In this document: positions 1-64,000 of the stretch, in pieces
Position numbering within the stretch: position 1 is the stretch's first letter
Layout: the number at the start of each line of letters is the position of its first letter
Sequence record: OV032902.1
Direction: 5' to 3' (one strand)
Length of the DNA: 64,000 bases
Translations under genes and position numbers: made by a program
Notes under the pieces: generated by a model
What the model was told of the DNA's origin: nothing
Database searches by the model: none
What the model saw: the letters and a program-made list of their open reading frames with translations, nothing else

Positions 1-2
1 CA

Positions 3-2069
3 CTTAAAGACGAAGACCGCAACTCTAATGCATTGGTTATCCGTCTAAGTCCAGATATTGTTCTTCCTATCTGCGACCCAAGTGACCCGTCTTTGCATCA
101 CGGCTACTACATCCTAGCTGATGAAAACGGTCATCTTTCTAGCTCGTGTCAAGACACCGGCTTTATGAAAGAACTTCTAGGTCGTCTGAAGAAAGCTCTT
201 CATGACGAATCTTCTCAAGAGTACACGGTTATCAAAGACCTTGGTATGATTGAGAAAGACCAAGAAGCTAAGTCTCGTCAAGCAGTAACTGACTTAATGT
301 CTAAATGGGTAGACGAAGTAGAAAAGCCTATTCGTGAGCAGATTGAAAAGTCTGGTATTATCTCAGGTGACCTAGACCTTAAGAATTACGAAAACTTTTA
401 TCGTATCCTTTTGAGTCGTCACTTGAAAAAGAAGAAGACGCGCATCATCTATGTTCCTGCTAAGCTAGTAAGCTACATGGCAATGGAATACAATGAAATC
501 GGTCAAGGTGTTTCTCTGTTAGAGCAAACCGCTTATTATTCTTCTGTTCGTGCCATCGTGCAAATCACTGGCTTGATGAACATGATGCATAACGCTATTC
601 CGACTACTGACCTACAGGTTACGTTGGATGAAGACGACCCAGACCCAATGGGCACAATCGAAACCATCATGCATGAGCTATCTAAGATGACAGCTCTGAA
701 CTTCCCTATTGGTACAGTTGACCCTTCTGAGATTATTACGTCTCTACAAAAGGCAGCTTATCGTCTTAAAGTAGACGGGGGCAAATACTTCCCTAAAACT
801 TCTACTGAGATGACTGACTCTGCCAAAGGACGTAACACTCAGATTAATACTGACTTGGATGAAGACCTACGACGCAAACAATACGCAGGCCTAGGTGTAA
901 GTCCAGAAGCCATTGACCAGAGTTTACAGGGTGAGTTCGCAACGCAGATAGTTCTGAATGACTTAATGTCTGCTCGTCGCGCTATGGCTAAACAGGCTAT
1001 CTTTAAAGATGACTTGATTGAGTTCATCACGAAGATTATCGAGTTCTCTCCTGCAATGCAAAAAGCACTTAAGGACGAGGGCATTAAAGATATCGCTCGT
1101 TTCGTTTACGGTATGGAACTCATCATGCCTACTGCTGATACTTCACGTATCGAACAGCAAGCAGAAGCATGGGAGAAAGTTAGCCGATTTGCCGATGAAG
1201 TATTCCCATCAGTTATCTCTGACGACATGCTACGTGGTATTGCTGGTGTTGACTCTCAATACACTCGTGACATGTTGGACGACATGCGTCAAATCTTTGC
1301 TTCGGCTTACAAACGTATGTGGCTTAAAGATAACAACATCCTTCCTGAAATCTGGGCCATCATTGACCCTGATGATGAAACAGGCATGGGTGCTGAAATC
1401 AAAGATCACTACGAGAAAGTATTCAAGTCTGTTGGTCCAATGATTAAGTCTGTTCTTAAAGGTATCTCTAAGAATGACATCATGGTTGCTAAAGAGCTTG
1501 AAGAACTTAAAGCTAATGCTGGTGAAGATGCTGATCAATCTCAATTCGGTAATCAGCCTGCTCCAGGTATTGCTGCTCCGTTCGGTGCTGATGGTTCTGC
1601 ATTCGGCGAGGAAGGTGCTGACGACGGTACGGTTTCTGATGACCCATTCGCTGGAGATGATGTGGAAGATTCACCACAGCCATTCGAAGGTGACTTAGGT
1701 GATGATGAACCAGCGGGTGATGAACCTGTCGAAGGTGAAGAGCCAGTAGAGGGAGAAGGTGAGGATGATCTTGCTGACGACCCTAATGACCCGTTAGACG
1801 ATGACCCGTTCGCAGGCGATGAAGCTGCGGAAGGTGCTGAAGATGTAGACACTGTTGATGAGGACGTTCCAGGTGAAGGTGACGGTACTGACGAAACGCC
1901 AGAGGGAGAAGGCGAAGGAGAGGGTGACGAGGAAATCGAAACACCTGATGATGTAGGCGTAACAGAAGAGGAGTTAGAAGACAATCCTAACGACCCTCTA
2001 GATGACGACCCATTCGCAGGCGATGACGATGACATCATTCCTGTTCCTGGTTCTGACCAAGGGCAATAA
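3..2069 (+). CDS. Probable phiKZ-like portal protein (5'-truncated) with long Asp/Glu-rich C-terminal tail
   Basis: The frame is open from base 3 (LKDEDRNSNALVIRL..), so the gene starts upstream of the window. Segment LVIRLSPDIVLPICDPSDPSLHHGYYILADENG resembles, from memory, phiKZ gp129-type portal proteins. The last ~180 aa are acidic and low-complexity. Confidence 0.62.
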   Translation, partial: LKDEDRNSNALVIRLSPDIVLPICDPSDPSLHHGYYILADENGHLSSSCQDTGFMKELLGRLKKALHDESSQEYTVIKDLGMIEKDQEAKSRQAVTDLMSKWVDEVEKPIREQIEKSGIISGDLDLKNYENFYRILLSRHLKKKKTRIIYVPAKLVSYMAMEYNEIGQGVSLLEQTAYYSSVRAIVQITGLMNMMHNAIPTTDLQVTLDEDDPDPMGTIETIMHELSKMTALNFPIGTVDPSEIITSLQKAAYRLKVDGGKYFPKTSTEMTDSAKGRNTQINTDLDEDLRRKQYAGLGVSPEAIDQSLQGEFATQIVLNDLMSARRAMAKQAIFKDDLIEFITKIIEFSPAMQKALKDEGIKDIARFVYGMELIMPTADTSRIEQQAEAWEKVSRFADEVFPSVISDDMLRGIAGVDSQYTRDMLDDMRQIFASAYKRMWLKDNNILPEIWAIIDPDDETGMGAEIKDHYEKVFKSVGPMIKSVLKGISKNDIMVAKELEELKANAGEDADQSQFGNQPAPGIAAPFGADGSAFGEEGADDGTVSDDPFAGDDVEDSPQPFEGDLGDDEPAGDEPVEGEEPVEGEGEDDLADDPNDPLDDDPFAGDEAAEGAEDVDTVDEDVPGEGDGTDETPEGEGEGEGDEEIETPDDVGVTEEELEDNPNDPLDDDPFAGDDDDIIPVPGSDQGQ

Positions 2070-2101
2070 CAAATAAAAAGATTCGGACACAGCAATGTGT
2101 C

Positions 2102-2128
2102 TGAATCTCTTTTTATCTCTATATTACC
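2102..2128 (+). promoter_or_regulatory. Early-type phage promoter, copy 1 (TGAATCT..TCTCTATATTACCT)
   Basis: TATATTAC at 2120-2127 matches the phiKZ early-promoter core. The motif recurs at 3783, 9818 and 19022, each time upstream of an operon. Confidence 0.7.
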
Positions 2129-2160
2129 TTATTGAGTTTATTCACATAAAGGAAATAATC

Positions 2161-2484
2161 ATGCGTAAATTTGCAAACGGAGAAGAGGTACAAGTATTCT
2201 CTGAAACTACTGGTAAGTGGGAAGATACTTTTGTCATGGAATACATTGGCGATTGTGATGTAACCGTCATGCCTAACATGAAAAAGATTTTCTATACTAA
2301 CTGTTACAAGCTGGATTCCAGTTATCATCCGATAGCTAAGAAACACGGACAAGATTACGTTCTAGCTGAAGAGCAACATATCCGCCGTAAACCAAAGCAT
2401 CCTACGGTAGTCGACTTTGACGAAATGATGCACAAACTTAAAAACCCTGATCTAATCGAAAAGCCAGAAGGAGAAATGGCATGA
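2161..2484 (+). CDS. Hypothetical protein (107 aa), possibly small beta-barrel
   Basis: ATG at 2161 follows AAGGAAATAATC, preferred over the 2095 start. Stop overlaps the next start (ATGA). Confidence 0.8.
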   Translation: MRKFANGEEVQVFSETTGKWEDTFVMEYIGDCDVTVMPNMKKIFYTNCYKLDSSYHPIAKKHGQDYVLAEEQHIRRKPKHPTVVDFDEMMHKLKNPDLIEKPEGEMA

Positions 2485-3353
2485 GTAACAACAAAGGTAT
2501 TGGCGTACAATACAACAACATCAAAAAGACAGGCATTAGCCTAGAGACGCACATCAATCTAGTATATGCGGTACTGGCTTTATTCATCGGTCTTTTCATG
2601 TTCGTTGTTTACGAAAACGTAAAGCTTACTCGTGAGGTTGACGAGCTGACTCAAATGCTAGATAACGCAGAAGGTAATCTAGTTGACTCAGAAGACAATG
2701 CCTTGGCGCTGACTCGTGAATTAACGATGATGACCAAGCATGTTAAGGACTTAGAAGAGAAACTAAATCCTGAACCATTCAAGCCTGAGTTGGGTCTGAC
2801 TGATCTTCAGAATAAGTTGTGTCTTGCTATCACAGCTTTCACTGAAACAAACGGTGAACCTACCTTGGCACGGGAGACCATGTCTTGGGCCATCATAAAC
2901 AGAGCCATTGACCCTCGTGCGGCAGATGGCAAGAGTCGAGCTTACAAAAACAATACTTGTGCAGTAGGTGCGGCTAAGAACCAATACTCTGGTATGGGTC
3001 CATACATCGTAGATATTGAAGATGTAGTATGGGGTAACATTACATCCTTTACTCCTGCCCTGGCCAAAAAGAATGCAGAGGAAATGAAAGCATGGAAAGA
3101 CATCTTGCGCATCTCTTCTGAAATCATTGATGGTAAACTAACCCGAAAGACCACAGCCACTCATTTCATCTCCTTCCGAGGAATGAAAGGCGCCAAGCGT
3201 CCATCGTGGGTAGATTACTTCATGCCTGTAGGTACGACTACTGAATCTGGCTTGCATACTCTTTACCGTGATTATGGTTATGATCGCACAACAGGTGAGA
3301 TAGTTTACTTTACTAAGGCTACTCCATATAACCCTAACAAACATCGTTACTAG
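2481..3353 (+). CDS. Membrane-anchored cell-wall hydrolase, Hydrolase_2/SleB-like lytic transglycosylase
   Basis: N-terminal TM (INLVYAVLALFIGLFMFVVY) and a coiled coil, then CLAITAFTETNGE..AIINR..TCAV..NQYS, matching the SleB pattern CLAxxxYxEARGE..VIxNR..xCxV..QFS with the catalytic Glu. Confidence 0.78.
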   Translation: MSNNKGIGVQYNNIKKTGISLETHINLVYAVLALFIGLFMFVVYENVKLTREVDELTQMLDNAEGNLVDSEDNALALTRELTMMTKHVKDLEEKLNPEPFKPELGLTDLQNKLCLAITAFTETNGEPTLARETMSWAIINRAIDPRAADGKSRAYKNNTCAVGAAKNQYSGMGPYIVDIEDVVWGNITSFTPALAKKNAEEMKAWKDILRISSEIIDGKLTRKTTATHFISFRGMKGAKRPSWVDYFMPVGTTTESGLHTLYRDYGYDRTTGEIVYFTKATPYNPNKHRY

Positions 3354-3361
3354 GAGGTAAC

Positions 3362-3781
3362 ATGAATTTTCTAATGGGCGAATATATTCTAGAGGTTTAC
3401 GTGGTAGCATATTTCTTGTGCTACTTTGCATTCCTTCTTACTAACCTTCCACCAAAAGGAACAATGGGTACAAAACAAATGAAGAGACTTTGGTTCGAAG
3501 GTCAACTAATGCTTATGCTTCTACCTATGTTTGTAGGCGGCATCGCATATGGACTGGCTTTCGGATTCGGTGCACGGGAAGGTTCAGCTAACTATCTGTT
3601 CTTTGTGTTCTCTAGTTGGTTCTTATCTACCATGGTATATAAGACGATACGCAAGAAGTCCACAGAAACGCCAGGTCAGAAGTTCTTCTCAACCGCTGTA
3701 GAAAAGTATCATAGCGTAATAGGTCCGGTGTTGTTTACCTTCTTCTTGTATGGTATCTGGATCTATCATCCTGCGGTTTAA
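3362..3781 (+). CDS. Multi-pass (about 4 TM) membrane protein of unknown function
   Basis: GGAGG RBS; several hydrophobic stretches. Confidence 0.8.
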   Translation: MNFLMGEYILEVYVVAYFLCYFAFLLTNLPPKGTMGTKQMKRLWFEGQLMLMLLPMFVGGIAYGLAFGFGAREGSANYLFFVFSSWFLSTMVYKTIRKKSTETPGQKFFSTAVEKYHSVIGPVLFTFFLYGIWIYHPAV

Positions 3782-3782
3782 A

Positions 3783-3821
3783 TGAATCTGAAAGATATTT
3801 CATCTCTATATAACCTATATG
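3783..3821 (+). promoter_or_regulatory. Early-type phage promoter, copy 2
   Basis: TGAATCTGAAAGATATTTCATCTCTATATAACCTATATG, nearly identical to the copy at 19022. Confidence 0.75.
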
Positions 3822-3858
3822 GATGTGATACAATAAACATCTATACCACTGCTTTTAG

Positions 3859-3893
3859 CCTCCACAGCCTTCGGGTTGTGGAGGTATCTTTTT
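3859..3893 (+). terminator. UUCG-loop hairpin with U-rich tail
   Basis: CCTCCACAGCC-TTCG-GGTTGTGGAGG followed by TATCTTTTT. Confidence 0.7.
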
Positions 3894-3924
3894 CTAACAC
3901 AACTTAAAATTTTGGAGTTTTGCT

Positions 3925-4053
3925 ATGCGTCTTACTAACGGTCAAGTTCTTGTTATGGGTATTCTTTCTCTTGTTCTATTCTTTACAGTAGGTCAAGATA
4001 ACACTGAAGCTTACAACAATCACGTAATGGAAACAACAACTCATCAAGAGTAA
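3925..4053 (+). CDS. 42-aa single-TM peptide (absent from the ORF track)
   Basis: GGAG RBS; MRLTNGQVLVMGILSLVLFFTVGQDNTEAYNNHVMETTTHQE; host-like codons; followed by a hairpin. Confidence 0.7.
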   Translation: MRLTNGQVLVMGILSLVLFFTVGQDNTEAYNNHVMETTTHQE

Positions 4054-4061
4054 TATTATCA

Positions 4062-4083
4062 AAAGGCTTTTCGCAGAGCCTTT
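4062..4083 (+). terminator. Hairpin after the 42-aa ORF
   Basis: AAAGGCTTT-TCGC-AGAGCCTTT. Confidence 0.5.
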
Positions 4084-4120
4084 GAATAATCTTACTATCT
4101 AAAACAAAAGGAAACTTATT

Positions 4121-4384
4121 ATGTTCTATACTGCTAAACAATGGTGTGCTGCTAAACGTCTTGGTACTTTCATGGGCTTTGTTGGTTACACTGTACACAT
4201 GTTCCTAACTTGGTTAGAGAACCCTGTATCTTGGATCATCCTTGGTCTTAACGTAATCGCTGGTCCTGAAGCGGTTGTAGCTTGTATCGTAACTTGGGTT
4301 GTTATCGATGTAGTTATGTCTGCTATCGTAAACCTTGTAGCGTTTTTCTGTAACGACAACCGCATGATTGCGGATGCCGCTTAA
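4121..4384 (+). CDS. Small hydrophobic membrane protein (87 aa)
   Basis: AAGGAA RBS; mostly hydrophobic. Confidence 0.8.
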   Translation: MFYTAKQWCAAKRLGTFMGFVGYTVHMFLTWLENPVSWIILGLNVIAGPEAVVACIVTWVVIDVVMSAIVNLVAFFCNDNRMIADAA

Positions 4385-4425
4385 TCTTTACTATCTTAAT
4401 CTAAATCTAATTCGGAGTATTTCTC

Positions 4426-4764
4426 ATGTTTAAACTATTTACTGATATCAAACAAAAAGTAACTAACTTCTTCAACGGTGCTTACCTTGCACTTAAATCT
4501 GCATTCGCTTCAGAAAACAAAGCTGATGCTGCGATGTCTTATGCTGTTAACGCTAAAGACATGCCACTTGATGCAGCTACTCGTGCTGGTATCAAGTTCG
4601 GTGGTGTTCTTGGCTTCAACGTAACTCACCCACTACAACTATCTGTACTTGGTATTTACTTTGTAGCTGAAGCTTTCTTCGGTGCTGGCCTTGTTGCGGC
4701 ACTATGTGGCGTAGTAATTATTCCTGTAGTTACTGCTACTCTATGTGCAATCTTCCTTGACTAA
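4426..4764 (+). CDS. Membrane protein with MFKLF amphipathic N-terminus (112 aa)
   Basis: GGAG RBS; starts MFKLFTDIKQKVTNFF; hydrophobic C-terminal half. Confidence 0.82.
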   Translation: MFKLFTDIKQKVTNFFNGAYLALKSAFASENKADAAMSYAVNAKDMPLDAATRAGIKFGGVLGFNVTHPLQLSVLGIYFVAEAFFGAGLVAALCGVVIIPVVTATLCAIFLD

Positions 4765-4776
4765 TTCGGAGGTCAT

Positions 4777-5301
4777 ATGTTTAATTGGTTCAAAAATAAA
4801 ATCATGGCTGCCGCTAAGGCAGTCAAGGAGTTTTTCACTGAAGGTAAGTTTCTAGTGAAAGCGCCTAAGGTTATTCGCAATAACGTTTCGCCACTAGGTG
4901 GTTGGAAATGGTCACCTGAGTTAGATGAATATCTGACTCGTATCGAAGACACATACCTGGGCATGAACGAAGGTACTGTTGAGCTTCTAATTCAAGAGTT
5001 GCCTGGCGTGTTCGCAATGAAGTCAATCTCTAACCACCGTGGTATGCGCGTAGTTAAGCAATTCATCATTAATCAGCTAAAGCAGCTGGTAGCTGGTGAT
5101 AAAGAGAAAACGTCTTATCTTAACAAAATGGAACAGTTTATCCCTAACAAGGAAACTGGTCCTATGCCTGAATCACAAAAAGAAATCTCATACGGCATGG
5201 CTCGTGTGATCTGTCTATATTTCAACGAAGTACCTGCTCCTATGTTTTCTAACAATAAGGGGGCTAAGGTATTTAGTCTTCTTAAAGCAATGGAGCAATA
5301 A
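4777..5301 (+). CDS. Hypothetical protein with amphipathic N-terminus (174 aa)
   Basis: GGAGG RBS; starts MFNWFKNKIMAAAKAVKEFF. Confidence 0.82.
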   Translation: MFNWFKNKIMAAAKAVKEFFTEGKFLVKAPKVIRNNVSPLGGWKWSPELDEYLTRIEDTYLGMNEGTVELLIQELPGVFAMKSISNHRGMRVVKQFIINQLKQLVAGDKEKTSYLNKMEQFIPNKETGPMPESQKEISYGMARVICLYFNEVPAPMFSNNKGAKVFSLLKAMEQ

Positions 5302-5303
5302 TT

Positions 5304-5741
5304 ATGTTTAAACTGTTTAAGAAAATCATCAAGTCAGTTGTTGACTTTGTTAAATCTATCTTCTCTAAAGAAGAAAAGAAACAAGAAGTAATTAAAACCA
5401 AGGAAGAAAAACTTGGCGAACTATTTGACAAGAGCGTTCGCGGTAATGCTATTACTGAAAAAGATGTAGAACTAATCACTGCTGATACTCCAGCAGAAGC
5501 TATCTATATCGTAGATCATTTCACTGGTAGCCCAATGTTTCCGCAAGAAGGTCGCGTCATCTACTATTTCTTTGGTCAGTTTTGTGAAAACGAAACAGTT
5601 GACGAAAAACTTCAGCAGGCGATTCTTGATGTCGTTTTGAAGTTTGGTCCAAAGATCATAGAAACAAAAGGTATCTGTATTGGCGCGCGCGCTTCTTTTG
5701 CCGCGATAATTAAACGTTATGAAGAAAACAAGGACAAATAA
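5304..5741 (+). CDS. Hypothetical protein, paralog of 7952..8374
   Basis: Starts MFKLFKKIIKSVVDFVKSIF. SVRGNAITEKDVEL and FCENETVD match SVTGNPIKESDVAL and FAENKTVD. Confidence 0.85.
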   Translation: MFKLFKKIIKSVVDFVKSIFSKEEKKQEVIKTKEEKLGELFDKSVRGNAITEKDVELITADTPAEAIYIVDHFTGSPMFPQEGRVIYYFFGQFCENETVDEKLQQAILDVVLKFGPKIIETKGICIGARASFAAIIKRYEENKDK

Positions 5742-6607
5742 TGAATACTAACAAAATCACAAACGAAATTAACAACATCGTAATTTTTACGAGAAAGAAC
5801 GATGCTTTCATTTCACGCAATGCTATGGCCGATGCGACAGGCATTAATGGCACTATTGCTTCCATGGCCGTTGGTGCCGGTAGTGTACTTGGTGCACTTC
5901 TTCCGGTAGCTGTCGTTGACTTTTTCATCGACATGGCAAAGGAAACTGGCGTCGATGGCGCTGCTGTAGTGACAACTGCTTTATCTGAAATATGCGAATC
6001 AATCGGTCTCGAATATAAAGATAGCTTAGTTGCCTTGGTACTAGGCGGCGCTATTGCTGGCATCGCTGGTGCTGGCTTGGGTTGGTTAGTCAAACAACTT
6101 ATTGATTGGGGCGTTAAACGCATTCAATCAAAGAAGATAGAAGCCAAGTTCGAGATGTTTAAAAACGCAAATGCCGGTTTACAATCTACGGCCATTATGA
6201 TTGCAGAGCGCGAAGAGTTAACCGATTACGACGTATTTTGTCTACTGGAACAATTGGAAAACTTCATGTCTATTTTTGGTGTGAGCTTTGATGACTTAAA
6301 TAAACTAGTTAAGCGAGTTAACGAAATAAAGTTTGTTGAGTGTCAAGAGGAAATCATCGAAGAAAGCATTGATCTTCACGCTAACCTGCTCAACGAAGCA
6401 CTAGACGTAGAACTAAAGTCGATCCCAGACGAATACGTTTCTTCTGATCTAGATGAGACATATTTGCTGTTGTCTGAAATGGGCATCTCCTTGGATAACT
6501 GGCTTCATCTACTAGATGTAGAAAATCTATGTAAGAAACCACAAAATGAAATGAATAATTTCATGCTTAAATATAAACAGGAAATAAAGAAAAATGCAAT
6601 TGCGTAA
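5741..6607 (+). CDS. Glycine-zipper-like membrane protein, paralog of 8442..9299
   Basis: GSVLGALLP, GGAIAGIAGAGLG and TDY..F..FG..FDD..KFV are shared with the 8442 protein. Confidence 0.85.
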   Translation: MNTNKITNEINNIVIFTRKNDAFISRNAMADATGINGTIASMAVGAGSVLGALLPVAVVDFFIDMAKETGVDGAAVVTTALSEICESIGLEYKDSLVALVLGGAIAGIAGAGLGWLVKQLIDWGVKRIQSKKIEAKFEMFKNANAGLQSTAIMIAEREELTDYDVFCLLEQLENFMSIFGVSFDDLNKLVKRVNEIKFVECQEEIIEESIDLHANLLNEALDVELKSIPDEYVSSDLDETYLLLSEMGISLDNWLHLLDVENLCKKPQNEMNNFMLKYKQEIKKNAIA

Positions 6608-6878
6608 TCCGTTTCTAAATATCATTGCAGATCTATTGGTTGGCGATGAATTAGAAAAGCAACGACTCCATGCTAAAAGGTCGATTAAGGCCATTGTTTC
6701 TCTCTGTAAGTCAAATAGGTTCCGATTGACCGATGACCTACGAGAAGCCATCGAGGGAGTTTTTGATATAAATCCAACAGCGACACTGTCCTTTGAAGTC
6801 CACATGCGAAACCAAAATGGCGATGATATGAAAACAGCCATCGTTGACAGTATAGCTATTTTTGTTAAAGATGAGTAA
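6594..6878 (+). CDS. Hypothetical protein (94 aa), probable distant paralog of 9293..9631
   Basis: Overlaps the upstream stop; shares NP..EKQR..E.(V/L)F.(I/L).P with the 9293 protein. Confidence 0.7.
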   Translation: MQLRNPFLNIIADLLVGDELEKQRLHAKRSIKAIVSLCKSNRFRLTDDLREAIEGVFDINPTATLSFEVHMRNQNGDDMKTAIVDSIAIFVKDE

Positions 6879-6933
6879 ACCCCAATGGGTGTTTACTAAG
6901 CATCCATGAGAATTTATTTAAAGAGAGTAACTT

Positions 6934-7503
6934 ATGTTTAAACTATTCAAACGCATCAAAGATGCAATCGTAAACTTCGTATCTTCTATCTTCGGTAAGA
7001 AAGAAGAAGCTAAACAAGAAACTGTTCAAGAAGAAACTGTATCTCCTGAAGTACAGCAGTCTATTGAAGAGTTCGAGTCTAAAGTAGATCTTCCTGAGAA
7101 AAGCAACAACGGTCTTGATTACGTAGCTAAAGAGTTCCGTCATTACCTAGGTCGTCATGCTACTCATGATATCCGTAACATCGAAGACATCCAACGTGTA
7201 TGGTTTGCACGTGGTGTTAAGATCGAACAGGTTAAGAAGCGCATGCTTGGTCTACGTAACGTGTTCAATATGAAAGTAATCGAGTCATTGACTACAGGTG
7301 CTGAAGAGTGTCTAGGTCGTGACGGTATCGATACTATCGAGAAGCACGCAATGTCTATCGAGACTGGTTACCGCAAAGCTCTTAAGAACCTACTTAAGAA
7401 CTCTGTGAAACACATGCCATCTTACTTTGCTAAGAAGCATAAGAACCAGATCGCTAAGATCATCAACGACATCACGGCTACTAGCTATGTTCCGGCTAAT
7501 TAA
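6934..7503 (+). CDS. Hypothetical protein with MFKLFK N-terminus (189 aa)
   Basis: Starts MFKLFKRIKDAIVNFVSSIFGKKEE; strongly host-like codons. Confidence 0.85.
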   Translation: MFKLFKRIKDAIVNFVSSIFGKKEEAKQETVQEETVSPEVQQSIEEFESKVDLPEKSNNGLDYVAKEFRHYLGRHATHDIRNIEDIQRVWFARGVKIEQVKKRMLGLRNVFNMKVIESLTTGAEECLGRDGIDTIEKHAMSIETGYRKALKNLLKNSVKHMPSYFAKKHKNQIAKIINDITATSYVPAN

Positions 7504-7942
7504 GAAATGGGTGCGTAAATTCAAGTTATGGCTGTGCGGTCCATCTGTGCCAGACAAACTTGATGCACCTCAGGTGAAACATCCTGACCCAGTCGAAACA
7601 GATGTTCTCGTTGTAGACAATCAATGTGCTCTTGATATCATAATGGTCATCAAGGCAGCTGGTGCGTTTATTACTGAAGTTAAGCATGTTGGCTTTTCTA
7701 AAGTATCACGCGGCTTGCGACTAAAGCTCATAGCGCTGCATAAAATGCTACTGCAAATAGACAGTGTAGATAGCGTAACGCGTCGATCGTCGACACGTCT
7801 GCATGAACTAATCGATGAGGTCATCGCATATGCGAAAGAGGAAACTACTCCGATTAAACGCGAAGAGTTCTTCCGCTTTGCAGAGATGATGAAACTCAAT
7901 ATCCAAACTATCTTACGTAATCGCAACATCCCAATGGGATAA
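7487..7942 (+). CDS. Hypothetical protein with MFRLIKK N-terminus (151 aa)
   Basis: The in-frame ATG at 7487 gives MFRLIKKWVRKFKLW, matching the neighbouring leaders; preferred over 7427. Confidence 0.72.
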   Translation: MFRLIKKWVRKFKLWLCGPSVPDKLDAPQVKHPDPVETDVLVVDNQCALDIIMVIKAAGAFITEVKHVGFSKVSRGLRLKLIALHKMLLQIDSVDSVTRRSSTRLHELIDEVIAYAKEETTPIKREEFFRFAEMMKLNIQTILRNRNIPMG

Positions 7943-7951
7943 GGAAACATA

Positions 7952-8374
7952 ATGTTTAAACTATTTGGTAAAATTAAAGACGCTGTTGTTGGCTTCTTTA
8001 AATCTGTTGTTGAATTTGTCTTTGGTAAGAAAGAAGATAAATCTGAAAAAGCTGAGCGTACTCTAGAGGACGTCTTCAAAGAAAGTGTAACTGGTAATCC
8101 AATTAAAGAGTCAGACGTGGCTCTTTTCCAAGTGGATACACTAGAAACAGCCAAGAAAATCGTTTCGATGTTCGTTTCTATTACTGCACCTAAAGACGGA
8201 GAAGGTTGTGTTTGTTTGACCGAGCCTCTATTTGCAGAAAACAAAACAGTAGACGGCTGTCTACGTATCATCTTCCTTGCAGTAATTCTTAAGTACCACG
8301 ATGAATTGATTAAGGATGAGAAAACCAAACTTATCACTACTTATGTGATGCGTCGCTATAAAGGTGAAGAGTAA
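7952..8374 (+). CDS. Hypothetical protein, paralog of 5304..5741
   Basis: AAGGAA RBS; starts MFKLFGKIKDAVVGFFKSVV. Confidence 0.85.
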   Translation: MFKLFGKIKDAVVGFFKSVVEFVFGKKEDKSEKAERTLEDVFKESVTGNPIKESDVALFQVDTLETAKKIVSMFVSITAPKDGEGCVCLTEPLFAENKTVDGCLRIIFLAVILKYHDELIKDEKTKLITTYVMRRYKGEE

Positions 8375-8441
8375 CGCACAAAGGACATCTTATGGTGTCC
8401 TTGATGAGTTATTCATCACGTAAACAAAAAAGGAAAAAATC

Positions 8442-9299
8442 ATGAACACTGAAATCAACAAAGTTTCTCTTGCTATTCAAGAAATTGTAAAGTACACAAA
8501 CGTTAACCAATCCATCGTTGACCTTGGTATGAAGGAAGACGCTAAAGGACTAGGTGAATTTGGCGACGCAGCAGCCATGGGCATCGGTGGTCTTTTGGGT
8601 GCTCTGCTGCCTAGTTTCGTTTATGACTACTTTATGGAAATGGGTCAACAGATAGGCGCAGCAGCAATCACGGAAGCTATCTCTAACTTTTGTGAGGAAT
8701 TAGGTATCGATTATCTAGATGGCCTTTTTACAATTGTTATTGGCAGTGCATTGTCAGGCGTACTTGGCATGGTCGCGGGCTTTCTAATCAAACGAGGTAT
8801 TGAGTGGTTAGTTAAGCGCCGTCAGAAAAAGCGCAACGAGAAACTATGGGCCCATTATGCGGACTCGATTGACTCCCTGCATAAACAAGCTACTAGTATC
8901 TTACTGGCTGAAGAGATTACCGATTACTCTAGTTTTAAACTTATGACTGATCTAGAGTTCTTCTTGGAATTATTCGGAGCCAAGTTTGACGATATGCATC
9001 GCTTTGCTAAGAAAGTACACGCGGCCAAATTTGTTAAAGGTCAGGATGAGTTATTAGAAAGCGGTCTTGAAAAACATGCCGGTCTTCGTGAAGCGTTAGT
9101 TACTACGGAACTCAAACTAGTTCCTGATCATCTCGCACCAGAGGACTTAGAGGACGCATATAGCCTGATGGCGGATATGGGTTTTGGCACACCATTAGAT
9201 TATTTAAAATATGGCGACGTTGATCGTCTGGCAGAAGAGCCAGTAGAAGAATTAACTCGCATCATGAAGAGATTAAAAGAGGAAGATTTAACATGGTAG
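8442..9299 (+). CDS. Glycine-zipper-like membrane protein, paralog of 5741..6607
   Basis: GIGGLLGALLP and GSALSGVLGMVAG; collinear similarity over ~285 aa. Confidence 0.85.
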   Translation: MNTEINKVSLAIQEIVKYTNVNQSIVDLGMKEDAKGLGEFGDAAAMGIGGLLGALLPSFVYDYFMEMGQQIGAAAITEAISNFCEELGIDYLDGLFTIVIGSALSGVLGMVAGFLIKRGIEWLVKRRQKKRNEKLWAHYADSIDSLHKQATSILLAEEITDYSSFKLMTDLEFFLELFGAKFDDMHRFAKKVHAAKFVKGQDELLESGLEKHAGLREALVTTELKLVPDHLAPEDLEDAYSLMADMGFGTPLDYLKYGDVDRLAEEPVEELTRIMKRLKEEDLTW

Positions 9300-9631
9300 C
9301 ATTATTAGCACTTGGCAGTAACCCAGTTGGATGGGGTCTACTTGGAGCCCTAGCAGTGGTAGAAGGAGTTCGCCAGGGTAAGAATATCTATGATGACCAC
9401 AAGGAAAAGCAACGTCAAGAAAAATTCAATTCTTGGCTTTCTTTCCTTGAAGAAAAACAAAAAGTCGGTGAAATGGTACTGAAATGGCCAGACCGCAAAA
9501 ACCTGGAACTATTGTTTGGATTAGAACCTGATCTAAATTTCGAGTATGAACTAAAGCTTGGTCACGAGCATACTGGAAACTGGAGCAAGGCTCTAAAGTG
9601 GGTATTTAAGAAGTACCTGAAGGACGACTAA
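9293..9631 (+). CDS. Small protein with N-terminal hydrophobic segment (NPVGW)
   Basis: GAGGAAG RBS; MVALLALGSNPVGWGLLGALAVV. Confidence 0.8.
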   Translation: MVALLALGSNPVGWGLLGALAVVEGVRQGKNIYDDHKEKQRQEKFNSWLSFLEEKQKVGEMVLKWPDRKNLELLFGLEPDLNFEYELKLGHEHTGNWSKALKWVFKKYLKDD

Positions 9632-9637
9632 ATCCTT

Positions 9638-9662
9638 AAAGCTCATTCTCCGAGTGGGCTTT
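9638..9662 (+). terminator. Hairpin after the paralog cluster
   Basis: AAAGCTCATTC-TCC-GAGTGGGCTTT. Confidence 0.55.
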
Positions 9663-9713
9663 GTGGACTATGTCCATAACCTAACTTTAATCTATATACA
9701 AGGAATATTTCAA

Positions 9714-9815
9714 ATGGAAAATTTTGACCTAGTTGACTTCTGTGAAAACAATGCGCCACAATTAGATGTGGACCTACCTAGCGTTGAAGAGCTAATCGCT
9801 GAATTTGACAGTTAA
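9714..9815 (+). CDS. 33-aa acidic peptide (absent from the ORF track)
   Basis: AAGGAA RBS; MENFDLVDFCENNAPQLDVDLPSVEELIAEFDS. Confidence 0.62.
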   Translation: MENFDLVDFCENNAPQLDVDLPSVEELIAEFDS

Positions 9816-9817
9816 AT

Positions 9818-9856
9818 TGAATTTGAAAAGATTTACACTTCTATATAACTGATATG
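9818..9856 (+). promoter_or_regulatory. Early-type phage promoter, copy 3
   Basis: TGAATTTGAAAAGATTTACACTTCTATATAACTGATATG. Confidence 0.7.
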
Positions 9857-9931
9857 CATAGGATGAATTAATCATCCATTTAAACCAAACCCCTGGCAAT
9901 AATGCCCCAATCCTAAATAAGGAATACTATT

Positions 9932-10696
9932 ATGAAAACTCGTCTAACTTTCGCTATCGCTGCTGTTCTTGCTTCTACTTCTGCTTTCGCTGTAGACTTC
10001 TCAACTACTCACACTACTGGTACTACAACTACTTCGGTTGACATCAACCAACAAGTAACTGGTAAAGTGAATGGTCTAGAATTCAACTACTCGCAAAACC
10101 GTGGTGCAGCAGCAGGTGGCGTGAACGGCAATAACTGTGTTGGCGCTGTTTGTGATGGCACTGGTAATGATACTCTATCTGTAGGTATCTCTATCGACGC
10201 TACTCAAACAATCACTAAGCTAGACCAACTAACTACCGGCCTGTCAGTAACTACTGCTGAAAACTGTGACGTAACTGTTGCTATCGGCGGTATCTCTAAC
10301 AGCCAAGGTGTTCGTACTTCACACACTATCGGTGAAACTGAAACAGTTAACAACAACAAAACTTGGATCACTTCTGGTTCAATCGAAGTTGTTACTCAAA
10401 CTGACGCAGGTTACACTGGTGGTCACTGGAGCCCATCTAAGCTAGGTAACGACTTCACTGTATCTATCGGTGGTCAAACTGTAAGCTCTGAAGGTGACGC
10501 AGTAAACGTTATGGCACTATCAACTGCACTACTTGGTGATCTAACTCAAGTAACAGTTGGCGGTCAAGATCTTGCACATGCAGACACTAACGCAATGTCT
10601 GTTAAGATCGAGTCTAGCAAAATCAAAGTTATCGATACTTCTGTATCTACAACTGAAACAGAATCTTCTTCTACTACTTGGTACGAAAACAACTAA
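9932..10696 (+). CDS. Secreted Thr/Ser/Gly-rich beta protein with Sec signal peptide
   Basis: MKTRLTFAIAAVLASTSAFA (A-x-A cleavage site); alternating polar/hydrophobic strands; three Cys. Confidence 0.85.
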   Translation: MKTRLTFAIAAVLASTSAFAVDFSTTHTTGTTTTSVDINQQVTGKVNGLEFNYSQNRGAAAGGVNGNNCVGAVCDGTGNDTLSVGISIDATQTITKLDQLTTGLSVTTAENCDVTVAIGGISNSQGVRTSHTIGETETVNNNKTWITSGSIEVVTQTDAGYTGGHWSPSKLGNDFTVSIGGQTVSSEGDAVNVMALSTALLGDLTQVTVGGQDLAHADTNAMSVKIESSKIKVIDTSVSTTETESSSTTWYENN

Positions 10697-10799
10697 GTAT
10701 TAGATTAAGATAAGTAAATACGTGTAAGCTGACGGAGGTACCTTAGGGTGCCTCCTGAAGTTGCACTTAATCCAATTTTTATTTTTAAGGAATTTTGTC

Positions 10800-11471
10800 A
10801 TGAAGGAAAAGATTGTCGCAGGTCTTTTGATTGCATTGGGTTCATTCTCGTTTAACACTGAAGCTTCTACTTGTGAGACAGGCGGATGTGGCGATAGTAA
10901 CTCTAACCTAAGCGGTTCACAAAACCAATCACAATACAACACGCTACAGCAATCGCCGACAATGGCGCTCAACTCAAGTCAGTCGAATACTGTTCTAAAT
11001 GCCAGTCATGCTACTTCGGGTTCTATCTCGCATTCAGCAGATGGCGGTATTAGCTTCAGTGGTTCGTGTCCTACAAACACCCTAGTCGTCAATGGCGGCT
11101 ACGGAGAGAACGATTCAGAATCTTTCCCGACTAACTATCGCTCTGAGTCTAACAATGCTTACGTTAACGTAGGTGTCGTTATTCCATGGGGTCAGGCAGT
11201 CGATGATTGTAATGAAGGCGAGGCTCTCAAAATCCGTACAGCTAAGTTCGCTTACACTAAGCTACAGATTTCAACTTGTTTGGTATTCATGCAGCAAGGT
11301 ATCTCATTAGATGCTGTTGCTAAGATGAGTCCTGAGTTTGCAATCTGTCCTAAGGTAGCAATGCAAGCTGAGCAAAACATGCATGGACGTATTGGTCGTC
11401 AAGCTGTAGAGCAATACAAAAAGAACATGCAGGCACAAGGAATCAATCCTTACAAAACGTTTGCTAAGTAA
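10800..11471 (+). CDS. Secreted or outer-membrane protein with signal peptide, Q/N/S-rich N-region, beta-hairpin and Cys-containing helical tail
   Basis: ATG at 10800 after AAGGAA; MKEKIVAGLLIALGSFSFNTEA; strands NTLVVNGGY and NAYVNVGVVIPWG. Confidence 0.8.
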   Translation: MKEKIVAGLLIALGSFSFNTEASTCETGGCGDSNSNLSGSQNQSQYNTLQQSPTMALNSSQSNTVLNASHATSGSISHSADGGISFSGSCPTNTLVVNGGYGENDSESFPTNYRSESNNAYVNVGVVIPWGQAVDDCNEGEALKIRTAKFAYTKLQISTCLVFMQQGISLDAVAKMSPEFAICPKVAMQAEQNMHGRIGRQAVEQYKKNMQAQGINPYKTFAK

Positions 11472-11478
11472 TAAACTC

Positions 11479-11500
11479 GCAGTCTCTTACGAGAGGCTGC
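11479..11500 (+). terminator. UNCG-loop hairpin
   Basis: GCAGTCTCT-TACG-AGAGGCTGC. Confidence 0.6.
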
Positions 11501-11529
11501 TATGATTATTATTTTGTTATGGAGGCATT

Positions 11530-11607
11530 ATGCTAAAATATGTTATTTGGTTACCGATGTCTTTCATGACGTCATTCACTATTACTTCAATCCTAATAGG
11601 AGCTTAA
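11530..11607 (+). CDS. 25-aa hydrophobic micropeptide (absent from the ORF track)
   Basis: GGAGG RBS 5 nt upstream; MLKYVIWLPMSFMTSFTITSILIGA; stop lies 2 nt before the next ATG. Confidence 0.55.
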   Translation: MLKYVIWLPMSFMTSFTITSILIGA

Positions 11608-11609
11608 TT

Positions 11610-12524
11610 ATGTCAGTGTTCAAACAATCAGGAAAGTTGGCTGGTTTTTATGATGCTTTACCTCGCATCAACATGGCATGGACAAATGAAGAACATGCTG
11701 TTGTTATTGCGTGCTCAACAATTGTTAGGGCATTCAATAAGTTTGCCGGTATGGAGATTCCTCAATCAAGCGTACAGTTCGCGGCACCTAGTCTTCCAAT
11801 CACCGAGCATGTTTTCCATGAAGCAATTGCAGCATTTAAAGAAGGCCGCTATCCTGAAACCATGTTCTTCTACTTGACCTTCATCAAGTGGCTAAACCAA
11901 GAAAACAAAATTGCCACGCATGAATTCAAAGAAGTATTCTCTGTTGAGTTCGCTGAACGCATGCTTAGTATTTTCAAGAACCACTTGCCGGTTGATTTCG
12001 GTAAGCGCCTAGATAGTTCTCTTGAATTGATCTTCATGTATCCTGATTACTTTGACGTTATGTTCGTCGAGGATGGTTTCTGTCTCAATGTCAGAAGAGA
12101 GCTAGCGGATAAGGTAAGGGCTAGAGGCATTCCTTGTCGTCCTATATTAGACGTAGCCGAAGAAAACATCGAAGAGCTATTCTCGGTGGATATGTTTTCT
12201 TTAGCTGCACTGGCTAAGAAAAAGTGGGAGGAAGAACTCAGAACTCTTCCAAGCGAAGAAAGAGAAAAGCGCGCATGCACGTTTAACGAATTGATGTCCC
12301 CGAAAGGAAGGATGGACATCATTACCTGGATCAAGAAAAAGATCGAGGAAAGAACTAAAGAGGTTGCCGAGTACGAAGCAGGCGTTACTGCGGCAGATAA
12401 TCTTCAATACAATTCTCATGCTTACCTCAAGAAAGAACTCTTGGCGTTAATGGAGAAATACCCTGAGGTTGAAAACCTCGAATACACACGTGACGGAAAA
12501 GTCCGTATCGTGCTAGACATCTAA
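11610..12524 (+). CDS. Hypothetical protein (304 aa)
   Basis: ATG at 11610 after AGGAG; preferred over 11502. Confidence 0.8.
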   Translation: MSVFKQSGKLAGFYDALPRINMAWTNEEHAVVIACSTIVRAFNKFAGMEIPQSSVQFAAPSLPITEHVFHEAIAAFKEGRYPETMFFYLTFIKWLNQENKIATHEFKEVFSVEFAERMLSIFKNHLPVDFGKRLDSSLELIFMYPDYFDVMFVEDGFCLNVRRELADKVRARGIPCRPILDVAEENIEELFSVDMFSLAALAKKKWEEELRTLPSEEREKRACTFNELMSPKGRMDIITWIKKKIEERTKEVAEYEAGVTAADNLQYNSHAYLKKELLALMEKYPEVENLEYTRDGKVRIVLDI

Positions 12525-12551
12525 TCAACATCTAACATAGAGAGATATAAC

Positions 12552-13466
12552 ATGCAAACTATTAAAGAACCTACTACTGAAGGCATCCTGGCTTACCGTC
12601 GCGTCAATGTCAAAGGCCAAATCGGCATCATGGGTAACCTGATCGAAGCCGTTGAGTTTCTAACCAAACATGACTATACGTCATTATCTGGCAGTACTCG
12701 TCCAGTTACGTCTGTCGTTTGCCAGCGCATCGAGTACGTATTGGTCTCCCTCAGTGACGGCACCTCGGCTGTAAACTCCATCTTCCTTGACAAGGACAAA
12801 AACGTTACTCCGTTAGGTCAATACTTCTTTGGTATTTACTTTAACCCAACGATGTCGCTTGATCGAGTTAAGAATGTTTACGAGTGGTTGAAACAACATG
12901 AAGGCATGTTTGCCAGCATGGAATCTTCAGAGATTGCAGCCACGGTAGTATCTATGTTCCTAGAGACTCCTGATTCTGCACCAGAAGCCGAACTAGCAAA
13001 ATCAGAAGCAGTCGATCCAGTTAAGGCATACTTCGATATGTTCATCGACGATACGTCTTTGATTACCCCAACTCATGAAAACGTTGTTCGCTTTGATGTG
13101 GTACAGAGTCGCGGCGTTATCGCTGAGGTTTATGTTCCTGGTGACCGCAATATCAATCTCAAGAACTTCCAGGCGGACGAAGTAACTTTGTGTCATCGCG
13201 GTGGCTCGCCAAAGATTACTTTGGTTTACTGTTTCTCTAAATGCGAGAAAGAGCAGAAGCTATTGTACTTGGCACATGAAAAGTTCTTTAATGTATTGAA
13301 GAAGTCGTACGCAGAACAAGTGATGCTTTGGACACGCGCTAACGTGGCAATCAAAGTAGATGAGTTTGTGAAGCAGTTCCCTATCTTTAAGAACAACTTC
13401 CGCTTCCTTGGAGATAAGACGTCTAACGAACGCTTTATCCAAATCTGGAAGTTCTTCCAAAACTAG
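12552..13466 (+). CDS. Hypothetical protein (304 aa)
   Basis: Long ORF with genome-typical codons; no motif recognised. Confidence 0.8.
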   Translation: MQTIKEPTTEGILAYRRVNVKGQIGIMGNLIEAVEFLTKHDYTSLSGSTRPVTSVVCQRIEYVLVSLSDGTSAVNSIFLDKDKNVTPLGQYFFGIYFNPTMSLDRVKNVYEWLKQHEGMFASMESSEIAATVVSMFLETPDSAPEAELAKSEAVDPVKAYFDMFIDDTSLITPTHENVVRFDVVQSRGVIAEVYVPGDRNINLKNFQADEVTLCHRGGSPKITLVYCFSKCEKEQKLLYLAHEKFFNVLKKSYAEQVMLWTRANVAIKVDEFVKQFPIFKNNFRFLGDKTSNERFIQIWKFFQN

Positions 13467-13546
13467 TAAACTCGATGTCGTTCGAAAGAGCGGCATCTAT
13501 GATTACTGGTGTAATCACTTAATCTATTATTTAAAAGGAATCTAAA

Positions 13547-14968
13547 ATGAAAGTATTTAACACTGATCTTGCACAGCACCTAGCTAAAGTTTCTATCGAG
13601 CGCACGTTCCGTGAAGTGGGCCAAACCTCGCGCGTTATCTTTAGCGTTGTAGAAAAAGAACCTGGCGTTGTCTTTAAGATGGACCTTGAACCTTTGGCTG
13701 GTACTCTAAAGGACTTGGACATTGTTGAATTCATGTCTGCACAAAACCGCGCGCCTGAGTTCGGTATCGCTATCGCAATGTTCGTTCTTAATCAAGCGGG
13801 TATTGCACATCGCATAGATAGTATTGTTGAAGCAGGTAAAACATTTGCTCCTGGATACACAGGTGGGTTTTACAAGTTGAACTCAGATGGTCGCAGAATT
13901 ATCGAGATCTTCTTTGATGCGACTATCTCTATCGAAGATGTTTACTCTGAAATTCGCAAGTATCTTGATGCTCCTGACTACAAGGCAATTAACTATGGAC
14001 TTAGAAGGGAATCCCGAGAGGAAACCTTTAATACTCGCTATGTCCAGTTCGTGGAGTTGTTCAGTGCTATACAGACACGCGTCGACCATTCAGGTACTGA
14101 TCCAATCATGCGCCTTAGTGTTCCTCCACATGTTGCCAACGACGACATGATGAATGCGGTATTTGGTATTATCGGCAGTGACGTTTCTTTTAGTCGCGAA
14201 CAGGCCATTGCGTACTCCAAGTCTGGTAATGGGACTCTTAACTTATTAGGGCTTTACTTCCTGGGTGCATATTCCTATGCGTCTGGTCTATCAGTAGAAG
14301 AGCATTACATTCATCGTGCTTATCTGGCAGGGAAGATTCGCGAACAGGATCTTGACGTATTCATCGGTTTAGCTTTTGACAATATGACTGGTACGAGTGC
14401 AACTGGCTTCAATGCTCCTCGTCACGGCAGCATGCAAGCACAAGCTGCATCAGTAGTACAACAACAGCCTCATGTACAGCAACAAGGTTTCGTTAGTCAA
14501 ACCTACCAATTCGATCTTCTGGCAGAAGTACGCAAGCTTTACAAAGACGGTTATCTCCTAGAGAAGACTGAATTCGTACAGCAAACTAATACCATCTACA
14601 TGAAGTTCAAGTCTTGGACAGCTGGTGCTGTTAAACTAGAAAGCGGTGCACTGTCTATTAGTTCTGTGCACTTTGTTAATGGCGTGGTTGAAGTTACATA
14701 CAGCATTCAAACTTTGATGCTTTCCCCTGGCGTTGATTACGTGCGCGAACTGGAAAACCTAAAGGTCAATCAGGAGCGTGACGAACTGGTACGCATTATT
14801 GCGGGTATCGATTCTAAAGCTCCTGGTACGATTAGCTATCAAGAACTGATGCGTGTTGATCATCCTGTGTATGAAAAATACAAGCCAATGTTCCAAGAGT
14901 TCTTTGATAGTAAACAGACTGTACCGCTAGCAGATCTAATGGTTTACATCATCGAATCGTTCCGCTAA
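13547..14968 (+). CDS. Hypothetical protein (473 aa) with Gln-rich linker
   Basis: AAGGAA RBS; the linker SMQAQAASVVQQQPHVQQQG separates two domains. Confidence 0.82.
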   Translation: MKVFNTDLAQHLAKVSIERTFREVGQTSRVIFSVVEKEPGVVFKMDLEPLAGTLKDLDIVEFMSAQNRAPEFGIAIAMFVLNQAGIAHRIDSIVEAGKTFAPGYTGGFYKLNSDGRRIIEIFFDATISIEDVYSEIRKYLDAPDYKAINYGLRRESREETFNTRYVQFVELFSAIQTRVDHSGTDPIMRLSVPPHVANDDMMNAVFGIIGSDVSFSREQAIAYSKSGNGTLNLLGLYFLGAYSYASGLSVEEHYIHRAYLAGKIREQDLDVFIGLAFDNMTGTSATGFNAPRHGSMQAQAASVVQQQPHVQQQGFVSQTYQFDLLAEVRKLYKDGYLLEKTEFVQQTNTIYMKFKSWTAGAVKLESGALSISSVHFVNGVVEVTYSIQTLMLSPGVDYVRELENLKVNQERDELVRIIAGIDSKAPGTISYQELMRVDHPVYEKYKPMFQEFFDSKQTVPLADLMVYIIESFR

Positions 14969-14975
14969 TCCAATC

Positions 14976-14995
14976 GAGGCTTCTTCGGGAGCCTC
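14976..14995 (+). terminator. UUCG-loop hairpin
   Basis: GAGGCTTC-TTCG-GGAGCCTC. Confidence 0.65.
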
Positions 14996-15036
14996 ATTTC
15001 TAACCCACTGTTGCAATCCTATAAGGAGGATGCATT

Positions 15037-15369
15037 ATGAAAATACTTATGCTTGATGGACCAGTAGAAAAAGGTGGTTCATTCGCTAGCTCTCGTATGT
15101 GTGTACTGCACGACGGTCAAACTGACTGGCTAGAGGTTCGTGATCTTATGATGCGCGTTCTAGGCATGCGCTGTTACAAACAGACCGGTGAAAAACCACG
15201 CTTCCATGAATATCGCTGTAATGCTGATAAGAAAGAAGTTAGCTTGTCTATCGGCGATTGTGTTCATAAATGCCATCTTGTTCCTGTCCCTGGGTTAACC
15301 GACCTTGCGTCTAAGTTAACTCAAATGCAAATCGACCTGGATAAGAAATATGCACAATCTAAAGGATAA
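15037..15369 (+). CDS. Hypothetical protein (110 aa)
   Basis: AAGGAGG RBS. Confidence 0.78.
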   Translation: MKILMLDGPVEKGGSFASSRMCVLHDGQTDWLEVRDLMMRVLGMRCYKQTGEKPRFHEYRCNADKKEVSLSIGDCVHKCHLVPVPGLTDLASKLTQMQIDLDKKYAQSKG

Positions 15370-16261
15370 AGTGCTACTGATGATTAGCACGTCAATGCCT
15401 GCCCGCGCCCACGACATGTTCTTTATGGACGACTGGGATGTTGTCTTTCCCCGTTTAGAAAAGAAGGGTCTGACTAACACTAAACGTTGGGCAGCATTCC
15501 TTGGAACTCTTCGTCATGAAACCGGTGGCTTCCATCGATTCGAAGAGAATCTGAACTACAGTGCAAAGGCACTCATTCGCGTATGGCCTCATCGCTTTAA
15601 GAAGCCTGGTCAAGCTAAGCGTATTGCACGCAAACCGCGTGAGATTGCTAACCACGTCTATAATGGGCGTATGGGTAATCGACTTGGTTCAGATGATGGT
15701 TGGAATACTCGTGGTTCTGGTTTAATCCAGTTAACCGGTATGAACAACTATCGCAAGTATGGTCGACGCAATGGTCTTGATCTAATCAATGACCCTGCAC
15801 TGCTTCGTGAAAGCTCCCTTGCTATGTGGACAGTCGCAGCTGACTTCTTTGCAGCTACTAAAGTAAAAGGCAAAAACCTTTTCGAGTTAGCTGATGAAGG
15901 ACGCTTAAAAGAAATCTGTCGTGCTGTTAATGGAGGCTATCATGGGCTTGCCGACCGTATTACTTGGACGGAGTACTACAACGCTATGTTTACTGATGCT
16001 AATGAGCTTCGTGTTCGCATCCTTTGTAAACGTGGTAAGCGCGGTACTGTAGTCAAACAATGCCAGTACATGCTGGCGGTCATCAACGGTAACTCAGATA
16101 AGAGCTACTTGTATGATGGCATCTTTGGTAAGAAGACAGAAGAAATCGTCAAGACTTACCAGTCTAATAATGGTCTTGTAGTTGACGGGATAATCGGTAC
16201 AAGAACCTATCTAAAATTGTTCTTCGAGTACGATGAAATAATCGACGTAGAAGATTTCTAA
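15350..16261 (+). CDS. GH19-family endolysin with C-terminal peptidoglycan-binding domain
   Basis: AAFLGTLRHETGGF..EENLNYSA..IANHVY..GN..DGW..RGSGLIQLTG..NY is the phage GH19 pattern; KRGKRGTVVK..DGIFGKKT..YQ..GLVVDGIIG matches PG_binding_1. Confidence 0.9.
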   Translation: MHNLKDKVLLMISTSMPARAHDMFFMDDWDVVFPRLEKKGLTNTKRWAAFLGTLRHETGGFHRFEENLNYSAKALIRVWPHRFKKPGQAKRIARKPREIANHVYNGRMGNRLGSDDGWNTRGSGLIQLTGMNNYRKYGRRNGLDLINDPALLRESSLAMWTVAADFFAATKVKGKNLFELADEGRLKEICRAVNGGYHGLADRITWTEYYNAMFTDANELRVRILCKRGKRGTVVKQCQYMLAVINGNSDKSYLYDGIFGKKTEEIVKTYQSNNGLVVDGIIGTRTYLKLFFEYDEIIDVEDF

Positions 16262-16276
16262 TAAGAGGTACACACC

Positions 16277-17131
16277 ATGTCTAAGCCTGGTTATGAAACT
16301 GCCGTAGCAATCGGCACTATGTTTGGTTCTAACGCTCTACTTATCGCTAATGCTCGTCGCACTGGTGTTTTCAACGGCAAGAAAATCGAAGGTCGTTTTG
16401 TAGATACTAGCGGTGACCTAGCAGCTGCACTATTGCTGTTAGATTCAGCAGCATACCACATCTCAGCTATTTACTCTCGCCGTGCAGAGGAAGACTTCAA
16501 AGGTCAACCTGGCGGTAAGCGTAAGGTAGCGCAAACTCGCGATGCAATCCGTAACGGCATTTGTCGTTGGACTAGCGAAATGCATGAGTTCTTCTATCCT
16601 GGTCATAAGCACTCGTTCGTGTCTACGAACAATCCATGGCTGGTTGAGAATACCAAAACTCACCGTGCATTAAAACTTCTTCTGCCTCGTGCTATCGTGG
16701 AACTCGCTTCTGTAGTTACACGTCGCAAAGGTACATGGGAAGCAATGCTAATCAATGACATGTTAAGTCAGTTGGTTGTAATCGCAAACGATCTTATTCA
16801 TGGCATGCCTGGCAAGCCTGAAGAGAAAGAAGTATTCCATGCCGACAAGATTGGCGAATTCCGTGCAGCTCACCGTGGCTTCGTCGGTACAGATGTTAAA
16901 GCTCATCAAGCGCAATGGATGCCTCACAAAATGATCTCTCCAGAAGTAAGTACGTATCTTGGCTCTAAGCTAAATACACTTAAGTGGGAAATCAGTGAAA
17001 ACGATGGCGAAGTCGTTAAAGCTCAAGGCGACATCGTACGTATTGGTGGTCGTGCTTACCTAGTGGTAGCAGACACGATCAAAATGCAAACCGGTTACCA
17101 GCAAGTGCCTGGTGAACTTCAACTACTGTAA
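16277..17131 (+). CDS. Hypothetical protein (284 aa)
   Basis: GAGG RBS; no motif recognised. Confidence 0.8.
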   Translation: MSKPGYETAVAIGTMFGSNALLIANARRTGVFNGKKIEGRFVDTSGDLAAALLLLDSAAYHISAIYSRRAEEDFKGQPGGKRKVAQTRDAIRNGICRWTSEMHEFFYPGHKHSFVSTNNPWLVENTKTHRALKLLLPRAIVELASVVTRRKGTWEAMLINDMLSQLVVIANDLIHGMPGKPEEKEVFHADKIGEFRAAHRGFVGTDVKAHQAQWMPHKMISPEVSTYLGSKLNTLKWEISENDGEVVKAQGDIVRIGGRAYLVVADTIKMQTGYQQVPGELQLL

Positions 17132-17146
17132 TGGGAGATTGTCATC

Positions 17147-17704
17147 ATGGCAACTGCACAACTAACTAACAAAGACGCGCTAGAAGTAGCAGCGAAATAC
17201 GATACGGGTTACAGCGCTCGTAAACTTGTGGCTTGTTACCACGAAACAATTGCATTCCTAATGGAAAGACAACAAGACCTAACACTTAAAGGTATTGGTG
17301 TATTCCGTTTCAAGAAAGCAACTGCTAAGCGTCATGCTTACATCTCTTTCAAACCATCGCGTACTCAAGTGTCTAACGACCCTGCGAAGATGACTCAAGA
17401 CACTCCGTTCGATGAAATGCTCTTCATGCTTGCAGAGCAACTCAAGCACGATAAGTCTAAGATCCTCGAAGATTATGCGGCAGCATTCCTTGCGTTCTGT
17501 GCGTTAACTGTAGCATTTAAAGAAGATGCTCCGGTCCGCATTATTAACGGCGGTGAATTCCGAGTTGTTGAAAAATACTATGGCGTAGTTCGCGGCAAAG
17601 AAGTGAACGGTGTACGCTACGTATTTAAGCATCACCTGACTCTGAAGAAGGACGGCGATACTAAACCTGGACCTTCTAAGCGTCACCAATTCGGTAAGAA
17701 GTAA
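17147..17704 (+). CDS. Tandem HU/IHF-like DNA-binding protein
   Basis: Two HU-like units: ..ETIAFLMERQQDLTLKGIGVFRFKK..ISFKPS and ..AFKEDAPVRIINGGEFRVVEK..VFK. Confidence 0.55.
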   Translation: MATAQLTNKDALEVAAKYDTGYSARKLVACYHETIAFLMERQQDLTLKGIGVFRFKKATAKRHAYISFKPSRTQVSNDPAKMTQDTPFDEMLFMLAEQLKHDKSKILEDYAAAFLAFCALTVAFKEDAPVRIINGGEFRVVEKYYGVVRGKEVNGVRYVFKHHLTLKKDGDTKPGPSKRHQFGKK

Positions 17705-18396
17705 TGTTAGTAAAACACGTTGAAGTAAATCCAACGCAACTGAAGACGATCGACTGTATCTATGACGGTCGTTTTCAAATCTCTGAAGAAGCATTTTACG
17801 ATAGTCAAGAAGATATCGTATATGCGTTTCCTGCTGATCAGACCCTCGACAATATCTTCTTAGAAGACATCGAAGGTTTACCAGCGGGACGCATTAGTGC
17901 TCTTCTACTATACGCTCTAGCTTGGCGTCCTATCCCGTACATTAAAGACGAAGACTTACTAGACCACACCAAAGGTTTACGTATTGTTGCTTCGTCTGCG
18001 GGCGCAGTCCGAGTTGGACGTTTTGTATGGAAGTTCGAAACTCCTATCCCACATGCTTTTCATTCTACGTTTTATCACGTACCTGGTATTTCTAATATCT
18101 TGGTGAATGAAGCAGGCGGTATGAAAACCACTTCCAATGTCGACATCACGTTGTCTGCTAACCATGGTTACAACGTTATGGTTTCTGATGATCTCGACAA
18201 TTTGTTTGAGGTACATGCAAGCGTTCTAGTCGCTAGTGCATTCAATGGTATTTATATGCCGGATGCAGAATTGATTCGATACATCGATGGCGATGAAACA
18301 AACTTTGCACGCTCTAATGTAGCTTACGGTACAGCTTATCTTCCTGAGAAGGTTGATGCGCGAAACGATACCGACCCAATCTATCTAGTACAATAA
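17704..18396 (+). CDS. Degenerate NUMOD4/HNH-like protein, probably nuclease-dead
   Basis: HVPGISNILVNEAG..GY..VHASVLVASAF..IRYIDGDETN..SNVAY follows the NUMOD4-HNH layout but has RY in place of the usual NH. Confidence 0.55.
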   Translation: MLVKHVEVNPTQLKTIDCIYDGRFQISEEAFYDSQEDIVYAFPADQTLDNIFLEDIEGLPAGRISALLLYALAWRPIPYIKDEDLLDHTKGLRIVASSAGAVRVGRFVWKFETPIPHAFHSTFYHVPGISNILVNEAGGMKTTSNVDITLSANHGYNVMVSDDLDNLFEVHASVLVASAFNGIYMPDAELIRYIDGDETNFARSNVAYGTAYLPEKVDARNDTDPIYLVQ

Positions 18397-18406
18397 GGAG
18401 TCTGTC

Positions 18407-18772
18407 ATGACTACTAGCGAATTCACTACTCTTTCTGATCAAGCTACTCTAATCGCAAACTCTGCCGATATGAGTAAACCAGTTCTTCCTATCACTACTG
18501 GTAACGCTCGCATCATTCAAGAGTTCCTTGTTCAAGAACCTAAGTCTGATGTTCGTGTCGAGTTTCGCGGTGGCGTATACGCCGTCAAACGAATCTTCGA
18601 TGAAGGCATTGGCCTCATGTTCGAACTACAGGAAATGTGTCAAGCCCCGCAAGCTCAAACACAGAACTGTTCAATGACAATTCTGATGCAAGAAGATTGC
18701 GAGTTTGATGTTCGTACAGTCAATGGCTTTCGACTATTCATCGAACAGATGGGTGGCGAAGTAATCTCTTAA
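18407..18772 (+). CDS. Hypothetical protein (121 aa)
   Basis: AAGGAG RBS. Confidence 0.8.
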   Translation: MTTSEFTTLSDQATLIANSADMSKPVLPITTGNARIIQEFLVQEPKSDVRVEFRGGVYAVKRIFDEGIGLMFELQEMCQAPQAQTQNCSMTILMQEDCEFDVRTVNGFRLFIEQMGGEVIS

Positions 18773-18777
18773 CTCTT

Positions 18778-18806
18778 ACCCGCCTCCTTCGGGAGTGCGG
18801 GTTTTT
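18778..18806 (+). terminator. UUCG-loop terminator
   Basis: ACCCGCCTCC-TTCG-GGAGTGCGGGT followed by TTTT. Confidence 0.75.
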
Positions 18807-18834
18807 CTTATTCTCTTTATAAAAGGATATCATT

Positions 18835-18975
18835 ATGCCTACAGTTCCAGGTACTCAAACTCCACGACGTCCTATGGTGGCACCGCGTTTTCAAATGCCT
18901 ATCTCTAGTCACCGTCTTTTATTACTGCAATCACAAAGCCAGTGGTACATGAAGAACAAACCAACTAGTAAGTAA
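18835..18975 (+). CDS. 46-aa basic Pro-rich peptide (absent from the ORF track)
   Basis: AAAGGA RBS; MPTVPGTQTPRRPMVAPRFQMPISSHRLLLLQSQSQWYMKNKPTSK; flanked by hairpins. Confidence 0.5.
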   Translation: MPTVPGTQTPRRPMVAPRFQMPISSHRLLLLQSQSQWYMKNKPTSK

Positions 18976-18982
18976 TATCATC

Positions 18983-19006
18983 GCAGTCGCTCTATGGAGC
19001 GGCTGC
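18983..19006 (+). terminator. Hairpin sharing its outer stem with 11479..11500
   Basis: GCAGTCGCTC-TATG-GAGCGGCTGC. Confidence 0.55.
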
Positions 19007-19021
19007 TATTGGTAGTATTTA

Positions 19022-19060
19022 TGAATCTGAAAAGATATTCATCTCTATATTACCTATATG
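19022..19060 (+). promoter_or_regulatory. Early-type phage promoter, copy 4
   Basis: TGAATCTGAAAAGATATTCATCTCTATATTACCTATATG; TATATTAC at 19046-19053. Confidence 0.75.
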
Positions 19061-19126
19061 AGATTGCACACGTAATCTTATAAACCACATCTAATCTTAT
19101 TTAAATAACTTCAAAGGAAGACTATT

Positions 19127-21157
19127 ATGAACACTCGTAAAACTGTAATCGCAACTCTTATCGCTCTAGCAACTACTCCAGCTCTAGCAGCAGGCCACAT
19201 CGGTAACCAGTCTGGTAACGACAATGACGTTGATATTGTTGTAGGTGACATTGAAACAGTAATGGGTAACATCTGTAACCAATCTGGTTCTAACAACGAT
19301 TGTGATGTTGACATCGAAAACGTAAACGGTGATCTAGTGATCGCTGATGGCGCTAACGTAACTATCAATCAATCTGGCGGTGGTGCTGATAACCGTACCG
19401 GTGTACTTCAAACTAAGTACGACTGGGGTACTCGCGTTTCAACTGTAGATCACCGTGAAGACGGCACCAAAGCAGTTGAGTCAGTTAACTACTACAAAGA
19501 CGGTAAGGTTGTTGTTGCTACATGGTATGAAACCGCAGATGGTGAGCGCACTAACTACGAGCAAAACCTAGTTGCAAGCAATGCTACAAGTCTTGACCAT
19601 GCTCTACTTAAAGGTAAGGTTGATTCTAACAAAGCTGCGTCTGAGCGCGGCGATGCTGCACTGCAAGCACAGATTGATGCATGGGTTGATACTGATACAG
19701 TTCGCTCTGATGCAGAAATCAAAGCTGTTGCTGATGTAGGTGACAAAATCCTAGCTAATGAAATCGACGCACTACGTGACGAGCAAGTAGCTAAGAACAA
19801 TGCGCAAGACACAGCAATCAAAACTCAGTGGGATCTGATCCAAGATGTTGAAGCTAAGAACGAAGAGCAAGACGTTGCCCTAGCAGGTAAAGTTGACCGT
19901 GAAGAGTTCGAAGCATCTCAGGCAGCACAAGACGCTGAACTAGATCGTCTAACTAACGATGTAGATGCAGCACAGTCTACAGCTGACCAAGCATTCGCTG
20001 ACGCACAACTAGCTAACCAAAAAGCTGACGCTAACACTACAGCAATCGCAGATCAACAAGAGCAGCTAAACCAAACAGCTGATCGTGTTACTTCAGTAGA
20101 AAACAATGTTGCAGATCTAGACAATCGTGTAACAGGCGTTGAAGCTGAACTAGGTAACAAAGTTAACTACGATGAGTTCCTAGCTGACCAGCAACGTCAA
20201 GACCAAGCTATCGCTGATGTTAATAACAAAGTAGATGGCGTGCAAGATCAAGTAAACAACCTAGACGGTCGTGTAAACGATGTTGAGCAAACTGCAAACG
20301 CAGCTATGGATCAAGCAATCTCTGCACAGCTAACTGGTGAGTACGCACAAGAACTTGCATACGGTGCACTAGAAGGTGTTCAACAAAATGCTGAGACAAT
20401 CAACCAAGTAGCGGCTGATTCTCTAGAGCGTGACAACAACCTACTAGAAGCAATCGACGAAACTCACGAGCAGTCTCTAGAGCGTGACAACATGATCGTC
20501 GAGTACGTTGTTGCTGATCAAGAGCGTCAAGATGCAGTTATCGCAGAAAACGATAAAGCATCTAAAGAGCGTGATGCTGAACTAGCTAAAGCAGTAACTA
20601 CTGTAGATGCTAAAGCTGAAGCTAACAAAGCGGAAATCGCTAAAGTTGAAACTGAGTCTAAAGACCGCGATGCAGCTATCGTAGCTAACCAAGCTAAAGT
20701 AGATGCTAAGCAAGACAAAGTGTTCAACGATTACCGTGTAGTTCAAGAGCAAGTAGATGCGGGTCAATTCGCAGCTATCGATTCTCTAGAAGCTGAGCTA
20801 TATGCACAAGCTGGTGTTAACGCACGTCAAGACAAGTCTATCGCTGCACTAAGCAACCGTATGGGCAAAGTTGAAAAGCGTGTATCTGCACTAGAAGGTC
20901 GTATGGACAAAGCTGAAGCTGGTATCGCAAACGCTATCGCTATGCAAGGTCTAACTGACAACATGCTATCTGTAGCAGTTGGTGGTTACGAAGGTGCATC
21001 TGCAATCGCGTTCGGTTCTGTAATCCCTGTTGGTCAAATCATGGCTGAGAAAGGTTACGCTACATTACCTGGTCTTAAAATTAAGACATCAGGCTCTGTA
21101 TCGATTCAGACAGGCGATACAGCAGCATCTATTGGTGTAGGTTTCGATTTTAAATAA
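19127..21157 (+). CDS. YadA-like trimeric autotransporter adhesin
   Basis: Signal peptide MNTRKTVIATLIALATTPALA; long coiled-coil stalk with polar core motifs (RQD, ERD); C-terminal anchor GIANAIAM..SVAVGGYEGASAIAFG..SIGVGFDFK. Confidence 0.85.
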   Translation: MNTRKTVIATLIALATTPALAAGHIGNQSGNDNDVDIVVGDIETVMGNICNQSGSNNDCDVDIENVNGDLVIADGANVTINQSGGGADNRTGVLQTKYDWGTRVSTVDHREDGTKAVESVNYYKDGKVVVATWYETADGERTNYEQNLVASNATSLDHALLKGKVDSNKAASERGDAALQAQIDAWVDTDTVRSDAEIKAVADVGDKILANEIDALRDEQVAKNNAQDTAIKTQWDLIQDVEAKNEEQDVALAGKVDREEFEASQAAQDAELDRLTNDVDAAQSTADQAFADAQLANQKADANTTAIADQQEQLNQTADRVTSVENNVADLDNRVTGVEAELGNKVNYDEFLADQQRQDQAIADVNNKVDGVQDQVNNLDGRVNDVEQTANAAMDQAISAQLTGEYAQELAYGALEGVQQNAETINQVAADSLERDNNLLEAIDETHEQSLERDNMIVEYVVADQERQDAVIAENDKASKERDAELAKAVTTVDAKAEANKAEIAKVETESKDRDAAIVANQAKVDAKQDKVFNDYRVVQEQVDAGQFAAIDSLEAELYAQAGVNARQDKSIAALSNRMGKVEKRVSALEGRMDKAEAGIANAIAMQGLTDNMLSVAVGGYEGASAIAFGSVIPVGQIMAEKGYATLPGLKIKTSGSVSIQTGDTAASIGVGFDFK

Positions 21158-21166
21158 TCTATTACA

Positions 21167-21190
21167 AAGGGCCCTTAATGAAGGGCCCTT
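21167..21190 (+). terminator. Hairpin made of two palindromic 10-mers
   Basis: AAGGGCCCTT-AATG-AAGGGCCCTT. Confidence 0.55.
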
Positions 21191-21210
21191 GATAATAGAG
21201 GAGTAAAGAA

Positions 21211-21879
21211 ATGAAAAAAGGAGAAATTTTTAAATCTTTGTCCTATGGTGATTTTATCATTATTGATGCAAAAGATTGCATGAAAGTAAAAATACGTTTT
21301 GTCGATACTGGAACATATAGAATCGTCCAAGCAGGAGCAATCAGAAATGGACGAGTCAGGGACCCATATCGTCCGATTTACCATAATCGTGGTTTCTTGG
21401 GAGATGGTCATTACAACAGTCATGTACATAAAGAACTTTTTAGACGATGGGTGAAAATGATCTCCAGGTGCTACGATAGCAAGGACAAAGACTTTCCGCG
21501 ATATGGACTAAAAGGCATAGTTGTTGCCTCGACATGGTTTAACTTCCAAAATTATGCCAGCTGGGTTCATAGTAACTTACTTGACATTGGAAAAGACTTA
21601 GATGACCTAAAGCTATTTCATATCGACAAAGACTTAAAGTCCGGACCAATAAAGACATATGGCCCTGACACATGTACACTGTTAACAATTAAAGAAAATT
21701 CGTCAATGACAACCCCTAGAAAGTCTAGGAAGATAACACTTGTTTCTCCGGAAGGAAAGTTAGTCTGTGACGAGATTAGTAATTTGTGCCGCGATTTTAA
21801 ACTGACTAGATCCAAAGTCTATAAACTCATAAACAAAACCGCCAGTCATCACAAAGGCTGGAAACTACACGGCGCCTAA
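21211..21879 (+). mobile_element. Free-standing HNH-type homing endonuclease
   Basis: WVKMISRCY..Y..V..W..FQNYASW..IDKDL..YGPDTC..EN is the common phage HNH-like family, with a basic C-terminal DNA-binding domain; AGA/ATA-rich codons unlike its neighbours. Confidence 0.78.
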
Positions 21880-21889
21880 GGAGGCAACT

Positions 21890-22279
21890 ATGAATAACTT
21901 CACTCATAAGTCAAAAGTACTGAACACAACAACTTCACTAAAAGCAATCATCGCGCACATCTGTGCAACTAGCATCTCCGAAGCTAAACTGTCTAAAGCC
22001 CTGCGTATCCTTACTCGTCTTTACGAAGCACGTCAGAACGGTAACTTCCTAAAAGAAGGTGTTCACAGCACGCGCTTTGTTTTGCGTAACGGCGCAGTAG
22101 CTCTAGCGGCATTCGATGACAAAGGTGAGCGTATCTCTAACATCGTAACTGTATGTGAATCATCGTTCCATCACTACGATGGTGCACGCGGTTCATCTCG
22201 CTCAGTAGATTCTCTACTAGCAACAGATACTGATAAGGTAGTCGATATGGCTATCCGTTCACTTAACATGCGCTGCTAA
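21890..22279 (+). CDS. Hypothetical protein (129 aa)
   Basis: AAGGAGG RBS; host-like codons. Confidence 0.8.
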   Translation: MNNFTHKSKVLNTTTSLKAIIAHICATSISEAKLSKALRILTRLYEARQNGNFLKEGVHSTRFVLRNGAVALAAFDDKGERISNIVTVCESSFHHYDGARGSSRSVDSLLATDTDKVVDMAIRSLNMRC

Positions 22280-22285
22280 TAGTGA

Positions 22286-22309
22286 CCCTCTCACCTTCGG
22301 GTGAGAGGG
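22286..22309 (+). terminator. UUCG-loop terminator
   Basis: CCCTCTCACC-TTCG-GGTGAGAGGG followed by a T-rich run. Confidence 0.8.
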
Positions 22310-22429
22310 ATTAACTTTTCTTTTTCTTTTTTGACGGACCGGTTGCATTAAATGAAACTGCAACGGGACCTAAACCTTGGCAGGAGACTACGGAGTCTTA
22401 TATGTCAAACCGATAACCGAGGAACAACT

Positions 22430-23149
22430 ATGGAATACCGTGATAAACCAAACCTGGTAGAAGCTAAGCTTATTGAGACTCGCATTCAATACGCATACAT
22501 CCCAAACTGGGTACTTGGACTTACCTTTATCAACGACCCTGCCGGGGCAGCTCTGGCTTACGAATTATGGTCCGGTCCTAAGTGGGCTAATGTTGACCAG
22601 ATTCTAAAAGCTCAGATCTGTAAACAGGAAGACATCAGTCCTGCCGAAATCACAGTACAGGTTCAACAACACGAAGAAGACATCCGTGTTTCTTACTACG
22701 TAGGTAATCCAGAGCATAGCGTTCCTACAATAGAACTTCGTGCGGGCCGCAAGAAAAACTACTTTTCTCTCAAACGAAGCACCGGACTATTTTCTGGATT
22801 CCGCTTCATGGGTGGTGACCTGACTTATCTTAACCTCAATGGTCAGAGTCGCATGAACGATGTTTCGAATGAAGCCACAGGTTTCGGTTGTGAAGAGTAC
22901 AGTATCTTAACTAATGGTACTAACTACGCTATCGTTACTAGTGACGATGGTCGTATTCAGTTAATGATTGATACGGAAACTCGCTCAGATGGTGCAGGTA
23001 CATTCGTAAGAATTATAACCACCGACAAAGACAAGTCCAATTACTGGCGTGCCGAATCATCGCCTGATGGCTTGCGTGTAGAAAACGTTGCCGACGAAGA
23101 AAATACACTCTTCTATTTACAAGCCGCTAAATTTAACGAAGTGGCATAA
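22430..23149 (+). CDS. Hypothetical protein (239 aa)
   Basis: ATG at 22430 after GAGGAA; preferred over 22352. Confidence 0.78.
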   Translation: MEYRDKPNLVEAKLIETRIQYAYIPNWVLGLTFINDPAGAALAYELWSGPKWANVDQILKAQICKQEDISPAEITVQVQQHEEDIRVSYYVGNPEHSVPTIELRAGRKKNYFSLKRSTGLFSGFRFMGGDLTYLNLNGQSRMNDVSNEATGFGCEEYSILTNGTNYAIVTSDDGRIQLMIDTETRSDGAGTFVRIITTDKDKSNYWRAESSPDGLRVENVADEENTLFYLQAAKFNEVA

Positions 23150-23181
23150 CTAACCCCCATCCTCAAAGTCAGGAGCATATT

Positions 23182-24003
23182 ATGAACAACTCAGCAGTTA
23201 AACTTATTGAAGAAGTACAGAACGGTTACTTTGATTCAATCGATCGTTTATTTAACCGTGAATTCATGTACGACTTTCCGGAGACTATTTCGGACTGGCC
23301 TAAGAACCCATTAAAGGTTCGTAAAACAGAACGCAAAATTGAAGTAGTTTGCCTAGCGCGCAATAGCTTCTGGTATTTCTTAACTGAGATTTACCGCGTT
23401 AACTGTAAGCAAGACCCTAAGTACATGTATGTCAATAAGGACATCCTCCGTGCAGCATGGTGCATGCAATACAACATCAGCTTTGCTACGGATAGAATCC
23501 CTGATCATACAGCTGTGTTGTTACGTAATGCTTATGCAGTATGGCTTTCTTATCAACAGCATGCAACTATTGCTACAGCAACAGTGAATAAGACCATCGC
23601 TGACTTAGTTGGCAGTGCACAACGTCGTACAACCGAGATGCGTCCTAAGTGGCTAGATGGTGTCTACATCATCAAGGATGCCGTGGCCAATATGGACCAA
23701 GACAGAGCCATCGTGAATAACATCTTCAAAGGCCATTCGATCAACGTCATGTTCTATATCGGCGAAGCAATTGCCAACCAGCATATTGTGTTTTATGGTC
23801 ACAGAGCATCACGTTGTGCTGTGCGTCAACATGCTGTTGAAAACGATAACCGTTACTTCACTGCACTGATGGGCAAAAAGCAAAAAGAGTTTGCTCATGA
23901 CCACTTCCCTGCCGTAGTTGAATTTAGCGATGACTGGCTAAGAACTAGTCCGTCTATGGTTGAAGTCTTCGAAAAGAATGACGTGTTATGCGTAACATGG
24001 TGA
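23182..24003 (+). CDS. Probable inactive paralog of the phiKZ-type terminase large-subunit ATPase domain
   Basis: KIEVVCLARNSFWYFLTEIYRV..VNKDILRAAWCMQYNI resembles the terminase N-terminal I..EC..NPWYF.REV.R..NR.N.A.W segment. The Walker A position reads IPDHTAV and the Walker B position YIGE. No nuclease domain. Confidence 0.5.
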   Translation: MNNSAVKLIEEVQNGYFDSIDRLFNREFMYDFPETISDWPKNPLKVRKTERKIEVVCLARNSFWYFLTEIYRVNCKQDPKYMYVNKDILRAAWCMQYNISFATDRIPDHTAVLLRNAYAVWLSYQQHATIATATVNKTIADLVGSAQRRTTEMRPKWLDGVYIIKDAVANMDQDRAIVNNIFKGHSINVMFYIGEAIANQHIVFYGHRASRCAVRQHAVENDNRYFTALMGKKQKEFAHDHFPAVVEFSDDWLRTSPSMVEVFEKNDVLCVTW

Positions 24004-24098
24004 TCTAATACTGTGGACCAATCCGAATTAAATAATTAAAGACAAGTTAGAAGTCTCGTGAAAATGTTGAAGTGCGTCAACAACACGAGGAAAAGACG

Positions 24099-24497
24099 AT
24101 GTCTGAAATTACGCAATTCAACGGTATGGTATTAGAAACAATCACTAAGATTGTAGGTTTAGAAAAAGAGTCTGATTGTGTAGAGATTCACACTGCCTCT
24201 GGCGATGTGCATGTATTCTATCACGAACAAGACTGTTGTGAGTATGTAAGATTAAATGATTTCGAAGGAGATGCAGAAGACTTTGTCGGAGCATTGATAA
24301 CGGATGCATTTGAGATTACTGATTACAATGATACTTGTGATGAGGAAGGCAGTGACGAAAGTTACACCTGGACCTTTTACAAGATTCAGACCAACAAGGG
24401 TGAATTGTGGATGCGATGGCTAGGCGAGTCTAATGGGTACTACTCAGAAGAAGTAACTTACAATCATCGCAAAGCAAAACACCGCAAGCTTAATTAA
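24099..24497 (+). CDS. Phage hypothetical protein (HxQDCCE / WLGESNGYYSE type)
   Basis: Motifs HEQDCCEYV, SYTWTFYKIQTNKG and WLGESNGYYSE, recalled as common among phage ORFs; ATG at 24099 after GAGG. Confidence 0.8.
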   Translation: MSEITQFNGMVLETITKIVGLEKESDCVEIHTASGDVHVFYHEQDCCEYVRLNDFEGDAEDFVGALITDAFEITDYNDTCDEEGSDESYTWTFYKIQTNKGELWMRWLGESNGYYSEEVTYNHRKAKHRKLN

Positions 24498-24503
24498 GAG
24501 ATG

Positions 24504-24527
24504 CTCTCCTACCTTCGGGTAGGAGAG
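24504..24527 (+). terminator. UUCG-loop terminator
   Basis: CTCTCCTACC-TTCG-GGTAGGAGAG followed by a T-rich run. Confidence 0.8.
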
Positions 24528-24560
24528 TAATCTTATTTATCCTTTCTTTTTTCTTTTGTC

Positions 24561-24571
24561 AAATTAGGTAG
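24561..24571 (+). promoter_or_regulatory. Candidate late-promoter motif AAAT-N3-RTAG
   Basis: AAATTAGGTAG between a terminator and a structural operon; the same motif occurs at 32745, 40794 and 47483. Confidence 0.4.
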
Positions 24572-24670
24572 AGTAGTTCCGTGATCACGAAATGAAAATT
24601 TCCCATTTGAACATGCTCATATTCCGGTAACGATCGACCGGACATCTAATTTCTATTAGAGGAAAAACTA

Positions 24671-25618
24671 ATGACTGATAACTATATCCGTCCGTTTTCG
24701 GTAGCATGGTATGCGAACATGCATAAGCAAGGGCAGAACATCTCAGAAGATAGTTTAACGGGTTTCCCAGAACTCGTAGCCACTGCTGGTCTAGAAGACC
24801 ATGATGAAACCAAAGCCTACCCTCGCAACTCGCTTGCATACAAGTCTGGCGCGCTGTTTCGTTCAAATAGTAACATTCCTGCAAACACTCCGTTTGTTGA
24901 AGGTCACGATGACCTAGAATGGACTAACGTTTCAGAAGCTAAGACACTTATTCCAAACCATAATACCTCGGCTACATATCAAAAAGATATGCCGGTGTAT
25001 TACAACGGTATGATCTATCGTGCGAAATCAGATAACCTAACAGGTGTCTTTGCTCGCGCGCAATGGGAGCGTATCTCTCAGCCACCTATGCGTCAATTCC
25101 TTGGTGCTGGTGATGCGGATACAATCCTGACTCAGGCTTATGCCTTACAAGAAATTATCTTTGCAGAAGACCGTACGATTAACGGCATCAAGTTCTTTAA
25201 TGGTGACCGCGTTCTAATTAAGAATGACCTAAACGGTTCCTTTGCAACTTCTGATTTCTATTACTTTCCATTTGATGTTGCTGAGCAACCTCAGACACCA
25301 CAAGATAGTACGGATAGTGTTCTTACTGGTACAATTGGCCAAGACGTTGACTTCTTCTTCGTTATCGCTAATGGCGAAGAAATTACTCTTAATACCAACG
25401 TAACAGATAAGATCGCATGGGCCACAACTGGCGCTGCTTACACAGGCAGTGGCTCTATTACTAAGATTGTTTACAATAACGATCTTATGGGCTCTAGCCA
25501 AGTTCTTGAGAAAGACACTGATTACACAATCAAGTCAGGTACTAACAATGTGATCGTTCTGACTGACATTGGTCTAGAACCAGATGACACACTTGTTGTG
25601 ACCTTTAATAACTCATAA
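24671..25618 (+). CDS. Virion fibre-associated protein with two CBM5/12-like repeats
   Basis: YPRNSLAYKSGALFRS..EWT and YQKDMPVYYNGMIYRAK..QWERI. Confidence 0.72.
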   Translation: MTDNYIRPFSVAWYANMHKQGQNISEDSLTGFPELVATAGLEDHDETKAYPRNSLAYKSGALFRSNSNIPANTPFVEGHDDLEWTNVSEAKTLIPNHNTSATYQKDMPVYYNGMIYRAKSDNLTGVFARAQWERISQPPMRQFLGAGDADTILTQAYALQEIIFAEDRTINGIKFFNGDRVLIKNDLNGSFATSDFYYFPFDVAEQPQTPQDSTDSVLTGTIGQDVDFFFVIANGEEITLNTNVTDKIAWATTGAAYTGSGSITKIVYNNDLMGSSQVLEKDTDYTIKSGTNNVIVLTDIGLEPDDTLVVTFNNS

Positions 25619-25629
25619 GGATTTCAAAA

Positions 25630-28600
25630 ATGGCTATTATTAGAAAAGCTCTCATTAAGTTTTATTTGACTAAAGCTGAAGCAGCGACTGCAAATGAAAC
25701 TCCGGGCGACATCGGTTACTTTAGTGACGGTGCCCCTGCCGGTTGGTTTGAAGCCTCAATCGATAATGGAAATCCTGCTGTCGATGGTAATACGCTACAA
25801 GGTAGTGAATCTAACCTTTACTGGAAGCGTATCGTTAATGCGGAAACTGAAGCTCCTACTCCGGTTCTTGTTCCAGATGCTTATGCGGAAGGTACTGCTT
25901 ATCAACAATACCAAATCGTTGAGTCTGGTGGCAAGCTGTACGTTTGTGATTCTGCTCACACGCCAACCGCTGCTGAAGTAACTAGCCTTGCTAAGGTTAC
26001 TGAACTTGGCACGGGCGCAGCTGGTATTGCTGATGTAGTCGCTGTGGAATACAAAGCCACCGAAACATACAAAGCATTTGAGCTTGTTTACATCGGCACG
26101 GATATCTTTGTTACTTCTTCTGCGCATACTGCCGATGCAGATAACGTAACCAACAAAGACCAGCTTATCCAGCTTAATGGCGGTGGCGGTTCTTTGGATG
26201 AAGTAGTTGCAAAAGAATACGTAGCTGCTACGCTATACAAGGCATATGAACTAGTGCGTATTGGTAGCGAAATCTTTATCTCTGGTTCAGAACACACGCC
26301 AACCGCTGGCGAAGTAGCTGACAAGTCTAAGCTTATCCCAATAAGTGAAGATAAAGATACTGGCCCTGGTGTTCATACATCAGTGGCTAACGAAACTGAT
26401 TACCGTAAAGGCGATGTTTTCAAACTAGCTAACGGTATCTTCATGCTTAAGGTTGACTTCACTACTGATGCAAATGCTACTGATGCAGAAGTAATCGCAC
26501 AGTGTGAAAAGCTAGCTGGTCCTGAAGCTTCTGTTCGTACTTCGTTTACCAATAGTACTGATTACTTCAAAGGCGATTTCTTTATCTTTGATTCTGGTAC
26601 TTACCGTGTTAAAGCTGACTTCCAGACCGATGCAAATGCTACTGAAGCAGAAATTATTGCAGCGTGTGATAAGCTTTCTGGCCCTACTCAGAAAACTTAT
26701 GCAGGCTTCCCTGCATCAACTGCATTCAGTATCGGCGATATTGTTACTGAAGATGACCGCAGCTATGTAGTTAAAACGGCGTTTAGTACTGGCGCGTCAG
26801 ACAACACGGTCACTGATCAAGAAACTAACCTTCTACCTTTGTTCGCAGAGCATTTGGTTCCACGTGTGTATAGTAATGGCGCAGTACTTAAAGAAAACGA
26901 AATCTTTGAGTATGGCGGTAACCTTTACTTTACTCCTAACTCGGTTGACGGTACGTCTACTAACCAAACAACTTGGGCGGAAATTGAATCAAGCTGCATC
27001 CTAGTTGCTCAGGTTCCAGTAACCGCAACTCCTGATTTCGTAGCAGCTAACACATACAACGCCAATGATGTTGTTAAATTCGACGGACTAGAATGGAAGC
27101 TTACTGGTACGCACACTGTCAATGATCCTATTGACTTGACTAACTGGTCTCGTGTTATCACAACAGGCGTTAACCGTGGTGAGCACAAAACAAACCATGT
27201 TTACTTGAAAGACGACATCGTCACAAGGAGCGGCATTGCTTATAAGGCAAACGCTAATGTGGACGACACCGTTAGTTTCGCCGAAGGATTATCAGGCGCG
27301 ACCTTTATTCGCCTAGACACAGCAGTGTTCGATGGACTGTCTAATTCCAAGGTTTATATAGTAGGCGATATCGTTTCAGCCGGTACGGCATCGTATGCAG
27401 TACACACTGCTTACAAGTCTGCTGCCGCTGCTACTGAAGCAGAGCTAGCTGCTAACTCTACATTGATTGCAACCAGTATCGAAACTTACTTGCCTACATA
27501 CACAAACGGTAGTGCATTGAAGAATGGTCAATTGTTCTTCTATGATGAAGCTGTTTATCGCGCAGACGCGGATAAAGATGGTACAACTGCTAGCGAAACC
27601 ACATGGGCTGAAATCGAAGGCGAAATGACGTTCTTGTTTAGCTTTAAGGTTGAACCGGCTCCTGCTGCATGGGCTAAGGCTAACGCTTATGCTGTTGGCG
27701 ATAAAGCCACTTATGCTGGTCAGGTTGTAGTTGCTACTGCTGCATCTGCTGCTAACGACGAGTTCTCGTATAGTGATTGGACCCGTGAATTGGATTATCC
27801 TTACAATCAGGGCGATCACGTAAACGGCCGTGCTTACATGAAGGGCGACGTAGTCTTTATTGATAGTGTTGAGTACATTGCACGCTCTAATGTTGATTCT
27901 GATGCCGGTGCTTCCGAAATCAAACTAGGCGTGTCTTCTGACTTCTATCGTTTGACTCCGACCACTCATAGTGATCTAGTTGCAGACACTTTATACTCTA
28001 ACTTTGATATCGTTATCAAAGAAGGCATTACGTATCTTGTAACGACTCCTATTCTTACAACTAGCTCTACAACCTGGAATGACCTTGTAGCGAACATGAC
28101 TGTGGTTGCAGATAACTCTGCGTATGCGGTTCGTGAATACGTTGCAGAAGAAGACCTGAAGAAGTACGAGTTTGTCGTAGAGCCCGCAACAGGTGACGTT
28201 TACGTTACAACTAGTGCTATTGCCGGCAACGCAGGTAACACATTCCAAATCGTTAAAGACAACGGCGTTCGCGTAGCTGAATCTCCAGTTACTCCTGTTC
28301 CTGACTTTGACGCTGGTGAGCTATATACAGAGAACGACGAAGTTCGTTTCGAAAGTATGGTGTACACAGCTAAAGACCAAACAGGTCGTTTAGTAAACGA
28401 TGCATTTAGCCTTACTTACTTTGAGCGTAACATTCCTGCCGGATTTAAGTTCGGTGACTTCGTAGCCAACAAGTTATACCTAAACGGTGACTTTGTTACA
28501 AATGGCGGCATAGAATACAAAGTTAAAGCAACTGGTACTTTTGCCACGTTAACTGAAACTAATACTACGTTTGAGCGTACAAGTACAATCTTCAAGTTTA

Positions 28601-31600
28601 CCCTGGAAGCAGCGAAGCGTTACATCCCAGGTGACTTGCTTTACTTGACGAGCGGTGCTTACTACGTGCGTAACGAGTTTACGACTAACAACCCTGCTGA
28701 TATTGATGACCACGCAGCCGACATTTATGTCATTGCTGAGAAAGATCATCCTCCAGTAGAAGAGTATGTTCCTACTCAAGATGGCGAAGAGTTCAAGTTG
28801 ATCGTTCATAATGAAGGTCTTTACTTCATTAAGACGGCCTGGACTGCTGATGTATCTAACGCAGATAGTGCTAACTGGACCAATGATACTTTTGACAAGA
28901 TCAAAGGCAACCTAGTTGAACTTGTTCCTCAGAAGAATCCTACTCCAATTGCGTTTGTTCAGGCTGATACATACCAAGAAGACGATTATGTTTCACATGA
29001 TGGTTTTAATTGGCATCGTAATGACTCTACGACTCGTAAGGGTGGTGACGCATTCAGTCTAGATCACTTCAATCGTGAAGAAGCTGGTGGTCAAAATCGT
29101 GGTACATTTACTTCCGGTCAACACTACTTATCTGGCGATAAAGTGTTCGACAACGGAATTGAATATCGTGCTAATACATTGATCAACTACGGCGATGTAA
29201 CGGTATTCGTTGAAGGTCTGGGCTTACAAGAGTTTGTTCGTATTACTCCAATCGTTCATCAAGGCTTTGCACCAGATACACTTTACATTCGTGGTGACTG
29301 GGTAATTGAAGACGGCGTTACATACTACGTGCAACCTGTGACTTTCTTTGAGTCTGGCGCAGCTGAAACACTGGCTGAATTTGAAGCACGTAATGAGGTA
29401 GAAGTGATTGCGGACCACCGCATCCTTAATCCTCGTGAGTACGTTGCCAAAGATAATGCCGAGCAAGGCGAGATCATTCAGTACCAAGGTTCCGTTTACT
29501 ACGTTACTACGGCGTGGGTTTCAGATACTACGGATGCTGATGCGGCTAACCATGTTAACCATGAATGGGATGCAGTTAAGGATAAAGTCGTTGCGCTTTA
29601 CCAAACACCTGCCCCAGTACTTCCGGTATTTGATGCAGCCACTGCATACAATGCCAATGACGAAGTTCAGGATAAATATGGTTTAGTTTGGACTCGTCGT
29701 AATGTTGCAGACGGAACAGCACAACCATTGACTGAAACTCACTGGACGCGTAATGATGCTGACCCGCAGATCTTCGAACATATTCCTGATCGCGAGTACA
29801 CATACCTGCCTAACGACAAGATTAAATACGGAACATCTTACTTCCACTTTAATCTAGCCAATGACCTTGCTTCGGCGGATATTGATGAATGGGCTACGTG
29901 GCTAGAAGCTAACACTCGAATCGAACCTACCGGCGAGATTAAGATTGTGGCTGGCAACGGGAGTCTGACCGGACTTGAGTATGTTGCACCTGGTCAACTA
30001 GTAAGCTTCCTAACGGACGGCACGCTTAATGGCCTTCAAGGCAAGCAAGGCGAAACATACGTTATTACGTCTACGATGCGTTCTACCACTCTTAACAAGG
30101 CATACTTTGTTAAGATTGCTGAGAAAGCTAAACTGGCAACTGCATTTGATGCTACGGCGACATATGCAACTGGTGACTTAGTTACTATTGCCGAAGATAG
30201 CTTTACTTATGAGCTAACCGGTACGCACAATGTTAACGATGCGTTTAACTTGACTAACTGGTCTCGTGTAGAACCAGCACAGCACCGTGGTGCACATAGC
30301 GATGCAGTTTACTATATCACCGGTGATAAGGTTACTAATGCTGGCAAAGAGTACGAAGCTCTTGGTCCTATTAGTAAGACAGCTTTTGCTGAAGGCATTG
30401 CAGGTAATACATTCAAGCGTGTTACTCAAAACGTTGCTGCTTCTTTAACGGCTGACATGTTCTATGTTGAAGGCGATATCTTTAACTTGAATGGTTATGA
30501 CCTAGAAGTAACTGCTGCGTTCCAAGCTGATGCTGACCCAACGTTCGCTGAGAACATTGCTAACATGCAGGCAATCAACGTAGATGAGAAATACTACTTG
30601 GCTGCTGCTGACGGCGTAGCGTTCCATGACTACAACAAGAAAGAGCATGTGTTTATCTTCACCGAAGATCGCTCGACTGAGTTGTTTAATGGTTTCACAC
30701 CTATGACTGGCGACCGCATGGTTCTTAAGCGCGACCGTACGGCTACGAACAACCCTCCAATAGCGGCTGACTTTGATATCTTCCTAGCGAAGCAAATCGA
30801 AGATGCTATTGAGCCGCATGATGATGGCACTGCTTACTTGACTGGCGACAAAGTAACTTACCAAGGTTTTGTTTGGACTTCTACTGAAGCTCAATCGGCT
30901 CTTGTTTGGGACTTTACTAAGTGGACTCGTGACCTGCCTGGTGGTGAACATCGCGGTACGTTCAGCAATGCTGTACACTACCGTACAGGCGACACCGTAA
31001 CCCATCCTGATGATGGTGCTTTGTATGCAATCAATTCTAACGTTGATAGCGTAGCTGCATTTAACATCGGCTCACTTGCGGCAGAATGGACGCGTGTTGG
31101 TCCTGGTATCTTCACGGATGCCTCGGTCGTGGCATGGAATACTCAGTTCTTTAAAGGCGATCGTCTATACTTCGGTAAGCAGTACCGTACTGTAACAGAA
31201 GACTTTGCGATTGGTGCTGACCCTGCCGATGGCTCTGTTCCTGAACTGGATGAAACCAAGCTTCGCATCGAAGGTCGTTGGGACCGCTCTAACGTTCGTA
31301 CTGTTACGGCAGACGAGTCTGTTAGTGCAGAAGAAGTTGTTCGCTACGGCAACAAACTTTACTTTGTGTTTGCTGACTATGTGCCAAGTGACCCTGTGGT
31401 TGCTGCCGAGCTAGAAGCGAAGATTTACGAACTCGTAAACTTTGAGTCCACTCAGCACGAAGCATACGATGCTGCCAAGATATATGCCGAAGGCGATATC
31501 GTTTCTTATCAAGACGAAATCTTCCAGCGTACTAATGATACCATTGGTGATGCAGGTAACTTTACTGCTGCTCGCTGGACTAAGTTGTCTGAGAAGAGTG

Positions 31601-32685
31601 TACGTACTGCTGGTGTTCTAGCAGACATGAATGACTGGTATGTTGGTGTTGATGACATAGTTCACTATCAAGGCATTACACTTACCGCTAAGGTAGCTCG
31701 CGGTGTTGATGAACTCAAGATTCCTTTCGATGATACTAAGTTCGATCGTGCTGGTAACTTTGTGTTTAATACGGCATTCTCTTACCTTGGCAGACGCGCT
31801 CTAATCAAAGGTGACTTTATCATTGACGGTCGTAACATGTATTTTGTTACAGCTGCTTTTGAGGTCCTTGATGGCGAGTCTTGGGATAATGCTCTTCGTA
31901 CACATCAATCTAGCTTCCGCTTAGTCGGTGACTATGAGTTACTTGATTGGCAAGCAGATACTTTCTATCGTACTGGTGACCTTGTTAAAGTACAGGGTTA
32001 TGAGATGGTAGTAGTTGCTAACCATACTTCAGCTTCTGCTTGGAATACTGGTGAGCTTCTTAAGTTTGTGTTGCGTGATCAGCCTACTTACGGCTTTACG
32101 ATGGAAGCTACTGACTTCATCCCGGCTGGAACTAAGTTTGATACTAACGGTGATGATGACTCAAGCACAGCACTGCCGTTTACTATTACTGGCACGGTTC
32201 CTTTGGCAAACATAAATCTGTTACTTCAAGTCGGTTTCCGCTTCTTTGTGAATAAGACTGATATCACAGACGCTATTGTGGTCGATGGTTCGGATGCAAC
32301 GCTCTTTGATATGGGCAGTATCTTCCTTGAAGCTGGAGATGTCTTAGAGATTGCTGGTTACCAGAATGGCGAAGGTACAAGTATCGCAGAAGTAGTCCAA
32401 GGTGGTTATGCTGACCTAACAGTTACTCCTACGACAGCTAATGTTTCATTGACGGATGCTAACAAAGGTCAAGTCATTGACATTACTGCGGCGATCACAG
32501 TAACTGCTGCTGGTGGTACTACTGGTTCTACATGGACTGTTGTTAACCGTTCAGGCGGACAACTAGCTGTTACACTGGGTACTGGTATTACGGCGATCGG
32601 TAACGTTAACGTTCAGGATGGTACAGCGATTACTCTAGTTATGCTAGACGCTACGACTGTGCTTATTGCTGGTGGTGTTGCTTAA
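25630..32685 (+). CDS. 2351-aa fibre protein with roughly 35 CBM5/12-like repeats
   Basis: Recurrent Y..GD.V...G..Y.(A/V)....F....W modules; beta-rich C-terminal tip domain typical of phage fibres. Confidence 0.8.
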   Translation: MAIIRKALIKFYLTKAEAATANETPGDIGYFSDGAPAGWFEASIDNGNPAVDGNTLQGSESNLYWKRIVNAETEAPTPVLVPDAYAEGTAYQQYQIVESGGKLYVCDSAHTPTAAEVTSLAKVTELGTGAAGIADVVAVEYKATETYKAFELVYIGTDIFVTSSAHTADADNVTNKDQLIQLNGGGGSLDEVVAKEYVAATLYKAYELVRIGSEIFISGSEHTPTAGEVADKSKLIPISEDKDTGPGVHTSVANETDYRKGDVFKLANGIFMLKVDFTTDANATDAEVIAQCEKLAGPEASVRTSFTNSTDYFKGDFFIFDSGTYRVKADFQTDANATEAEIIAACDKLSGPTQKTYAGFPASTAFSIGDIVTEDDRSYVVKTAFSTGASDNTVTDQETNLLPLFAEHLVPRVYSNGAVLKENEIFEYGGNLYFTPNSVDGTSTNQTTWAEIESSCILVAQVPVTATPDFVAANTYNANDVVKFDGLEWKLTGTHTVNDPIDLTNWSRVITTGVNRGEHKTNHVYLKDDIVTRSGIAYKANANVDDTVSFAEGLSGATFIRLDTAVFDGLSNSKVYIVGDIVSAGTASYAVHTAYKSAAAATEAELAANSTLIATSIETYLPTYTNGSALKNGQLFFYDEAVYRADADKDGTTASETTWAEIEGEMTFLFSFKVEPAPAAWAKANAYAVGDKATYAGQVVVATAASAANDEFSYSDWTRELDYPYNQGDHVNGRAYMKGDVVFIDSVEYIARSNVDSDAGASEIKLGVSSDFYRLTPTTHSDLVADTLYSNFDIVIKEGITYLVTTPILTTSSTTWNDLVANMTVVADNSAYAVREYVAEEDLKKYEFVVEPATGDVYVTTSAIAGNAGNTFQIVKDNGVRVAESPVTPVPDFDAGELYTENDEVRFESMVYTAKDQTGRLVNDAFSLTYFERNIPAGFKFGDFVANKLYLNGDFVTNGGIEYKVKATGTFATLTETNTTFERTSTIFKFTLEAAKRYIPGDLLYLTSGAYYVRNEFTTNNPADIDDHAADIYVIAEKDHPPVEEYVPTQDGEEFKLIVHNEGLYFIKTAWTADVSNADSANWTNDTFDKIKGNLVELVPQKNPTPIAFVQADTYQEDDYVSHDGFNWHRNDSTTRKGGDAFSLDHFNREEAGGQNRGTFTSGQHYLSGDKVFDNGIEYRANTLINYGDVTVFVEGLGLQEFVRITPIVHQGFAPDTLYIRGDWVIEDGVTYYVQPVTFFESGAAETLAEFEARNEVEVIADHRILNPREYVAKDNAEQGEIIQYQGSVYYVTTAWVSDTTDADAANHVNHEWDAVKDKVVALYQTPAPVLPVFDAATAYNANDEVQDKYGLVWTRRNVADGTAQPLTETHWTRNDADPQIFEHIPDREYTYLPNDKIKYGTSYFHFNLANDLASADIDEWATWLEANTRIEPTGEIKIVAGNGSLTGLEYVAPGQLVSFLTDGTLNGLQGKQGETYVITSTMRSTTLNKAYFVKIAEKAKLATAFDATATYATGDLVTIAEDSFTYELTGTHNVNDAFNLTNWSRVEPAQHRGAHSDAVYYITGDKVTNAGKEYEALGPISKTAFAEGIAGNTFKRVTQNVAASLTADMFYVEGDIFNLNGYDLEVTAAFQADADPTFAENIANMQAINVDEKYYLAAADGVAFHDYNKKEHVFIFTEDRSTELFNGFTPMTGDRMVLKRDRTATNNPPIAADFDIFLAKQIEDAIEPHDDGTAYLTGDKVTYQGFVWTSTEAQSALVWDFTKWTRDLPGGEHRGTFSNAVHYRTGDTVTHPDDGALYAINSNVDSVAAFNIGSLAAEWTRVGPGIFTDASVVAWNTQFFKGDRLYFGKQYRTVTEDFAIGADPADGSVPELDETKLRIEGRWDRSNVRTVTADESVSAEEVVRYGNKLYFVFADYVPSDPVVAAELEAKIYELVNFESTQHEAYDAAKIYAEGDIVSYQDEIFQRTNDTIGDAGNFTAARWTKLSEKSVRTAGVLADMNDWYVGVDDIVHYQGITLTAKVARGVDELKIPFDDTKFDRAGNFVFNTAFSYLGRRALIKGDFIIDGRNMYFVTAAFEVLDGESWDNALRTHQSSFRLVGDYELLDWQADTFYRTGDLVKVQGYEMVVVANHTSASAWNTGELLKFVLRDQPTYGFTMEATDFIPAGTKFDTNGDDDSSTALPFTITGTVPLANINLLLQVGFRFFVNKTDITDAIVVDGSDATLFDMGSIFLEAGDVLEIAGYQNGEGTSIAEVVQGGYADLTVTPTTANVSLTDANKGQVIDITAAITVTAAGGTTGSTWTVVNRSGGQLAVTLGTGITAIGNVNVQDGTAITLVMLDATTVLIAGGVA

Positions 32686-32698
32686 TAAATATTAGAAA

Positions 32699-32735
32699 CC
32701 TCTTCCCCTTGTGGGAAGAGGCTTTCTTTTTCTTT
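32699..32735 (+). terminator. Rho-independent terminator
   Basis: CCTCTTCCC-CTTGT-GGGAAGAGG followed by CTTTCTTTTT. Confidence 0.8.
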
Positions 32736-32744
32736 AACTTAATT

Positions 32745-32755
32745 AAATCGTATAG
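32745..32755 (+). promoter_or_regulatory. Candidate late-promoter motif
   Basis: AAATCGTATAG. Confidence 0.4.
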
Positions 32756-32807
32756 GTCTCACGACCTTTCTAACGTTAGAAAACTAAAACTCAAAGAGGA
32801 TTATAAC

Positions 32808-33881
32808 ATGTCTTATAATCAAAGTCTTATAAAAGATCTGCGATTCGAAACAGTCGCAAAAGCTCAGTCGCGAGACTCTCGCGGCAAGCAGGCATTTATT
32901 GTCGAAAAGGGTCTTTGGTATCATGGCGTAACTGTTGCTAACGGAACAGCCGATGGTATAGCGGACGATGACCTTTATATTGCTACTCCGGTAACAGACG
33001 TATTCTGGAAAAAGCAAGAAGGCGGCGAAGGCGGCGGTGCTCCTTTACCTGCTACAGGTGAAGCTGGTGCTCCTGCGGATTCCACTCCTTCTTCTATTGC
33101 GCCTACTGTAACGTTTGCGGACGTGCAAGGTAAGACAGCAGCCGAAGCTCTAATGGCGCTTCACTTCCCTGCTACGGTTCCTACTCAGACGCTACCAACA
33201 GTAACACTCGGTCTGTTACCTATTACTATCGCTAAAGGCTCGGCACTACCTGGTAACTTGACTTCTAATTTTGTACAAAATAATGGTGGTGCTAAGAACG
33301 GCGACTATAATTTAGTTGTTAGTGATAGCGGCGGCGAGCTTTTCAATGCTAACGCATCCGACGGTGCTTTTGACATTTCTGCGGTAGTTGAACTTCAGAG
33401 CCTGCAAGAAACTGCAACGTTTACGCTGTCAGTGGATTATGATGCTGGCCTAGTGCCAAACGATAGCTATGGCAATCCATCACCTAGTGATCAGGTAGCG
33501 GCAGGTACTGCAAGTATTGTATTGACTGTTACTCCTACACTTTCTATTCATCACGGTCTACAGGCCAAAGGTGAAGATCTTACTGCGAAGACTTCTACAG
33601 AACTTCGTACTATCGCAAATGCTCTTACAGCTGCGGCTGATGGTACTGCGGTATTCACAAACGTAACCATTCCTAATACGAGTGATTACTACTTCCTCAT
33701 TCCTGGTGTTAAGACTACTGTGACAACTGTTTCACAAGGCTTCACAATCACAGGAATCGCTTCTGTACTCGGCCAAGTAACTATGGACGATGCAGCAGGT
33801 ACAGAGAGCTCGACTTACACGCTTATTAAACTAGCGGGTCAAGCGGCTCAGTCAGTTATTGATACTGTAACTATTAGCTAA
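32808..33881 (+). CDS. Probable virion structural or fibre-associated protein (357 aa)
   Basis: ATG at 32808 after GAGGA; beta/Ig-like Thr-rich sequence; co-transcribed with the next fibre gene. Confidence 0.75.
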   Translation: MSYNQSLIKDLRFETVAKAQSRDSRGKQAFIVEKGLWYHGVTVANGTADGIADDDLYIATPVTDVFWKKQEGGEGGGAPLPATGEAGAPADSTPSSIAPTVTFADVQGKTAAEALMALHFPATVPTQTLPTVTLGLLPITIAKGSALPGNLTSNFVQNNGGAKNGDYNLVVSDSGGELFNANASDGAFDISAVVELQSLQETATFTLSVDYDAGLVPNDSYGNPSPSDQVAAGTASIVLTVTPTLSIHHGLQAKGEDLTAKTSTELRTIANALTAAADGTAVFTNVTIPNTSDYYFLIPGVKTTVTTVSQGFTITGIASVLGQVTMDDAAGTESSTYTLIKLAGQAAQSVIDTVTIS

Positions 33882-33892
33882 AGGAAATAACA

Positions 33893-36800
33893 ATGAGTTA
33901 TGTAACTAATTTCCCTGGTGGCTTTCAAAGCTCTACAGATAAGCCTCTAGATTACCGTGCTGTGGTAGACGACATCTCAGCACTAGAAGCAGTTGTGCTT
34001 CAAACTGTTTATATCGGTCTAGTTATCTACGATAAAGCGACTGGCAAACACTATGAGATCAAGGGTACGGATGGTACACAAGCTGGTCTTGTTTACTCTG
34101 TCTTTGGTCAAGGCAGTGATTCTGATTCTGCACTAGCCGATATCATTACTACTCGTAATCCAACTAAGAGTGATGACGCTGACTCTTCTGAGTTTACAGT
34201 CAACGCCCTTACAAGCTGGTTAAACAAAGACACAGGTGAGCTGTTCCTTTGTACGGACAACACTGCGGGTGCAGCTAATTGGATTCGTTACGTTACCGAA
34301 GGTGACTTGACTGGTTTAACTCCTGGTAATACTTTTGTCATCGAAGAATTAAACATCCCAGTTAATGCCCCAGCGGACAGTAATTACGAATTTAATATCA
34401 GTCTTCCAAATCTGACTGCGTATGTCAATTCAACTATAGATCTTTTCGTCAACGATGAATTGCTTGTGTCGACTCCATTAGTGATGAATACCGATGATTA
34501 TGTCATTACGGCTCCATTGAAGAAAAACGATAAAGTCGAATTTCGAATGGGTCTATCTGGCAATGTGCCTATTGAGGTTCTGGGCCTTGGTAATGGTTCA
34601 GAGGTTGCAGAATTTCTTCCAAATGGCGATATTATCTCGGCTTCGAGTGCGTCTTCCGATCCTGACATAAGAAGAATAAACACTAAAGACGGAACGATTA
34701 GTAGTGTTATTGAAACCGGGTTGCCGAGTGCTTTTATTTCGGAATCAGGCTCAATTAGATTAACTGTCGATTCAGAGGGAACTTTGTTCGCGTCTAGAAA
34801 TTCCAGAACTTCCGATGAGATTTATTTTCTTAAATTAGGCAGTAATTCATGGGAAACATTAACAATACCAGAAGGAGCGATAACATGTAGATGGCTATCG
34901 ATGTATGACGAAGATCATCTTTTAAATGTTGATTCGGACAATCAGCTCCTTCAAAAGATCAATAAGGTCACCGGTCAATCGTCGCCAGTCTCTAATGTTC
35001 CTGGTACGATTGCTACTAACTGGAGATCCAGATACGTAGGAAACGGCCAGCTTTTGTTCACACGAGGAACTAGCCTAGGACCTATTCTTTTTGATACGGT
35101 AAATGAAACAACACTCATAGATTTTTGGGCAACTGCCGGAGAAATCGTTTTTGGTTCGAATGAGCAGTTTTACGGTGGCGATAAAGTAGAAGATGATGTT
35201 TTCATCTTTAACACATTGAACATGGATAATCACTATTTATGCCGAAAAGGAAAATGGGAAATCGACGCAGGTCCTTTAAATAGTTCCCGCAATGTTGCTG
35301 TTTCTGACCTAGGTGTTTATTTTTATCCTGCTGCTTCGACTACATTGGCTTCTACACTGCGACTTTATTCGCATGCTGATAGCTTCCGTGCTTCGGCCTA
35401 TGCGGAACCAACTGCTTACTTTGCACCTACTCTAGATCTTGCTTTTGGTATCTTAGAGACACGCGACCCGATTGAAACAGATGATTCTGCTTCCGTTACT
35501 TACGATATCGCAGTTAACCAGACTTGGAAGAATGAAACAACAGGTTCTGTGTTTGTTTGTGCGGATGCAACTCCTGGCGCAGCTGTTTGGAAGAAGTACG
35601 TAACAGAAGATGAGCTTCCAGGTAAGTCTACGCTTAACCTAATGCGCTTCCCTGAGTTAAGAGTTTCAGTTGATTTGGAAACCGCCGTTCCAGACGAAAC
35701 TACACCGCATCAATTTTCAACTCTTGATCTTACGATCCCTAAAGACGGTAAATATCACTTAGGTGGTAGCTTCCCTATTTCAGGTCTTAACCTTCCTCCG
35801 ATGAGTACAAGTCAAGCAGGTAGTGCTATTACTAACTTCTGTCTTGATTTGATGTTGTTCCGCGATAGTACATTGAGTCCTCTAGTTCGTGGCGATATTT
35901 CGATCATGACTAACGACGTGACGCAGGATAACTATGACTTCTTTGGTAAGGCAAGCTTTGATGAGATCTTGGATCTTAAAGCAGGCGATGTTCTAACGTG
36001 GCAATTCTACACCACTTCAAACATCCCACCTACGGCAGATGCATTCCTGTTCATTAACCCTACAGATGGTAACTCTGTTGCGTCTCAGGGCCACAAGTCA
36101 GCTCCGTGGCTGCGTGAACTAGAAGTAGCTACTTATCTTCCTGCTGGTGATTACACGTACGGTATCAAGTCTACTCGTGACCCAGGTCCAACGGATGATG
36201 AGAACTCTACTGACTTCGCTATTGCGATTAACCAAGTATGGTTTAACGAAACAAATGGTAAGACATTTGTTTGTCAAGACGCTACAGCGGACAATGCAGT
36301 ATGGAATGCTTACGTAACAGCTGACCAAATCCCTGGCTTCCAGGATACTCAGTATGTTTCATTGACAGATGTTACTCAATTCGCCACTGTAAGCGAAACA
36401 GCACTTCACCGTTTTGGTATTACACTAGCTGGTACCGATCTATCGGGCGCTACCCTGTGGATGACTGTTAATGGCAATGATGCTATTCAGTTTGATTTGA
36501 GTGGTCTAACGGGTGCCGGTACACGCATGTACTCTACGGACCAATTTACGGCTCTTAACAAAGATGACGTGATTGCATTCCGTTGGGTTCCTAATGGCGC
36601 TGTTATTAGTTCGTTTGGTTTTGCTGGTGGTATTCAGCCAACTACTTACTATGCTCCATTGAAAGACTTTGAACTAGGTATCAAGGAAACTCGTGACCCT
36701 ACTCCAAATGATGACGAAAACTCTCCTGGTTTGTTTATTCAAGTAAACCAAATCTGGCATAACGAAGCTACGGCTTCTATCTTTGTATGTACAGATGCTA

Positions 36801-39800
36801 CTGTGGGAGCGGCTGTTTGGAAGCGTATGGTTACAGAGAATGACTTGCCTGGCTTTGACGATACTAGCACTTTTTCTTTGACTGGTCCAGATGATGTTTT
36901 TGTTGCTCCTCATGACAGAGACTATACGGCGGAAATCAGCATTTCTGGTTTGAATCTGGACAAAGTGGATTTCTGGGTAAAAGTAAATGACAGTGCGGTT
37001 TTCACTTTAAGTTCTTCTGATATTTCACCAGGCAATACATCGGCACTTGCAACAGTTCCTCTTTCTTTGAGTACTGGAGACTCTGTTAGTCTGGATTATA
37101 CGAATAAAGCCGAACTAACTGATATTACTGGAAACCTCCCAACGTCTGCCACTGGTGCGATATATATTCTAGGTAATTACTATTACAATGTAGATCCAAC
37201 AAACAACGAACTTAGACGTGCGTCAGTGAGTAATACTTCATCATGGACTGATAACTGGACCACTCCTAACGGACAGGTTATCAACATGACTAGTGCTGAT
37301 GTATACAACGCACAGTTTAGCGAAGGTTTTCTTTTTGTCATAGATAGAACTACTGACAAACTTTATCGCTTCGACAAAGAAGGCAATGCCAATATATGGG
37401 AAAACTCGGGACTAGAATCAAACACTAACCCTATATACTTTAGCTCCGAAGATCGCCAAACTTATCTATGGGATACTGCCAATAAAATCATTGAACGCTC
37501 TACGGGAAGTTCTGGTGCCTGGAGTACCGTTTATAATGCAAACAATGACCCAAACAATACTACTAATACTCTTGATTTCATGGAAGCAGTTAACGGAGAA
37601 ATTTATTTCCTTAGTCGCACCGATGGTGTACTGAAACGTGTCGTAAATACTAACCTGTCAGTAGACGTAGGCACGGTGGAAAATCCAGCTGAAGTAATTG
37701 GGTCACTCACTTTCGGCTTTGCGGCCGAAGAAATGAATCAATTTATTTTTGGAGATAGAAGTGGAGATAAACTTGTCACGTATAACTACGTGACCGGAGA
37801 ATGGGCTTACGAGTCATACTATACGGATGGCAATTATCGCTTAGAGGCACTTCCCGCTGGCCTGCACTCTTTCGGTCGCTTATTCTTTGATAGCGACTTA
37901 GAACGATTATTCCTGGTAGATAACTTCGGTAAACTTACATGGCTAACTGAGGGATATAATTTTGGCGGCATGTCGCGAGCTAGAAGTTTCGATGAAGGCA
38001 TTGCAGTGTTTTACGATACTTTGTCGCAACCTGGTGATACATATTACCGTGCAGACTTTGGTGTAATCACGGGAATTACCGTTTCTTCTAAGTCAGAACT
38101 TCGTGGTACGTATATCCCTACGGACCAATTCGAATTAGGTATTGTTACTGATCGTGACCCTACTGAAACGGATGATGCTGATTCAACTGAGTTCTTCGTT
38201 GTTCAAAACCAATACTGGCAGAACACCGCCAATGGTTACACATGGATCTGTAAAGACGCTACGCCTGGCGCAGCTGTTTGGAAGAAGCATGTAACAGAAG
38301 ATGAAATCACAGGTATTGACTTTACTGAGTCTTATGCTCTGGTGATTCCTGAAACCGTTAATCCTACGACAGCTGTAGAAAGTGACCCTGTCACGATTAC
38401 GGAAGACAAGACATATCGATTTGATATTCGTTCTCGTATGCAGGTTCCTCGTGGTAAATCAGTTACTGTTGAGGTATTGAAGAATGATGCAGTTGTATGG
38501 TCTAATACTCAGACTACGTATAACTACTCTGATTCAGTAGAACTTCCAGTGGTTACAGACGACATCGTTAAACTTCGTGCTACTTTGTCTGATACAAACC
38601 GCTGGCATAACTCAATGACTAACATTACTGGTCCTGCTGTTACATTCGGCGATAGTCGTGGTGCTGCTGCAACTCGTGACTTTGTAATGATGGTTGAGTC
38701 TAGTAATAACAGTATTCTGTTAGCTGGACGTGACGACGAGTGGGTTGATGTCTCGAACGAAGCACTTGCTCCTACATGGTCACAGGTATATGGTATCACA
38801 GCCGACGAAGAATCGTTCTATGTTATCGACCGTGGTCTAGATCAAATCTGGCAACGTCGTAACGGTGGCCTATGGTCACAGATCGATGGTCATACATTTA
38901 CTGATCTGTTTGACATTGCTTATGCACAAGGCAAGCTTTACTGTCTTGATGAGGCATCTAATAGCGGCGGTAGCTCAATTGAAGTTTACGATATTGAGAA
39001 TGATAGTTGGAGTACGCTTACTTATACTGGCCTTCCTACGATAGCCAATGCTCGTGGTATGACAGTTGACCCTGATACAGGTGATGTTTTCTTGTATGAC
39101 ACTGGTGCGACCAATAAAGAAATCTTCAAGTTTACAGCTGCGACGCAGACCTGGGCAGCCTGGGCAATGACTAACCGTGGTAACCCTAACCATTATCCTT
39201 TCCACATGACTATTCATGACGGTAAGCTATGGTACGGTGACATGGATGAAACTAACGTTATTCGTACTATTCGTACGATTGACTTAGTAACAGAAGTTCA
39301 TGAAGACTGGGGTGCTGCTAACGGACAGAGTGATGATCTAAGTCGTCATATTCGTGGTATTGCTTTCCGTGATGGCAAGCTCTACGGTGGTGACTTGTTG
39401 AATGATACTATTTGGTCATTCGAGACATACAAAGTCGGTCCAGCATCGGCTGGTTTCGGTACAGCTCCTCGTGCGCATTACTTGCCTGCAAATGAAATCA
39501 ATGTCGGTATTAAGGAAACTCGTGATCCTACGGAAAACGATGATTCTTCAAGTACTGATTACGATATCAAGGTTAACCAGCTATGGTTGAATGAAACCAA
39601 TGGTTCTTTCTGGATCTGTAAGAAAGATACTTTGGGCGCGGCAGTTTGGGCTCGTTTCTCTACTGATACAGAAGAGATCCCGCCTATCGGTCAGCGTCTG
39701 GATGTCGAAGGTGGTCGCCTAATCTCCAATAACGGTGTTTACTGGGCAAACGATGCATCTAGTGCAGGTACAGCGGCTAACCAAGCAGTTGTTGCAGAAG

Positions 39801-40741
39801 ACGTTACTTGGTTCATGTTCCATTCTTGGGACGATGACATGATCGAAGGTCGCGGTATGCGTATCAGTCTTCCGGCAGGTAACCTAGATGAAACTGATAA
39901 TGTGTACATCAATTTAGATATTGAAACATATTCTCCGCTTCTAGTTTATCGTACTGGTCCATTTAGTCCGCGCTGGAAAGTATCGGACATGATGGGTAGT
40001 ATTATCGAGCTTCGTCCTGCTAACAGTGGCACGGGTTGGGTAGCCAATGAAACACGTACAGCTAGTCGCGATGACTTTGGTCCATTGCGCAAAGTAGACG
40101 GCAATACCCGTTTACGTAGTACGGCTCGCGACCCTCGTGAGATGCACGTTGATGAAATCTTAACCAAGCGTCATGTTGATTCATACCGTAAAGTTAAGAC
40201 AGGTACATTTACTGGTGAAGCTACAACAGAGTCACTTGTAGAGTTATTTTACGCTAAGTTTAATGACGACTTTGGTATTTCCTTTGGTGCATTTGTTGAA
40301 GGTAACCAGGGCGGATTTGTCCCTGTTGTTCAGATGCGTGACTATGTTTCTAGCGGTAACTATGGCTGTCAAAGCTTCTTCCGATGTAATAGTTCGGGCG
40401 GAGACGGTTCTTCTCAGAACAAAGTCTTTATGATTGAGTTAGAGAAAAGTAGTTCACTAACTAAGAACCGTATACGTACATTTGGTGGCGACGACATGGA
40501 TGGCGTAACAGACGTTGCTGATTTAGATGGCGTCATGCACCCTTATGGTTGTACTGGACACTTCGAATTCCAGATTTTCACCATTAGTACTAGTGGCCTG
40601 GAATACCAAGCAGCTAAAGGTTCAATCCGTTTTGCTTCTTTTGATGCAGCAAGGGATCAGAACTCACAAGTTGTTCAATACATTGCGGAAATCGAGTACA
40701 TTACTCGTGAGCAAGATATCCAGGATGATACTAGCTGGTAA
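33893..40741 (+). CDS. 2282-aa modular fibre protein with six conserved linker repeats separating variable domains (some beta-propeller-like)
   Basis: The N-terminal F..PLDYRAVV..Y.GLV.Y motif is typical of fibres; TRDP..DD..NQ.W.N...G..F.C.DAT.GAAVW occurs six times. Confidence 0.8.
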   Translation: MSYVTNFPGGFQSSTDKPLDYRAVVDDISALEAVVLQTVYIGLVIYDKATGKHYEIKGTDGTQAGLVYSVFGQGSDSDSALADIITTRNPTKSDDADSSEFTVNALTSWLNKDTGELFLCTDNTAGAANWIRYVTEGDLTGLTPGNTFVIEELNIPVNAPADSNYEFNISLPNLTAYVNSTIDLFVNDELLVSTPLVMNTDDYVITAPLKKNDKVEFRMGLSGNVPIEVLGLGNGSEVAEFLPNGDIISASSASSDPDIRRINTKDGTISSVIETGLPSAFISESGSIRLTVDSEGTLFASRNSRTSDEIYFLKLGSNSWETLTIPEGAITCRWLSMYDEDHLLNVDSDNQLLQKINKVTGQSSPVSNVPGTIATNWRSRYVGNGQLLFTRGTSLGPILFDTVNETTLIDFWATAGEIVFGSNEQFYGGDKVEDDVFIFNTLNMDNHYLCRKGKWEIDAGPLNSSRNVAVSDLGVYFYPAASTTLASTLRLYSHADSFRASAYAEPTAYFAPTLDLAFGILETRDPIETDDSASVTYDIAVNQTWKNETTGSVFVCADATPGAAVWKKYVTEDELPGKSTLNLMRFPELRVSVDLETAVPDETTPHQFSTLDLTIPKDGKYHLGGSFPISGLNLPPMSTSQAGSAITNFCLDLMLFRDSTLSPLVRGDISIMTNDVTQDNYDFFGKASFDEILDLKAGDVLTWQFYTTSNIPPTADAFLFINPTDGNSVASQGHKSAPWLRELEVATYLPAGDYTYGIKSTRDPGPTDDENSTDFAIAINQVWFNETNGKTFVCQDATADNAVWNAYVTADQIPGFQDTQYVSLTDVTQFATVSETALHRFGITLAGTDLSGATLWMTVNGNDAIQFDLSGLTGAGTRMYSTDQFTALNKDDVIAFRWVPNGAVISSFGFAGGIQPTTYYAPLKDFELGIKETRDPTPNDDENSPGLFIQVNQIWHNEATASIFVCTDATVGAAVWKRMVTENDLPGFDDTSTFSLTGPDDVFVAPHDRDYTAEISISGLNLDKVDFWVKVNDSAVFTLSSSDISPGNTSALATVPLSLSTGDSVSLDYTNKAELTDITGNLPTSATGAIYILGNYYYNVDPTNNELRRASVSNTSSWTDNWTTPNGQVINMTSADVYNAQFSEGFLFVIDRTTDKLYRFDKEGNANIWENSGLESNTNPIYFSSEDRQTYLWDTANKIIERSTGSSGAWSTVYNANNDPNNTTNTLDFMEAVNGEIYFLSRTDGVLKRVVNTNLSVDVGTVENPAEVIGSLTFGFAAEEMNQFIFGDRSGDKLVTYNYVTGEWAYESYYTDGNYRLEALPAGLHSFGRLFFDSDLERLFLVDNFGKLTWLTEGYNFGGMSRARSFDEGIAVFYDTLSQPGDTYYRADFGVITGITVSSKSELRGTYIPTDQFELGIVTDRDPTETDDADSTEFFVVQNQYWQNTANGYTWICKDATPGAAVWKKHVTEDEITGIDFTESYALVIPETVNPTTAVESDPVTITEDKTYRFDIRSRMQVPRGKSVTVEVLKNDAVVWSNTQTTYNYSDSVELPVVTDDIVKLRATLSDTNRWHNSMTNITGPAVTFGDSRGAAATRDFVMMVESSNNSILLAGRDDEWVDVSNEALAPTWSQVYGITADEESFYVIDRGLDQIWQRRNGGLWSQIDGHTFTDLFDIAYAQGKLYCLDEASNSGGSSIEVYDIENDSWSTLTYTGLPTIANARGMTVDPDTGDVFLYDTGATNKEIFKFTAATQTWAAWAMTNRGNPNHYPFHMTIHDGKLWYGDMDETNVIRTIRTIDLVTEVHEDWGAANGQSDDLSRHIRGIAFRDGKLYGGDLLNDTIWSFETYKVGPASAGFGTAPRAHYLPANEINVGIKETRDPTENDDSSSTDYDIKVNQLWLNETNGSFWICKKDTLGAAVWARFSTDTEEIPPIGQRLDVEGGRLISNNGVYWANDASSAGTAANQAVVAEDVTWFMFHSWDDDMIEGRGMRISLPAGNLDETDNVYINLDIETYSPLLVYRTGPFSPRWKVSDMMGSIIELRPANSGTGWVANETRTASRDDFGPLRKVDGNTRLRSTARDPREMHVDEILTKRHVDSYRKVKTGTFTGEATTESLVELFYAKFNDDFGISFGAFVEGNQGGFVPVVQMRDYVSSGNYGCQSFFRCNSSGGDGSSQNKVFMIELEKSSSLTKNRIRTFGGDDMDGVTDVADLDGVMHPYGCTGHFEFQIFTISTSGLEYQAAKGSIRFASFDAARDQNSQVVQYIAEIEYITREQDIQDDTSW
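34151..39680 (+). repeat. Six dispersed ~55-aa repeats inside the 33893 fibre gene
   Basis: Copies start near 34151, 35447, 36161, 36677, 38138 and 39506. Confidence 0.85.
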
Positions 40742-40753
40742 TTAAGATTAAGT

Positions 40754-40790
40754 CCTCTCTCCTTCGGGAGAGAGGCTTTCTTTTTCTTTT
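40754..40790 (+). terminator. UUCG-loop terminator
   Basis: CCTCTCTCC-TTCG-GGAGAGAGG followed by CTTTCTTTTT. Confidence 0.85.
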
Positions 40791-40793
40791 GTT

Positions 40794-40804
40794 AAATTTT
40801 ATAG
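40794..40804 (+). promoter_or_regulatory. Candidate late-promoter motif
   Basis: AAATTTTATAG. Confidence 0.4.
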
Positions 40805-40837
40805 GTCCGATGACCTCGAATTCAAAAGGAGATAAAG

Positions 40838-42511
40838 ATGTTCTTTACTATCTTACCTGGCATAATTCACCAGGATAAAGTTATCCGAGAAAACAGTGGT
40901 GTTTTACCCACTACGCCGGATGCTGTAGATACTGCGGTACTAGCAATTGATACTTCCGCAGATACCGGTACCCAAGGTGACTGGACTACAAGCGCAGCAG
41001 TAATTGTATTCGAAGCTACAAATGTAGATAGTCGTGCAACTGCTGTAGAACTTCACAGTGACACTGCAAAGATAGGTGACTTTACCGAAGCAAATGGTCG
41101 CTACCTATATAGTTATAATAACCCTCAGGATGATTCCAAGGTTAGCTTCAAGATTGTAGTCAAAACACCGGACGGTGATACTGAAACCGCCCTGCAAGAA
41201 GTTACTATGGAAGCTCCTGCTCCTGTGGCAAACTATAGCTATATTAACTATTACAGTTCTTGGGCTACTAGTTGGTTTAATGCCGCTAATGCTGTTGACC
41301 CTAATCATCGTCGTATGGCAAATACTCCAGGTTACTTTAGTGATATCATGATTGCTTTCGTTCGTCCTAATATGACCTTCGATAAAACAGCCCCAGACAT
41401 CACAAGAGTCGCTACAGGCCTGGATTATCCTAATACTGGACCTACTCCTCATGAAGGTCTTAAGGATGACGTAGAGAAAGCACAGGCCAAAGGACAGAAA
41501 GTTCTTGTCTCCGTTGGTGGTGCTACTTATGGTCGTCCTGATATTTCTGATGCATGGCAAAACATGTATGATGAAGCTAAGTACATTGCTACGGCAGGTA
41601 CGGGTTCTATTAACCGAGTTAACACACCAACAATGCAATCAATGATTGAGTTTATTGAGTACTTCAATCTAGATGGCATTGACTTGGACTTTGAGGATGA
41701 CCCGGCATGGTGGGACGGTCATACAGTTGGTACTACACGATGGCAAAAGTATCTAGATGTTTATTATCATCTATTGATGTTTAACCATTATGTTGCCGAC
41801 AGAGCTGCTGCTATCCTAGGCAAGCCTATGGAGAAAGGTACGGCTTGTTGGTCTACTGGCTGGCACGTTACTCCGGATACCAATGCCGATGTTGCAACTC
41901 CAAATGCGTCACATGGTCTTACTTCTGTGTGGGGTGGGCGTGCAGGTCGTGAGCGTGCAATGTTCGGTGGCTTTACTCATCCGGAACTAGGTGCGGTTAA
42001 TGCTCGTAACTTTGTGACTAAGTACATTAACATGTCTTATGACTTTGGTCCACTTGGTAGCTACGCTGATGACACAGAAGCTTTAACTAACGACGTAACA
42101 TACGACCCAATCAATGTTTATGTTGAGGCTCGTGAAATAGTGACAGACATTGATTCAGTTATGACTGTAGGTATCTGTCCTGAGCCTTTCGGATGGCAAG
42201 CCGATGGTTCTAAGATGATGGTTAAGGACGCAGACTGTGCTCCTTCTGGTAACCATCGTACCCGATTATATCGTGACGGCTACAACCGCGTAATCGACAA
42301 GCCATTCTCTGCTGAGAACCTGGCCACTCGATTCTTGGATGTAGTTGGTAATAATGTAAACGATGGCTTTATTTTGTGGGCTGGTTACAAAGTTGCTGGT
42401 ACTTATACTTATAACGGTACTCCTTCTGCTAACGCTACAACGGCGTCAAAAGAAATCGCACGAGTACTTGACCTCGCCGATAAAGACAACTCGCACGATA
42501 TTCATACGTAA
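40838..42511 (+). CDS. GH18 glycoside hydrolase (chitinase-like) with N-terminal Ig-like domain
   Basis: YYSSW, IMIAFVRP, KVLVSVGGATY and an intact DGIDLDFE (DxDxE) catalytic motif; INMSYD; no signal peptide. Confidence 0.85.
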   Translation: MFFTILPGIIHQDKVIRENSGVLPTTPDAVDTAVLAIDTSADTGTQGDWTTSAAVIVFEATNVDSRATAVELHSDTAKIGDFTEANGRYLYSYNNPQDDSKVSFKIVVKTPDGDTETALQEVTMEAPAPVANYSYINYYSSWATSWFNAANAVDPNHRRMANTPGYFSDIMIAFVRPNMTFDKTAPDITRVATGLDYPNTGPTPHEGLKDDVEKAQAKGQKVLVSVGGATYGRPDISDAWQNMYDEAKYIATAGTGSINRVNTPTMQSMIEFIEYFNLDGIDLDFEDDPAWWDGHTVGTTRWQKYLDVYYHLLMFNHYVADRAAAILGKPMEKGTACWSTGWHVTPDTNADVATPNASHGLTSVWGGRAGRERAMFGGFTHPELGAVNARNFVTKYINMSYDFGPLGSYADDTEALTNDVTYDPINVYVEAREIVTDIDSVMTVGICPEPFGWQADGSKMMVKDADCAPSGNHRTRLYRDGYNRVIDKPFSAENLATRFLDVVGNNVNDGFILWAGYKVAGTYTYNGTPSANATTASKEIARVLDLADKDNSHDIHT

Positions 42512-42515
42512 CGAT

Positions 42516-42989
42516 ATGATGAAGCGAGTCCGGTCTAGTTGCGGATTAGATTCCAGGGCAAAGGGCAAATATAGAGCAACGGAATATAACGCCGAACTCT
42601 TACTTGTTGCCCTGGTTCAATCCATCATTGACAAGAAGATAACTAAGATAAGAAACATAGGTATCTTTAAGTATGATGAAAACAAAAAAGTGACAGGCTT
42701 TGTTCCGTATAACAATCTGTTAAATAGACTTAACGGAAAGAATACAAAGAACAATATGACTAAGCCCCGATTAGCTTCAAAAGAGCTTAATTATTTAAAA
42801 GCCCAAACTGGTCTAATGGATGATGATATCTATCTGACGATTGCATCTCTTAACACATACATTATGTTGGAGTTAAGGGCGCATCAGACAGTAACGATGC
42901 CCAACGTAGGTACGATATCTGTAAACATAATTGCCCCCATCAATGAAGGAGACTTAGCCCAAGTCGACTTTATGTTTGAGGCAGCTTAA
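42516..42989 (+). CDS. Tandem HU-like protein, paralog of 43033..43488
   Basis: LKAQTGLMDDDIYLTIASLNTYIMLELRAHQTVTMPNVGTISV resembles HU helix-helix-strand; start at 42516 is uncertain (weak RBS). Confidence 0.55.
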   Translation: MMKRVRSSCGLDSRAKGKYRATEYNAELLLVALVQSIIDKKITKIRNIGIFKYDENKKVTGFVPYNNLLNRLNGKNTKNNMTKPRLASKELNYLKAQTGLMDDDIYLTIASLNTYIMLELRAHQTVTMPNVGTISVNIIAPINEGDLAQVDFMFEAA

Positions 42990-43032
42990 CGTCAGCGGTT
43001 TCCCTCGGTACACCCCCAAAGAGGAGAAAACC

Positions 43033-43488
43033 ATGTTAAGACAAGTATCCCGACAAATCGGCACAGATAGCCGAGCACAAGGTAAGTTTAAACCTACCGA
43101 ATATAATACAGCACTGCTCGTAGAAGCTTTTTTCGATGCTGTTATAAAAGAAGAGATCACGGAGATACCAGGCGTAGGAAGATTTACGTACGATAGCTCT
43201 GGAAAGATCACTCGATTTTCTCCCGTCAGTTCATTCAGTAAACACTTTCTCAACAACACACGTGTTATGTCAACACATGCATTTGATGAAAATGAGATCG
43301 CTATACTGGCAAATAAAACCGGCTTGCTCCGCGATGACATAGAACTTGCTCTATCGTCACTCACAACATACATGCTAGAACAGCTCGCAGACCATCATGA
43401 AATAATGATACCTAATATAGGAAAAATATCCTTCAGCATTATCGTTACTTCTAGGCCCCGTGCTACGTTCGAATTTGAAGAAGCGTAA
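43033..43488 (+). CDS. Tandem HU-like protein
   Basis: GAGGAG RBS; LANKTGLLRDDIELALSSLTTYMLEQLADHHEIMIPNIGKISF, and a first unit AFFDAVIKEEITEIPGVGRFTY..FSP. Confidence 0.6.
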   Translation: MLRQVSRQIGTDSRAQGKFKPTEYNTALLVEAFFDAVIKEEITEIPGVGRFTYDSSGKITRFSPVSSFSKHFLNNTRVMSTHAFDENEIAILANKTGLLRDDIELALSSLTTYMLEQLADHHEIMIPNIGKISFSIIVTSRPRATFEFEEA

Positions 43489-43494
43489 CAGATA

Positions 43495-43528
43495 CCCTCT
43501 GCCTCAGGGCAGGGGGATTATCTTTTTT
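43495..43528 (+). terminator. Hairpin with U-tract
   Basis: CCCTCTGCC-TCAG-GGCAGGGGG followed by ATTATCTTTTTT. Confidence 0.6.
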
Positions 43529-43570
43529 AACCTGACCTGGAAATTGAGTAGACTAACAAGGAGAATTAAA

Positions 43571-44341
43571 ATGGGTATTGCTCAATATACAGAAATCGAT
43601 CTTTTGGCTAATCAAGTAAAACAATTAGAATACGTTGCATCTAACTTAGAGAGTTGCTGTAACGTACAGATGCAATGTCGCCAAGAAGTATACGATGAAA
43701 CACATCGCCAAATAAAAGTATCAAAGCTTTTGTTGATAGCTGCACAAGTTCGTGATGCATTGTTGCATGAAGACGCTGTCTTTTACTTTGACCTTGACGG
43801 CATTATCTTTAACTGGCGTAAGCGCATTCTTGAAGAGTATCCGCAATTCAAAACGATCGACGAGTTCAATAAGTTCGAACATCGCGACGAGTACATTCAG
43901 AAAGCTTACGAAAAGCATCCGACTTGGTTCCGTGATTTGGAATACATGAATGCTGCCGCTAAGCGCATTGAAGCTCTAGAAGAAAACGGGGCTCGTGTAG
44001 AGTTCTTGACGGCTACTGGTATTTGGGGTAATCCTGAAGAATCAGCCAAACAGAAAGTTGAAGCACTAGAAGCTTATCTTAAGTATCATGAAATTTACAT
44101 CCATGGTCTGAATAAGAAAGTCCACGTTGTAACACATAGTGCAGACAAAGCTCAGTTCGCAAAGAGTAGTCGTACAGTGTTAGTTGATGACTACATCAAG
44201 AACGTTAACGAATGGCGCGCAGCGGGCGGTACAGCGGTTCTAGTGGACACTGAAGGTAAACCAGAACAAGAGGCATGGGAAATCTATGACTTCGCAGCAC
44301 ACCAACAAGTCGGAGCTCTTGAACGCTACCTTAGTTGGTAG
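43571..44341 (+). CDS. HAD-superfamily 5'(3')-deoxyribonucleotidase-like protein with N-terminal extension
   Basis: FYFDLDGII (motif I), FLTAT (motif II), K..FA (motif III), VLVDDYIKNV..W.AAGG (motif IV); ATG at 43571 after AGGAG. Confidence 0.82.
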   Translation: MGIAQYTEIDLLANQVKQLEYVASNLESCCNVQMQCRQEVYDETHRQIKVSKLLLIAAQVRDALLHEDAVFYFDLDGIIFNWRKRILEEYPQFKTIDEFNKFEHRDEYIQKAYEKHPTWFRDLEYMNAAAKRIEALEENGARVEFLTATGIWGNPEESAKQKVEALEAYLKYHEIYIHGLNKKVHVVTHSADKAQFAKSSRTVLVDDYIKNVNEWRAAGGTAVLVDTEGKPEQEAWEIYDFAAHQQVGALERYLSW

Positions 44342-44873
44342 TCGAGATGCACCCCCTACTCCAGATGTACAGCTAAAGGTTTTACAGGCAGCTAACAAGA
44401 TAGCTAAAGAACTTGTAAGACGAAAGGCCAAAGGATGGAGTGGGGGCGCTACAGGGATGGACCAGATATGGCGCAAACTATACATAAAGCACGGCGGGGA
44501 AGAACTTTTCTGCCAGCTTCTACCATGGCAAGGATTCGAACAGTTTTACGAAGACGGGAAAAACAACTTCCTCTTAGATGACTTTATGAATCTATTTGCT
44601 TACAATACTCTCTGTGACTGCGGGGTAGTTTGGTTAAACAAACTCTCTCAAGGTATCCGAAAACTTTATCAGAGAAACGTTTACCAAATCCTTCTTCCTG
44701 ATTATAGTAAGACTGACGTTGTCTTCTATTATGCACCGGTAAACAAACATGGAAAACCTCGCGGAGGAACAGCAATAGCGATTAGGCTGGCTGAGTCTCT
44801 CGGAATACCCACCTTTAATCTAGGTGAGCCAGATCAACGCAAAGCTGCGTTAGAGTATTTAGAAATAGCTTAA
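44286..44873 (+). CDS. SLOG-superfamily (DprA/Smf-like) phage protein
   Basis: TLVGSRDAP..SGGATGMD..RNVYQIL..RGGTAIAIRLAESLGIPTFNL. Confidence 0.78.
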   Translation: MTSQHTNKSELLNATLVGSRDAPPTPDVQLKVLQAANKIAKELVRRKAKGWSGGATGMDQIWRKLYIKHGGEELFCQLLPWQGFEQFYEDGKNNFLLDDFMNLFAYNTLCDCGVVWLNKLSQGIRKLYQRNVYQILLPDYSKTDVVFYYAPVNKHGKPRGGTAIAIRLAESLGIPTFNLGEPDQRKAALEYLEIA

Positions 44874-44908
44874 CCCTTCTGCCTTCGGGCAGAGGGCTTA
44901 TTTTTTTT
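44874..44908 (+). terminator. UUCG-loop terminator
   Basis: CCCTTCTGCC-TTCG-GGCAGAGGG followed by CTTATTTTTTTT. Confidence 0.8.
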
Positions 44909-44993
44909 GTCGAAAAATACCACGGATAAATAATATGGTTGAAACAACCAAATTTTAATTCGTCAGAGGGTTGACCCCTTAAGTGAGTTTAAT

Positions 44994-45323
44994 ATGGCTA
45001 AAGGTCCAACAAGTTTTTCCGACTTGAGTACTCTAGGTGAGTTACTTCATTGTCCGGATATGGGCCGTGATGTCGCAACTGCGCATCTCGGAAAATTCAT
45101 CGGTAACAAAGGGTTAGTAATCGCATGCGATGAGAACCAACTGGTCACCAAGGATTTCTGGCGGGCATACCTGTCCGTAAAACATGAGAGGCTTAAAGCT
45201 GTAACTAAACTACAACTTGTAGGACTAAACGAAGAGACAGCATTGAATCTTGCTTTAGTAATGCATGATATGCGTATCAAACCGCGTAACATAATTTTCG
45301 ACGGAGAATCATGTAACGCATAA
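44994..45323 (+). CDS. Hypothetical protein (109 aa)
   Basis: ORF between a terminator and the helicase gene; no motif recognised. Confidence 0.65.
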   Translation: MAKGPTSFSDLSTLGELLHCPDMGRDVATAHLGKFIGNKGLVIACDENQLVTKDFWRAYLSVKHERLKAVTKLQLVGLNEETALNLALVMHDMRIKPRNIIFDGESCNA

Positions 45324-45331
45324 TCACGGAG

Positions 45332-47398
45332 ATGAATATCGTGGCCACGATAGACGCTGAACTGTTTGAAACAACATCTCCAGCTGCCCGTGCTTTTGAC
45401 TGGGGCTCTATGTATCGAGAAGATCTAGAGTACGACATTGAAAGCATGGATAGCATCTTAAATATTCTCCCGATAGTTCGAGCGGAAGAACGTGACGGCA
45501 TCATCACAGTAAGTGGTTTCTGGGCTAAGCGCTTGTCCAGTGACATTCACAAAAACTGGGGCAGTGCACGTGTCACAAACAACATCTTCCTGGAGCTAAA
45601 TTCACGGAGTTTCCAAATCTATAGTTTCTTCGCCATTGAGGTAGATTATATTCTAACTTATCTCATAGACGAAGCTGTACGAGTTAATACGGACCGTATG
45701 ACTCTGGAGAGTATTCGAGATGCTCTGAGAGAAAAGACGTGGCTAGCAAACATTAACAATGCTAAGCCTCGTGAACTAAACATGCGTGCATTAAAACGAC
45801 TTAATGTTACGCCTCTGAAAAACCAGTATGAGTTTCTTGATGTCATAGCGGAACGTACAACCAGCTATGATCTTCGAGGTCAAGTACTTGCTTCCCCACC
45901 GGGCACAGGTAAAACCCTTTCGGGATATATGACTTCCTTAGCACTCGACGCGGACATGACGTTATTCATAGTCCCGAAGAACTCTGTGGAAGAAGTATGG
46001 GTACAGACTATCAAAGATAACTTCAAAGATAATCCTCGTTACTGGACGTCCTTTGATGGGACGATGCCGACAGGCAAGGAAGAATTCCTAATATGTCACT
46101 TTGACTTCCTCACTAAGTTAAGTCGTTATCTTAATATCTTTCGCAACAAAGAAAGATTGTGTGTTTGGATTGACGAAAGCCATAACTTCAATGAGATCAC
46201 TGCACAGCGCACGCAGTTTCTTATTGACCTAGTGGATGAAGTTGATCCATATAACGTAGTATGGGCTTCTGGTACACCTTTCAAAGCGATGGGTAAAGAA
46301 GTAGCTCCTATCCTACGTACAATAGATAGACGCTTTACTGAGGAGGTGATGCGTGCATTCATTGGTATCTTCGGCGCGACTAGGGCAAGAGCTATTGATG
46401 TTCTCGCTCATCGCATTGGTAAGTTTACTTATCGTATCGACAAGAAGGAAGTTGTCGACATCCCGCGTATCGACGTGGAAAACCAAGTCAAAATTCCTGA
46501 CCCTTCTAGGTATCTGCTTGACAACGTACGTGTTGACTTAAGAGCTTATATCGTTCAACGTGTAAAATTCTATACGGAGAAACGAGACGAGATTAAGTCT
46601 ACGTATGAGCGCCTTCTAGCTAGATCGCAAATCCGTAACTCTGGTTCTGGACGTGGCACTATTGGCCAATACAAAGCCTACAATGAGAAGATGCATAAAC
46701 GCTTCTCTATTGATGAGGACATGGATAAGCTAAGATGGTGCAAGAAGTGGGAAGAGGATAATGTTTATCCAAACCTGTCAAACGAAGACAAGAAGGAATT
46801 TAGATACGTCATCTCTCGCCACCGAACGCTTCTGTTGGTAGTACGTGGTGAAGCACTAGGTAATGTACTTGGTAAGCGACGTATTGAATGTTTTAAAGAG
46901 ATGGTTAATTACGGTAACGTCGAATATTTTGTACGTACTGCTCGTAAGAAGACTATGGTCTTTACTAGCTATGTAGAAGTAGCTAAAGAAATTGCACGTC
47001 ATCTAAAGTCTAAGGGTTATGATGTATCTCTAGTTATCGGGGAAACCAATAACGACTTTGAGAAGATCATCGGTGACTTCAAGCGAGACCCTCGCAAGAA
47101 AGTTGTAGTTGCGACCTACAAGTCATTGTCTACCGCTGTTCCCGTGACCCAGGCTTCGGACGTTTATTTAAACGACCCTCCATTCCGACAATATATCTTG
47201 GAACAAACAATTTCTAGATCTTTGCGTTTGGGACAAGATGGACCTGTGCGTGTCATTACCTCTGTACTAGATACCGATGGTATTGATAACTTATCTAGCC
47301 GTAACCTGGACATTATGCAATGGTCAGCTGATACGGTGAACGCTATGCTTGGCATTCAAGATGATTCTAAAATCAATCTTGATGAGCATGCTTCCTAG
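45332..47398 (+). CDS. Superfamily 2 (SNF2/DExH-like) helicase
   Basis: ASPPGTGKT (Walker A), WIDESHN (Walker B), ASGTP (motif III), LSTAVP (motif V), EQTISRSLRLGQ (motif VI). Confidence 0.88.
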   Translation: MNIVATIDAELFETTSPAARAFDWGSMYREDLEYDIESMDSILNILPIVRAEERDGIITVSGFWAKRLSSDIHKNWGSARVTNNIFLELNSRSFQIYSFFAIEVDYILTYLIDEAVRVNTDRMTLESIRDALREKTWLANINNAKPRELNMRALKRLNVTPLKNQYEFLDVIAERTTSYDLRGQVLASPPGTGKTLSGYMTSLALDADMTLFIVPKNSVEEVWVQTIKDNFKDNPRYWTSFDGTMPTGKEEFLICHFDFLTKLSRYLNIFRNKERLCVWIDESHNFNEITAQRTQFLIDLVDEVDPYNVVWASGTPFKAMGKEVAPILRTIDRRFTEEVMRAFIGIFGATRARAIDVLAHRIGKFTYRIDKKEVVDIPRIDVENQVKIPDPSRYLLDNVRVDLRAYIVQRVKFYTEKRDEIKSTYERLLARSQIRNSGSGRGTIGQYKAYNEKMHKRFSIDEDMDKLRWCKKWEEDNVYPNLSNEDKKEFRYVISRHRTLLLVVRGEALGNVLGKRRIECFKEMVNYGNVEYFVRTARKKTMVFTSYVEVAKEIARHLKSKGYDVSLVIGETNNDFEKIIGDFKRDPRKKVVVATYKSLSTAVPVTQASDVYLNDPPFRQYILEQTISRSLRLGQDGPVRVITSVLDTDGIDNLSSRNLDIMQWSADTVNAMLGIQDDSKINLDEHAS

Positions 47399-47433
47399 AG
47401 TCTGGCTTAGGAACTGATTCTAGAAAACTGAAA

Positions 47434-47471
47434 CCCTCCTGGCCGAAAGGCTGGGAGGGCTTTCTCTTTTT
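47434..47471 (+). terminator. GAAA-loop terminator
   Basis: CCCTCCTGGCC-GAAA-GGCTGGGAGGG followed by CTTTCTCTTTTT. Confidence 0.8.
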
Positions 47472-47482
47472 ATTCGCTCGTT

Positions 47483-47493
47483 AAATCCTGTAG
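47483..47493 (+). promoter_or_regulatory. Candidate late-promoter motif
   Basis: AAATCCTGTAG. Confidence 0.4.
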
Positions 47494-47518
47494 TGCAATT
47501 CCACTTTTAGGAGACGAA

Positions 47519-49180
47519 ATGTTTGATCAATACATAATCCGTTTGCAGAAAGAAGACAAAGGTTTAAAACCATTACCTTATGTCGTCTGGGCGGATGCTG
47601 CATCGATTCCTAGGCCTGAATCAATCAAGCCTTTCGATAGCAGTGTGAATTACAGTGTTAACTCTGTCATCTCAGATGGCGAGGGAAGACTACTTGTTGC
47701 CAAGCGACAACCTGAGTTAGGTTACTCTCGTGACAAAGTAGAGACAGCAGCAAATCTAAATTCTGATTATGATTCAGAATGTAAGCTAGTAGAGTATAAC
47801 GGGAAAACATATCTTGTTACTGCTCAAGCTGGTCAATCACAAAAGATATCTGCTTTAACCGGTGCCACTGCTATAACGGGTAACAAACTCGTAATCCAAG
47901 AGTGGGACGCAACTACTGGAGCTCTATCGCCAGTAGGCGTTATTTTAAACGTACCTTTGGAAAACCTAGAGGTATTTGAAATTGAAGGCAACCTGTACAT
48001 TACAGGCGGCGTATCACAGGGTAACCTTTTAGGTAAGACCCGTATTTGGAAATTTGACGGTGTAACGCTAAGTGCATTTACAACGTTTGAGAAATTTAAC
48101 CACGTTCTTTATTACAAGTTAGGTACACGTCATTTCTTTGCCGGCTTTAACTATGATACTGATTCACTAAAACTGTATCAGTGGACTCCGTATGGTACAG
48201 AGCTAGTAACAGAAGTAACGGAACTAACTGGTACTCTGTTACCTAATGAAAGATTCGTAGACGTTAACTATCAGATCTTTAATGGCGTCCTTTATATGTT
48301 CGTTGTTAAGTATGATGTAGGTGGCGATAAGTCAACCATCTCTACGTATCGTTTTGATAACATCCGCAAGACTTTGGTATTCGTTCGATCATTCGATATC
48401 GACGACCAAATTCTTCACATCAGTCCTCAAGAGATAAACCGTGAGTTCTATCTTCACGTTGCTCTTAAGGATGACTTCCTTCATACTTACAAGTTGAATA
48501 CTCAAACTATCGAGCTAACGCTTGCAAGTAAACTGCCGAAGATATTTGACTATCAAGGGATAGATACAGACATCTCGGGATTAGTTCTAAACACATCATT
48601 CTTTTATGAGGATGATGAGTATTATCTAAACGTACCTGTCTTATTGCAAGATGGTGCTTTAGATGCACTGAGTGTAACTTGTCGATGGGACGCGACGTTA
48701 CAACAATACATACCATTCAAAGGCTACCCTACCTACGGTGCAACCGACTGGCAGGTACTAGAAACAGACAAAGGTATTTTCTCGGTTATCACTAACCATA
48801 GAGATACCGTCACGACTTCTGGTGAGTCAGCTATTATTGGATGGGATAATCTAACCAAGAAATTCACCGCTACCCTCTCTGAGGTTATTGGTGGTTCAGT
48901 ATGGAATAATGAGGATTGGGAAGAGTTGCAAACAGCAACCTGCCTGGTCGCGCCTTTCAACACTGTTAACAAATATCGACCAGACATGTATGTTCTCGAT
49001 ACCGATGACACGTTGCTAAGATTGCGAACACTCACCCCACAGCCAACGTTCTATGCAGATGACTGGGAAACAATTCATCCTAGACAGCGCATCTCAACGT
49101 TGTACTTCTACGCTAACTTCAATTCGATGTTAGGTAGTCCTCAAAATTCTACGGGCGTAGTTGTCCAAATTGAAAACTAA
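47519..49180 (+). CDS. Probable virion protein: EAR/EPTP-like beta-propeller flanked by CBM-like repeats
   Basis: Blade YIPFKGYPTYGATDWQVLETDKGIFSVITNH matches the EAR/EPTP pattern; N- and C-terminal segments resemble the N-terminus of the 49192 protein. Confidence 0.6.
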   Translation: MFDQYIIRLQKEDKGLKPLPYVVWADAASIPRPESIKPFDSSVNYSVNSVISDGEGRLLVAKRQPELGYSRDKVETAANLNSDYDSECKLVEYNGKTYLVTAQAGQSQKISALTGATAITGNKLVIQEWDATTGALSPVGVILNVPLENLEVFEIEGNLYITGGVSQGNLLGKTRIWKFDGVTLSAFTTFEKFNHVLYYKLGTRHFFAGFNYDTDSLKLYQWTPYGTELVTEVTELTGTLLPNERFVDVNYQIFNGVLYMFVVKYDVGGDKSTISTYRFDNIRKTLVFVRSFDIDDQILHISPQEINREFYLHVALKDDFLHTYKLNTQTIELTLASKLPKIFDYQGIDTDISGLVLNTSFFYEDDEYYLNVPVLLQDGALDALSVTCRWDATLQQYIPFKGYPTYGATDWQVLETDKGIFSVITNHRDTVTTSGESAIIGWDNLTKKFTATLSEVIGGSVWNNEDWEELQTATCLVAPFNTVNKYRPDMYVLDTDDTLLRLRTLTPQPTFYADDWETIHPRQRISTLYFYANFNSMLGSPQNSTGVVVQIEN

Positions 49181-49191
49181 CGGAGAAGAAA

Positions 49192-52100
49192 ATGAGTCTT
49201 TTACCGACTATCATTCGCTTGTACCATCACCAGGGAACACAGGATATTACAAAGTGGGTACTATGGGCTGACCGAAATGCGGCAGACGTACCAAGTAAGA
49301 TTCCAACGTTCCTTGAAACATACTACTACCGTAAAGGTACATATGTAGTTCATAACGATCGCATCTTCCGTGCAAACAAGATCATTATGAAAGGTACATT
49401 CGATGCCGACGAGTGGACCGAAATCGATCAGATGACTGGTTTCGTTGCCCGCTACCGTAGCGACATTGATTACGAACAAGACTACTACATTCTTGATTCT
49501 GACAGTAAGCTACTCCGTAACCGTTATGCTTTCTCTGCGAAAGTATACGATGAAAATGATTGGGAAGCTGTAGTAACAGGCTCGGAAGCTGAGACTGCTA
49601 CTGTTTACCTGGATCAACTAGATAGTATCGAAGAGTTCGAAGTAGAAGATGGTATCTTCATTGAACTTGGCGGTATTCCAGATGCGTACGACCCGTTCGC
49701 TGATTTGGAGCCTATCGAAAAATACTTCACAGAAGAACGTGAAGGTAACTACTACTCTTTCTCTAAAGAGCTAAAGGTCTTTACTGACTTAGTCGCAGGT
49801 AACCCTGCAAGCCATGGTGATAAAGTAGCCCGTGTTAACCCTGTGTTTGGTAACATGGTACTTTTCCAAGAAGACGAAGATAATCGTCCGACTTACTACG
49901 AAACAGAAGACGGAATCGGTTACCTTGTCTTTACTGGCAACGAACATCTACTAGGTGACTTAGGTACGACTACAATCGATAACCTAAACATTACTCTAGG
50001 TGTTCCTGGTACTGGTCATTTGAATCTGGTTGAGCATGAAGTGACAGACGGCATTGTTCGTTTCGGTCCTACGTTCCCGGATTCAACTAAGACTTGGTAT
50101 CTGAGTGAAGGTTTCTTACCTGAAGAAGAACTATCTACGTCTGAGCGTATTGCTGTAGATGAAGAAGTACTTCAACGTTCTATTGCGTCTTACCCTAGTG
50201 CGACAGTTCAATCTATGTCGAACTGGTTCCTGAATGATGTTAACTTCAATGAAGACATCTCAGGTTGGGACATGTCAGGTAAGTTCTTTACAGACGGCAT
50301 GTTTAAGAACGCTACTCAGTTCAACCAGCACATCGGTGCATGGGACATGGAAAACGTAGAGAATACGGCTTCTATGTTTGAGGGTGCGAGCAGCTTTAAC
50401 TTCCCTCTACATGAGTGGGACTTTGCTCAGCTGAAAGTTACCCGTGCAATGTTTAAAGATGCAATTGCTTTCAACCAAGATCTTTCTCTATGGGAAATGT
50501 TCAACGTTGTTGATGCATCTGCTATGTTCCAAGGTGCCGTAGCCTTTAATGGCTTCCTAGGTCTATGGAACATGCCTAACTTGCTTGACGCGTCTTACAT
50601 GCTTGACGGCGCAATTGCATTCGACCAAGACGTAAGTCAGTTCCGTTTATCGGAAGTAACTAACCTAGTCGGTATGTTCCGTAATGCGACGGTATTCAAT
50701 CGTCCTATTACTCAGTGGAGCACAACTAAGGTTACTGACATCTCGTTCATGTTCGAAGGTGCAGAAGCATTCAATCAAGACCTGGATACTTTTGTTACGT
50801 CTCAAGTAACTGGCATGATTGGCGTATTCGACGGAGCGACTGCGTTTAATGGTGACATCACTGGATGGGACACTATTAACGTAAACAGCATGATGCGTAT
50901 GTTCCGCAATGCAGTTGCGTTTAACCAAGACATCAATCCATGGTTGACAGACAATGTTAACAACATGGAAGAAATGTTTAGTGGTGCTGCGGCATTTACT
51001 TACGACATTTCTGATTGGTGTGTGCGTAACATTCTAGCAGAGCCGATTGGCTTTGATGCGGATACAAATGCTGCATGGGAAAACCAAACAGCATTGCAAC
51101 CAAAGTGGGGCACACCGTGTCTTCGTTACCTAGCTCGTTCTTACTATGACGCAAGTCGTATCGATACTCTATTCCAAGATGCTGCGGGTACAATCCCTGT
51201 ACAGAATCCTGGTGATAAAGTATTGCGCTGGAATGACCTTTCGGTTAACAACAATGCAGCTATCGGTGTTTTAGCTACAGCACCTACGTATCGTGAAGAT
51301 GCTAACGGTCGCGGCTATGTTGAATTCAACACTGATGAGTTTCTGTCATTTACTGATGCTGGTATTTCTTACGATACATGGCAAACAGTACCTGGCGTTG
51401 GTTTCTTCCAACTAAGTAACACTAATACTGTTATTGGTCCGAATGACACCACAGGCTCTCAGAAGCGCTACATCGGTCAGTTTGTCGCACTTGAGTCAAA
51501 CTACTCAGCTATTGATGAAACAGTCGTAGTAGAGTTTGTGCGCGAAGAACAGGGACTATACGACCCTAACACTGTGACTAACCTTTCTTACTACTTCCAA
51601 AACATGTTGGACTTTAACTCTGACATCGCTGAGTGGGAAATGGGCGGAATCACAAACGTTGAAGGTATGTTCCAGAATGCGTCTATCTTTGATGCCGGCA
51701 TCGGTGTTTGGGATATGGGCAATGTTGAGAACTTCTCGTATATGTTTGACGGTGCAGTTGCCTTCAATCAAGACATTGGTGCGTGGAATACTGCTAATGC
51801 TACTAACATGTCATACATGTTTGATGGCGCGTCTACGTTTAACCAAACTCTTGCATGGGATACATCTGGTGTTACTGACTTTGATGGTATGTTCCGTGGT
51901 GCAGTTAACTATCGTTCAGTTACTAACTTCGACTTAACTTCTGCTCTAAGCATTAACGGTATGTTCGAAGGTGCTATTAACTTTAACCAACCTTTCACGG
52001 GTCCAGCTCCAGTTCTTATGGAAGCAAGCTCTGTGTTCCAAGGTGCGACTAAGTTCAATAGTTCAGTAGATAGTCTTATTGCTGAAAACGTTTGGGATAT

Positions 52101-55100
52101 CTCGAATATCTTTAAAGACGCAGCAGCGTTTAACCAAGACCTAAGTTCTTGGGTTACGTCTGACGTAACAACAATGGAAGGTTCGTTTGATGGGGCGACA
52201 GTATTCGATCAAGACTTAGTCTGGGATACAAGCTCTGTAGAAACACTACAAAACACTTTCCGTAATGCACGTAACTTTAATAGTGACATCTCTGGATGGG
52301 TAACTACTAATGTTACAAACATGAGTCAAACCTTTGCCGGTGCATCTGCATTCAACACAGACATTCAGTCGTGGGATGTACGCAACGTAACAACATTCGA
52401 ATACACATTCGTTAACGCAGGTTCATTCAACCAGCCTCTTAACTTATGGCGCACAGAGAATGCTGTAACATTCAAAGGTATGTTCCAAGGTGCACAAACG
52501 TTCAACCAAGTTCTAAGTAACTGGGATACGGACACGGTACTTGACTTTGACTTCATGTTCTTCAATGCCTCTGCCTTCAATAACGATATCTCTACATGGT
52601 GTGTTAAGCAGATTCCTGTAGCTGGCCCAGAAGACTTCTCTTTTGGTTCTCCGCTTATTGCTGACAATACTCCTATCTGGGGTGCACGCTGTTTGAGTGA
52701 TCTAGCAGACCTATGGTACGACTCGTCAGACATCACGAAAGTGTTTACTGACTTGGCTAAGACCACACAGCCATCTCCTGGCGACAAGGTTGCTGTATTA
52801 GAAGACAAAGGTAAGTTGGGCCTAGATGCTATCCAGTCGGATGTAACTAAGCAGCCTATCTATCGTGAAGATGCTAATGGTCTAGGTTACCTAGAATTCC
52901 CTGTTGGTTCTTCATTGACGGCTACTGGTGTTATCGGTACTGGTGTTTGGGTTAACAACATTCCATCGGTAGGTGGTTACGGTGATTACATCGTCGTTCC
53001 TGCATCTACATTTACACTGGACTTTGATTCAGTAAATGTTCCAGCAGCTTCTCGTAAACTAGGTCAAGCTATCGTATACTACGCAGCTCCTAACGAAAGT
53101 GATTTGCTGGTACTGAACAAAGCTGTACGTCGTTGGTCTGACTTATATGCACCTGGTGCTGTAACAGATATTTCGGCGGCTATTGAAGGTCGTGCTGATT
53201 TCGACTGGGATATTTCTACTTGGACTATGGGTCTTGTTGAAAAGGCTAATTACCTATTGGCAGGCTGTGAACAGTTTGATGTGGATATTTCAGATTGGGA
53301 TACTTCTTCTTTACAAGAAGCAGAGGGTATGTTCCTAGACTGTAAGATCTTTAACCAAGACCTTACTTGGGATGTACAGAACCTAGCAAACGCTAAAGCA
53401 ATGTTCCGTGGCTGTACGGAGTTTAATGGTGCTATTGGTGGTTGGGTTACTACAGCTCTTGCTGACTTGACGCAGACTTTCTACGCAGCTCGTGCATTCG
53501 ACCAAGACATTTCTGGTTGGGATACACAAAACGTTTTATCTTTCCAAGAGACGTTCTCTACGACTCGTGACTTTAACCAAGACCTAAGTGCTTGGAATAC
53601 AAGTGCGGCTACCACAATGAGTGGTATGTTCTTGGGTGCAGAATCGTTTAACTCTCCTGTGGCGACATGGGACACGTCAAGCGTTACAGACTTCTCTGGT
53701 ATGTTCCAGGCTGCTGCTGCATTCGACCAAGTTGTAGACCACTTCGATACATCCAGTGCAACAACTCTGGCTCGTATGTTCCGTGATGCAGTTACGTTTA
53801 ACCGTAGCATGATGTCTTGGGATGTTCGTCAAGTAGTTGACTTCTCTGAGATGTTCTATGGTGCGGATGAATTCCAAGGTCAAATCTCTTCTTGGGTATT
53901 TGACGCTAGCGATATTCTGATGGACCGTATGTTCCGCGATGCATACAAGTTTAATGATGACATCGGTGTTTGGGAAACAAACAACGTAACGTCTATGCTT
54001 GAGATGTTCCGCGATGCATTCGTGTTTGGTCGTAACCTTATCACGTGGTGTGTTAAAGACGTTCTTCCTTCTGAAGCTACAAACTTCGGAACTAACAGCC
54101 AACTTCAAGCTGCACAGATTCCTCTATTTGGTGAGCCATGTATTGGTGAGCTATTGGATGGTTACTACGATGCGGCTATCAAACGTACAGTTGCTACAAA
54201 CATTGACGGTACAGGTGAACCACTTGACGGCGATAAAGTAGCGTATCTAGGTGACTTGTCTCCTAATGACAATCACGCTGTACAGGCAGACCCTGCCCTA
54301 CGTCCAACTTATCGTGAAGACGTTAATGGTCGTGGTTACCTTGTATTCGAAGATGATCAACATCTTTTAGTTCCTGCTATTACTGGTGCCTCTCGCAACT
54401 GGGTAGCTGTTTGTGGTCGTGGTACTCCAGAGTGGACTGGCCAAACAAACAACCCTGCGAAAATTGGTATTAAGTATGCCGGTGGTGCAAACAAGGTATG
54501 GTACTTTGGCGCAGAAGCAATTACTGCAACGGCACGTACTGCTGCTGAAGAACTATTGATTCGCAATGCAATGCAAATCCGTGCACTGAACTATCCTTCT
54601 GACTTACAGTCTGAAATGGATTGGTTCTTCCATAACGAACAATACCTAAGTGGCGGCCTAGCTGACCTTAATACGGTTGGTCTATCTACACTGGAAGGTA
54701 CGTTCAAAGGATGTCAACGCTACAATGAAGATATCACTGGTTGGGATACATCGGCTATCGCGTCGTTTGCTCAAACCTTTGAAGGCTGTGCTACTCTTAA
54801 CCAAGACTTCTCTACTTGGACCGTAGCTCAAGGCTTAAGCTTCTCTGGTATGTTTAACGGTTGTACTTCTTTATCGTTCGATGCTTCTGGCTGGGACGTA
54901 AGTCGTGCTTCTAACTTCAGTAACATGTTCCGCAGCTGTGTGGCTTTCAATGCCGATATCTCAGGCTGGACAATTCGTACTGATGTTGACATTAACTTCT
55001 TTGGTATGTTTGCTGGTGCAACTATCTTTAACCAAGATATCACTGGCTGGAATATGGACCGTGTTGTAAACACAGGTGAAATGTTCTACGGTGCTCAAGC

Positions 55101-58100
55101 CTTCAACCAAGACCTAAGTCAATGGGATGTTGAAAGTATCACAAATATGGAATCTATGTTCCGTGGTGCAATTGCATTCAATCAAGACATTGGTGATTGG
55201 CGTGTTGGTAACGTATTGAACATGGACCAAATGTTCAACGGTGCAACGGTATTTGATCAAGACATCTCTCGTTGGTGTGTAAGCCAAATTCCAACAACTC
55301 CAACTAACTTCGATACTGCTTCGGGTTTCTTGGGTGATCTGGCTAAGCAACCTATCTGGGGTGGCTACTGTCTTATTGAGCGTTCGGAGTTCTTCCACTC
55401 TGCACGTGATAAAGATTACATGTTCCAAGACTCAGCAGGTACTGTGCCTGTTACAGCTCCTGGACAACCTGTAGGTTACGTTACCGACTTGACTGGTAAC
55501 TTCCGTCCATTGCTACAGACAAATAATGCTAAGCGTCCAGTATATCGTGAAGACGATAATGGAAACGGATACATTGAGTTTGGTCCAAACCAAACGTTAG
55601 TCCTAGACTACAATGGCCGTGCTGACCATATTCTATCTGTTGCTGACCGTGGTAAGATTCTATTTGCTGACGAAGACTTCTTCGGTGGTAATGACATTAA
55701 GTCTTACTTGTCTGCTGAAACGAAAGGTGTTCAGCGTATGGGCGACATGGTAGGTATTCGTACCGACCTTGCTACAGCAGATAAAACATCAGCAAACGCT
55801 ACTATGCAACAACGTGGTTTAGTTTACCATGAATCTGCACAGCCTAGTATGCGTCAGTTCTTTGCTGATAACTTGAACGTCAATAGTGCCGATATCGGTG
55901 CATGGGATATGAGCAACGTAGTTGACGTATCTGAGATGTTCTTGAACTGTGCTTCATTCAATCAAGACCTAACAGGTTGGAATGTTTCACAGGTAACAAA
56001 CTTTAGCGCACTATTCTCTGGTGCGGGTACATTTAACCAAGCGATTAATGGTTGGAACACAGCTAACGCAACTAACATGTCATTGATGTTTAAAGGTGCT
56101 TCATCTTACAATCAATCACTTGTAGGTCTTGACACTTCTTCTGTAACTACAGTAGCAAGCATGTTCCAAGACGCAGTAGCTTACAACCAAACAATCAATG
56201 GACTAGATTTAAGTAACTGTACGGACTTCTCTCGTATGTTCCAAAACGCAGTTATCTTTAACGCGTCCGTTACTAACATTGATACTTCATCTGCAACAAC
56301 TGTGGAATCTATGTTCCAAGATGCTAACCTGTTTAACAACGGTGGCTCTGCGATGAATGCAATGGACTTTGGTAACTGTACAAACTTTAGCGGCATGTTC
56401 ATGAACGCTGTGAACTTCAATCAACAAGTTTCGACTTGGGTATTGTACACAGGTGGTTCTGCTATTAACATGACTGCAATGTTTAAAGCGGCACGTAAGT
56501 TTAACCGTGACATCACTAGCTGGGACACAACGCGTGTTACTAACTACACAGAGATGTTTATGAATGCTAACGTATTCAACAACGGTGGCGTTGCTATGAC
56601 AGAAGCGGCAGGTAACTTCAATGTTGCAAATGCTGTTACTCTGGAAGGTATGTTCGAAAACGCACGTCTATTCAATGTAGATATCAGCGACTGGACTACT
56701 GGCAATGTAACAAACATGTCTCGCTTGTTCCGTAGTGATACGGGCGTATCTGTATTTAACCAACCTATTGGCGGTTGGAATGCGTCATCTGTGACGACTA
56801 TGTCTGAGATGTTCCGTGCGGCTACAGCGTTTAACCAAAACGTTGGTACGTGGAATGTTAATAACGTAACAGACATGTCGGAAATGTTTATGTCGGCAAC
56901 GGCGTACAATAACGCAGGTGTACAAAACCTTGAGAGTTGGAATGTTAATAATGTTACTACTATGGAAGGCATGTTTGAGTTCGCTTCAAGCTTTAACTCA
57001 TTCCTATGTCGCTGGAACGTAGAAAACGTTGTTAATATGGAACGCATGTTCAATGATGCTGACGCAATGACTGCTTACATCGCAGGTTGGGACGTTGCAC
57101 ATATTGCTACCGAGCCTACTGACTTCGGTGGTGACAACATTGAAAACCCTCCAGTTTGGGGTGGTGTTGCAGAACCATGTCGTTCAGACTGTACTCGTGG
57201 TCTTGTTGATGAAGGTGCAGAAAACGTTTACTTGGCGTTTGAAGCTCAATGGCTATTCCAAGATGCAGGTGGTACTATCCCTGTAACTGCCGATGGTCAG
57301 AAAATCCTTCTTATTGAAGATAGCTCTGGTAATGGTCGCCACATTACGTTTGATGCGGCTGAAGCTCCTACGTACCGTTTAGATGGTGCTGATGGTTACT
57401 TCGAATTCCCTGCTGGTACTCATGTTGAGTTTACTGGCCTGCCAGGCAACTCTAAAGTTATCTTTGATTTAATTGGTATCGGTGCTACTTACGTTCGTCG
57501 TAGTAACAACGGTAACTTATTCGACAATGCTCGTACAGGTACATACCTAGTGTCTTCTATTGTTGTTGCTCCAGTGACTGCCGATGAGGTAGCTGTAATT
57601 GGCGCATTGAATAGTTGTACTCCTGGTTACTCTGTAGCTACAACAACTCTTGAATATCTATTCGCAACAGAACCTGTTATCGGTGACGTGACTGGCTGGA
57701 ATACTTTGTCAGTTACAAACATGCATAACACGTTTGCGTTCTGTCCGACGTTCAACCAAGACATTTCATCATGGGCTACCTCTAACGTTACTACGATGCA
57801 AGGTATGTTCAGCATGGCCGTTAGCTTCAACCAAGACATTTCTGGTTGGGCAGTAAACAATGTGGAAAACTTCCGCTATATGTTTAACGGTGCTGCTGCA
57901 TTTAACTGTGGTGAACCAGCGGGTCAAAGTACGACTCCGATGTCATGGACAACGAACTCTGTTACAAACATGTCTGGCATGTTTGAGAACGCAACTTCGT
58001 TTAACCAACCGATTGGTACATGGTTAGTAACATCGAACACTGACTACTCTTACATGTTTAAGGGTGCCTCGGCATTCAATCAAAACATCAATACATGGAT

Positions 58101-61100
58101 TCCATCTAACAGCGCAACGCTAGAGTCTATGTTTGAGGGAGCAGCTTCGTTTAACAATCCAGTTAATAACTGGGCAGTTAACAACGTAACTAACTACCGT
58201 AACATGTTCAAAGATGCAGTATCATTCGACCAAGACCTAAGTGGCTGGACTGTAACAGCAGGCCAAACATTCGAAGGTATGTTCGATGGTGCAATCGCAT
58301 TTAACCAAGACTTAAGTACTTGGAACACAGTGGGTGCAACCACTATGGCGGCAATGTTCCGTGGAGCTACAAGCTTTAACGGCGATATTTCTACATTCCG
58401 CATGGAAAACGTCAATGATGTTTCTGAGATGTTCAGTAACGCGACAGCCTTCAATGGCACCATCAACGGATGGAATATGTCAAGTGTAACTGACTTCGCA
58501 TTGATGTTTAATAATGCCGACTCATTCGACCAACCGTTAAGCGGCTGGGTTACATCTTCGGGTGTAAGTATGTTTGGCATGTTTGCAAATACGGCTATCT
58601 TTAATCAAGACATTTCTGGTTGGGACGTTTCTAACGTAACAAACTTTGCTGAGATGTTTAAAGGTGCTTTGGCATTTAATCAGAAACTAAGCTGTTGGAA
58701 CACTGTTGATGCAGTAACAATGGATTCTATGTTCCAAGATGCAATTTCATTCGACCAGAACATTTCCGGTTGGTGTGTGTCTGTGATTAATACCAAACCT
58801 ACAGACTTTGATACGAATGGTAATGCTGGCTTTACTGGTAATGCACTAAAACAACCTGTTTGGGGTACGTGTGTTCCTGGTGGCTTCTCTGCTGATTCTC
58901 TTGTTGGTGTTTACTCGCCAATCGACAAGAACAATCTATGGCAAGACGCTGGTAAAACTATTCCTGTAACAACATCGGGTCAAACCGTAGCAGTAATCGA
59001 AGATGGTGTGGGTACAGGCGATGATGCAATCGTTACTGGTACAATCACTTACATGGAAGATACAAACGGTCTAGGTTACTTTAACTTCTCGTCAGGTGCA
59101 GACATTACTATTGCTAGTATCACTCAAGCAGTAGATGTAGCATTTGTTATCCCTGGCGTAGGTAATACGTACACCACTCGTGCAGCTAATGCTGGCGGTC
59201 TAACTTGGTGGGGTAAAGGCGCTGATCATATTGTCGGTCCTATTATCGTAACCGAGCAAGGTGATGGTGGAACAGTACGTGGGTTTGATTGTTCGGTTTA
59301 TCCTTCAGGTACTACTGAAACTCTGGCTTGTCTATTTAAAGATGAAACATTGTTTAACCAGAACATCAATGATTGGGATGTATCGGGCATTAAGAACTTC
59401 CTAGAAGTTTTCGAAAATGCGACTACGTTCAATCAACCACTAGATCAATGGGATACGTCTTCAGCCCTTACAATGATGAGTATGTTCTACGGAGCATCTG
59501 TCTTTAACCAAGACATCTCAAACTTTGTATTGGATAACGTAACTTCTATCTTTGGTATGTTCCGTGATGCAATCGCGTTTAACCAGAATATCAATAGCTG
59601 GAATACTTCAGCTGTCACTAACATGGGTCATGTGTTTAACAACGCAGTAGCCTTTAATGGTGCACTTGATAACTGGGACATGCGTGCAGTAACAAGCACG
59701 ACTTTCATGTTCCGTGGTGCTAACTCGTTCACACAGGACCTAAACGGCTGGACATTTACAGTTCTGGAAAACACCAGTTCTATGTTCTTGTTTAACACAA
59801 TCTTTAACCAACCAATTGATAATTGGAACGTTTCGACTGTGACAAACATGACTGCAATGTTCCGTGGTGCGACGGCATTCAACCAAGACTTAAGTTCTTG
59901 GGTTGTTAATGCAGTAGATACATTCGAGAGTACTTTCCGTGCTGCTACATCCTTCAATGGTGACATCAGTACTTGGACTCCGATTAACGCTACTGTGTTT
60001 AGTCGTATGTTTGATGACACCGGTGCTTTCGATGGCGATATCTCTGGATGGGATGTTTCTTCGGGCATTGAGTTTGAATACATGTTCCGCGATTCACAGG
60101 CTTTCAACCAAGCTATCGGTAAATGGGATTTAGCTTCGGCTACTAACCTAGAAGGTATGTTCCAAGGTGCAGCGGTATTTAATCAGGAAATCAAGTGTTG
60201 GAATACAGGCACTGTCACTAACATGGACAACATGTTTGAAGACGCTGTTGTGTTTGACCGTAACATTTCTTCATGGGATGTTAACTTGATTGGTTCGATT
60301 CCGACTAACTTTGCTACTAACTCTCCGAACGATGGTCTGACTAGTAAACTTCCTTCATGGGGTACAACTGGTACAGGTGGTCTGACTGGTACGAACATTC
60401 TAGCGATTACGGATATTGCTGGTGCAAATGGTCTATGGCAAGACGCTGGTAAAACAATTCCTGCTGCGGCAGATGGTGACCCAGTAGCCGCTATTGATGA
60501 TTTGTCTGGTAATGGTGCAGACTTAATTGCATTCTCTGCTACTCTGCATTTCGACACAAACGGCAATGGTTACATTACACTTGCTTCAGGTGGTTTCGTT
60601 CGTGCGACCGACATCTTTGTTGCATGTGACATGGCCTTTAATGTTCCTGGCGTTGGTAATACTTCTGTGCCTCGCATAGCAAATGCATCTGGTGCTTTGT
60701 TCTGGAATAAAGCATTTGAGCTTAACTTTACTGATTTTGCTATTACCGAATCTGGTTATGGTAACACAGTAGAAGCAAACACATGTCGCGATTACGTAAA
60801 TGGTACAGTGACTACCCTTGCAGGTATGTTCGACAATGAAACATTGTTTAACAGTGACCTGTCTCACTGGAATACCACTGGCGTAACTAACATGTCAGCT
60901 ATGTTCTTTAATGCTCCAATCTTTAACCAACCGCTTGATAGCTTTGACATGTCTTCGGTAACGAATACATCATCAATGTTCTATGCAGCGCAAGCTTTCA
61001 ACCAAGACCTAACAAGTTGGGATGTAAGCAAGGTAGAGAATGGTGCGTTTATGTTTGACACTGCTTCATCGTTTAACGGTGATATCAGTACATGGGAAAT

Positions 61101-64000
61101 GCCAGAAGCTACGGCTCTTAATGGTATGTTCCGTTACGCAGTAGTGTTTAACCAAGACATTAGTTCACTTAACCCTGTTAAGAACTTGAACTTTAGTGAA
61201 ATGTTCCGTCGAGCTGAGAAGTTCAATAACGGTGACGCAGCAGATAATAACACTAAACCACTTGGATGGACAACTGACGCAGCTACGAATATGCATCGCA
61301 TGTTTAAAGACTGTTTTGAGTTTAACCAAGATGTTAGTGGATTTACTTTAGATGCTGTAACAGACACTGAAGAGATGTTCGAAGATAACTGGATCTTCAA
61401 CCAAGACATAACATCTTGGAATGTTGGTGCGGTTACTACGTTCGAATCTATGTTCGAAGATGCTCGTCTATTTAACAACGGTGCGGATAAAGGTTTCGTT
61501 GGTCCGGCAATGGAATGGGATATTAGCTCTGCGACAACTCTTTACGAGATGTTTAAAGATGCTGACTCGTTCAACTGTCCTATGCCTAACTGGGCATTCC
61601 CTAACGGAGCAACAGCATACAACTTGTTAGATGACTGTCGTGACTTCAACCAGGACATTAGTTCATGGACGTTTGGTACTTGTGATATCGGCTACATGCT
61701 TTCTAGCTGTCATTCATTTAACAATGGTGGCGCAGCAGGTACGTCAGCAGTTCCACTAAGTTGGGATACAACTAATGTTACAAACATGGTCGGCTTGTTT
61801 AACAACTGTCGTGCATTCAACCAAAGCTTGCCTAACATGGCATTCGATGGTGTAACATCTATTGCGGATCTATTCTCAGGCTGTGAAGTCTTTAACCAAG
61901 ATCTGAATCATTGGGATGTTTCAATGATCGAAGATATGTCGTACATGTTCTCATATGCGTACGCATTCAACTCTCCGATCGACCAATGGGATACTTCAAG
62001 CGTTACAGACATGTCTAGCATGTTCGAAGACGCAACAGCATTTAACCAGCCAATCGGTTCTTGGAATGTTGGAGCAGTAGAATACTTCCCTAGCATGTTC
62101 GCATACTGTAGTGCGTTCAATCAGCCACTTAACTGTTGGAATACTGTCAATGCGACAGATATGGATTGGATGTTCGAAGACTGTTCTGCGTTCAACCAAA
62201 ACCTAAGTGGTTGGTGTGTGACAAACTTCCCATCGGCTCCAAGCGGTTTCGATAGTGGTGCCTCGGCATACACAGAACCTCGCCCTATCTGGGGCACATG
62301 TCCACGTGGTAATCTGCAAAGTCCTAACATGCTTGCAGCATATGACGCACGTGAGATTACGTCTTTATGGCAAGACGCAGGTCGTACGGCACAAGTAACA
62401 GCACCAGGTCAAACAGTTGCAGCAATAGATAGTGTTCGCACATCTACCTACACTGATCACCTTATTGTTAATGGTACAGCAACGTACCGTGAAGATGCTA
62501 ATGGCCTAGGTTACATCGAAGTAGATAACAATACAACTCTTGAACTTATCGGTCATACTGGTAACGTAGTTGTTTCTTACACTATCCCTATGGTTGGTGA
62601 AGTAAATGTTATTTCGACTTCTACAGCAGCTCAGACAGACTTCTGGGGCAAAGACGCATCATTTATCTTCGGACAGATGATTGTGGCACCAGCAGCTGAT
62701 GCGGCCTTTATTGGCGGCCTTGAGTGTAGTAGCTACAGCGGTATCACTAATGTTTCATTGGCACGTCACTTTGAAGGCGTACTTTCTAACAACTCTCCAG
62801 TTGTTGAATGGAGCACTGCAACAGTAACAGACATGTCATACCTGTTTGCTGGAGATACTTCGTTTGATGGCGATGTAACCAACTGGAATACTTCTAACGT
62901 AACAAACTTCGCTGGAATGTTCCAAGGATGTAGTAGCTTTAATCAGGATATCTCTTCATGGGATGTTACAAGCGCTACTGACATGACCTCTATGTTTGAA
63001 GATGCGTCTGCATTTAACATTAACGTCTCTACGTGGACCATGGGTACACTAGTAACGTCTATGTCTAAGATGTTTAAGAACGCTTCTACCTTCGACCACT
63101 CTCTGACAGGTTTCGTTACAAACTCTGTAACTGACTTCTCTGAGATGTTCATGGGCGCGAGCTCATTCAATGGTCTAGTTAATAGCTGGAACACAGGTTC
63201 TGCTTTAACTATGGAAGGTATGTTTGATGGCGCTAATGCGTTTAATCAATCAGTTGACACATGGGTAACAAACAGCGTGACAAACATGTCTCGTATGTTT
63301 AAAGAAGCATATGCTTATAACCGTAGTATGAATACACTGAACGTACAAAGTGTAACTACGATGGCTCAGATGTTTATGGACGCGTGGGGCTTTAATAGCG
63401 ATATTACAAGCTGGAATACCACTGCCTTGACCGACACATCTGAGATGTTCAGAGGTACGACTGTCTTCAACCAAGCGATTGGTGGATGGAACATGTCTAG
63501 CGTAACGACCATCAATTCGATGTTCCGTGATGCACAGGCATTTAATCAGCCACTAAATACTTGGAATGTTTCTGCGTGTACTGACTTTGGTACTTCTTTC
63601 GCAGCAGCAACAGCATACGATCAGCCAATGAACAACTGGATTGTTACTGCGGGTACGAACTTTAACTTTATGTTCGCAGGTGCAACTCTGTTTGACCAAG
63701 ATATCACAGGTTGGAATGTGGCAGCAGCAACTACCGTAGAAGGTATGTTCTGGGGAGCAGAAGCTTTCAACCAAGCAATTGGTTCTTGGTCTCTACCACT
63801 TGTTACTTCACTACAAGACTTCTTGCGTGACGCTCGTGCGTTTAACCAGGCTCTTGATGCGTGGGATGTATCAGGTATCACCACCATGGAAAACATGTTC
63901 TATGGTGCAGTAGCGTTTAACCAGCCTCTAGCGGCTTGGGATGTTTCAAACGTAACTAACTTTGCTCAGATGTTCCGTGATGCTTCTGTGTTTAATCAAG
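49192..64000 (+). CDS. Giant (at least 4936 aa, 3'-truncated) DUF285/BspA-like 26-residue-repeat protein with nine spacer domains
   Basis: GGAG RBS and ATG at 49192 (MSLLPTIIRLY..). Frame 1 reads as FNQDISGWDVSNVT.M..MF repeats in the segments translated, up to the last bases (FAQMFRDASVFNQ). The track lists no closed frame-1 ORF here, consistent with no in-frame stop. Confidence 0.88.
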   Translation, partial: MSLLPTIIRLYHHQGTQDITKWVLWADRNAADVPSKIPTFLETYYYRKGTYVVHNDRIFRANKIIMKGTFDADEWTEIDQMTGFVARYRSDIDYEQDYYILDSDSKLLRNRYAFSAKVYDENDWEAVVTGSEAETATVYLDQLDSIEEFEVEDGIFIELGGIPDAYDPFADLEPIEKYFTEEREGNYYSFSKELKVFTDLVAGNPASHGDKVARVNPVFGNMVLFQEDEDNRPTYYETEDGIGYLVFTGNEHLLGDLGTTTIDNLNITLGVPGTGHLNLVEHEVTDGIVRFGPTFPDSTKTWYLSEGFLPEEELSTSERIAVDEEVLQRSIASYPSATVQSMSNWFLNDVNFNEDISGWDMSGKFFTDGMFKNATQFNQHIGAWDMENVENTASMFEGASSFNFPLHEWDFAQLKVTRAMFKDAIAFNQDLSLWEMFNVVDASAMFQGAVAFNGFLGLWNMPNLLDASYMLDGAIAFDQDVSQFRLSEVTNLVGMFRNATVFNRPITQWSTTKVTDISFMFEGAEAFNQDLDTFVTSQVTGMIGVFDGATAFNGDITGWDTINVNSMMRMFRNAVAFNQDINPWLTDNVNNMEEMFSGAAAFTYDISDWCVRNILAEPIGFDADTNAAWENQTALQPKWGTPCLRYLARSYYDASRIDTLFQDAAGTIPVQNPGDKVLRWNDLSVNNNAAIGVLATAPTYREDANGRGYVEFNTDEFLSFTDAGISYDTWQTVPGVGFFQLSNTNTVIGPNDTTGSQKRYIGQFVALESNYSAIDETVVVEFVREEQGLYDPNTVTNLSYYFQNMLDFNSDIAEWEMGGITNVEGMFQNASIFDAGIGVWDMGNVENFSYMFDGAVAFNQDIGAWNTANATNMSYMFDGASTFNQTLAWDTSGVTDFDGMFRGAVNYRSVTNFDLTSALSINGMFEGAINFNQPFTGPAPVLMEASSVFQGATKFNSSVDSLIAENVWDISNIFKDAAAFNQDLSSWVTSDVTTMEGSFDGATVFDQDLVWDTSSVETLQNTFRNARNFNSDISGWVTTNVTNMSQTFAGASAFNTDIQSWDVRNVTTFEYTFVNAGSFNQPLNLWRTENAVTFKGMFQGAQTFNQVLSNWDTDTVLDFDFMFFNASAFNNDISTWCVKQIPVAGPEDFSFGSPLIADNTPIWGARCLSDLADLWYDSSDITKVFTDLAKTTQPSPGDKVAVLEDKGKLGLDAIQSDVTKQPIYREDANGLGYLEFPVGSSLTATGVIGTGVWVNNIPSVGGYGDYIVVPASTFTLDFDSVNVPAASRKLGQAIVYYAAPNESDLLVLNKAVRRWSDLYAPGAVTDISAAIEGRADFDWDISTWTMGLVEKANYLLAGCEQFDVDISDWDTSSLQEAEGMFLDCKIFNQDLTWDVQNLANAKAMFRGCTEFNGAIGGWVTTALADLTQTFYAARAFDQDISGWDTQNVLSFQETFSTTRDFNQDLSAWNTSAATTMSGMFLGAESFNSPVATWDTSSVTDFSGMFQAAAAFDQVVDHFDTSSATTLARMFRDAVTFNRSMMSWDVRQVVDFSEMFYGADEFQGQISSWVFDASDILMDRMFRDAYKFNDDIGVWETNNVTSMLEMFRDAFVFGRNLITWCVKDVLPSEATNFGTNSQLQAAQIPLFGEPCIGELLDGYYDAAIKRTVATNIDGTGEPLDGDKVAYLGDLSPNDNHAVQADPALRPTYREDVNGRGYLVFEDDQHLLVPAITGASRNWVAVCGRGTPEWTGQTNNPAKIGIKYAGGANKVWYFGAEAITATARTAAEELLIRNAMQIRALNYPSDLQSEMDWFFHNEQYLSGGLADLNTVGLSTLEGTFKGCQRYNEDITGWDTSAIASFAQTFEGCATLNQDFSTWTVAQGLSFSGMFNGCTSLSFDASGWDVSRASNFSNMFRSCVAFNADISGWTIRTDVDINFFGMFAGATIFNQDITGWNMDRVVNTGEMFYGAQAFNQDLSQWDVESITNMESMFRGAIAFNQDIGDWRVGNVLNMDQMFNGATVFDQDISRWCVSQIPTTPTNFDTASGFLGDLAKQPIWGGYCLIERSEFFHSARDKDYMFQDSAGTVPVTAPGQPVGYVTDLTGNFRPLLQTNNAKRPVYREDDNGNGYIEFGPNQTLVLDYNGRADHILSVADRGKILFADEDFFGGNDIKSYLSAETKGVQRMGDMVGIRTDLATADKTSANATMQQRGLVYHESAQPSMRQFFADNLNVNSADIGAWDMSNVVDVSEMFLNCASFNQDLTGWNVSQVTNFSALFSGAGTFNQAINGWNTANATNMSLMFKGASSYNQSLVGLDTSSVTTVASMFQDAVAYNQTINGLDLSNCTDFSRMFQNAVIFNASVTNIDTSSATTVESMFQDANLFNNGGSAMNAMDFGNCTNFSGMFMNAVNFNQQVSTWVLYTGGSAINMTAMFKAARKFNRDITSWDTTRVTNYTEMFMNANVFNNGGVAMTEAAGNFNVANAVTLEGMFENARLFNVDISDWTTGNVTNMSRLFRSDTGVSVFNQPIGGWNASSVTTMSEMFRAATAFNQNVGTWNVNNVTDMSEMFMSATAYNNAGVQNLESWNVNNVTTMEGMFEFASSFNSFLCRWNVENVVNMERMFNDADAMTAYIAGWDVAHIATEPTDFGGDNIENPPVWGGVAEPCRSDCTRGLVDEGAENVYLAFEAQWLFQDAGGTIPVTADGQKILLIEDSSGNGRHITFDAAEAPTYRLDGADGYFEFPAGTHVEFTGLPGNSKVIFDLIGIGATYVRRSNNGNLFDNARTGTYLVSSIVVAPVTADEVAVIGALNSCTPGYSVATTTLEYLFATEPVIGDVTGWNTLSVTNMHNTFAFCPTFNQDISSWATSNVTTMQGMFSMAVSFNQDISGWAVNNVENFRYMFNGAAAFNCGEPAGQSTTPMSWTTNSVTNMSGMFENATSFNQPIGTWLVTSNTDYSYMFKGASAFNQNINTWIPSNSATLESMFEGAASFNNPVNNWAVNNVTNYRNMFKDAVSFDQDLSGWTVTAGQTFEGMFDGAIAFNQDLSTWNTVGATTMAAMFRGATSFNGDISTFRMENVNDVSEMFSNATAFNGTINGWNMSSVTDFALMFNNADSFDQPLSGWVTSSGVSMFGMFANTAIFNQDISGWDVSNVTNFAEMFKGALAFNQKLSCWNTVDAVTMDSMFQDAISFDQNISGWCVSVINTKPTDFDTNGNAGFTGNALKQPVWGTCVPGGFSADSLVGVYSPIDKNNLWQDAGKTIPVTTSGQTVAVIEDGVGTGDDAIVTGTITYMEDTNGLGYFNFSSGADITIASITQAVDVAFVIPGVGNTYTTRAANAGGLTWWGKGADHIVGPIIVTEQGDGGTVRGFDCSVYPSGTTETLACLFKDETLFNQNINDWDVSGIKNFLEVFENATTFNQPLDQWDTSSALTMMSMFYGASVFNQDISNFVLDNVTSIFGMFRDAIAFNQNINSWNTSAVTNMGHVFNNAVAFNGALDNWDMRAVTSTTFMFRGANSFTQDLNGWTFTVLENTSSMFLFNTIFNQPIDNWNVSTVTNMTAMFRGATAFNQDLSSWVVNAVDTFESTFRAATSFNGDISTWTPINATVFSRMFDDTGAFDGDISGWDVSSGIEFEYMFRDSQAFNQAIGKWDLASATNLEGMFQGAAVFNQEIKCWNTGTVTNMDNMFEDAVVFDRNISSWDVNLIGSIPTNFATNSPNDGLTSKLPSWGTTGTGGLTGTNILAITDIAGANGLWQDAGKTIPAAADGDPVAAIDDLSGNGADLIAFSATLHFDTNGNGYITLASGGFVRATDIFVACDMAFNVPGVGNTSVPRIANASGALFWNKAFELNFTDFAITESGYGNTVEANTCRDYVNGTVTTLAGMFDNETLFNSDLSHWNTTGVTNMSAMFFNAPIFNQPLDSFDMSSVTNTSSMFYAAQAFNQDLTSWDVSKVENGAFMFDTASSFNGDISTWEMPEATALNGMFRYAVVFNQDISSLNPVKNLNFSEMFRRAEKFNNGDAADNNTKPLGWTTDAATNMHRMFKDCFEFNQDVSGFTLDAVTDTEEMFEDNWIFNQDITSWNVGAVTTFESMFEDARLFNNGADKGFVGPAMEWDISSATTLYEMFKDADSFNCPMPNWAFPNGATAYNLLDDCRDFNQDISSWTFGTCDIGYMLSSCHSFNNGGAAGTSAVPLSWDTTNVTNMVGLFNNCRAFNQSLPNMAFDGVTSIADLFSGCEVFNQDLNHWDVSMIEDMSYMFSYAYAFNSPIDQWDTSSVTDMSSMFEDATAFNQPIGSWNVGAVEYFPSMFAYCSAFNQPLNCWNTVNATDMDWMFEDCSAFNQNLSGWCVTNFPSAPSGFDSGASAYTEPRPIWGTCPRGNLQSPNMLAAYDAREITSLWQDAGRTAQVTAPGQTVAAIDSVRTSTYTDHLIVNGTATYREDANGLGYIEVDNNTTLELIGHTGNVVVSYTIPMVGEVNVISTSTAAQTDFWGKDASFIFGQMIVAPAADAAFIGGLECSSYSGITNVSLARHFEGVLSNNSPVVEWSTATVTDMSYLFAGDTSFDGDVTNWNTSNVTNFAGMFQGCSSFNQDISSWDVTSATDMTSMFEDASAFNINVSTWTMGTLVTSMSKMFKNASTFDHSLTGFVTNSVTDFSEMFMGASSFNGLVNSWNTGSALTMEGMFDGANAFNQSVDTWVTNSVTNMSRMFKEAYAYNRSMNTLNVQSVTTMAQMFMDAWGFNSDITSWNTTALTDTSEMFRGTTVFNQAIGGWNMSSVTTINSMFRDAQAFNQPLNTWNVSACTDFGTSFAAATAYDQPMNNWIVTAGTNFNFMFAGATLFDQDITGWNVAAATTVEGMFWGAEAFNQAIGSWSLPLVTSLQDFLRDARAFNQALDAWDVSGITTMENMFYGAVAFNQPLAAWDVSNVTNFAQMFRDASVFNQ

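Follow-up and report, generated by a model that had tools for sequence, protein, structure and literature searches.

The window analysed here is a stretch of 64 kb (64,000 nt of record OV032902.1) from vB_VpaM_sm033, a poorly annotated, nucleus-forming jumbo phage of Vibrio (a chimallivirus) with a genome of 320 kb, which was scanned as a whole from the public record. Four copies of a motif, listed in an earlier note on this DNA, were confirmed in the window, starting at 2102, 3783, 9818 and 19022, and their number is far beyond chance. All four copies are located on the + strand, and their start sites were placed by analogy with AR9 and phiKZ. The first copy (2100..2134, weight-matrix score 38.8) consists of an upstream TGA at 2102-2104, the core TCTATATTAC at 2118-2127 and a predicted start G at 2134, which leaves a leader of 27 nt before the ATG at 2161. 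It overlaps a terminator-type hairpin (2079..2108, + strand) that belongs to the virion structural gene before it, and the 3' arm and T-run of this hairpin provide the upstream element and the AT spacer of the copy. The unit behind it (2161..3781, + strand) encodes a soluble protein of 107 aa, an N-terminally anchored Hydrolase_2-like protein of 290 aa and a protein of 139 aa with two transmembrane (TM) segments, and both the unit and its promoter are conserved in the phages vB_pir03 and BONAISHI.

In the second copy (3783..3821, + strand, score 42.6), the conserved TGA is found at 3789-3791, the core at 3805-3814 and the predicted start G at 3821, followed by a leader of 104 nt and an ATG at 3925. 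The leader, which folds with a z-score of -3.9, contains a 12-bp GC-rich hairpin with a UUCG loop and a T-run (3858..3895, + strand) that begins 37 nt past the predicted start and is of the terminator type usual in this phage. This hairpin is kept in the orthologous leader of vB_pir03, in which five stem pairs have changed on both sides and all are still paired. Downstream are 13 small genes (3925..9815, + strand), several of which code for membrane proteins and several of which are paralogs that share an MFKLFK-type N-terminus. In vB_pir03, an ortholog of the first gene, 44 aa in length, follows the equivalent promoter.

The third copy (9818..9856, + strand, score 42.3; conserved TGA 9824-9826, core 9840-9849, predicted start G 9856) has a leader of 76 nt and precedes, from the ATG at 9932, a unit of two signal-peptide proteins of 254 and 223 aa (9932..11500, + strand), which is closed by a terminator-like hairpin at 11479-11500. 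The fourth copy (19022..19060, + strand), which obtained the highest score of the four (44.5), has its conserved TGA at 19028-19030, the core at 19044-19053, the predicted start G at 19060 and a leader of 67 nt to the ATG at 19127. The first gene behind it (19127..21157, + strand) encodes a protein of 676 aa with a signal-peptide-like N-terminus, a coiled coil and a YadA-type C-terminal anchor that scored below threshold (YadA_anchor, 20.6 bits as compared to a cut-off of 22.7). All Atlas neighbours of this protein carry YadA_anchor (score 0.89), and a partial homolog is located behind an early-type promoter in BONAISHI. Trimeric autotransporter adhesins are defined by a signal peptide, a coiled-coil stalk and a YadA-type beta-barrel anchor at the C-terminus, and the protein may be a candidate for this class. 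No family in Rfam was matched within the window, nothing above threshold was obtained from Pfam or PHROGs among ten proteins tested behind the promoters, and a sequence search of the PDB gave no match for the hydrolase-like or the YadA-like protein. The gene contents described in the earlier note largely hold, as leads: TM proteins were identified behind copies 1 and 2 and signal peptides behind copies 3 and 4, and a Hydrolase_2-like and a YadA_anchor-like protein are supported as well. That YadA-like and cell-wall-hydrolase-like genes are located directly behind early-type promoters is worth knowing, and is partly true also in the relatives.

A search of the window with the 19-mer TCTCTATATWACCTATATG yielded three matches with at most three mismatches, as compared to 0.03 expected; the third copy (9837-9856) diverges more from this sequence, with the architecture kept. 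For the 8-mer TATATWAC alone, the window showed no enrichment, with 4 matches as compared to 4.96 expected; the promoter signal comes from the extended motif, the strand, the position and the genome-wide count. An imperfect inverted repeat surrounds the core in copies 2 and 4. In the earlier alignment, copy 1 was misplaced: its TGAAT at 2102 is the counterpart of the second TGA in copies 2 to 4 (the conserved T-17, G-16 and A-15) and not of their first TGAAT. The GAATYTGAAAAGAT block is confined to a subfamily of three to four copies, and TTTGA(A/T) alone is conserved across the genome.

How many copies there are, their strand and position, whether they are conserved in relatives and which genes lie downstream were read directly from the sequences. 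Across the whole genome, CTATATWAC has 26 matches on the + strand and none on the - strand, as compared to two and zero for its reversed control, and a weight-matrix scan identified 27-28 sites, all on the + strand. The set described previously as having four copies is therefore a set of four only inside the window; a further copy at record position 86677, for example, is near-identical to window copies 2 and 4. According to the annotation tables, 23 of the core copies are intergenic and located 25-120 nt upstream of + strand genes, even though open reading frames take up 93.7% of the genome. With fixed spacing, the full consensus reads TTTGAW-N9-A-NN-TCTATATWACY-N4-TG, in which TCTATATWAC is invariant across the 26 copies; a few of the copies read TCA rather than TGA in the upstream element. 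Two core matches (62779 and 249247 in the record) are located within genes and are without the flanking elements, and a third, at 89760, overlaps an annotated start codon. The genome contains about 25 functional-looking promoter copies. These head + strand units, in many cases immediately behind a terminator hairpin or where the genes change from the - to the + strand. Two scans of IMG/VR for the promoter pattern gave no matches and two isolated matches, respectively.

Very probably, the four motifs are copies of a phage-wide early promoter of the phiKZ/AR9 type. The early motifs of jumbo phages that encode their own polymerases centre near -10, as confirmed wherever transcripts have been profiled (PMC7598289), and a highly conserved, AT-rich core of about 10 nt is the criterion for the core in this class. 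In sm033, we found a core of the TATATTAC type, the flanking architecture, the copy number, the strand and intergenic bias, and the polymerase orthologs. The latter include an ortholog of the virion subunit PHIKZ180 (E 2e-99) and orthologs of the non-virion subunits PHIKZ071 (E 2e-67) and PHIKZ055 (E 6e-59), which indicates that sm033 has both the virion and the non-virion polymerase sets. The orthologs of PHIKZ055 and PHIKZ071 lie downstream of promoter copies, one of which precedes a non-virion polymerase gene, and none of the virion polymerase genes of sm033 is preceded by a copy. A tandem pair of promoters was identified upstream of the annotated nuclear shell protein gene. The predicted leaders, with a median of about 33 nt, match those of phiKZ, which are 31-40 nt long (PMC8244752), and were counted in favor of the early class. 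The suggestion in the earlier note that the motif is an early promoter for a phiKZ-type virion RNA polymerase is thus supported by the core, the architecture, the spacing and the presence of both putative polymerase sets.

In the proposed mechanism, a multisubunit virion RNA polymerase, injected with the DNA, would read a promoter in three parts. Counted from the predicted start, the upstream element TTTGA(A/T) spans about -34 to -29, the second part comprises an A near -19 and, after it, the core TCTATATWACY between -16 and -6, and the third is an initiating TG. Transcription is predicted to start at the G six bases after TATATWAC, and each of the approximately 25 copies would head a + strand transcription unit. 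It is from the architecture of phiKZ and AR9 that we infer where transcription starts, which polymerase reads the promoter, that the timing is early and that no new protein synthesis is needed. As analysed here, the promoter is an ordinary early promoter, of a class already mapped in phiKZ, and the outcome is a map of putative early promoters and predicted starts for sm033 and its relatives.

The earlier note also proposed that the conserved upstream block may be a second polymerase contact. A conserved element was indeed found at a fixed upstream distance (T-17 in 25, G-16 in 22 and A-15 in all 26 of the 26 copies), and this position is likewise occupied in vB_pir03, BONAISHI and phiKZ. We searched for the pattern T[G/C]A-N15-TATATWAC-N5-TG, for which the counts are given as TGA + TCA, and obtained 19 + 1 in sm033, 1 + 20 in vB_pir03, 1 + 21 in C-ZP2022, 0 + 8 in BONAISHI and 2 + 6 in phiKZ, with no matches to the reversed-pattern controls. 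Hence, the base at about -31 is a G in sm033 (19 TGA versus 1 TCA) and a C at the same spacing in the relatives (20:1 in vB_pir03, 21:1 in C-ZP2022, 8:0 in BONAISHI), while phiKZ is degenerate there. The difference between TGA in sm033 and TCA in the Vibrio relatives supports a base-specific contact, and we tentatively consider it possible, albeit short of probable, that the virion transcription machinery makes this second contact at the TTTGA block and that the two have co-evolved. According to a 2026 review (PMC13282480), virion-type polymerases lack any homolog of sigma and have to start transcription in some other way. If the proposal is true, a comparison of the virion polymerases and co-packaged proteins of sm033 and vB_pir03 could reveal a determinant of promoter recognition in sigma-less polymerases, and the early promoters of the sister phages may be partly orthogonal. 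The clean G/C switch between sister phages is a modestly new point, and a natural change of specificity at a fixed promoter position would provide a direct handle for promoter-swap and subunit-swap work.

Among the alternatives, the one that fares best, although we consider it improbable, is that a promoter subclass with the GAATYTGAAAAGAT block, a near-perfect consensus and long structured leaders of 67-104 nt is tied specifically to membrane or secreted first genes and gives them a distinct control. The members are located at record positions 86677, 260059, 266094 and 275298, and include window copies 2 to 4. All four of their first genes encode a TM segment or a signal peptide, as compared to about 2 of about 20 among the remaining copies. 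A 5' hairpin together with a hairpin of 12-15 bp with a UUCG or UUAG loop is shared by two of the leaders and the corresponding leaders of vB_pir03, in which the linkage of promoter and gene is also conserved. However, the subclass has only four members and was drawn up after the data had been seen, the similarity may reflect merely how near these copies are to the consensus, as they rank first to fourth in the weight-matrix scan, and copy 1 and other membrane-gene units (77756, 85858) are without the GAATYTGAAAAGAT extension. Furthermore, the energies of the 5' hairpins are overall the same as in random genomic windows (32-mers, p=0.91). A stabilising 5' hairpin as a general feature of early transcripts was rejected on this ground; the mean z-score of the predicted transcripts was -1.0 relative to shuffles, and the hairpin holds for individual copies, including window copies 2 to 4.

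It is highly unlikely that the motif is a host sigma-70 promoter, a site for a phage regulator or a promoter of another (middle) class rather than one for the virion polymerase. The motif does contain TTGA-like and TATAT-like blocks, but 13 bp separate TTGAWN from TATATW, as compared to 16-18 bp for sigma-70, and a sigma-70 scan called none of the four motif sites in the window; on these two grounds, a bacterial sigma-70 promoter was rejected. Sigma-70-like promoters are in fact depleted in the region (18 found, 38 expected). The architecture instead fits promoters that have been placed experimentally in the early class in phiKZ and AR9, and the published middle and late motifs of phiKZ differ from it (a TACT motif with an A-rich repeat, its centre 22 nt before the start, and TATG). 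An N4-type hairpin promoter was considered because of the inverted repeat in copies 2 and 4, and was set aside since this repeat is absent from the consensus.

Least credible of all, to the point of being nearly excluded, is the idea that a dedicated four-copy promoter defines an envelope-directed regulon through which the phage would spend its earliest transcription on remodelling the host surface. Many of the genes behind the window copies do encode membrane or secreted proteins, including the anchored Hydrolase_2-like and the YadA-anchor-like proteins, and TM proteins account for 6 of 12 among the first three genes behind the window copies, as compared to 11 of 59 behind the other copies (p=0.03). 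However, the idea is already contradicted by the genome-wide count of 26-28 copies, and the units behind the copies outside the window encode the nuclear shell protein, orthologs of subunits of the non-virion polymerase and a large number of soluble proteins. Genome-wide, proximity to the promoter brings no enrichment of TM proteins (odds ratio 0.93-1.18, p of at least 0.6), neither among promoter-proximal genes on the + strand (17/71 versus 38/180, p=0.62) nor among the first genes behind promoters (5/24 versus 50/227, p=1.0). With about 25 copies, targets of this kind and no TM enrichment, the conclusion about surface remodelling does not follow; the richness in membrane and secretion genes behind the window copies remains a local enrichment only, and the regulon idea is removed as mistaken.

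We compared the phage-wide early promoter of sm033 to those of known systems. The phiKZ early consensus is TATATTAC (PMC7058600), and the core octamer is the same as in sm033; 28-32 copies, read by the virion RNA polymerase, have been mapped or predicted, and with 33 forward and 9 reverse matches to the core, the copy number is similar and the strong leading-strand bias is the same. Both phages have a TG 5 nt past the core and an A at -4, the T-N-A-A-A block of phiKZ occupies the position of the upstream element in sm033, and the genes for the nuclear shell and the non-virion polymerase are under the control of the promoter in phiKZ (PMC13282480) and, by prediction, in sm033. The differences are that the core is extended to TCTATATWAC in sm033, with W where phiKZ has T, that the upstream element is a sharp TTTGA in sm033 but ATT(N)AAA in phiKZ, degenerate at the position of the G, and that only phiKZ has a TTTAAR block adjoining the core. 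The promoter predicted for 201phi2-1, TTTRARR_BTATATTACDWHDGTG, contains three blocks in the same order as in sm033, namely TTTRARR, TATATTAC and GTG, whereas those predicted for OBP, N1M2 and EL have cores of the ATATTAT or ACATTAT type, and TTTCA/TTTYA is followed by a shorter gap (PMC7058600, Table 2).

In the Bacillus phage AR9, 41 early promoters of the form AAATATATATTAT-(6N)-G were mapped by dRNA-seq and primer extension, with a consensus that ends in ...ATATTAT-(6N)-G, and early transcription is carried out by the injected virion polymerase, independently of protein synthesis (PMC5312081). As in sm033, for which the initiating G is predicted, the order is an AT-rich core resembling a -10 element, then six bases and then a G. 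Unlike sm033, AR9 is not nucleus-forming and has uracil-containing DNA, and no upstream element of the TTTGA type has been reported.

The closest relatives are vB_pir03, C-ZP2022 and BONAISHI, whose nuclear shell proteins are 53%, 53% and 29% identical to that of sm033. A promoter analysis was not found in the vB_pir03 paper. In all three relatives, the promoter architecture and spacing are identical to those in sm033, but the upstream element is TTTCA (28/30 in vB_pir03) as compared to TTTGA in sm033 (22/26). The promoters of the Vibrio relatives are located at orthologous sites, including those in front of the hydrolase-like unit and of the membrane protein (42/44 aa) that has the leader hairpin, and vB_pir03 has the same tandem promoter pair before the nuclear shell gene as sm033.

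The window forms the end of the genome of Vibrio phage vB_VpaM_sm033 (sm033; OV032902.1, 320,253 bp): record 256254-276253 is identical (100%) to window 1-20000, and the 64-kb window corresponds to record 256254-320253, up to the record end. The sm033 genome was put together from annotated record stretches and, with the window in place, agreed with independently fetched stretches to position 320253. Annotated in the record are a nuclear shell protein and several split genes of the RNA polymerase beta type. The ortholog to PHIKZ180, a virion RNA polymerase subunit annotated as a structural head protein, is a 549-aa product at record 145800 (E 2e-99). Full-length orthologs to the non-virion subunits PHIKZ071 and PHIKZ055, both present in the solved phiKZ non-virion polymerase, were identified at record 204432 (E 2e-67) and 192320 (E 6e-59), respectively. 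Since sm033 has the nuclear shell gene and both polymerase sets, it belongs to the phiKZ-like jumbo phages that form a nucleus. An open frame of 4,936 codons, absent from the annotation (window 49192-63999, + strand), runs past the record end; it appears to be a giant gene split by linearisation of the record, with its continuation in the first annotated CDS (record 13-7539).

All four motif copies described in the earlier note, at window 2102, 3783, 9818 and 19022, were present, but a promoter of four copies is an underestimate: CTATATWAC occurs at 26 sites on the + strand of the sm033 genome and 0 on the - strand (reversed control pattern, 2 and 0), and a genome scan with a weight matrix from these sites gave 27-28 and 0. 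In the window, a 19-mer with at most 3 mismatches gave 3 matches versus 0.03 expected, and the copy near 9840 has diverged further but keeps the architecture of the others. By itself, the octamer TATATWAC is no more frequent in the window than expected (4 versus 4.96); the signal comes from the longer motif and from where it is placed. Each of the 26 sites was placed against the annotation tables, with 23 located in intergenic regions, 25-120 nt ahead of the start of a + strand gene, 7 of which mark a switch from - to + strand genes. One site overlaps an annotated start codon, and two (record 62779, 249247) are intragenic and without flanking elements. As the ORF set occupies 93.7% of the genome, this intergenic placement is far from random.

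The consensus from position counts at the 26 sites is TTTGA(A/T)-N9-A-NN-TCTATATWACY-N4-TG. Numbered from the C of CTATAT, the upstream element consists of T-17 (25/26), G-16 (22/26) and A-15 (26/26), followed by an AT-rich spacer and A-4 (25/26), an invariant core, T+14 (20/26) and G+15 (25/26). The longer block GAATYTGAAAAGAT of the earlier note is common only to the copies at record 86677, 260059 and 275298, and more loosely to 266094. The note's alignment of copy 1 is six bases out of register, as the TGAAT at 2102 actually contains the conserved TGA. By analogy with AR9 and the -10 rule, transcription is predicted to start at the G six bases past the core (window 2134, 3821, 9856 and 19060, + strand). 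Leaders measured from this start have a median length of about 33 nt across all copies, in agreement with phiKZ, in which early 5' UTRs are mostly 31-40 nt (PMC8244752). A minority of copies retain the TCA upstream element of the relatives (record 135532, 182041, 204384 and 194224), one of which precedes non-virion polymerase beta-like genes.

The signals are tightly packed, as illustrated by copy 1: the virion gene before it ends in a terminator hairpin (2079-2108) that also provides the upstream element of the promoter. In general, terminators of this phage are GC-rich hairpins with a UUCG-type loop (49 on the + strand, 14 on the -), 8 of which end 11-44 nt ahead of a promoter core. Terminator-like hairpins are about twice as frequent as the shuffled expectation in window 1500-21400 (29 versus 14.0). 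Record 178.6-180.5 kb (L005:28600-30500), 1.8 kb without annotated genes, contains about nine UUCG-loop terminator hairpins every 200-300 nt, several of them followed by a repeated TTTTTAC...TAATATT-type block, and has the appearance of a series of short transcription units. This segment yielded no tRNA, and the sole Rfam match was far below threshold.

A search with the nuclear shell protein identified vB_pir03 and C-ZP2022 (53% identity) and BONAISHI (29%) as relatives. In vB_pir03, TATATWAC occurs at 32 forward and 6 reverse sites, and 30 of the 32 forward sites read TTTCA-N10-A-T-N-TCTATATWACC-N4-TG, with a spacing exactly as in sm033. The tandem promoter pair ahead of the nuclear shell gene and the promoter of the 42/44-aa membrane protein have orthologous positions in vB_pir03, and that of the hydrolase-like unit in both vB_pir03 and BONAISHI. 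We counted the full three-part pattern in its TGA and TCA forms, with reversed-pattern controls all 0, and obtained 19 and 1 in sm033, 1 and 20 in vB_pir03, 1 and 21 in C-ZP2022, 0 and 8 in BONAISHI, and 2 and 6 in phiKZ. The upstream element is therefore real and lies at a fixed distance, and in nearly every copy of the sm033 lineage one of its bases has changed from C to G. The fixed distance and the C to G switch are the best available support for the suggestion that the upstream block may be a second polymerase contact. No promoter analysis was found in the vB_pir03 paper, nor any earlier description of such a promoter for this Vibrio clade.

The earlier note also proposed that the motif defines an envelope-directed regulon. 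Its gene descriptions were reasonable: TM proteins follow copies 1 and 2, and proteins with signal peptides follow copies 3 and 4. Comparison with the protein atlas places the 290-aa anchored protein close to Hydrolase_2 cell-wall hydrolases (score 0.89, 173-177 features in common, and a structural TM of 0.75 given for the hit). The first gene after copy 4 encodes a 676-aa signal-peptide, coiled-coil, YadA-anchor-like protein (window 19127-21157), for which the YadA_anchor match is sub-threshold (20.6 versus 22.7 bits) and all atlas neighbours are of the YadA-anchor type. In BONAISHI (L086), a partial homolog (E 1.5e-7) follows an early-type promoter at a distance of about 0.6 kb, and this promoter is identical to the one of the BONAISHI nuclear shell gene; no homolog was found in vB_pir03. 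Several adjacent small genes in window 4426-8374 begin with the same amphipathic MFKLFK-type N-terminus, and the genes at 5741 (288 aa) and 8442 (285 aa) are alike in length and TM-segment positions. Genome-wide, however, the motif does not define a membrane set, and the regulon reading is not supported: TM segments occur in the first gene after 5 of 24 copies versus 50 of 227 other + strand genes (p=1.0), and in 17 of 71 versus 38 of 180 for the first three genes (p=0.62). Enrichment is only local (first three genes, 6/12 for the window copies versus 11/59 for the others, p=0.03). The four most consensus-like copies with long leaders all head membrane or secreted proteins and might form a subclass, a rival reading of low probability as the pattern was recognized post hoc.

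Leaders of 100-104 nt follow window copy 2 (3821-3924) and record copy 86677 (L003:36692-36791), and long leaders are also present in the vB_pir03 and C-ZP2022 counterparts (L081:83-189; L083:604-705), with orthologous small membrane proteins downstream. They contain a hairpin at the predicted +1 and, 23-37 nt past the predicted start, a GC-rich hairpin of 12-15 bp with a UUCG or UUAG loop, which is of the phage's terminator type (z -3.5 to -5.0). Between sm033 and vB_pir03, 5-6 of 12 stem pairs have changed on both sides with pairing retained, a count that is descriptive rather than an independent test because the stems were defined by pairing itself, each being lengthened from the loop until pairing stopped. 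A clear T-run follows the hairpin in the window copy only. The leader hairpin may act as an attenuator or a stabiliser, or may belong to a short early RNA.

A sigma-70 promoter reading fails, with a TTGA-to-TATAT spacing of 13 bp and none of the four motif sites qualifying; sigma-70-like promoters are depleted to about half in window 1500-21400 (18 versus 38.1 shuffled expectation). The assignment to phiKZ-type early promoters held up: core, TG, A-4 and upstream block spacing agree with the phiKZ sites. Early promoters of phiKZ have the consensus TATATTAC, and for 201phi2-1 the prediction is TTTRARR_BTATATTACDWHDGTG (PMC7058600). In every polymerase-encoding jumbo phage, an AT-rich early motif of about 10 bases with its centre near -10 is bioinformatically detectable, and transcript profiling, where carried out, has always confirmed it (PMC7598289). 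The 32 early promoters identified in phiKZ by differential RNA-seq have an extended -10 box, and upstream of -19 they are T-rich (PMC8244752); 41 early promoters mapped in AR9 follow AAATATATATTAT-(6N)-G (PMC5312081). In phiKZ, TATATTAC occurs at 33 forward and 9 reverse sites, and the forward sites have, as in sm033, TG at +14/+15 and A at -4, with a T-N-A-A-A block at -17 to -13. The architecture is common to both phages, and the sm033 motif is thus most probably the same object, a real feature of a known kind, the early promoter of phiKZ-like phages. A tandem pair of copies lies upstream of the nuclear shell gene, with the PHIKZ055 ortholog next after it, and one copy upstream of the PHIKZ071 ortholog; among the genome-wide sites, none lies upstream of the virion polymerase genes. 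Such a set of genes is in keeping with phiKZ, where early genes, non-virion polymerase subunits among them, are transcribed by the injected polymerase (PMC13282480). From homology in promoter architecture and gene content, we infer start sites, reading polymerase and early timing like those of phiKZ and AR9.

Follow-up and report, generated by a model that had tools for sequence, protein, structure and literature searches.

What does a common N-terminus do on six neighboring genes whose products are mostly unrelated past it? The question is raised by a locus in the final 64 kb of the genome of Vibrio phage vB_VpaM_sm033 (OV032902.1; 320-kb genome), a 64,000-nucleotide stretch referred to here as the window. 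The phage is phiKZ-like and encodes a nuclear-shell protein and split RNA polymerases. An earlier note on this DNA had listed six open reading frames sharing an amphipathic leader, starting at window positions 4426, 4777, 5304, 6934, 7487, and 7952; these frames and their N-termini are exactly as it described them and match the annotated coding sequences SM033_00269, 270, 271, 274, 275, and 276 (g269, g270, g271, g274, g275, and g276). All features located below are on the plus strand of the window.

The leader lies at the extreme N-terminus, as the starts set by ribosome-binding sites agree with the annotation; a GGAG- or AGGA-type site occurs 6–10 nt upstream of five of the six starts, and no clear site was found upstream of the start of g275. 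A Met-Phe start should retain its initiator Met. In a scan of the 320-kb genome outside record positions 246001–248252 (2,252 nt), no gene start other than these six has the pattern MF[KRNQ][LWIVMF][FILVM], and the remaining four matches are inside open reading frames or in a short unannotated antisense one. Position 6 is lysine in four of the six. Based on the phage's own amino-acid composition, 0.023 such gene starts are expected in 309 genes (Poisson P(≥6) = 2e-13), a calculation that ignores the clustering of the six genes within 3.9 kb on one strand.

A profile built solely from the leaders of other phages ranks g274 (6934–7503; 189 aa), g276 (7952–8374; 140 aa), and g271 (5304–5741; 145 aa) first among 3,701 ATG starts (E 1e-5 to 3e-4), with g274 the best match (E 1.4e-5), and these three are clear members of a leader family. 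By the same ranking g269 (4426–4764; 112 aa; rank 6) is a probable member, and g270 (4777–5301; 174 aa; rank 8) and g275 (7487–7942; 151 aa; rank 18) are weak members, g275 the weakest. With cross-phage profiles, island genes are the top matches in each of the genomes searched in full, sm033 and BONAISHI. Past the leader only g271 and g276 are alike, as had been claimed: they are 40% identical over 120 aa, and g274 matches both over its first 32–46 aa only.

The physical properties of the leaders are those of a cationic amphipathic helix of the membrane-surface-binding kind, a proposal of the earlier note that is borne out by hydrophobic moment and charge. Over the first 18 residues, the moment is 0.59–0.74 in five leaders, which take ranks 1–5 of 428 sm033 open reading frames of at least 80 aa (genome mean 0.22, sd 0.115); g271 is at the top (0.74), g269 and g275 have moments of 0.59 and 0.60, and g270 is weaker (0.44, rank 18). 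The six leaders have a net charge of +2 to +6, the maximum in g275, which is very cationic and W-rich; the five with the highest moments carry 3–5 aromatic residues and have a HeliQuest-style discrimination factor of 1.2–2.6. A Sec/Tat signal peptide or a transmembrane (TM) helix can be rejected: no leader has an uninterrupted hydrophobic core, all are below the 19-residue hydrophobicity threshold, charges recur every 3–4 residues, and a lysine or aspartate breaks every stretch. By contrast, the N-termini of the nearby g280 and g281 are genuinely signal-like. A K/E-rich low-complexity stretch follows the leader.

Comparable helices are known from bacteria. In the bactofilin membrane-targeting peptide (consensus MFSKKKK), which has been dissected by experiment, the hydrophobic N-terminal residues enter the bilayer while the lysines bind phosphatidylglycerol head groups, and the sm033 leader likewise has an M-F start with lysines near it (PMC12448750). 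As in the helices of bactofilin, Noc, MreB, MinE, and SepF, the leader is at the extreme N-terminus, combines hydrophobic or aromatic residues with lysines, and is followed by a putative linker and a domain (PMC12448750, PMC4331003, PMC3124506, PMC13507996). Unlike them, it is common to many unrelated, fast-evolving proteins in one island, certain of which also have TM segments, and its membrane binding is predicted; it is also longer, at 18–35 aa compared to the 8-residue bactofilin peptide.

The leader genes occupy a hypervariable island directly downstream of the portal gene, with conserved flanks on both sides. One unit bounded by terminator-like hairpins (3858–3885, a 12-bp stem with a T run, and 11479–11500, after g281) holds the leader genes and, presumably co-transcribed with them, the TM proteins g267 and g268 and the signal-peptide proteins g280 and g281 (9932–11471), which are 59% and 67% identical to their pir03 orthologs and form one conserved flank. 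Just upstream of the unit are a 2-TM protein and, in the other conserved flank, g265 (2481–3353), a membrane-anchored hydrolase with an N-terminal TM segment, a coiled coil, and a SleB-type (PF07486-like) cell-wall hydrolase domain. The island is an accessory, hypervariable one set within an envelope/lysis gene neighborhood. The supposition that the leader genes encode early proteins finds no support; the portal gene and a lysis-type hydrolase precede their unit. The role at the early infection vesicle invoked with it has no support either, nor is there evidence against it; the phiKZ EPI-vesicle preprint nowhere uses the term "amphipathic" and reports no common N-terminal leader.

Within the island, g268 (4121–4384; 87 aa) has two TM segments and an N-terminus that is not leader-like, and its body is homologous to that of the leader-bearing BONAISHI ORF127 (E 5e-5). 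The DNA upstream of g268 resembles that upstream of g269. In g269, the leader (aa 1–30; window 4426–4515) precedes a hydrophobic C-terminal half with a TM segment at aa 93–111, whereas g270 joins its leader (aa 1–22) to a soluble orphan body. The genes g271–g273 and g276–g278 form a duplicated cassette. The first begins with g271, composed of the leader (aa 1–20), a K/E-rich linker, and an "A" body paralogous to that of g276. Its stop is overlapped by the start of g272 (5741–6607; 288 aa), a "B" partner whose two hydrophobic segments are Gly-rich and whose C-terminal domain is acidic and helical, and the cassette ends with a small orphan, g273 (6594–6878; 94 aa). Between the cassettes are g274, with its leader (aa 1–20), K/E linker, and unique body, and g275, whose start overlaps g274 by 17 nt. 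The second cassette contains g276 (leader aa 1–25, an FGKKED junction, and an "A" body), the "B" partner g277 (8442–9299; 285 aa), and g278 (9293–9631; 112 aa), which has a Gly-rich hydrophobic N-terminus under the TM threshold used. The two "B" proteins are 36% identical over 281 aa, and g272 has only 8 relatives among 1.84 billion representatives. By position and layout g278 is analogous to the small TM-anchored genes within metagenomic cassettes, to which no sequence similarity was detected.

None of the bodies of the sm033, pir03, BONAISHI, and metagenomic leader proteins has an above-threshold Pfam or PHROGs profile match. The AF2 model of g271 (overall pLDDT 72), searched with Foldseek against PDB and BFVD, has no match at E ≤ 0.001. 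Every body is an orphan, and a membrane role has no corroboration from body function.

The leader also occurs in relatives: in pir03, C-ZP2022, and BONAISHI it is found in the equivalent slot on different bodies. Its conservation spans 18–35 residues across phages whose portal proteins are only 37–61% identical, while the bodies are replaced. Between the metagenomic relatives L137 and P0010, the leaders are 84% identical and the bodies have no detectable identity, with a sharp boundary at the junction, a step that identifies the leader as a transferable module. These observations bear on the possibility that the leader has no targeting role at all, being either a tandem-duplication remnant under translation-initiation selection for an A/T-rich ATGTTTAAA start or a membrane-damaging peptide like cationic lysis peptides. 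Four genes do begin with ATGTTTAAACT although the preferred Phe codon is TTC, the g271–g273 cassette is duplicated in g276–g278, and lysis-type genes adjoin the island. However, neither the long conservation across phages nor the L137–P0010 step fits such an origin, and the pir03 leaders begin with MKTKL, which is different DNA from the sm033 start. Moreover, where residues are identical between the sm033 leaders, the codon is shared in 37 of 58 cases, no more than a moderate excess over chance (about 20–50% by residue), so conservation is mostly at the protein level. We consider the absence of a targeting role very unlikely. Of the DNA-level alternative in the earlier note, initiation selection or 5'-end shuffling, the shuffling component is seen in another genome: in an uncultivated relative the DNA at the leader–linker junction is repeated exactly (30 nt) and one leader occurs on unrelated bodies, which indicates that 5'-end shuffling does occur.

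Membrane proteins recur around the leader. In each of the three phages, TM segments are also present in the leader genes that come first in the island (g269; pir03 18522, with 3 TM; BONAISHI ORF127 and ORF128), so that in these proteins the leader is necessarily beside a membrane. Cassettes that combine leader proteins, "B" proteins with 2 TM segments, and small TM proteins occur twice in sm033 and in four or more metagenomic relatives. The idea of a reusable membrane tag thus holds for reuse, the leader being a module and not a remnant of whole-gene paralogy, and membrane or exported proteins dominate its surroundings; membrane binding itself we infer. The leader changes little even where the bodies and partners have diverged or been exchanged, which points to an invariant target, e.g., a lipid surface, rather than a variable partner.

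We therefore propose, with a probability of roughly one half, that the common N-terminus may be a membrane anchor of the in-plane type, with a charged linker connecting it to variable domains that act with co-encoded membrane partners. About 18–22 residues, more in some members, would fold into an amphipathic helix, cationic and rich in phenylalanine, lying on the cytoplasmic face of either the anionic inner membrane or a derivative of it. The lysine/glutamate-rich linker would keep the fast-evolving domain beside the membrane, where its partners may be g272 and g277, the "B" proteins with two segments, along with small TM-anchored proteins. The biological role would most likely be envelope-level conflict or control, for example superinfection exclusion, countering membrane-based host defense, or lysis timing.

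Several observations count against a membrane anchor. Amphipathicity is weaker in g270 and in several pir03 and BONAISHI leaders (moments of 0.28–0.47 in pir03 and some BONAISHI members), and amphipathic helices also serve protein–protein contacts and coiled coils. In the AF2 model of g271, residues 2–45 form a single continuous helix, followed by a compact helical domain, rather than a helix and a disordered linker. In favor of the anchor, however, the model sets the leader and linker helix, at a lower pLDDT of about 60, before a confidently predicted compact domain (81–89). It is conceivable, though rather improbable, that the leader is a docking or oligomerization helix that binds one conserved protein instead of lipid, or drives coiled-coil self-assembly. 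The long helix of g271 would suit this, as would the heptad-like 1-4/5-8-12-15-19 spacing of hydrophobic positions. Possible targets include a host factor or a conserved phage protein such as g265–g267, the nuclear shell, or tubulin; g265 and g267, conserved membrane proteins of the flank, accompany the island in sm033, pir03, and C-ZP2022 (g265 in BONAISHI too). However, Yong-type phages keep a g265 ortholog without the leader island, no candidate receptor has been identified, and strong positive charge, aromatic residues, and an M-F start are more typical of lipid-surface binding.

The junction between leader and linker raises the main alternative, which we regard as possible but doubtful: the leader may be a capsid-targeting propeptide that docks proteins on the prohead core and is removed by the prohead protease, the bodies being packaged and injected with the DNA, as in T4. 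The T4 internal proteins show the same pattern: unrelated bodies encoded in a hyperplastic locus begin with one short leader (PMC5694885). Internal head proteins of phiKZ-like phages also have conserved short N-termini; the first 15 residues are the same in SPN3US gp53 and gp54, and cleavage of phiKZ gp93 occurs at SLE-13, the prohead-protease site being S/A/G-x-E in phiKZ and A-x-E in SPN3US (general form x-x-E) (PMC5694885, PMC3012670). About 7 of 14 leaders have an [S/A/G]-x-E site as part of the junction F-[G/S]-K-(K)-E-[E/D] (g269, g271, pir03 18954 and 20406, P0010/L133, P0011, and L129), the portal gene is immediately upstream of the island, and sm033 encodes a prohead protease. The fit of this junction, in about half of the members, to a phiKZ-like protease site also tells against the anchor. 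However, g270, g274, g275, g276, and several pir03 and BONAISHI members lack the motif or have it at a shifted position, and such tripeptides arise easily within a K/E-rich linker. The N-termini of the sm033 internal-head-protein paralogs (PF12699 match) and of phiKZ gp93–97 are anionic and only weakly amphipathic (charge -1 to -5; moment 0.05–0.39), the opposite of the leader, and the leader profile has no match to the N-termini of the sm033 PF12699 paralogs. A packaged ejection protein can bear a TM helix, as in SPN3US gp47 (PMC5694885), but multi-TM members and co-encoded integral membrane partners are a poor fit inside a prohead. In sum, the leader resembles the T4 CTS on IPI-III and Alt and the phiKZ/SPN3US propeptides in being a short conserved segment on small proteins that are otherwise unrelated or have diverged, encoded close to head genes in a variable locus, with a junction glutamate that could be a protease site; it differs from them in being cationic and strongly amphipathic, in its inconsistent cleavage motif, and in its integral membrane partners (PMC5694885, PMC3012670).

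The arrangement of the island also has a further parallel. Polymorphic effector and toxin loci combine a conserved N-terminal trafficking module with swappable C-terminal domains. The leader genes share with them a sharp boundary between module and body and tandem cassettes with small partner genes, and the exact DNA repeat at the leader junction could guide recombination. Unlike those loci, the phage genes have no detectable trafficking or toxin domain, the phage is lytic, and there is no secretion apparatus.

Amphipathic membrane anchors at the N-terminus are already known, as are capsid-targeting leaders; in the literature searched, we found no description of a single transferable leader on fast-turnover orphan proteins in nucleus-forming jumbo phages. 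It is a speculative and unlikely extension that the leader represents a new class of phage address tag, delivering interchangeable effector domains to one compartment of the nucleus-forming infection (the early infection vesicle membrane, or the capsid interior for injection), with recombination at the junction allowing quick effector swapping. If it is a membrane tag, it marks a group of phage proteins whose site of action is the host envelope or phage-derived membranes, in a family where membrane biology has only begun to be worked out, and experiments would gain a portable tag of short length; as a packaging tag, it would instead show which accessory proteins this clade injects. Either way, roughly twenty "hypothetical proteins" from four phages and several metagenomes are joined into one testable system.

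Window positions 4000-9700 match Vibrio phage vB_VpaM_sm033 (OV032902.1, 320,253 bp) at 100% identity, and the window is the final 64 kb of this record (record position = window position + 256,253). Its genes include those for a nuclear-shell protein, a prohead protease, and several split beta subunits of RNA polymerase, besides structural genes of the phiKZ type, which places it among the phiKZ-like jumbo phages that form a nucleus. A homolog of phiKZ gp129, the portal protein, is encoded by the gene that ends at window 2069; its closest relatives are in phages C-ZP2022 and pir03 (61% identity), with BONAISHI next (37%) and then the Yong phages (30%). Outside the window, record positions 230034-236025 (L006:34034-40025) contain five tandem paralogs of 366-446 aa. 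One matches the phiKZ internal head protein family PF12699 (E 2.7e-10), a second narrowly misses the threshold, and the acidic N-termini of the paralogs are similar to the cleaved N-termini of phiKZ gp93-97. An uninterrupted reading frame exceeding 4,900 codons and built of DUF285/PF03382 repeats (unit MFxxAxxFNQDIxxW; E 4.9e-145 for the first 1,000 aa) occupies 49192-64000 (+) and runs past the record end; on joining the record ends, its stop falls at record nt 44, immediately ahead of SM033_00001 (2,508 aa). No CDS is annotated in GenBank at record positions 305434-319195.

The six ORFs and N-termini listed in the earlier note are as described there, and all are annotated CDSs: g269, g270, g271, g274, g275, and g276 (short for SM033_00269 and so on), beginning at window 4426, 4777, 5304, 6934, 7487, and 7952. 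They share a cationic amphipathic N-terminal helix, the leader, followed by a K/E-rich linker and the body of the protein. Gene starts of the form M-F-[KRNQ]-[LWIVMF]-[FILVM] are confined to these six genes in the sm033 genome (less 2,252 nt), against a chance expectation of 0.023 in 309 genes given the phage's own amino-acid composition (P about 2e-13). Over the first 18 residues, five of the leaders occupy the top five places among 428 ORFs in helical hydrophobic moment (0.59-0.74; background mean 0.22, sd 0.115), and g270 ranks 18th; the net charge of the leaders is +2 to +6.

Similarity beyond the leader, which the earlier note had limited to g271 and g276, is indeed found only in this pair (40% over 120 aa in all-against-all BLASTP), and the match of g274 to either is confined to the first 32-46 residues. 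The neighboring genes g272 and g277 (the B proteins) are also paralogs (36% over 281 aa), so g271-g272-g273 and g276-g277-g278 form a duplicated cassette. Where leader residues are identical within sm033, the codon is also shared in 37 of 58 cases (chance is roughly 20-50%, depending on the residue); conservation of the leader in this genome is mostly at the protein level and not a product of recent gene conversion.

Related N-termini occur on four or five small genes in the equivalent slot downstream of the portal gene in other phages, with the pattern MKTKL(I/V)..K(D/N)(A/S)(I/V)VNFV in pir03 and C-ZP2022 and MF(A/K/L)F(I/L/K).. in BONAISHI; no leader cluster was found in Yong MS32 or phiKZ. 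A cross-phage profile of the first 18 columns, made with the sm033 sequences left out and searched against 3,701 sm033 ATG starts, ranks g274, g276, and g271 first to third (E 1.4e-5 to 2.5e-4), g269 6th, g270 8th, and g275 18th, which makes four of the six sm033 leaders solid members and two marginal. Reciprocally, a profile without BONAISHI sequences places ORF128, ORF127, and ORF130 at the top of the 3,292 starts of the whole BONAISHI genome. A possible leader-like start outside the island, in BONAISHI ORF266 (E 0.27; no Pfam family), was left out of the counts. The leader is a real feature, statistically robust and conserved across phages.

In pir03, orthologs of the flanking genes g265, g267, g280, and g281 are 54-73% identical. 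The leader-protein bodies, together with g272, g277, and the small cassette-closing genes g273 and g278, have no counterpart in pir03 or BONAISHI; the same slot in each phage, a hypervariable island (g269-g279 in sm033), contains leader genes, but with other bodies. All of the bodies are orphans, and none matches a Pfam or PHROG family. When compared with 50,697 phage records by tblastn, g271, g274, and g272 hit only sm033 itself, as do the bare leaders against phage records, and a word-indexed search of g271 against 5.8 billion proteins returned only the self-match. The AF2 model of g271 is of moderate confidence (pLDDT 72) and has no structural neighbor in PDB or BFVD at E <= 0.001 (Foldseek), while that of g272 (pLDDT 37) is too low for use; ESM Atlas look-ups of g274 and g272 gave nothing informative. 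In IMG/VR, searches with the portal protein and with the B-family alignment found no related loci. A degenerate DNA pattern for MFKLFxxIK gave at least 114 single matches there, nearly all in short or internal ORFs and with no chimallivirus cluster, and was discarded.

An exhaustive HMMER search of 1.84 billion representatives with a g272/g277 profile found eight proteins, four of them full length, on short contigs with the same gene arrangement: a gene with a leader tail at its visible 5' end (..VVEFFFGKEEEKE, ..FFFGKEEEKEF, ..FISAIRWVKSFFVSEEKE), a small TM-anchored gene, and a B-type gene. The exception is L129, where the small gene follows the B gene, as in sm033; its order is B gene, small gene, g280-like, g281-like. 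On two of these contigs, a new gene beginning MFKYIQTA..VV(E/N)FFFGKEE starts after the B-type gene. Sequences of the relatives come from runs ERR13868548, SRR31980954, and SRR33038025 and from contigs JACCDZ010688080.1 and JACCEA011560730.1. Full-length leader proteins begin MFKFIQTAYNWVV.. (P0010) and MFTFIRNAIAYCV.. (P0011). In the relative that encodes P0011 (L135:288-2273; NCBI metagenome assembly GCA_020047355.1), this leader protein lies downstream of a glutathionylspermidine-synthase-like gene (PF03738), a context that differs from the portal-linked island. Over residues 1-38, the leader protein of contig L137 shares 84% identity with P0010, and beyond that point the two are unrelated. 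Such a step marks an abrupt mosaic boundary at the junction of leader and linker, and by this comparison the leader is modular. The L133 contig has an identical 30 nt at both ends, inside that junction, indicating that junction DNA is an exact repeat in that genome, which breaks assembly and offers a recombination site.

Strong terminator-like hairpins are found at window 2079-2108, 3858-3885, and 11479-11500, with none of comparable strength between 3885 and 11479, so the leader genes apparently belong to one transcription unit (3925-11471) with g267, g268, g280, and g281. A weaker match at 4805-4825 (+), an 8-bp GC-rich hairpin plus T residues within the leader-coding part of g270 (MAAAKAVKEFF region), is probably just coding sequence. 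Sigma-70-like promoter matches are fewer than the shuffled expectation, and a 'CTTACTATCT' element upstream of g268 and g269 was rejected as a promoter motif, as it does not occur as such genome-wide. Positions 4091-4100 and 4388-4396, just upstream of the same two genes, have AATCTT(T)ACTATCT(A/T)AA in common, a trace of local duplication. Within the unit, g267 has one TM segment, g268 has two, and g280 and g281 have signal-peptide-like N-termini; the latter two (9932-11471, +) are Thr/Ser/Asn-rich, with no Pfam family and pir03 orthologs at 59-67% identity. The first leader genes of the island contain TM segments in all three phages (sm033, pir03, and BONAISHI). B proteins contain two glycine-rich hydrophobic segments, then a stretch rich in lysine and arginine, and last an acidic helical domain, an arrangement for which the positive-inside rule predicts a hairpin with both ends cytoplasmic.

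Just upstream, g265 (2481-3353, +) encodes an N-terminal TM segment (aa 25-43), a coiled coil, and, at the C-terminus, a domain similar to the SleB type (PF07486). This domain is below threshold for Pfam's own PF07486 model (hmmscan) and matches PF07486 clusters in the ESM Atlas (feature score 0.93, 190 shared features; TM-scores 0.61 and 0.75). The protein appears to be a SleB-type cell-wall hydrolase anchored in the membrane. It is conserved in pir03, C-ZP2022, BONAISHI, the Yong phages, and GR7B/GR11A. With g266, which has two TM segments, it may be part of a lysis apparatus distinct from the gp144-like 'endolysin' near window 15350.

Internal proteins of T4 share a capsid targeting sequence of 10-20 residues that is cut off by the prohead protease, and phiKZ-like internal head proteins have conserved short N-termini cleaved at S/A/G-x-E or A-x-E (PMC5694885). 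The leader could be a propeptide of this kind, since about half of the leaders have such a cleavage site at their junction, F-[G/S]-K-(K)-E-[E/D], and the portal gene lies next to the island. We consider this the main rival reading but less likely than a membrane anchor, as the cleavage motif is inconsistent among leaders, the N-termini of the internal-head-protein paralogs, in sm033 (PF12699) as in phiKZ, are anionic and weakly amphipathic, and multi-TM members and integral membrane partners fit packaging poorly.

Most likely, the leader is an in-plane membrane anchor that would hold the variable domains against the inner membrane, or a membrane derived from it, on its cytoplasmic side and adjoining their co-encoded integral partners. 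This reading is based on the extreme amphipathicity and positive charge of the leader, its presence on true TM proteins, the membrane-rich operon, and the M-F start with lysines, which is shared with the dissected bactofilin membrane-targeting peptide, whose hydrophobic N-terminal residues enter the bilayer and whose lysines bind the head groups of PG (PMC12448750). As the leader stays constant while bodies and partners change, an invariant target is indicated. The earlier note had called these early proteins, and nothing points to early expression. It had also named the early phage-infection (EPI) vesicle as a possible target; the phiKZ EPI-vesicle preprint that was consulted mentions neither amphipathic helices nor a shared N-terminal leader.

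Our literature searches found no description of such a leader system. Rapid turnover of the island, its tandem cassettes, and the lysis-type genes nearby suggest superinfection exclusion, interference with membrane-acting defenses, or lysis control as candidate roles, all from the island's behavior and position. As an amphipathic targeting helix at the N-terminus, with a predicted function, the leader itself belongs to a known kind of element; what is new is that it recombines and is shared among a hypervariable set of jumbo-phage proteins.

Follow-up and report, generated by a model that had tools for sequence, protein, structure and literature searches.

A Co-conserved Pair of Genes for Secreted Proteins of Lytic Marine Phages, with Cysteines that Covary between the Two Partners

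The window analyzed here is a stretch of 64,000 nucleotides from sequence record OV032902.1, in which every long open reading frame lies on the plus strand. Its positions 9000-13000 correspond with 100% identity to positions 265253-269253 of OV032902.1, the 320-kb genome of the giant lytic Vibrio phage vB_VpaM_sm033 (hereafter sm033), and all seven genes beneath this match are annotated as "hypothetical protein". Gene A (9932-10696, plus strand) is an open reading frame encoding a secreted, Thr/Ser/Gly/Val-rich beta protein of 254 amino acids. Gene B (10800-11471, plus strand) encodes its secreted partner of 223 amino acids. The longest open reading frame of gene B begins at a TTG at 10761, but a ribosome-binding site (RBS) and the GenBank annotation favor the start at ATG 10800.

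Upstream of gene A lies an early-promoter-like motif (9811-9879, plus strand; core TCTATATAAC at 9840-9849; repeat family D1/D4). It is one of four copies in the window, at 2118, 3805, 9840, and 19044, of a 55- to 69-nt motif with the core TCTATATWAC, compared to 0.31 copies expected in shuffled sequence. Early promoters of jumbo phages that encode an RNA polymerase are AT-rich conserved motifs of about 10 nt (PMC7598289), and the core upstream of gene A resembles TATATTAC, the early-promoter motif predicted for phiKZ/201phi2-1 (PMC7058600). Judged by this promoter motif, the cassette of sm033 would be switched on early. The 5' leader of gene A contains an inverted repeat, GGCAATAATGCC (9895-9906, plus strand), positioned 25 nt before the ATG and present as a single copy in the window. 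The same element occurs once each before the A genes of phages Vpas_PP24 and vB_VhaS-a and of JGI contig L006, likewise at a spacing of 24-25 nt. In phages C-ZP2022 and vB_pir03, the leader element before A is GGCAATAATGTC, again once each and with the same 24- to 25-nt spacing.

Between the two genes, a GC-rich stem-loop of 9 bp (10734-10755, plus strand; z = -2.7) is followed 25-30 nt later by a T-rich stretch, and by its sequence this stem-loop is a candidate attenuating terminator. The A-B spacer measures 68-116 nt, and a GC-rich stem-loop is found in the same place at 10 of the 10 loci that were folded; several of these are classical terminators composed of a stem and a T-run. In phages VCPH and BONAISHI, the spacer additionally contains a promoter motif for B. 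The intergenic hairpin at 10734-10755 had been overlooked in an earlier note on this DNA, which was made from the sequence alone and described the two genes as a unit bounded by an early promoter and a hairpin. These boundaries were borne out by the phiKZ-type early motif upstream of A and by a terminator-like hairpin that closes the unit after B (11479-11500, plus strand; 9 base pairs followed by a T-rich tail; z = -4.4). In C-ZP2022 and vB_pir03, compensatory changes keep the pairing of the latter hairpin, and its TACG loop is the same.

Both proteins are shown by their N-terminal sequences to carry Sec signals, as had been noted earlier. These signals are of the type cleaved by signal peptidase I: a basic residue comes first, then a hydrophobic core and a cleavage site of the A-x-A type. 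The predicted signal peptide comprises residues 1-20 of A (ending ...STSAFA, with cleavage before VD) and residues 1-22 of B (ending ...FNTEA, with cleavage before ST); sequence analysis identified no later hydrophobic segment in either protein. Protein A contains 16.9% Thr, 10.6% Ser, 10.6% Gly, and 9.8% Val and has Thr-rich ends, consistent with its earlier description as consisting mostly of Thr, Ser, Gly, Val, and Asn. Its cysteines are located in a CxxxxC loop (C69, C74) and at C112. In protein B, an N-terminal CxxxxC (C25, C30) follows the signal peptide, and residues ~31-87 form a Q/N/S-rich arm with a conserved QSPTMAL motif (51-57). Invariant in an alignment of 18 relatives are P53 within this motif, C90, C137, C160, and C183; a beta-hairpin is situated between C90 and C137, and C160 and C183 lie within a helical domain (132-212). 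A lipobox is absent from B: in its relatives, T, E, A, or D occupies the position ahead of the first Cys, which comes after an A-x-A signal peptidase I site. Neither A (ending ...TWYENN) nor B (ending ...KTFAK) has a BAM beta-signal with a C-terminal aromatic residue, and A, with 4.4% F+Y+W, has no aromatic girdles.

Proteins A and B are both real and unlike anything described. There was no meaningful match of either one in Pfam, PHROGs, NCBIfam, or PADLOC, and sequence and profile searches of the PDB were empty for both. For A, Pfam yielded no Curlin_rpt or other match, and neither Pfam nor the PDB searches by sequence and profile returned a signal for MACPF, aerolysin, or gasdermin. In the ESM Atlas, A gave a weak HfaD lead, and B led to high-scoring virus and cyanobacterial clusters, in both cases without backing from sequence searches.

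Among the 23 window genes measured, gene A has the lowest ENC (28.5) and thus the strongest codon bias; the ENC of gene B is 42.0 and that of the pooled background 47.2. In gene A, ACT accounts for 84% of Thr codons, ATC for 100% of Ile codons, and CAA for 100% of Gln codons. The only window gene near this value is a YadA-like gene at 19127-21157 (ENC 33.0), the product of which has a sub-threshold YadA_anchor match (E = 4.8e-4). This gene shares the promoter motif with gene A, and the 31-nt RBS/start regions of the two genes are 87% identical. On contig L005, a related gene of 584 amino acids is located directly 5' of A. The codon bias of A, the A-B hairpin at every folded locus, and the separate promoter motif for B in VCPH and BONAISHI together indicate that A is geared for much higher output than B and is probably made in excess over it.

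By tblastn, A and B were found adjoining and in the same order in seven Vibrio phages in GenBank with genomes of 82-320 kb, namely sm033 (320 kb), C-ZP2022 and vB_pir03 (~287 kb), BONAISHI (289 kb), the T5-like VCPH (120 kb, Demerecviridae), and Vpas_PP24 and vB_VhaS-a (~82 kb). Among Logan and JGI contigs, an A homologue is positioned directly 5' of B on L005, L006, L013, and L014. On contig L016, the A gene upstream of B is split by a frameshift, and L015 (1.5 kb) is the sole contig with a B gene and no A upstream. On the contig that carries P0016, for which gene calls only and no DNA are available, a gene of 250 amino acids was called directly 5' of B. A deeper branch of B proteins of 291-317 amino acids, with an extra C-terminal domain of ~100 residues, is represented in a 136-kb ENA assembly contig and in Pseudoalteromonas phage J2-1 (Ounavirinae). 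At both of these loci, B is preceded by a secreted T/S/N-rich protein of 194-199 amino acids. These short A-like proteins, P0029 and P0037, align weakly with the profile of A (probability 24-54%, E = 1e-4 to 8e-4) and can be called tentative homologs at most, mainly based on position, signal peptide, composition, the cysteines of P0029 (71, 76, and 112, placed as in A), and the match of A in BFVD to the fold of an unnamed protein of 194 amino acids; P0037 of J2-1 has no Cys. A likeness of the C-terminal extension of the long B proteins to a SPOR domain was seen by eye and was discarded, as Pfam gave no SPOR match on either the whole proteins or the 107-residue extensions.

Overall, 15 of 16 loci have A directly 5' of B. 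These loci come from at least five unrelated lineages of lytic phages infecting Vibrio and Pseudoalteromonas, and the genes flanking the pair differ among carrier lineages. The isolated carrier phages were described as lytic (PMC6207643, PMC7765460). Across 14 A-B pairs, pairwise identity among the A proteins is strongly correlated with that among the B proteins (Mantel r 0.88), with none of 5000 permutations giving a value as high. At the level of gene order and sequence comparison, genes A and B are shown to move together among unrelated lytic phages that infect marine Gammaproteobacteria. The earlier view of the two genes as a secreted module is supported by this co-conservation and by the covariation of cysteines described below. 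By contrast, the resemblance to a cyanophage gene pair proposed in the same note was not recovered: every relative by sequence comes from a Vibrio or Pseudoalteromonas phage or from an assembly contig with phage-like called genes. Relatives were few in the large protein searches: a word search of 5.8 billion proteins returned 5 and 8 clusters of assembly-derived relatives, and a profile of B searched against 1.84 billion representatives returned only 15 clusters. Pattern-based scans of IMG/VR, 185,579 species genomes, and JGI metagenome contigs, which are less sensitive than HMM searches, found no relatives. From these searches and scans, the cassette is, on present data, rare and seen in phages and phage-like contigs only.

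The cysteines of the two proteins covary. In 14 of 14 pairs, three Cys in A and the N-terminal CxxxxC in B are either both present or both absent. In 10 of these pairs, A contains exactly three Cys, a CxxxxC and one more, together with a B carrying the N-terminal CxxxxC; in the other four (BONAISHI, L013, L014, and J2-1), A has no Cys and B lacks the N-terminal pair but keeps its four core Cys. In a maximum-likelihood tree of 20 B proteins, the long-B clade is split off by a branch with 100/99 support. Both Cys states occur on each side of this branch, which forces at least two independent changes, and the best tree of B needs four. The joint loss or gain of Cys in two proteins, their oxidizing compartment, and the odd number of Cys in A suggest direct contact between A and B, either through intermolecular disulfides or at a shared site. 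It could also be that the covariation mirrors a common redox requirement and not a direct bond. We infer a physical coupling of A and B primarily from this covariation, which is the best evidence for it here.

An AlphaFold2 model of A (mean pLDDT 74.4, pTM 0.55) predicts four strands of ~36 residues each (23-58, 82-118, 121-157, and 220-253), a low-confidence loop (59-80) that holds the CxxxxC, and a conserved apical insert (158-219). The underlying alignments are shallow (11 sequences for A and 18 for B), and AlphaFold could over-extend the long strands of A. An independent model in BFVD, of a viral protein with 47% identity to A, superposes at a TM of 0.75. The most conserved residues of A (QNRG, GND, TQTD, SKPGND, SEG, GQD, and AD.N) cluster at the loop end of the model, and a second conserved patch, CDVTV.IGG.SNSQG, corresponds to the opposite turn. 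A height-by-height table of the four strands showed that the predicted sheet lacks a hydrophobic belt throughout its height; its lower half is Thr/Ser-rich in all strands, and both faces are largely polar. Given the missing belt, the model would describe a water-exposed rod needing partners to bury its sheet, and not a membrane pore.

The best PDB matches of the A model in Foldseek were pore-state C8/C9, perforin, pleurotolysin B, and aerolysin (E = 4e-5 to 1e-3, TM 0.13-0.27). VIA-align retrieved the same pore-state entries as well as an aegerolysin-type pore, RCD-1, and gasdermin pores, with Z of 5-7.5, which is below the informative level of this tool. These structural matches cover the hairpins and concern architecture only (rmsd 10-16 Å, TM ~0.2). 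The resemblance of the A model to pore-state barrels reflects a common architecture of two very long hairpins and not kinship.

The AlphaFold model of B has a mean pLDDT of 58.6 (18 sequences) and is poor over residues 14-127. Residues 14-87 are disordered, a long hairpin (94-127) has a pLDDT of about 50-59, and the helical domain (132-212) reaches 70-83. Several features of B listed in the earlier note were found again, including the Q/N/S-rich region, the GVVIPWG strand, and Cys 137, 160, and 183 in or just before the helical tail. In the hairpin with the two amphipathic strands also listed there, column hydrophobicity alternates only over ~7-11 residues beside the Cys, and the 18-residue tip is polar and conserved. 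No fold match of B was identified (Foldseek best E 0.4; VIA best Z 4.5), be it to CsgG, a secretin, TolC, or any other channel.

On these results, A and B are a genuine, exported, and functionally coupled pair, which bears on how the two proteins might act. According to the earlier note, the hairpin of B oligomerizes to form an outer-membrane channel, following the principle of CsgG, through which A is exported to become a surface fibril. The hairpin does have two strands with amphipathic character: between the invariant C90 and C137, hydrophobic columns alternate at 95/97/99 and 120-130. In the monomer model, the hairpin protrudes from the helical domain; A is beta-rich, probably abundant, and co-conserved with B. 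We nevertheless consider such a channel very unlikely. Protein B has neither a lipobox nor a family, PDB, or fold match to CsgG, secretins, or TolC, its hairpin is of low confidence with a polar tip, and a channel needs many copies, yet B is set for lower expression than A. The predicted four long antiparallel strands of A are those of neither a solenoid nor an amyloid repeat protein, which speaks against a curli-like fibril subunit. Instead, the models are suggestive of an oligomeric-barrel-like architecture belonging to A, not B. Protein A might then itself be a beta-barrel pore-former, inserting into the outer membrane from the periplasm or into the membrane of another cell after release, with B as its chaperone, pilot, or inhibitor. 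The stems of aerolysin-type toxins are composed of long strands rich in Ser and Thr, as are the strands of A, and its best structural matches are protomers in the pore state (those of C8/C9, perforin, pleurotolysin B, an aegerolysin partner, RCD-1, and gasdermins). Moreover, an endolysin gene is located 2-4 kb 3' of the pair in the window, L005, and L006. A pore-forming role of A is doubtful, however, considering the sheet devoid of a hydrophobic belt, the low TM values, and the lack of any MACPF, aerolysin, or gasdermin sequence signal. A role in lysis is also hard to reconcile with the early promoter, and the pair is distant from lysis genes in VCPH, Vpas_PP24, and J2-1. The endolysin 2-4 kb downstream in three jumbo-phage loci had separately prompted the consideration of A and B as a spanin or lysis pair. 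This candidate was rejected because both proteins lack a lipobox and have no transmembrane anchor beyond their signal peptides, and because other phages do not have the endolysin synteny; the promoter is of the early type.

Alternatively, A and B could be soluble periplasmic proteins that build no structure, with A binding a component or ion of the host envelope via its GND/GQD/TQTD loops and B modulating this binding. The top-conserved residues of A are indeed in D/N/Q/E/G-rich loops at one end of the model, the sheet is largely polar on both faces, and the additional C-terminal domain in distant relatives of B points to binding of something in the periplasm. On the other hand, a sheet made of four 36-residue strands lacks a core and is probably not stable as a monomer, and the presumed very high expression and the odd number of Cys fit a structural polymer better. 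On balance, we regard soluble binders as rather unlikely. Virion components or assembly factors would be in keeping with the strong codon bias of A, which is like that of structural genes. Given the cleavable Sec signals on both proteins, the early-type promoter motif, and the presence of the cassette in phages of unrelated virion architectures (jumbo myoviruses, T5-like, 82-kb, and FelixO1-like phages), this role is highly improbable.

The explanation that we tentatively favor, and which is quite possible, is that A is an abundant self-assembling structure of the cell envelope and B a sub-stoichiometric nucleator, cap, or anchor, both switched on early with a YadA-like fiber to remodel the surface of the infected cell. 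Genes A and B would form a mobile, phage-only cassette, the products of which cooperate in the cell envelope of the infected host. Protein A would be a rod-like four-stranded beta-meander, ~110 Å long, with conserved acidic and amide-rich loops at one end. Because such a rod cannot be stable alone, A would self-assemble into an oligomeric beta-structure, which may be a tube, a prism, or a fiber, in the periplasm or the outer membrane. Protein B, present in smaller amounts, would bind A directly, probably via its N-terminal CxxxxC and the Q/N/S-rich arm and possibly through disulfides, and its part would be to nucleate, cap, or anchor what A builds. In distant relatives of B, anchoring could fall to the additional C-terminal domain. 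The sm033 cassette would be turned on early together with the gene for a YadA-like outer-membrane fiber. Such joint early expression would make remodeling of the infected-cell surface, for example to exclude other phages or to mask receptors, the most likely purpose. A more specific proposal, which we consider unlikely, is that A and B make up a previously unknown disulfide-coupled envelope nanostructure, in which a long beta-tube or fiber of A is seeded or anchored by B. Lytic phages would hand on the cassette for it among themselves, either as a shield of the infected cell against other phages or as a means of changing the permeability or adhesion of that cell.

The export of proteins into the host envelope by lytic phages is increasingly recognized, but only a small number of these proteins have been assigned a structure or role. 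The cassette reported here is compact, moves among at least five unrelated lineages of phages infecting pathogens relevant to aquaculture and corals (V. harveyi, V. parahaemolyticus, and V. coralliilyticus), and is apparently made early and in large amounts; its relatives by sequence are confined to marine phages, and it has none by fold. If A forms a self-assembling beta-tube, this would constitute a new protein architecture. If the cassette excludes competing phages or masks receptors, this would bear on the design of phage cocktails for the control of Vibrio. The covariation of cysteines offers a cheap and direct entry point for experiments.

In comparison with known systems, the cassette is like curli (CsgA and CsgG, type VIII secretion) in that a Sec-exported, beta-rich, and probably abundant protein A is encoded beside a smaller exported protein B, and in that B combines a Q/N-rich segment with an amphipathic hairpin. 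It differs from curli in that B has no lipobox and no match to CsgG in sequence or fold, A has no curlin repeats and is not predicted as a beta-solenoid, and there are two genes only, without equivalents of CsgE, CsgF, or CsgB. With the protomers of beta-pore-forming proteins (MACPF/C9/perforin, pleurotolysin B, gasdermins, and aerolysin), A shares the predicted two very long hairpins of four ~36-residue strands, the form in which every subunit enters these giant barrels. Unlike these protomers, A is matched at a TM of only ~0.2 and without a sequence signal, lacks both a globular body of the MACPF or gasdermin kind and an amphipathic membrane belt, and is Sec-exported by a Gram-negative host. 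Trimeric autotransporter adhesins such as YadA are brought to mind by the neighboring gene at 19127-21157, the product of which has a YadA_anchor-like end and which carries the promoter motif of A and resembles A in RBS context and codon bias; furthermore, A would contribute four strands per chain, as does the anchor of these adhesins. However, A has neither a YadA_anchor match nor a coiled-coil stalk, and its strands are three times the membrane span. [quoted passage not shown] The roles proposed for such proteins are masking of receptors and exclusion of superinfecting phages; according to a recent preprint, genes for outer-membrane proteins are common in huge phages and highly expressed, and receptor masking of the Lom type was discussed there (10.64898/2026.10.24.761521). 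In contrast to these, A and B are neither lipoproteins nor membrane beta-barrels with a C-terminal aromatic signal, and they form a two-protein, Cys-coupled unit without a family assignment. By analogy, the A-B cassette would be a non-OMP, two-protein variant of this phage envelope-protein theme.

The 5' leader of gene A contains an inverted repeat of 12 nt, GGCAATAATGCC (9895-9906), set 24-25 nt ahead of the ATG. Copies are found at L002 3099-3110, L006 4965-4976 and L012 4114-4125, loci that represent Vibrio phages PP24 and VhaS-a and, for L006, a JGI contig, and the spacing to the A start is the same across these otherwise unrelated phages. In C-ZP2022 and pir03, the repeat takes the variant form GGCAATAATGTC. 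Because the repeat moves with the A-B cassette, it may act in control, either at the RNA level or through a host factor.

Downstream of B, a hairpin (11479-11500; directly following B in the related loci L010 and L011) was compared among sm033, C-ZP2022 and pir03. Pairing is maintained by compensatory base changes, and the TACG loop and the flanks are identical in all three phages. At another locus, Logan contig L016 (3233-3972), B is preceded by an A homologue broken over two reading frames; this gene is a pseudogene with a frameshift, or else the contig was misassembled.

A promoter-like motif of 55-69 nt with the core TCTATATWAC occurs four times in the window (2118, 3805, 9840 and 19044) versus 0.31 expected by chance, in every case before plus-strand genes. 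Several adjoining small genes at 4414-8005 open with a common start, ATGTTTAAACT(A/G)TT... (repeat families D2 and D5), which encodes MFKLF-type N termini.

The region of a 676-aa YadA-like gene (19015-21157) encodes a C terminus with a sub-threshold match to YadA_anchor (E 4.8e-4). This gene, with its strong codon bias (ENC 33), resembles gene A in that respect and also shares with it the early promoter motif and a ribosome-binding site and start region that is 87% identical. In assembly contig L005, the gene immediately preceding A and B is a 584-aa relative of it. In distant relatives of B, the protein is extended by a C-terminal domain of about 100 residues (L008 8598-8918 and L017 4032-4352; also proteins P0022 and P0027) with two cysteines of its own. 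The domain's beta-alpha-beta-beta-alpha-beta-like pattern appears SPOR-like by eye, a resemblance that Pfam did not bear out.

Follow-up and report, generated by a model that had tools for sequence, protein, structure and literature searches.

What is a glycoside hydrolase of family 18 (GH18) doing behind the giant fibre genes of a Vibrio phage, and do the CBM5/12-like repeats in these fibres have anything to do with it? Vibrios live and exchange genes on chitin, the polymer that such a combination calls to mind. GH18 genes are very rare in phages; a survey of soil viruses counted 14 among 1.43 million viral genes. The window analysed here is the last 64 kb of the genome of vB_VpaM_sm033, a phiKZ-like jumbo phage of Vibrio parahaemolyticus, and is identical to positions 256,254-320,253 of OV032902.1; coordinates below are those of the window and all features described lie on the + strand. 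An earlier reading of the sequence alone (hereafter the sequence-only reading) had seen three consecutive transcription units as a candidate system for attaching to chitin or other glycans and digesting them.

Gene layout and transcription signals

The locus comprises five genes, gp298 to gp302, with the same coordinates as in the sequence-only reading. In each of the first two units a small protein is encoded together with a giant fibre protein: gp298 (24671-25618, 315 aa) with gp299 (25630-32685, 2351 aa) in unit 1, and gp300 (32808-33881, 357 aa) with gp301 (33893-40741, 2282 aa) in unit 2. For gp300 we used the annotated ATG and not the mechanical TTG start at 32709, because the latter falls inside a terminator. 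Unit 3 consists of gp302 (40838-42511), a predicted GH18 glycosidase of 557 aa, and two tandem paralogous small genes, an unannotated ORF (ending at 42989) and gp303 (43033-43488), the last gene before the next terminator, a hairpin at about 43495-43516; both small genes (42516-43488) are absent from the relative L004. Further downstream, gp308 (47519-49180, 553 aa, with a weak EPTP match and orthologues in L004 and L030) is the small partner gene of a giant unannotated ORF (49192-64000), which is cut off where the record ends. Its predicted product starts with an anchor-type module and continues with 39 DUF285 (BspA-like) repeats, and the full-length protein is probably longer than 7,000 aa. 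Positions 24671-40741 and 47519-64000 add up to about 32.5 of the 64 kb, bearing out the earlier estimate that adhesion-type proteins take up more than half of the window.

Intrinsic terminators were found ahead of all three units. A hairpin with a 12-bp stem and a U-run closes the upstream unit (24502-24529; -24.3 kcal/mol, z -6.4), and hairpins with U-runs lie 3' of gp299 (32699-32721; -19.2 kcal/mol, z -3.8) and 3' of gp301 (40754-40775; -19.0 kcal/mol, z -3.1). A motif scan located a promoter-like element, GTYAAAT-N3-RTAG, at 24561-24571, 32745-32755 and 40794-40804, ahead of units 1, 2 and 3, respectively, with AAAT-N3-RTAG lying 20-35 nt beyond each terminator. The succession of terminator and AAAT-N3-RTAG that had been claimed for each unit is thus present in all three. 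The number of motif copies in the window is not above chance (5 observed versus 5.9 expected; 22 in the genome), and their placement is non-random: all five copies in the window are on the + strand, intergenic and behind a hairpin, and in the genome as a whole the record annotation places 16 of 22 between genes, directed towards the following gene. Using a rough ORF mask, 11 of 22 fall in non-coding sequence versus 5% expected (p about 3e-9).

The same motif is also found ahead of gp304, of gp308 (copy at 47483) and of virion structural (head and tail) genes (SM033_00148, 00163, 00248 and 00253, the last adjoining the major head gene). It is a general element of this phage and not specific to the fibre and GH18 units. 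Another copy precedes a deoxyribonucleotidase/DprA/helicase block, a point against the main explanation given below, because the motif then does not fix a temporal class.

Fibre proteins with CBM5/12-like modules and Trp-rich cassettes

The claim that unit 1 encodes CBM5/12-like repeat proteins held up, strongly for gp299, which matches Pfam PF02839 (CBM_5_12) with E 7.8e-32 (109.5 bits, cut-off 26.2), and weakly for gp298, with one or two modules (hhalign E 2e-4). gp299 also matches PHROG 9851, tail fiber. A self-built profile recognises at least 21 modules in gp299, and counting by super-repeats gives about 32: eight super-repeats of ~215 aa (27025-31941) contain four modules each, additional modules occur within the first 465 aa, 31942-32067 is the best single module, and a C-terminal domain with no fold assigned follows at about 32077-32682. 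The module profile matches CBM12 domains in the PDB with E 2.4e-8. For an AF2 model of a super-repeat, whose modules A-C have block-mean pLDDT values of 73-94, the top Foldseek matches are 9rkv and 8fqc; further matches include the tandem CBM12 domains of Vibrio deacetylases as well as the chitin-binding domains 2RTS and 2D49. The best matches by structure and sequence are anchoring or structural fibre parts from phages of Agrobacterium and of a cyanobacterium.

In characterised CBM5/12 modules, exposed aromatic residues, arranged as a pair or in a row, stack against the bound sugar. As had been noticed from the sequence, the canonical adjacent aromatics are missing here: a W/Y pair after strand 2 occurs in none of 21 gp299 modules and any Trp in this segment in 8, the conserved aromatics being a core Tyr and a terminal Trp/Phe. 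Since the pair is missing throughout and the modules of solved fibres serve as anchors, the CBM5/12-like modules of gp299 are best read as fibre architecture, not as proven chitin binders, and the chitin binding by fibres that had been proposed is not borne out. For annotation this means caution, as a CBM5/12 match in a phage fibre is a sign of a structural or anchoring module and not evidence for chitin binding.

These findings bear directly on the attach-and-digest idea, in which the arrays of gp298 and gp299 would hold virions on chitin or mucus and GH18 would free the virions or open a path to cells. In favour of it, the homology of the modules to CBM5/12 is genuine, and outside phages they come closest to the chitin-associated CBM12 pairs of Vibrio chitin oligosaccharide deacetylases; an array of more than 20 would bind with high avidity, and the host genus is an established coloniser of chitin. 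Furthermore, the GH18 gene is a close neighbour of the fibre gene in sm033 and abuts it in L004 and L006. Nevertheless, we regard this explanation as quite improbable given the missing aromatics, the stronger matches to fibre parts from phages of hosts unconnected with chitin and the contact of the two-module unit with the baseplate in the solved structures of phages Milano and 7-7-1. It is also opposed by the CBM12-like domain of CBA120 TSP1, which has no known sugar binding, and by the BONAISHI/Yong clade, where GH18 and fibre genes are unlinked. Docking on chitin followed by release is speculative, as is the alternative in which enzyme set free at lysis yields chitin oligomers that attract new hosts.

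In unit 2, gp300 has no family match in Pfam, PHROG and further profile searches, and is a conserved partner gene 5' of the gp301-type fibre gene, with orthologues in this position in L005 (37% identity), Yong XC32 (37%) and BONAISHI (ORF144, 28%). gp301 had been described as a lectin/propeller cassette fibre. Six Trp-rich motif cassettes of ~55 aa are indeed present (starting at aa 86, 522, 760, 932, 1419 and 1875), together with three propeller-like inserts at roughly 34595-35407, 37145-38092 and 38630-39472 and a C-terminal domain at about 39680-40738; the propeller signal is near threshold (KIB1-4/Kelch, 27.1 versus 27.4 bits), CBM64 is matched with E 0.03, and the lectin function was not substantiated. 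Homologous fibres exist in L004, L005 and L006, and the N-terminal 74 aa of gp301 (33893-34114), the only part conserved in the BONAISHI and Yong phages, are a probable attachment adaptor.

A shared N-terminal anchor module

Aligning the N-termini of gp298, the giant ORF and the sister-clade GH18 proteins (alignment A6) defined a CBM5/12-like unit of two repeats; in gp298 it occupies, with a leader, the N-terminal ~140 aa (24671-25090). The A6 profile matches residues 27-125 of 7-7-1 gp015 (9rkv_M) with E 6e-15 and residues 28-127 of Milano gp124 (8fqc_P1) with E 3e-14, regions that contact the baseplate and are described in the respective papers as anchoring or tail-binding. The module is located at the extreme N-terminus of gp298, of the giant DUF285 protein and of the GH18 orthologues of BONAISHI and Yong, and was also found in the GH18 orthologues of two metagenomic phages. 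In the GH18 orthologues P0006, P0007, P0009 and P0013 the N-terminus aligns colinearly with those of the giant protein and gp298 from residue ~5 onwards (E down to 6e-14), and the gp298 orthologue of L005 is 47% identical. The presence of the module in three types of protein suggests one docking site with exchangeable payloads. In gp302 itself, residues 1-135 do not match A6 (hhalign probability 0.3%) and there is no recognisable virion-attachment domain, only a conserved peptide of ~25 aa and a low-confidence Ig-like domain.

gp302, a predicted GH18 enzyme

The alignment of relatives and the AF2 model divide gp302 into the conserved N-terminal peptide (40838-40912), a probable Ig-like domain (40937-41203) and, supported also by motifs and Foldseek, a catalytic TIM barrel (41225-42508) with the DGIDLDFE motif at 41672-41695. 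SVGGAT, DGIDLDFE and NMSYD provide all three signature motifs of the family (SxGG on strand 3, DxxDxDxE with the catalytic Glu closing strand 4, and MxYD on strand 6), in agreement with the intact GH18 motif reported before. D279-G-I-D282-L-D284-F-E286 aligns with DGVDLDWE of 1ITX; D279, D282, D284, E286, Y401, D402 and W514 are conserved in at least 90% of 55 relatives, and S225-V-G-G and M399-S-Y401-D402 show no variation among the 8 closest. Taken singly, the gp302 sequence reaches 28.7 bits with Pfam PF00704, just below the cut-off of 29.6; 50 of the 55 relatives match this family. The family profile matches 141 solved GH18 chains (best 1e-16), and the best 60 of these are all GH18 chitinases or chitinase-like proteins. 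The AF2 model has pLDDT above 90 for most of the stretch ~130-557, and the top 49 Foldseek matches in the PDB are GH18 enzymes, chitinases first (E 4e-12, probability 1.00). The TM-scores are modest (0.36-0.52), so that the barrel belongs to a divergent GH18 subfamily. We conclude from sequence and model that gp302 is an intact GH18 of a chitinase-like subfamily, with predicted activity. A TIM barrel differs from the usual trimeric beta-helix design of tailspikes, a point against a tail-borne enzyme.

The Ig-like N-terminal domain of the sequence-only reading could be kept as probable, as residues 34-122 are predicted to form beta strands with local Foldseek matches to phage Ig domains, albeit at low confidence (pLDDT 50-65). 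That gp302 has no signal peptide was supported by a crude hydropathy comparison, which found none across the phage clade and obvious signal or lipoprotein leaders in most cellular homologues. As an endolysin gp302 was discarded, this role belonging to gp286 (GH19 plus PG_binding_1).

Family and domain context predict chitin as the likeliest substrate: phages of three Vibrio species share the catalytic domain in conserved form, and the bacterial relatives are chitinase-like in architecture, carrying ChitinaseA_N, CBM5/12, CBM2 and fn3 domains. Could gp302 instead be a tail-borne endo-beta-N-acetylglucosaminidase for host entry, directed at a GlcNAc capsule, O-antigen, biofilm polysaccharide or peptidoglycan? 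According to reviews, virion glycosidases mostly act on polysaccharides of the host; Gp255, a structural glycosidase of the jumbo phage BpSp, attacks the host wall, and 9 of the 55 relatives also match the EndoS TIM-barrel model. We think this very unlikely: phages of V. parahaemolyticus, V. coralliilyticus and V. mediterranei share 38-84% identity in the catalytic domain, which suggests one common substrate since serotype-specific depolymerases are usually far more divergent, and both the domain architectures of the bacterial relatives and the best 60 solved structures are those of chitinases or chitinase-like proteins. In addition, the genome already provides a GH19 endolysin and, among its tail proteins, a large lysin-like one.

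Genomic context of the GH18 gene in relatives

In a collection of 50,697 phage genomes, GH18 genes of the gp302 type occur only in six Vibrio jumbo phages. The gene lies 13 bp (L004) and 6 bp (L006) 3' of a gp301-type fibre gene, and in sm033 96 bp behind gp301, across one terminator-promoter junction. In L030 the downstream gene order is as in sm033, and the contig starts just before the GH18 gene, leaving the upstream side unseen. Fibre and GH18 genes are thus neighbours in L004 and L006 but not in the BONAISHI/Yong clade. There (BONAISHI, Yong XC32, L028 and L029) a long distance separates the gene from those for fibres, and its surroundings are nucleotide-metabolism or small early-like genes: in BONAISHI it is next to the RNR and thymidylate kinase genes, and in Yong XC32 and L028 it is a lone + strand gene. 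The BONAISHI genome paper left this GH18 copy unnoticed and holds no virion proteome. This context looks auxiliary rather than structural, an observation that runs against a tail-borne enzyme. With a promoter motif that is general and a GH18 gene that can lie far from fibre genes, the three units do not constitute a dedicated system as had been proposed.

The second context raises the possibility that GH18 is a soluble auxiliary enzyme outside the virion, which would act on imported chitooligosaccharides or on chitin after lysis, altering nutrient supply or signalling, and whose place next to fibre genes would be incidental. Its moron-like or metabolic surroundings in the four phages, its own terminator and promoter-like element in sm033 and the lack of the anchor module in gp302 fit this explanation, and there is a precedent in a prophage chitinase that enables its host to grow on chitin (PMC11788074). 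We consider it unlikely, as the enzyme bears the tail-anchor-type module in precisely the clade where its context is 'metabolic', and as only 6-13 bp separate the gene from the fibre gene in two relatives. Ig-like domains are reportedly typical of virion surface proteins, and an enzyme with no signal peptide could act outside the cell only after the burst.

A fibre cluster with a probably tail-borne enzyme

Taken together, we hold it to be somewhat probable that the region is a distal tail-fibre (receptor-binding) gene cluster with an appended GH18, probably tail-borne or released with the burst, for which chitin is the likeliest substrate. The CBM5/12-like modules would mainly be fibre architecture and virion anchors, as in the solved fibres of 7-7-1 and Milano, and the anchor module would be what attaches gp298 and the giant DUF285 protein to the baseplate. 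GH18 would be made late, ride on the tail or leave with the burst, and cleave beta-1,4-GlcNAc polymers there, most likely the chitin of particles colonised by vibrios. In the BONAISHI/Yong sister clade, fusion to the anchor module would yield a tailspike-like chitinase, while in sm033 the module would have been replaced by the short conserved peptide and the Ig-like domain, with the gene placed directly behind the fibre genes. gp302 is predicted to be, probably, a tail-borne glycosidase because the anchor module heads the sister-clade GH18 and because the gene abuts a gp301-type fibre gene in at least two relatives. The virion association suggested by the sequence-only reading is plausible on these two grounds, even though gp302 itself has no anchor module; a literature search found no virion proteome for the sm033 lineage.

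If true, chitinase-bearing virions would tie phage predation directly to the chitin surface. A chitinase on the tail could also join with CBM5/12-like arrays of weak glycan affinity, so that virions adhere to chitin particles and work through them. This would be the equivalent, on chitin, of the adherence of phages to mucus, with release or penetration by an enzyme added, but it seems improbable to us.

Comparison with known systems

gp302 resembles bacterial GH18 chitinases (B. circulans ChiA1, 1ITX; Serratia and Vibrio ChiA) in its TIM barrel with SxGG, DxxDxDxE and MxYD motifs and, as in ChiA, in a beta-sandwich N-terminal to the barrel. GH18 enzymes can carry an insertion domain of ~70-90 aa between strand 7 and helix 7; unlike in the bacterial chitinases, the predicted secondary structure of gp302 leaves no room for it. 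gp302 also differs in its low identity to the top solved structures of the fold search (11-15%, at the TM-scores given above), in a distinctive conserved WSTG...GGRAGRER segment and in being phage-encoded and devoid of a signal peptide. As stand-alone glycoside hydrolases of large phages, the virion chitinase of Bacillus phage Basilisk and Gp255 of vB_BpuM_BpSp, a baseplate-bound GH25 with LysM that acts on peptidoglycan (PMC4870245), are comparable; these are structural components in phages of Gram-positive hosts, with virion presence determined by proteomics, whereas for gp302 it is a prediction.

Vibrio chitin oligosaccharide deacetylases (3WX7, 4NY2 and 9JT0) carry tandem CBM12 domains to which the modules of gp299 are similar in sequence (E 2.4e-8 to 1e-5) and in fold (about 100 aligned columns, rmsd 4.7 A), but the gp299 modules lack the conserved Trp-containing segment or aromatic pair, and occur in dozens within a fibre instead of as a pair on an enzyme. 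A CBM12-like fold in the particle-binding N-terminal part of a tail protein is also known from D2 of CBA120 TSP1 (ORF210), which has no known sugar binding (PMC3966878); D2 is a single domain of an E. coli phage tailspike, unlike the arrays of sm033, and no sequence match between it and the sm033 modules was recovered.

The closest parallel is provided by Milano gp124 (8FQC) and 7-7-1 gp015 (9RKV), which likewise begin with two tandem CBM5/12-like repeats, about 100 residues at the extreme N-terminus. Their contacts are seen in structures, whereas baseplate attachment in sm033 is deduced from sequence. In Milano and 7-7-1 the repeats precede beta-helix and jelly-roll tailspikes; here they open gp298, the giant DUF285 protein and the GH18 enzyme of sister phages, and gp299 multiplies the same type of module into a very long array.

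Genome context and gene organisation

The window matches the final 64 kb of the genome of Vibrio phage vB_VpaM_sm033 (OV032902.1, 320,253 bp) with 100% identity. Among the products of this genome are a nuclear shell protein and multi-subunit RNA polymerases, and its structural genes are of the phiKZ type. A literature search returned no paper naming sm033. For the genes discussed here its nearest sequenced relatives are BONAISHI, previously described as phiKZ-like (PMC6207643), and the Yong phages. On the plus strand we find gp298 (24671-25618), gp299 (25630-32685), gp300 (32808-33881), gp301 (33893-40741) and gp302 (40838-42511), the last of which encodes the GH18 enzyme. The annotated ATG of gp300 at 32808 is the credible start; a TTG at 32709, given by a mechanical ORF call, was rejected because it falls within the hairpin of a terminator, ahead of the promoter-like motif.

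Strong terminator hairpins with U-runs close the preceding genes at 24502-24529, 32699-32721 and 40754-40775 (-19 to -24 kcal/mol, z-scores -3.1 to -6.4), and each is followed by the motif AAAT-N3-RTAG, in agreement with the three transcription units proposed from the sequence alone. The number of matches to this motif is at chance level, but their placement departs from chance: all five matches in the window are on the plus strand, intergenic and behind a hairpin, 16 of the 22 matches genome-wide are intergenic and oriented toward the next gene, and a rough ORF mask places 11 of the 22 outside coding sequence, where 5% would be expected (p ~3e-9). The extended consensus, GTYAAAT-N3-RTAG, lies upstream of virion structural genes (SM033_00148, 00163, 00248-251 and the gene preceding that of the major head protein) and likewise of gp304 and gp308. 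This makes it a general promoter-like element of the phage, probably of a structural or late class; we rejected the idea that it is exclusive to the three units, since it also precedes other genes. It marks at least 16 intergenic sites across the genome, each pointing the same way as the next gene, and may represent a promoter class of this chimallivirus, of which we found no description in the literature.

A further regularity is that a small gene (315-553 aa) is followed within ~12 bp by a giant one (at least 2,282 aa). This pattern is seen three times (24671-25618/25630-32685, 32808-33881/33893-40741 and 47519-49180/49192-64000), always on the plus strand and behind a terminator-promoter junction. 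Of the small partners gp298, gp300 and gp308, the first carries an anchor module.

Modular fibres and a shared anchor module

The description of gp299 as a CBM5/12-like repeat protein was borne out by a match to Pfam CBM_5_12 (E 7.8e-32) and by a profile grown from one module, which detects 21 modules. Alignment shows eight super-repeats of ~215 aa with four modules each, and additional modules lie within the N-terminal 465 aa. The module profile matches paired CBM12 domains in chitin oligosaccharide deacetylases from Vibrio (2.4e-8) as well as several binding domains of chitinases. In the AF2 model of one super-repeat three modules are confident and the fourth is poor (pLDDT <50); the best fold matches are to fibre and receptor-binding chains of the Agrobacterium phages 7-7-1 (tail fibres, 9RKV, 9e-6) and Milano (receptor-binding complex, 8FQC), followed by the tandem CBM12 of the deacetylases, the tail fibre of cyanophage A-1(L) and isolated chitin-binding domains. 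The sole match in PHROGs was that of gp299 to a 'tail fiber' family. Searches of the PDB by phmmer with whole gp299, gp301 and gp302 gave nothing useful, so that profiles were required, and NCBIfam gave no meaningful match. None of the 21 modules contains an adjacent W/Y pair, confirming the caveat, raised in the sequence-only reading, that the canonical aromatic motif is absent. We infer that architecture and anchoring are the main roles of the CBM5/12-like modules. The model in which the virion docks on chitin and is freed by the GH18 enzyme is a less likely reading and has no direct support.

In gp298, the N-terminal ~140 residues comprise a leader and two CBM5/12-like repeats. This N-terminus is homologous to those of the giant ORF starting at 49192, of BONAISHI ORF141 and of the orthologue of gp298 encoded on the metagenomic contig L005. 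It is also homologous to the N-termini of the GH18 enzymes encoded by BONAISHI, Yong XC32 and two metagenomic phages (P0006, P0007, P0009 and P0013), where the module aligns colinearly from roughly residue 5 onward, with pairwise E-values as low as 6e-14. Outside these phages, a profile of the anchor module matches 7-7-1 gp015 (residues 27-125, 6e-15) and Milano gp124 (residues 28-127, 3e-14) and, weakly, T4-type proximal long-tail-fibre subunits and an F-pyocin fibre.

A different organisation is seen in gp301, where a Trp-rich motif of ~55 aa occurs six times, each followed by a beta-rich segment, and three propeller-like inserts give near-threshold Kelch/KIB1-4 scores; its homologues in the related contigs L004 and L005 show faint Kelch and NHL propeller matches. 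Of the proposed lectin/propeller cassette fibre, the six cassettes thus stand and the propeller-like inserts remain near threshold, but the lectin part was not substantiated; the CBM64 match (E 0.03) is too weak for use. The order gp298-gp299-gp300-gp301 is syntenic in L005, and gp300 is conserved directly upstream of a gp301-type gene in BONAISHI, Yong and L005. What BONAISHI ORF145 and a Yong ORF share with gp301 is confined to its first 74 residues, the pattern of a constant attachment adaptor carrying a variable distal region. The counterparts of the 2282-aa gp301 measure 73 aa in Yong XC32 (L027:8998-9219) and 262 aa in BONAISHI ORF145 (L026:9001-9789), both of which keep the N-terminal adaptor; the distal part of this fibre therefore either varies extremely in length within the lineage or has been truncated in some phages.

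At the end of the record we identified an unannotated stop-free frame of 4942 codons starting at 49174, with an ATG at 49192 and 39 DUF285 (BspA-like) repeat stretches up to 64000. A further 21 stretches occur in the first CDS of the record (L007:13-7539, 2508 aa); the two probably form one giant protein of >7,000 aa, split at record linearisation, although the reading frames are out of register if the two record ends are simply abutted.

The GH18 enzyme and its distribution

The claim of an intact catalytic motif in gp302 holds: its motifs SVGGAT, DGIDLDFE and NMSYD do not vary among the eight nearest relatives, and their conservation is at least 90% across 55 aligned sequences taken from 499 profile matches. 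This degree of conservation of the catalytic residues led us to reject an inactive, lectin-like member. The AF2 model has pLDDT >90 across most of the barrel and ChiA-type chitinases as top fold matches, and the GH18 family profile matches 141 solved GH18 chains (best 1e-16). Leaders of the signal or lipoprotein type are present in most bacterial relatives but in none of the phage GH18 clade, as the sequence-only reading had it for gp302. Its Ig-like N-terminal domain is more tentative: the prediction of a beta-sandwich at residues 34-122, which has local matches to phage Ig domains, is of low confidence. The anchor module is absent from gp302; a ~25-residue N-terminal peptide is conserved between gp302, P0002, P0003 and P0041.

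A role as endolysin was rejected, as the phage has a separate one, gp286 (15350-16261), annotated as such and carrying a weak GH19 match and PG_binding_1. In contig L028 this architecture is found close to the GH18 gene, and BONAISHI ORF138 has been reported as GH19. In the 520-bp 'gap' after gp302 we found an unannotated ORF (42516-42989), a paralogue of gp303 (43033-43488); both belong to the GH18 transcription unit, before a hairpin at ~43495-43516, and neither has a counterpart in L004.

Among 50,697 phage records, GH18 enzymes of the gp302 type are confined to sm033, BONAISHI and four Yong phages. Scanning IMG/VR with the GH18 alignment yielded no relative, a single metagenome scan gave only distant loci (25-34% identity), and we found no literature description of a GH18 enzyme from a Vibrio jumbo phage. 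The gene has two types of genomic setting. In contigs L004 and L006 of the sm033 clade, 13 bp and 6 bp, respectively, separate it from the gp301-type fibre gene that precedes it; L006 stops after the GH18 gene. Downstream of it, L004 and L030 (a contig beginning shortly before the GH18 gene) have the block known from sm033, with gp304-like, helicase, gp308-like and giant ORFs. The BONAISHI/Yong clade has the gene among nucleotide-metabolism or small early-like genes, as a lone plus-strand gene in Yong XC32 and L028, and its product there bears the anchor module. Tail association of the enzyme is strongly suggested for the BONAISHI/Yong sister clade and less strongly for gp302 itself, and a soluble auxiliary enzyme is a live alternative.

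The substrate would be a beta-1,4-GlcNAc polymer, most likely chitin, since the enzyme is conserved across phages of three Vibrio species and its bacterial relatives have chitinase architecture, with ChitinaseA_N, CBM5/12, CBM2 and fn3 domains. A depolymerase of the host envelope is likewise a live alternative.

Comparison with known tail modules

BONAISHI ORF238 (L002:14464-16188), annotated as hypothetical, is a GH18 enzyme with an N-terminal module of the fibre-anchor type; its CBM5/12 signal of 21 bits is below the Pfam cut-off of 26.2, and the link to the module rests on homology in the anchor-module alignment. The glycosidases listed in the BONAISHI genome paper are GH19 and GH23 only (PMC6207643).

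In Milano, the anchor module is joined by disulfide to wedge and sheath proteins, and in CBA120 TSP1 a CBM12-like domain with no known sugar binding similarly belongs to the particle-binding part. Judged from these precedents, the established role of this type of module in phage tails is attachment and architecture.
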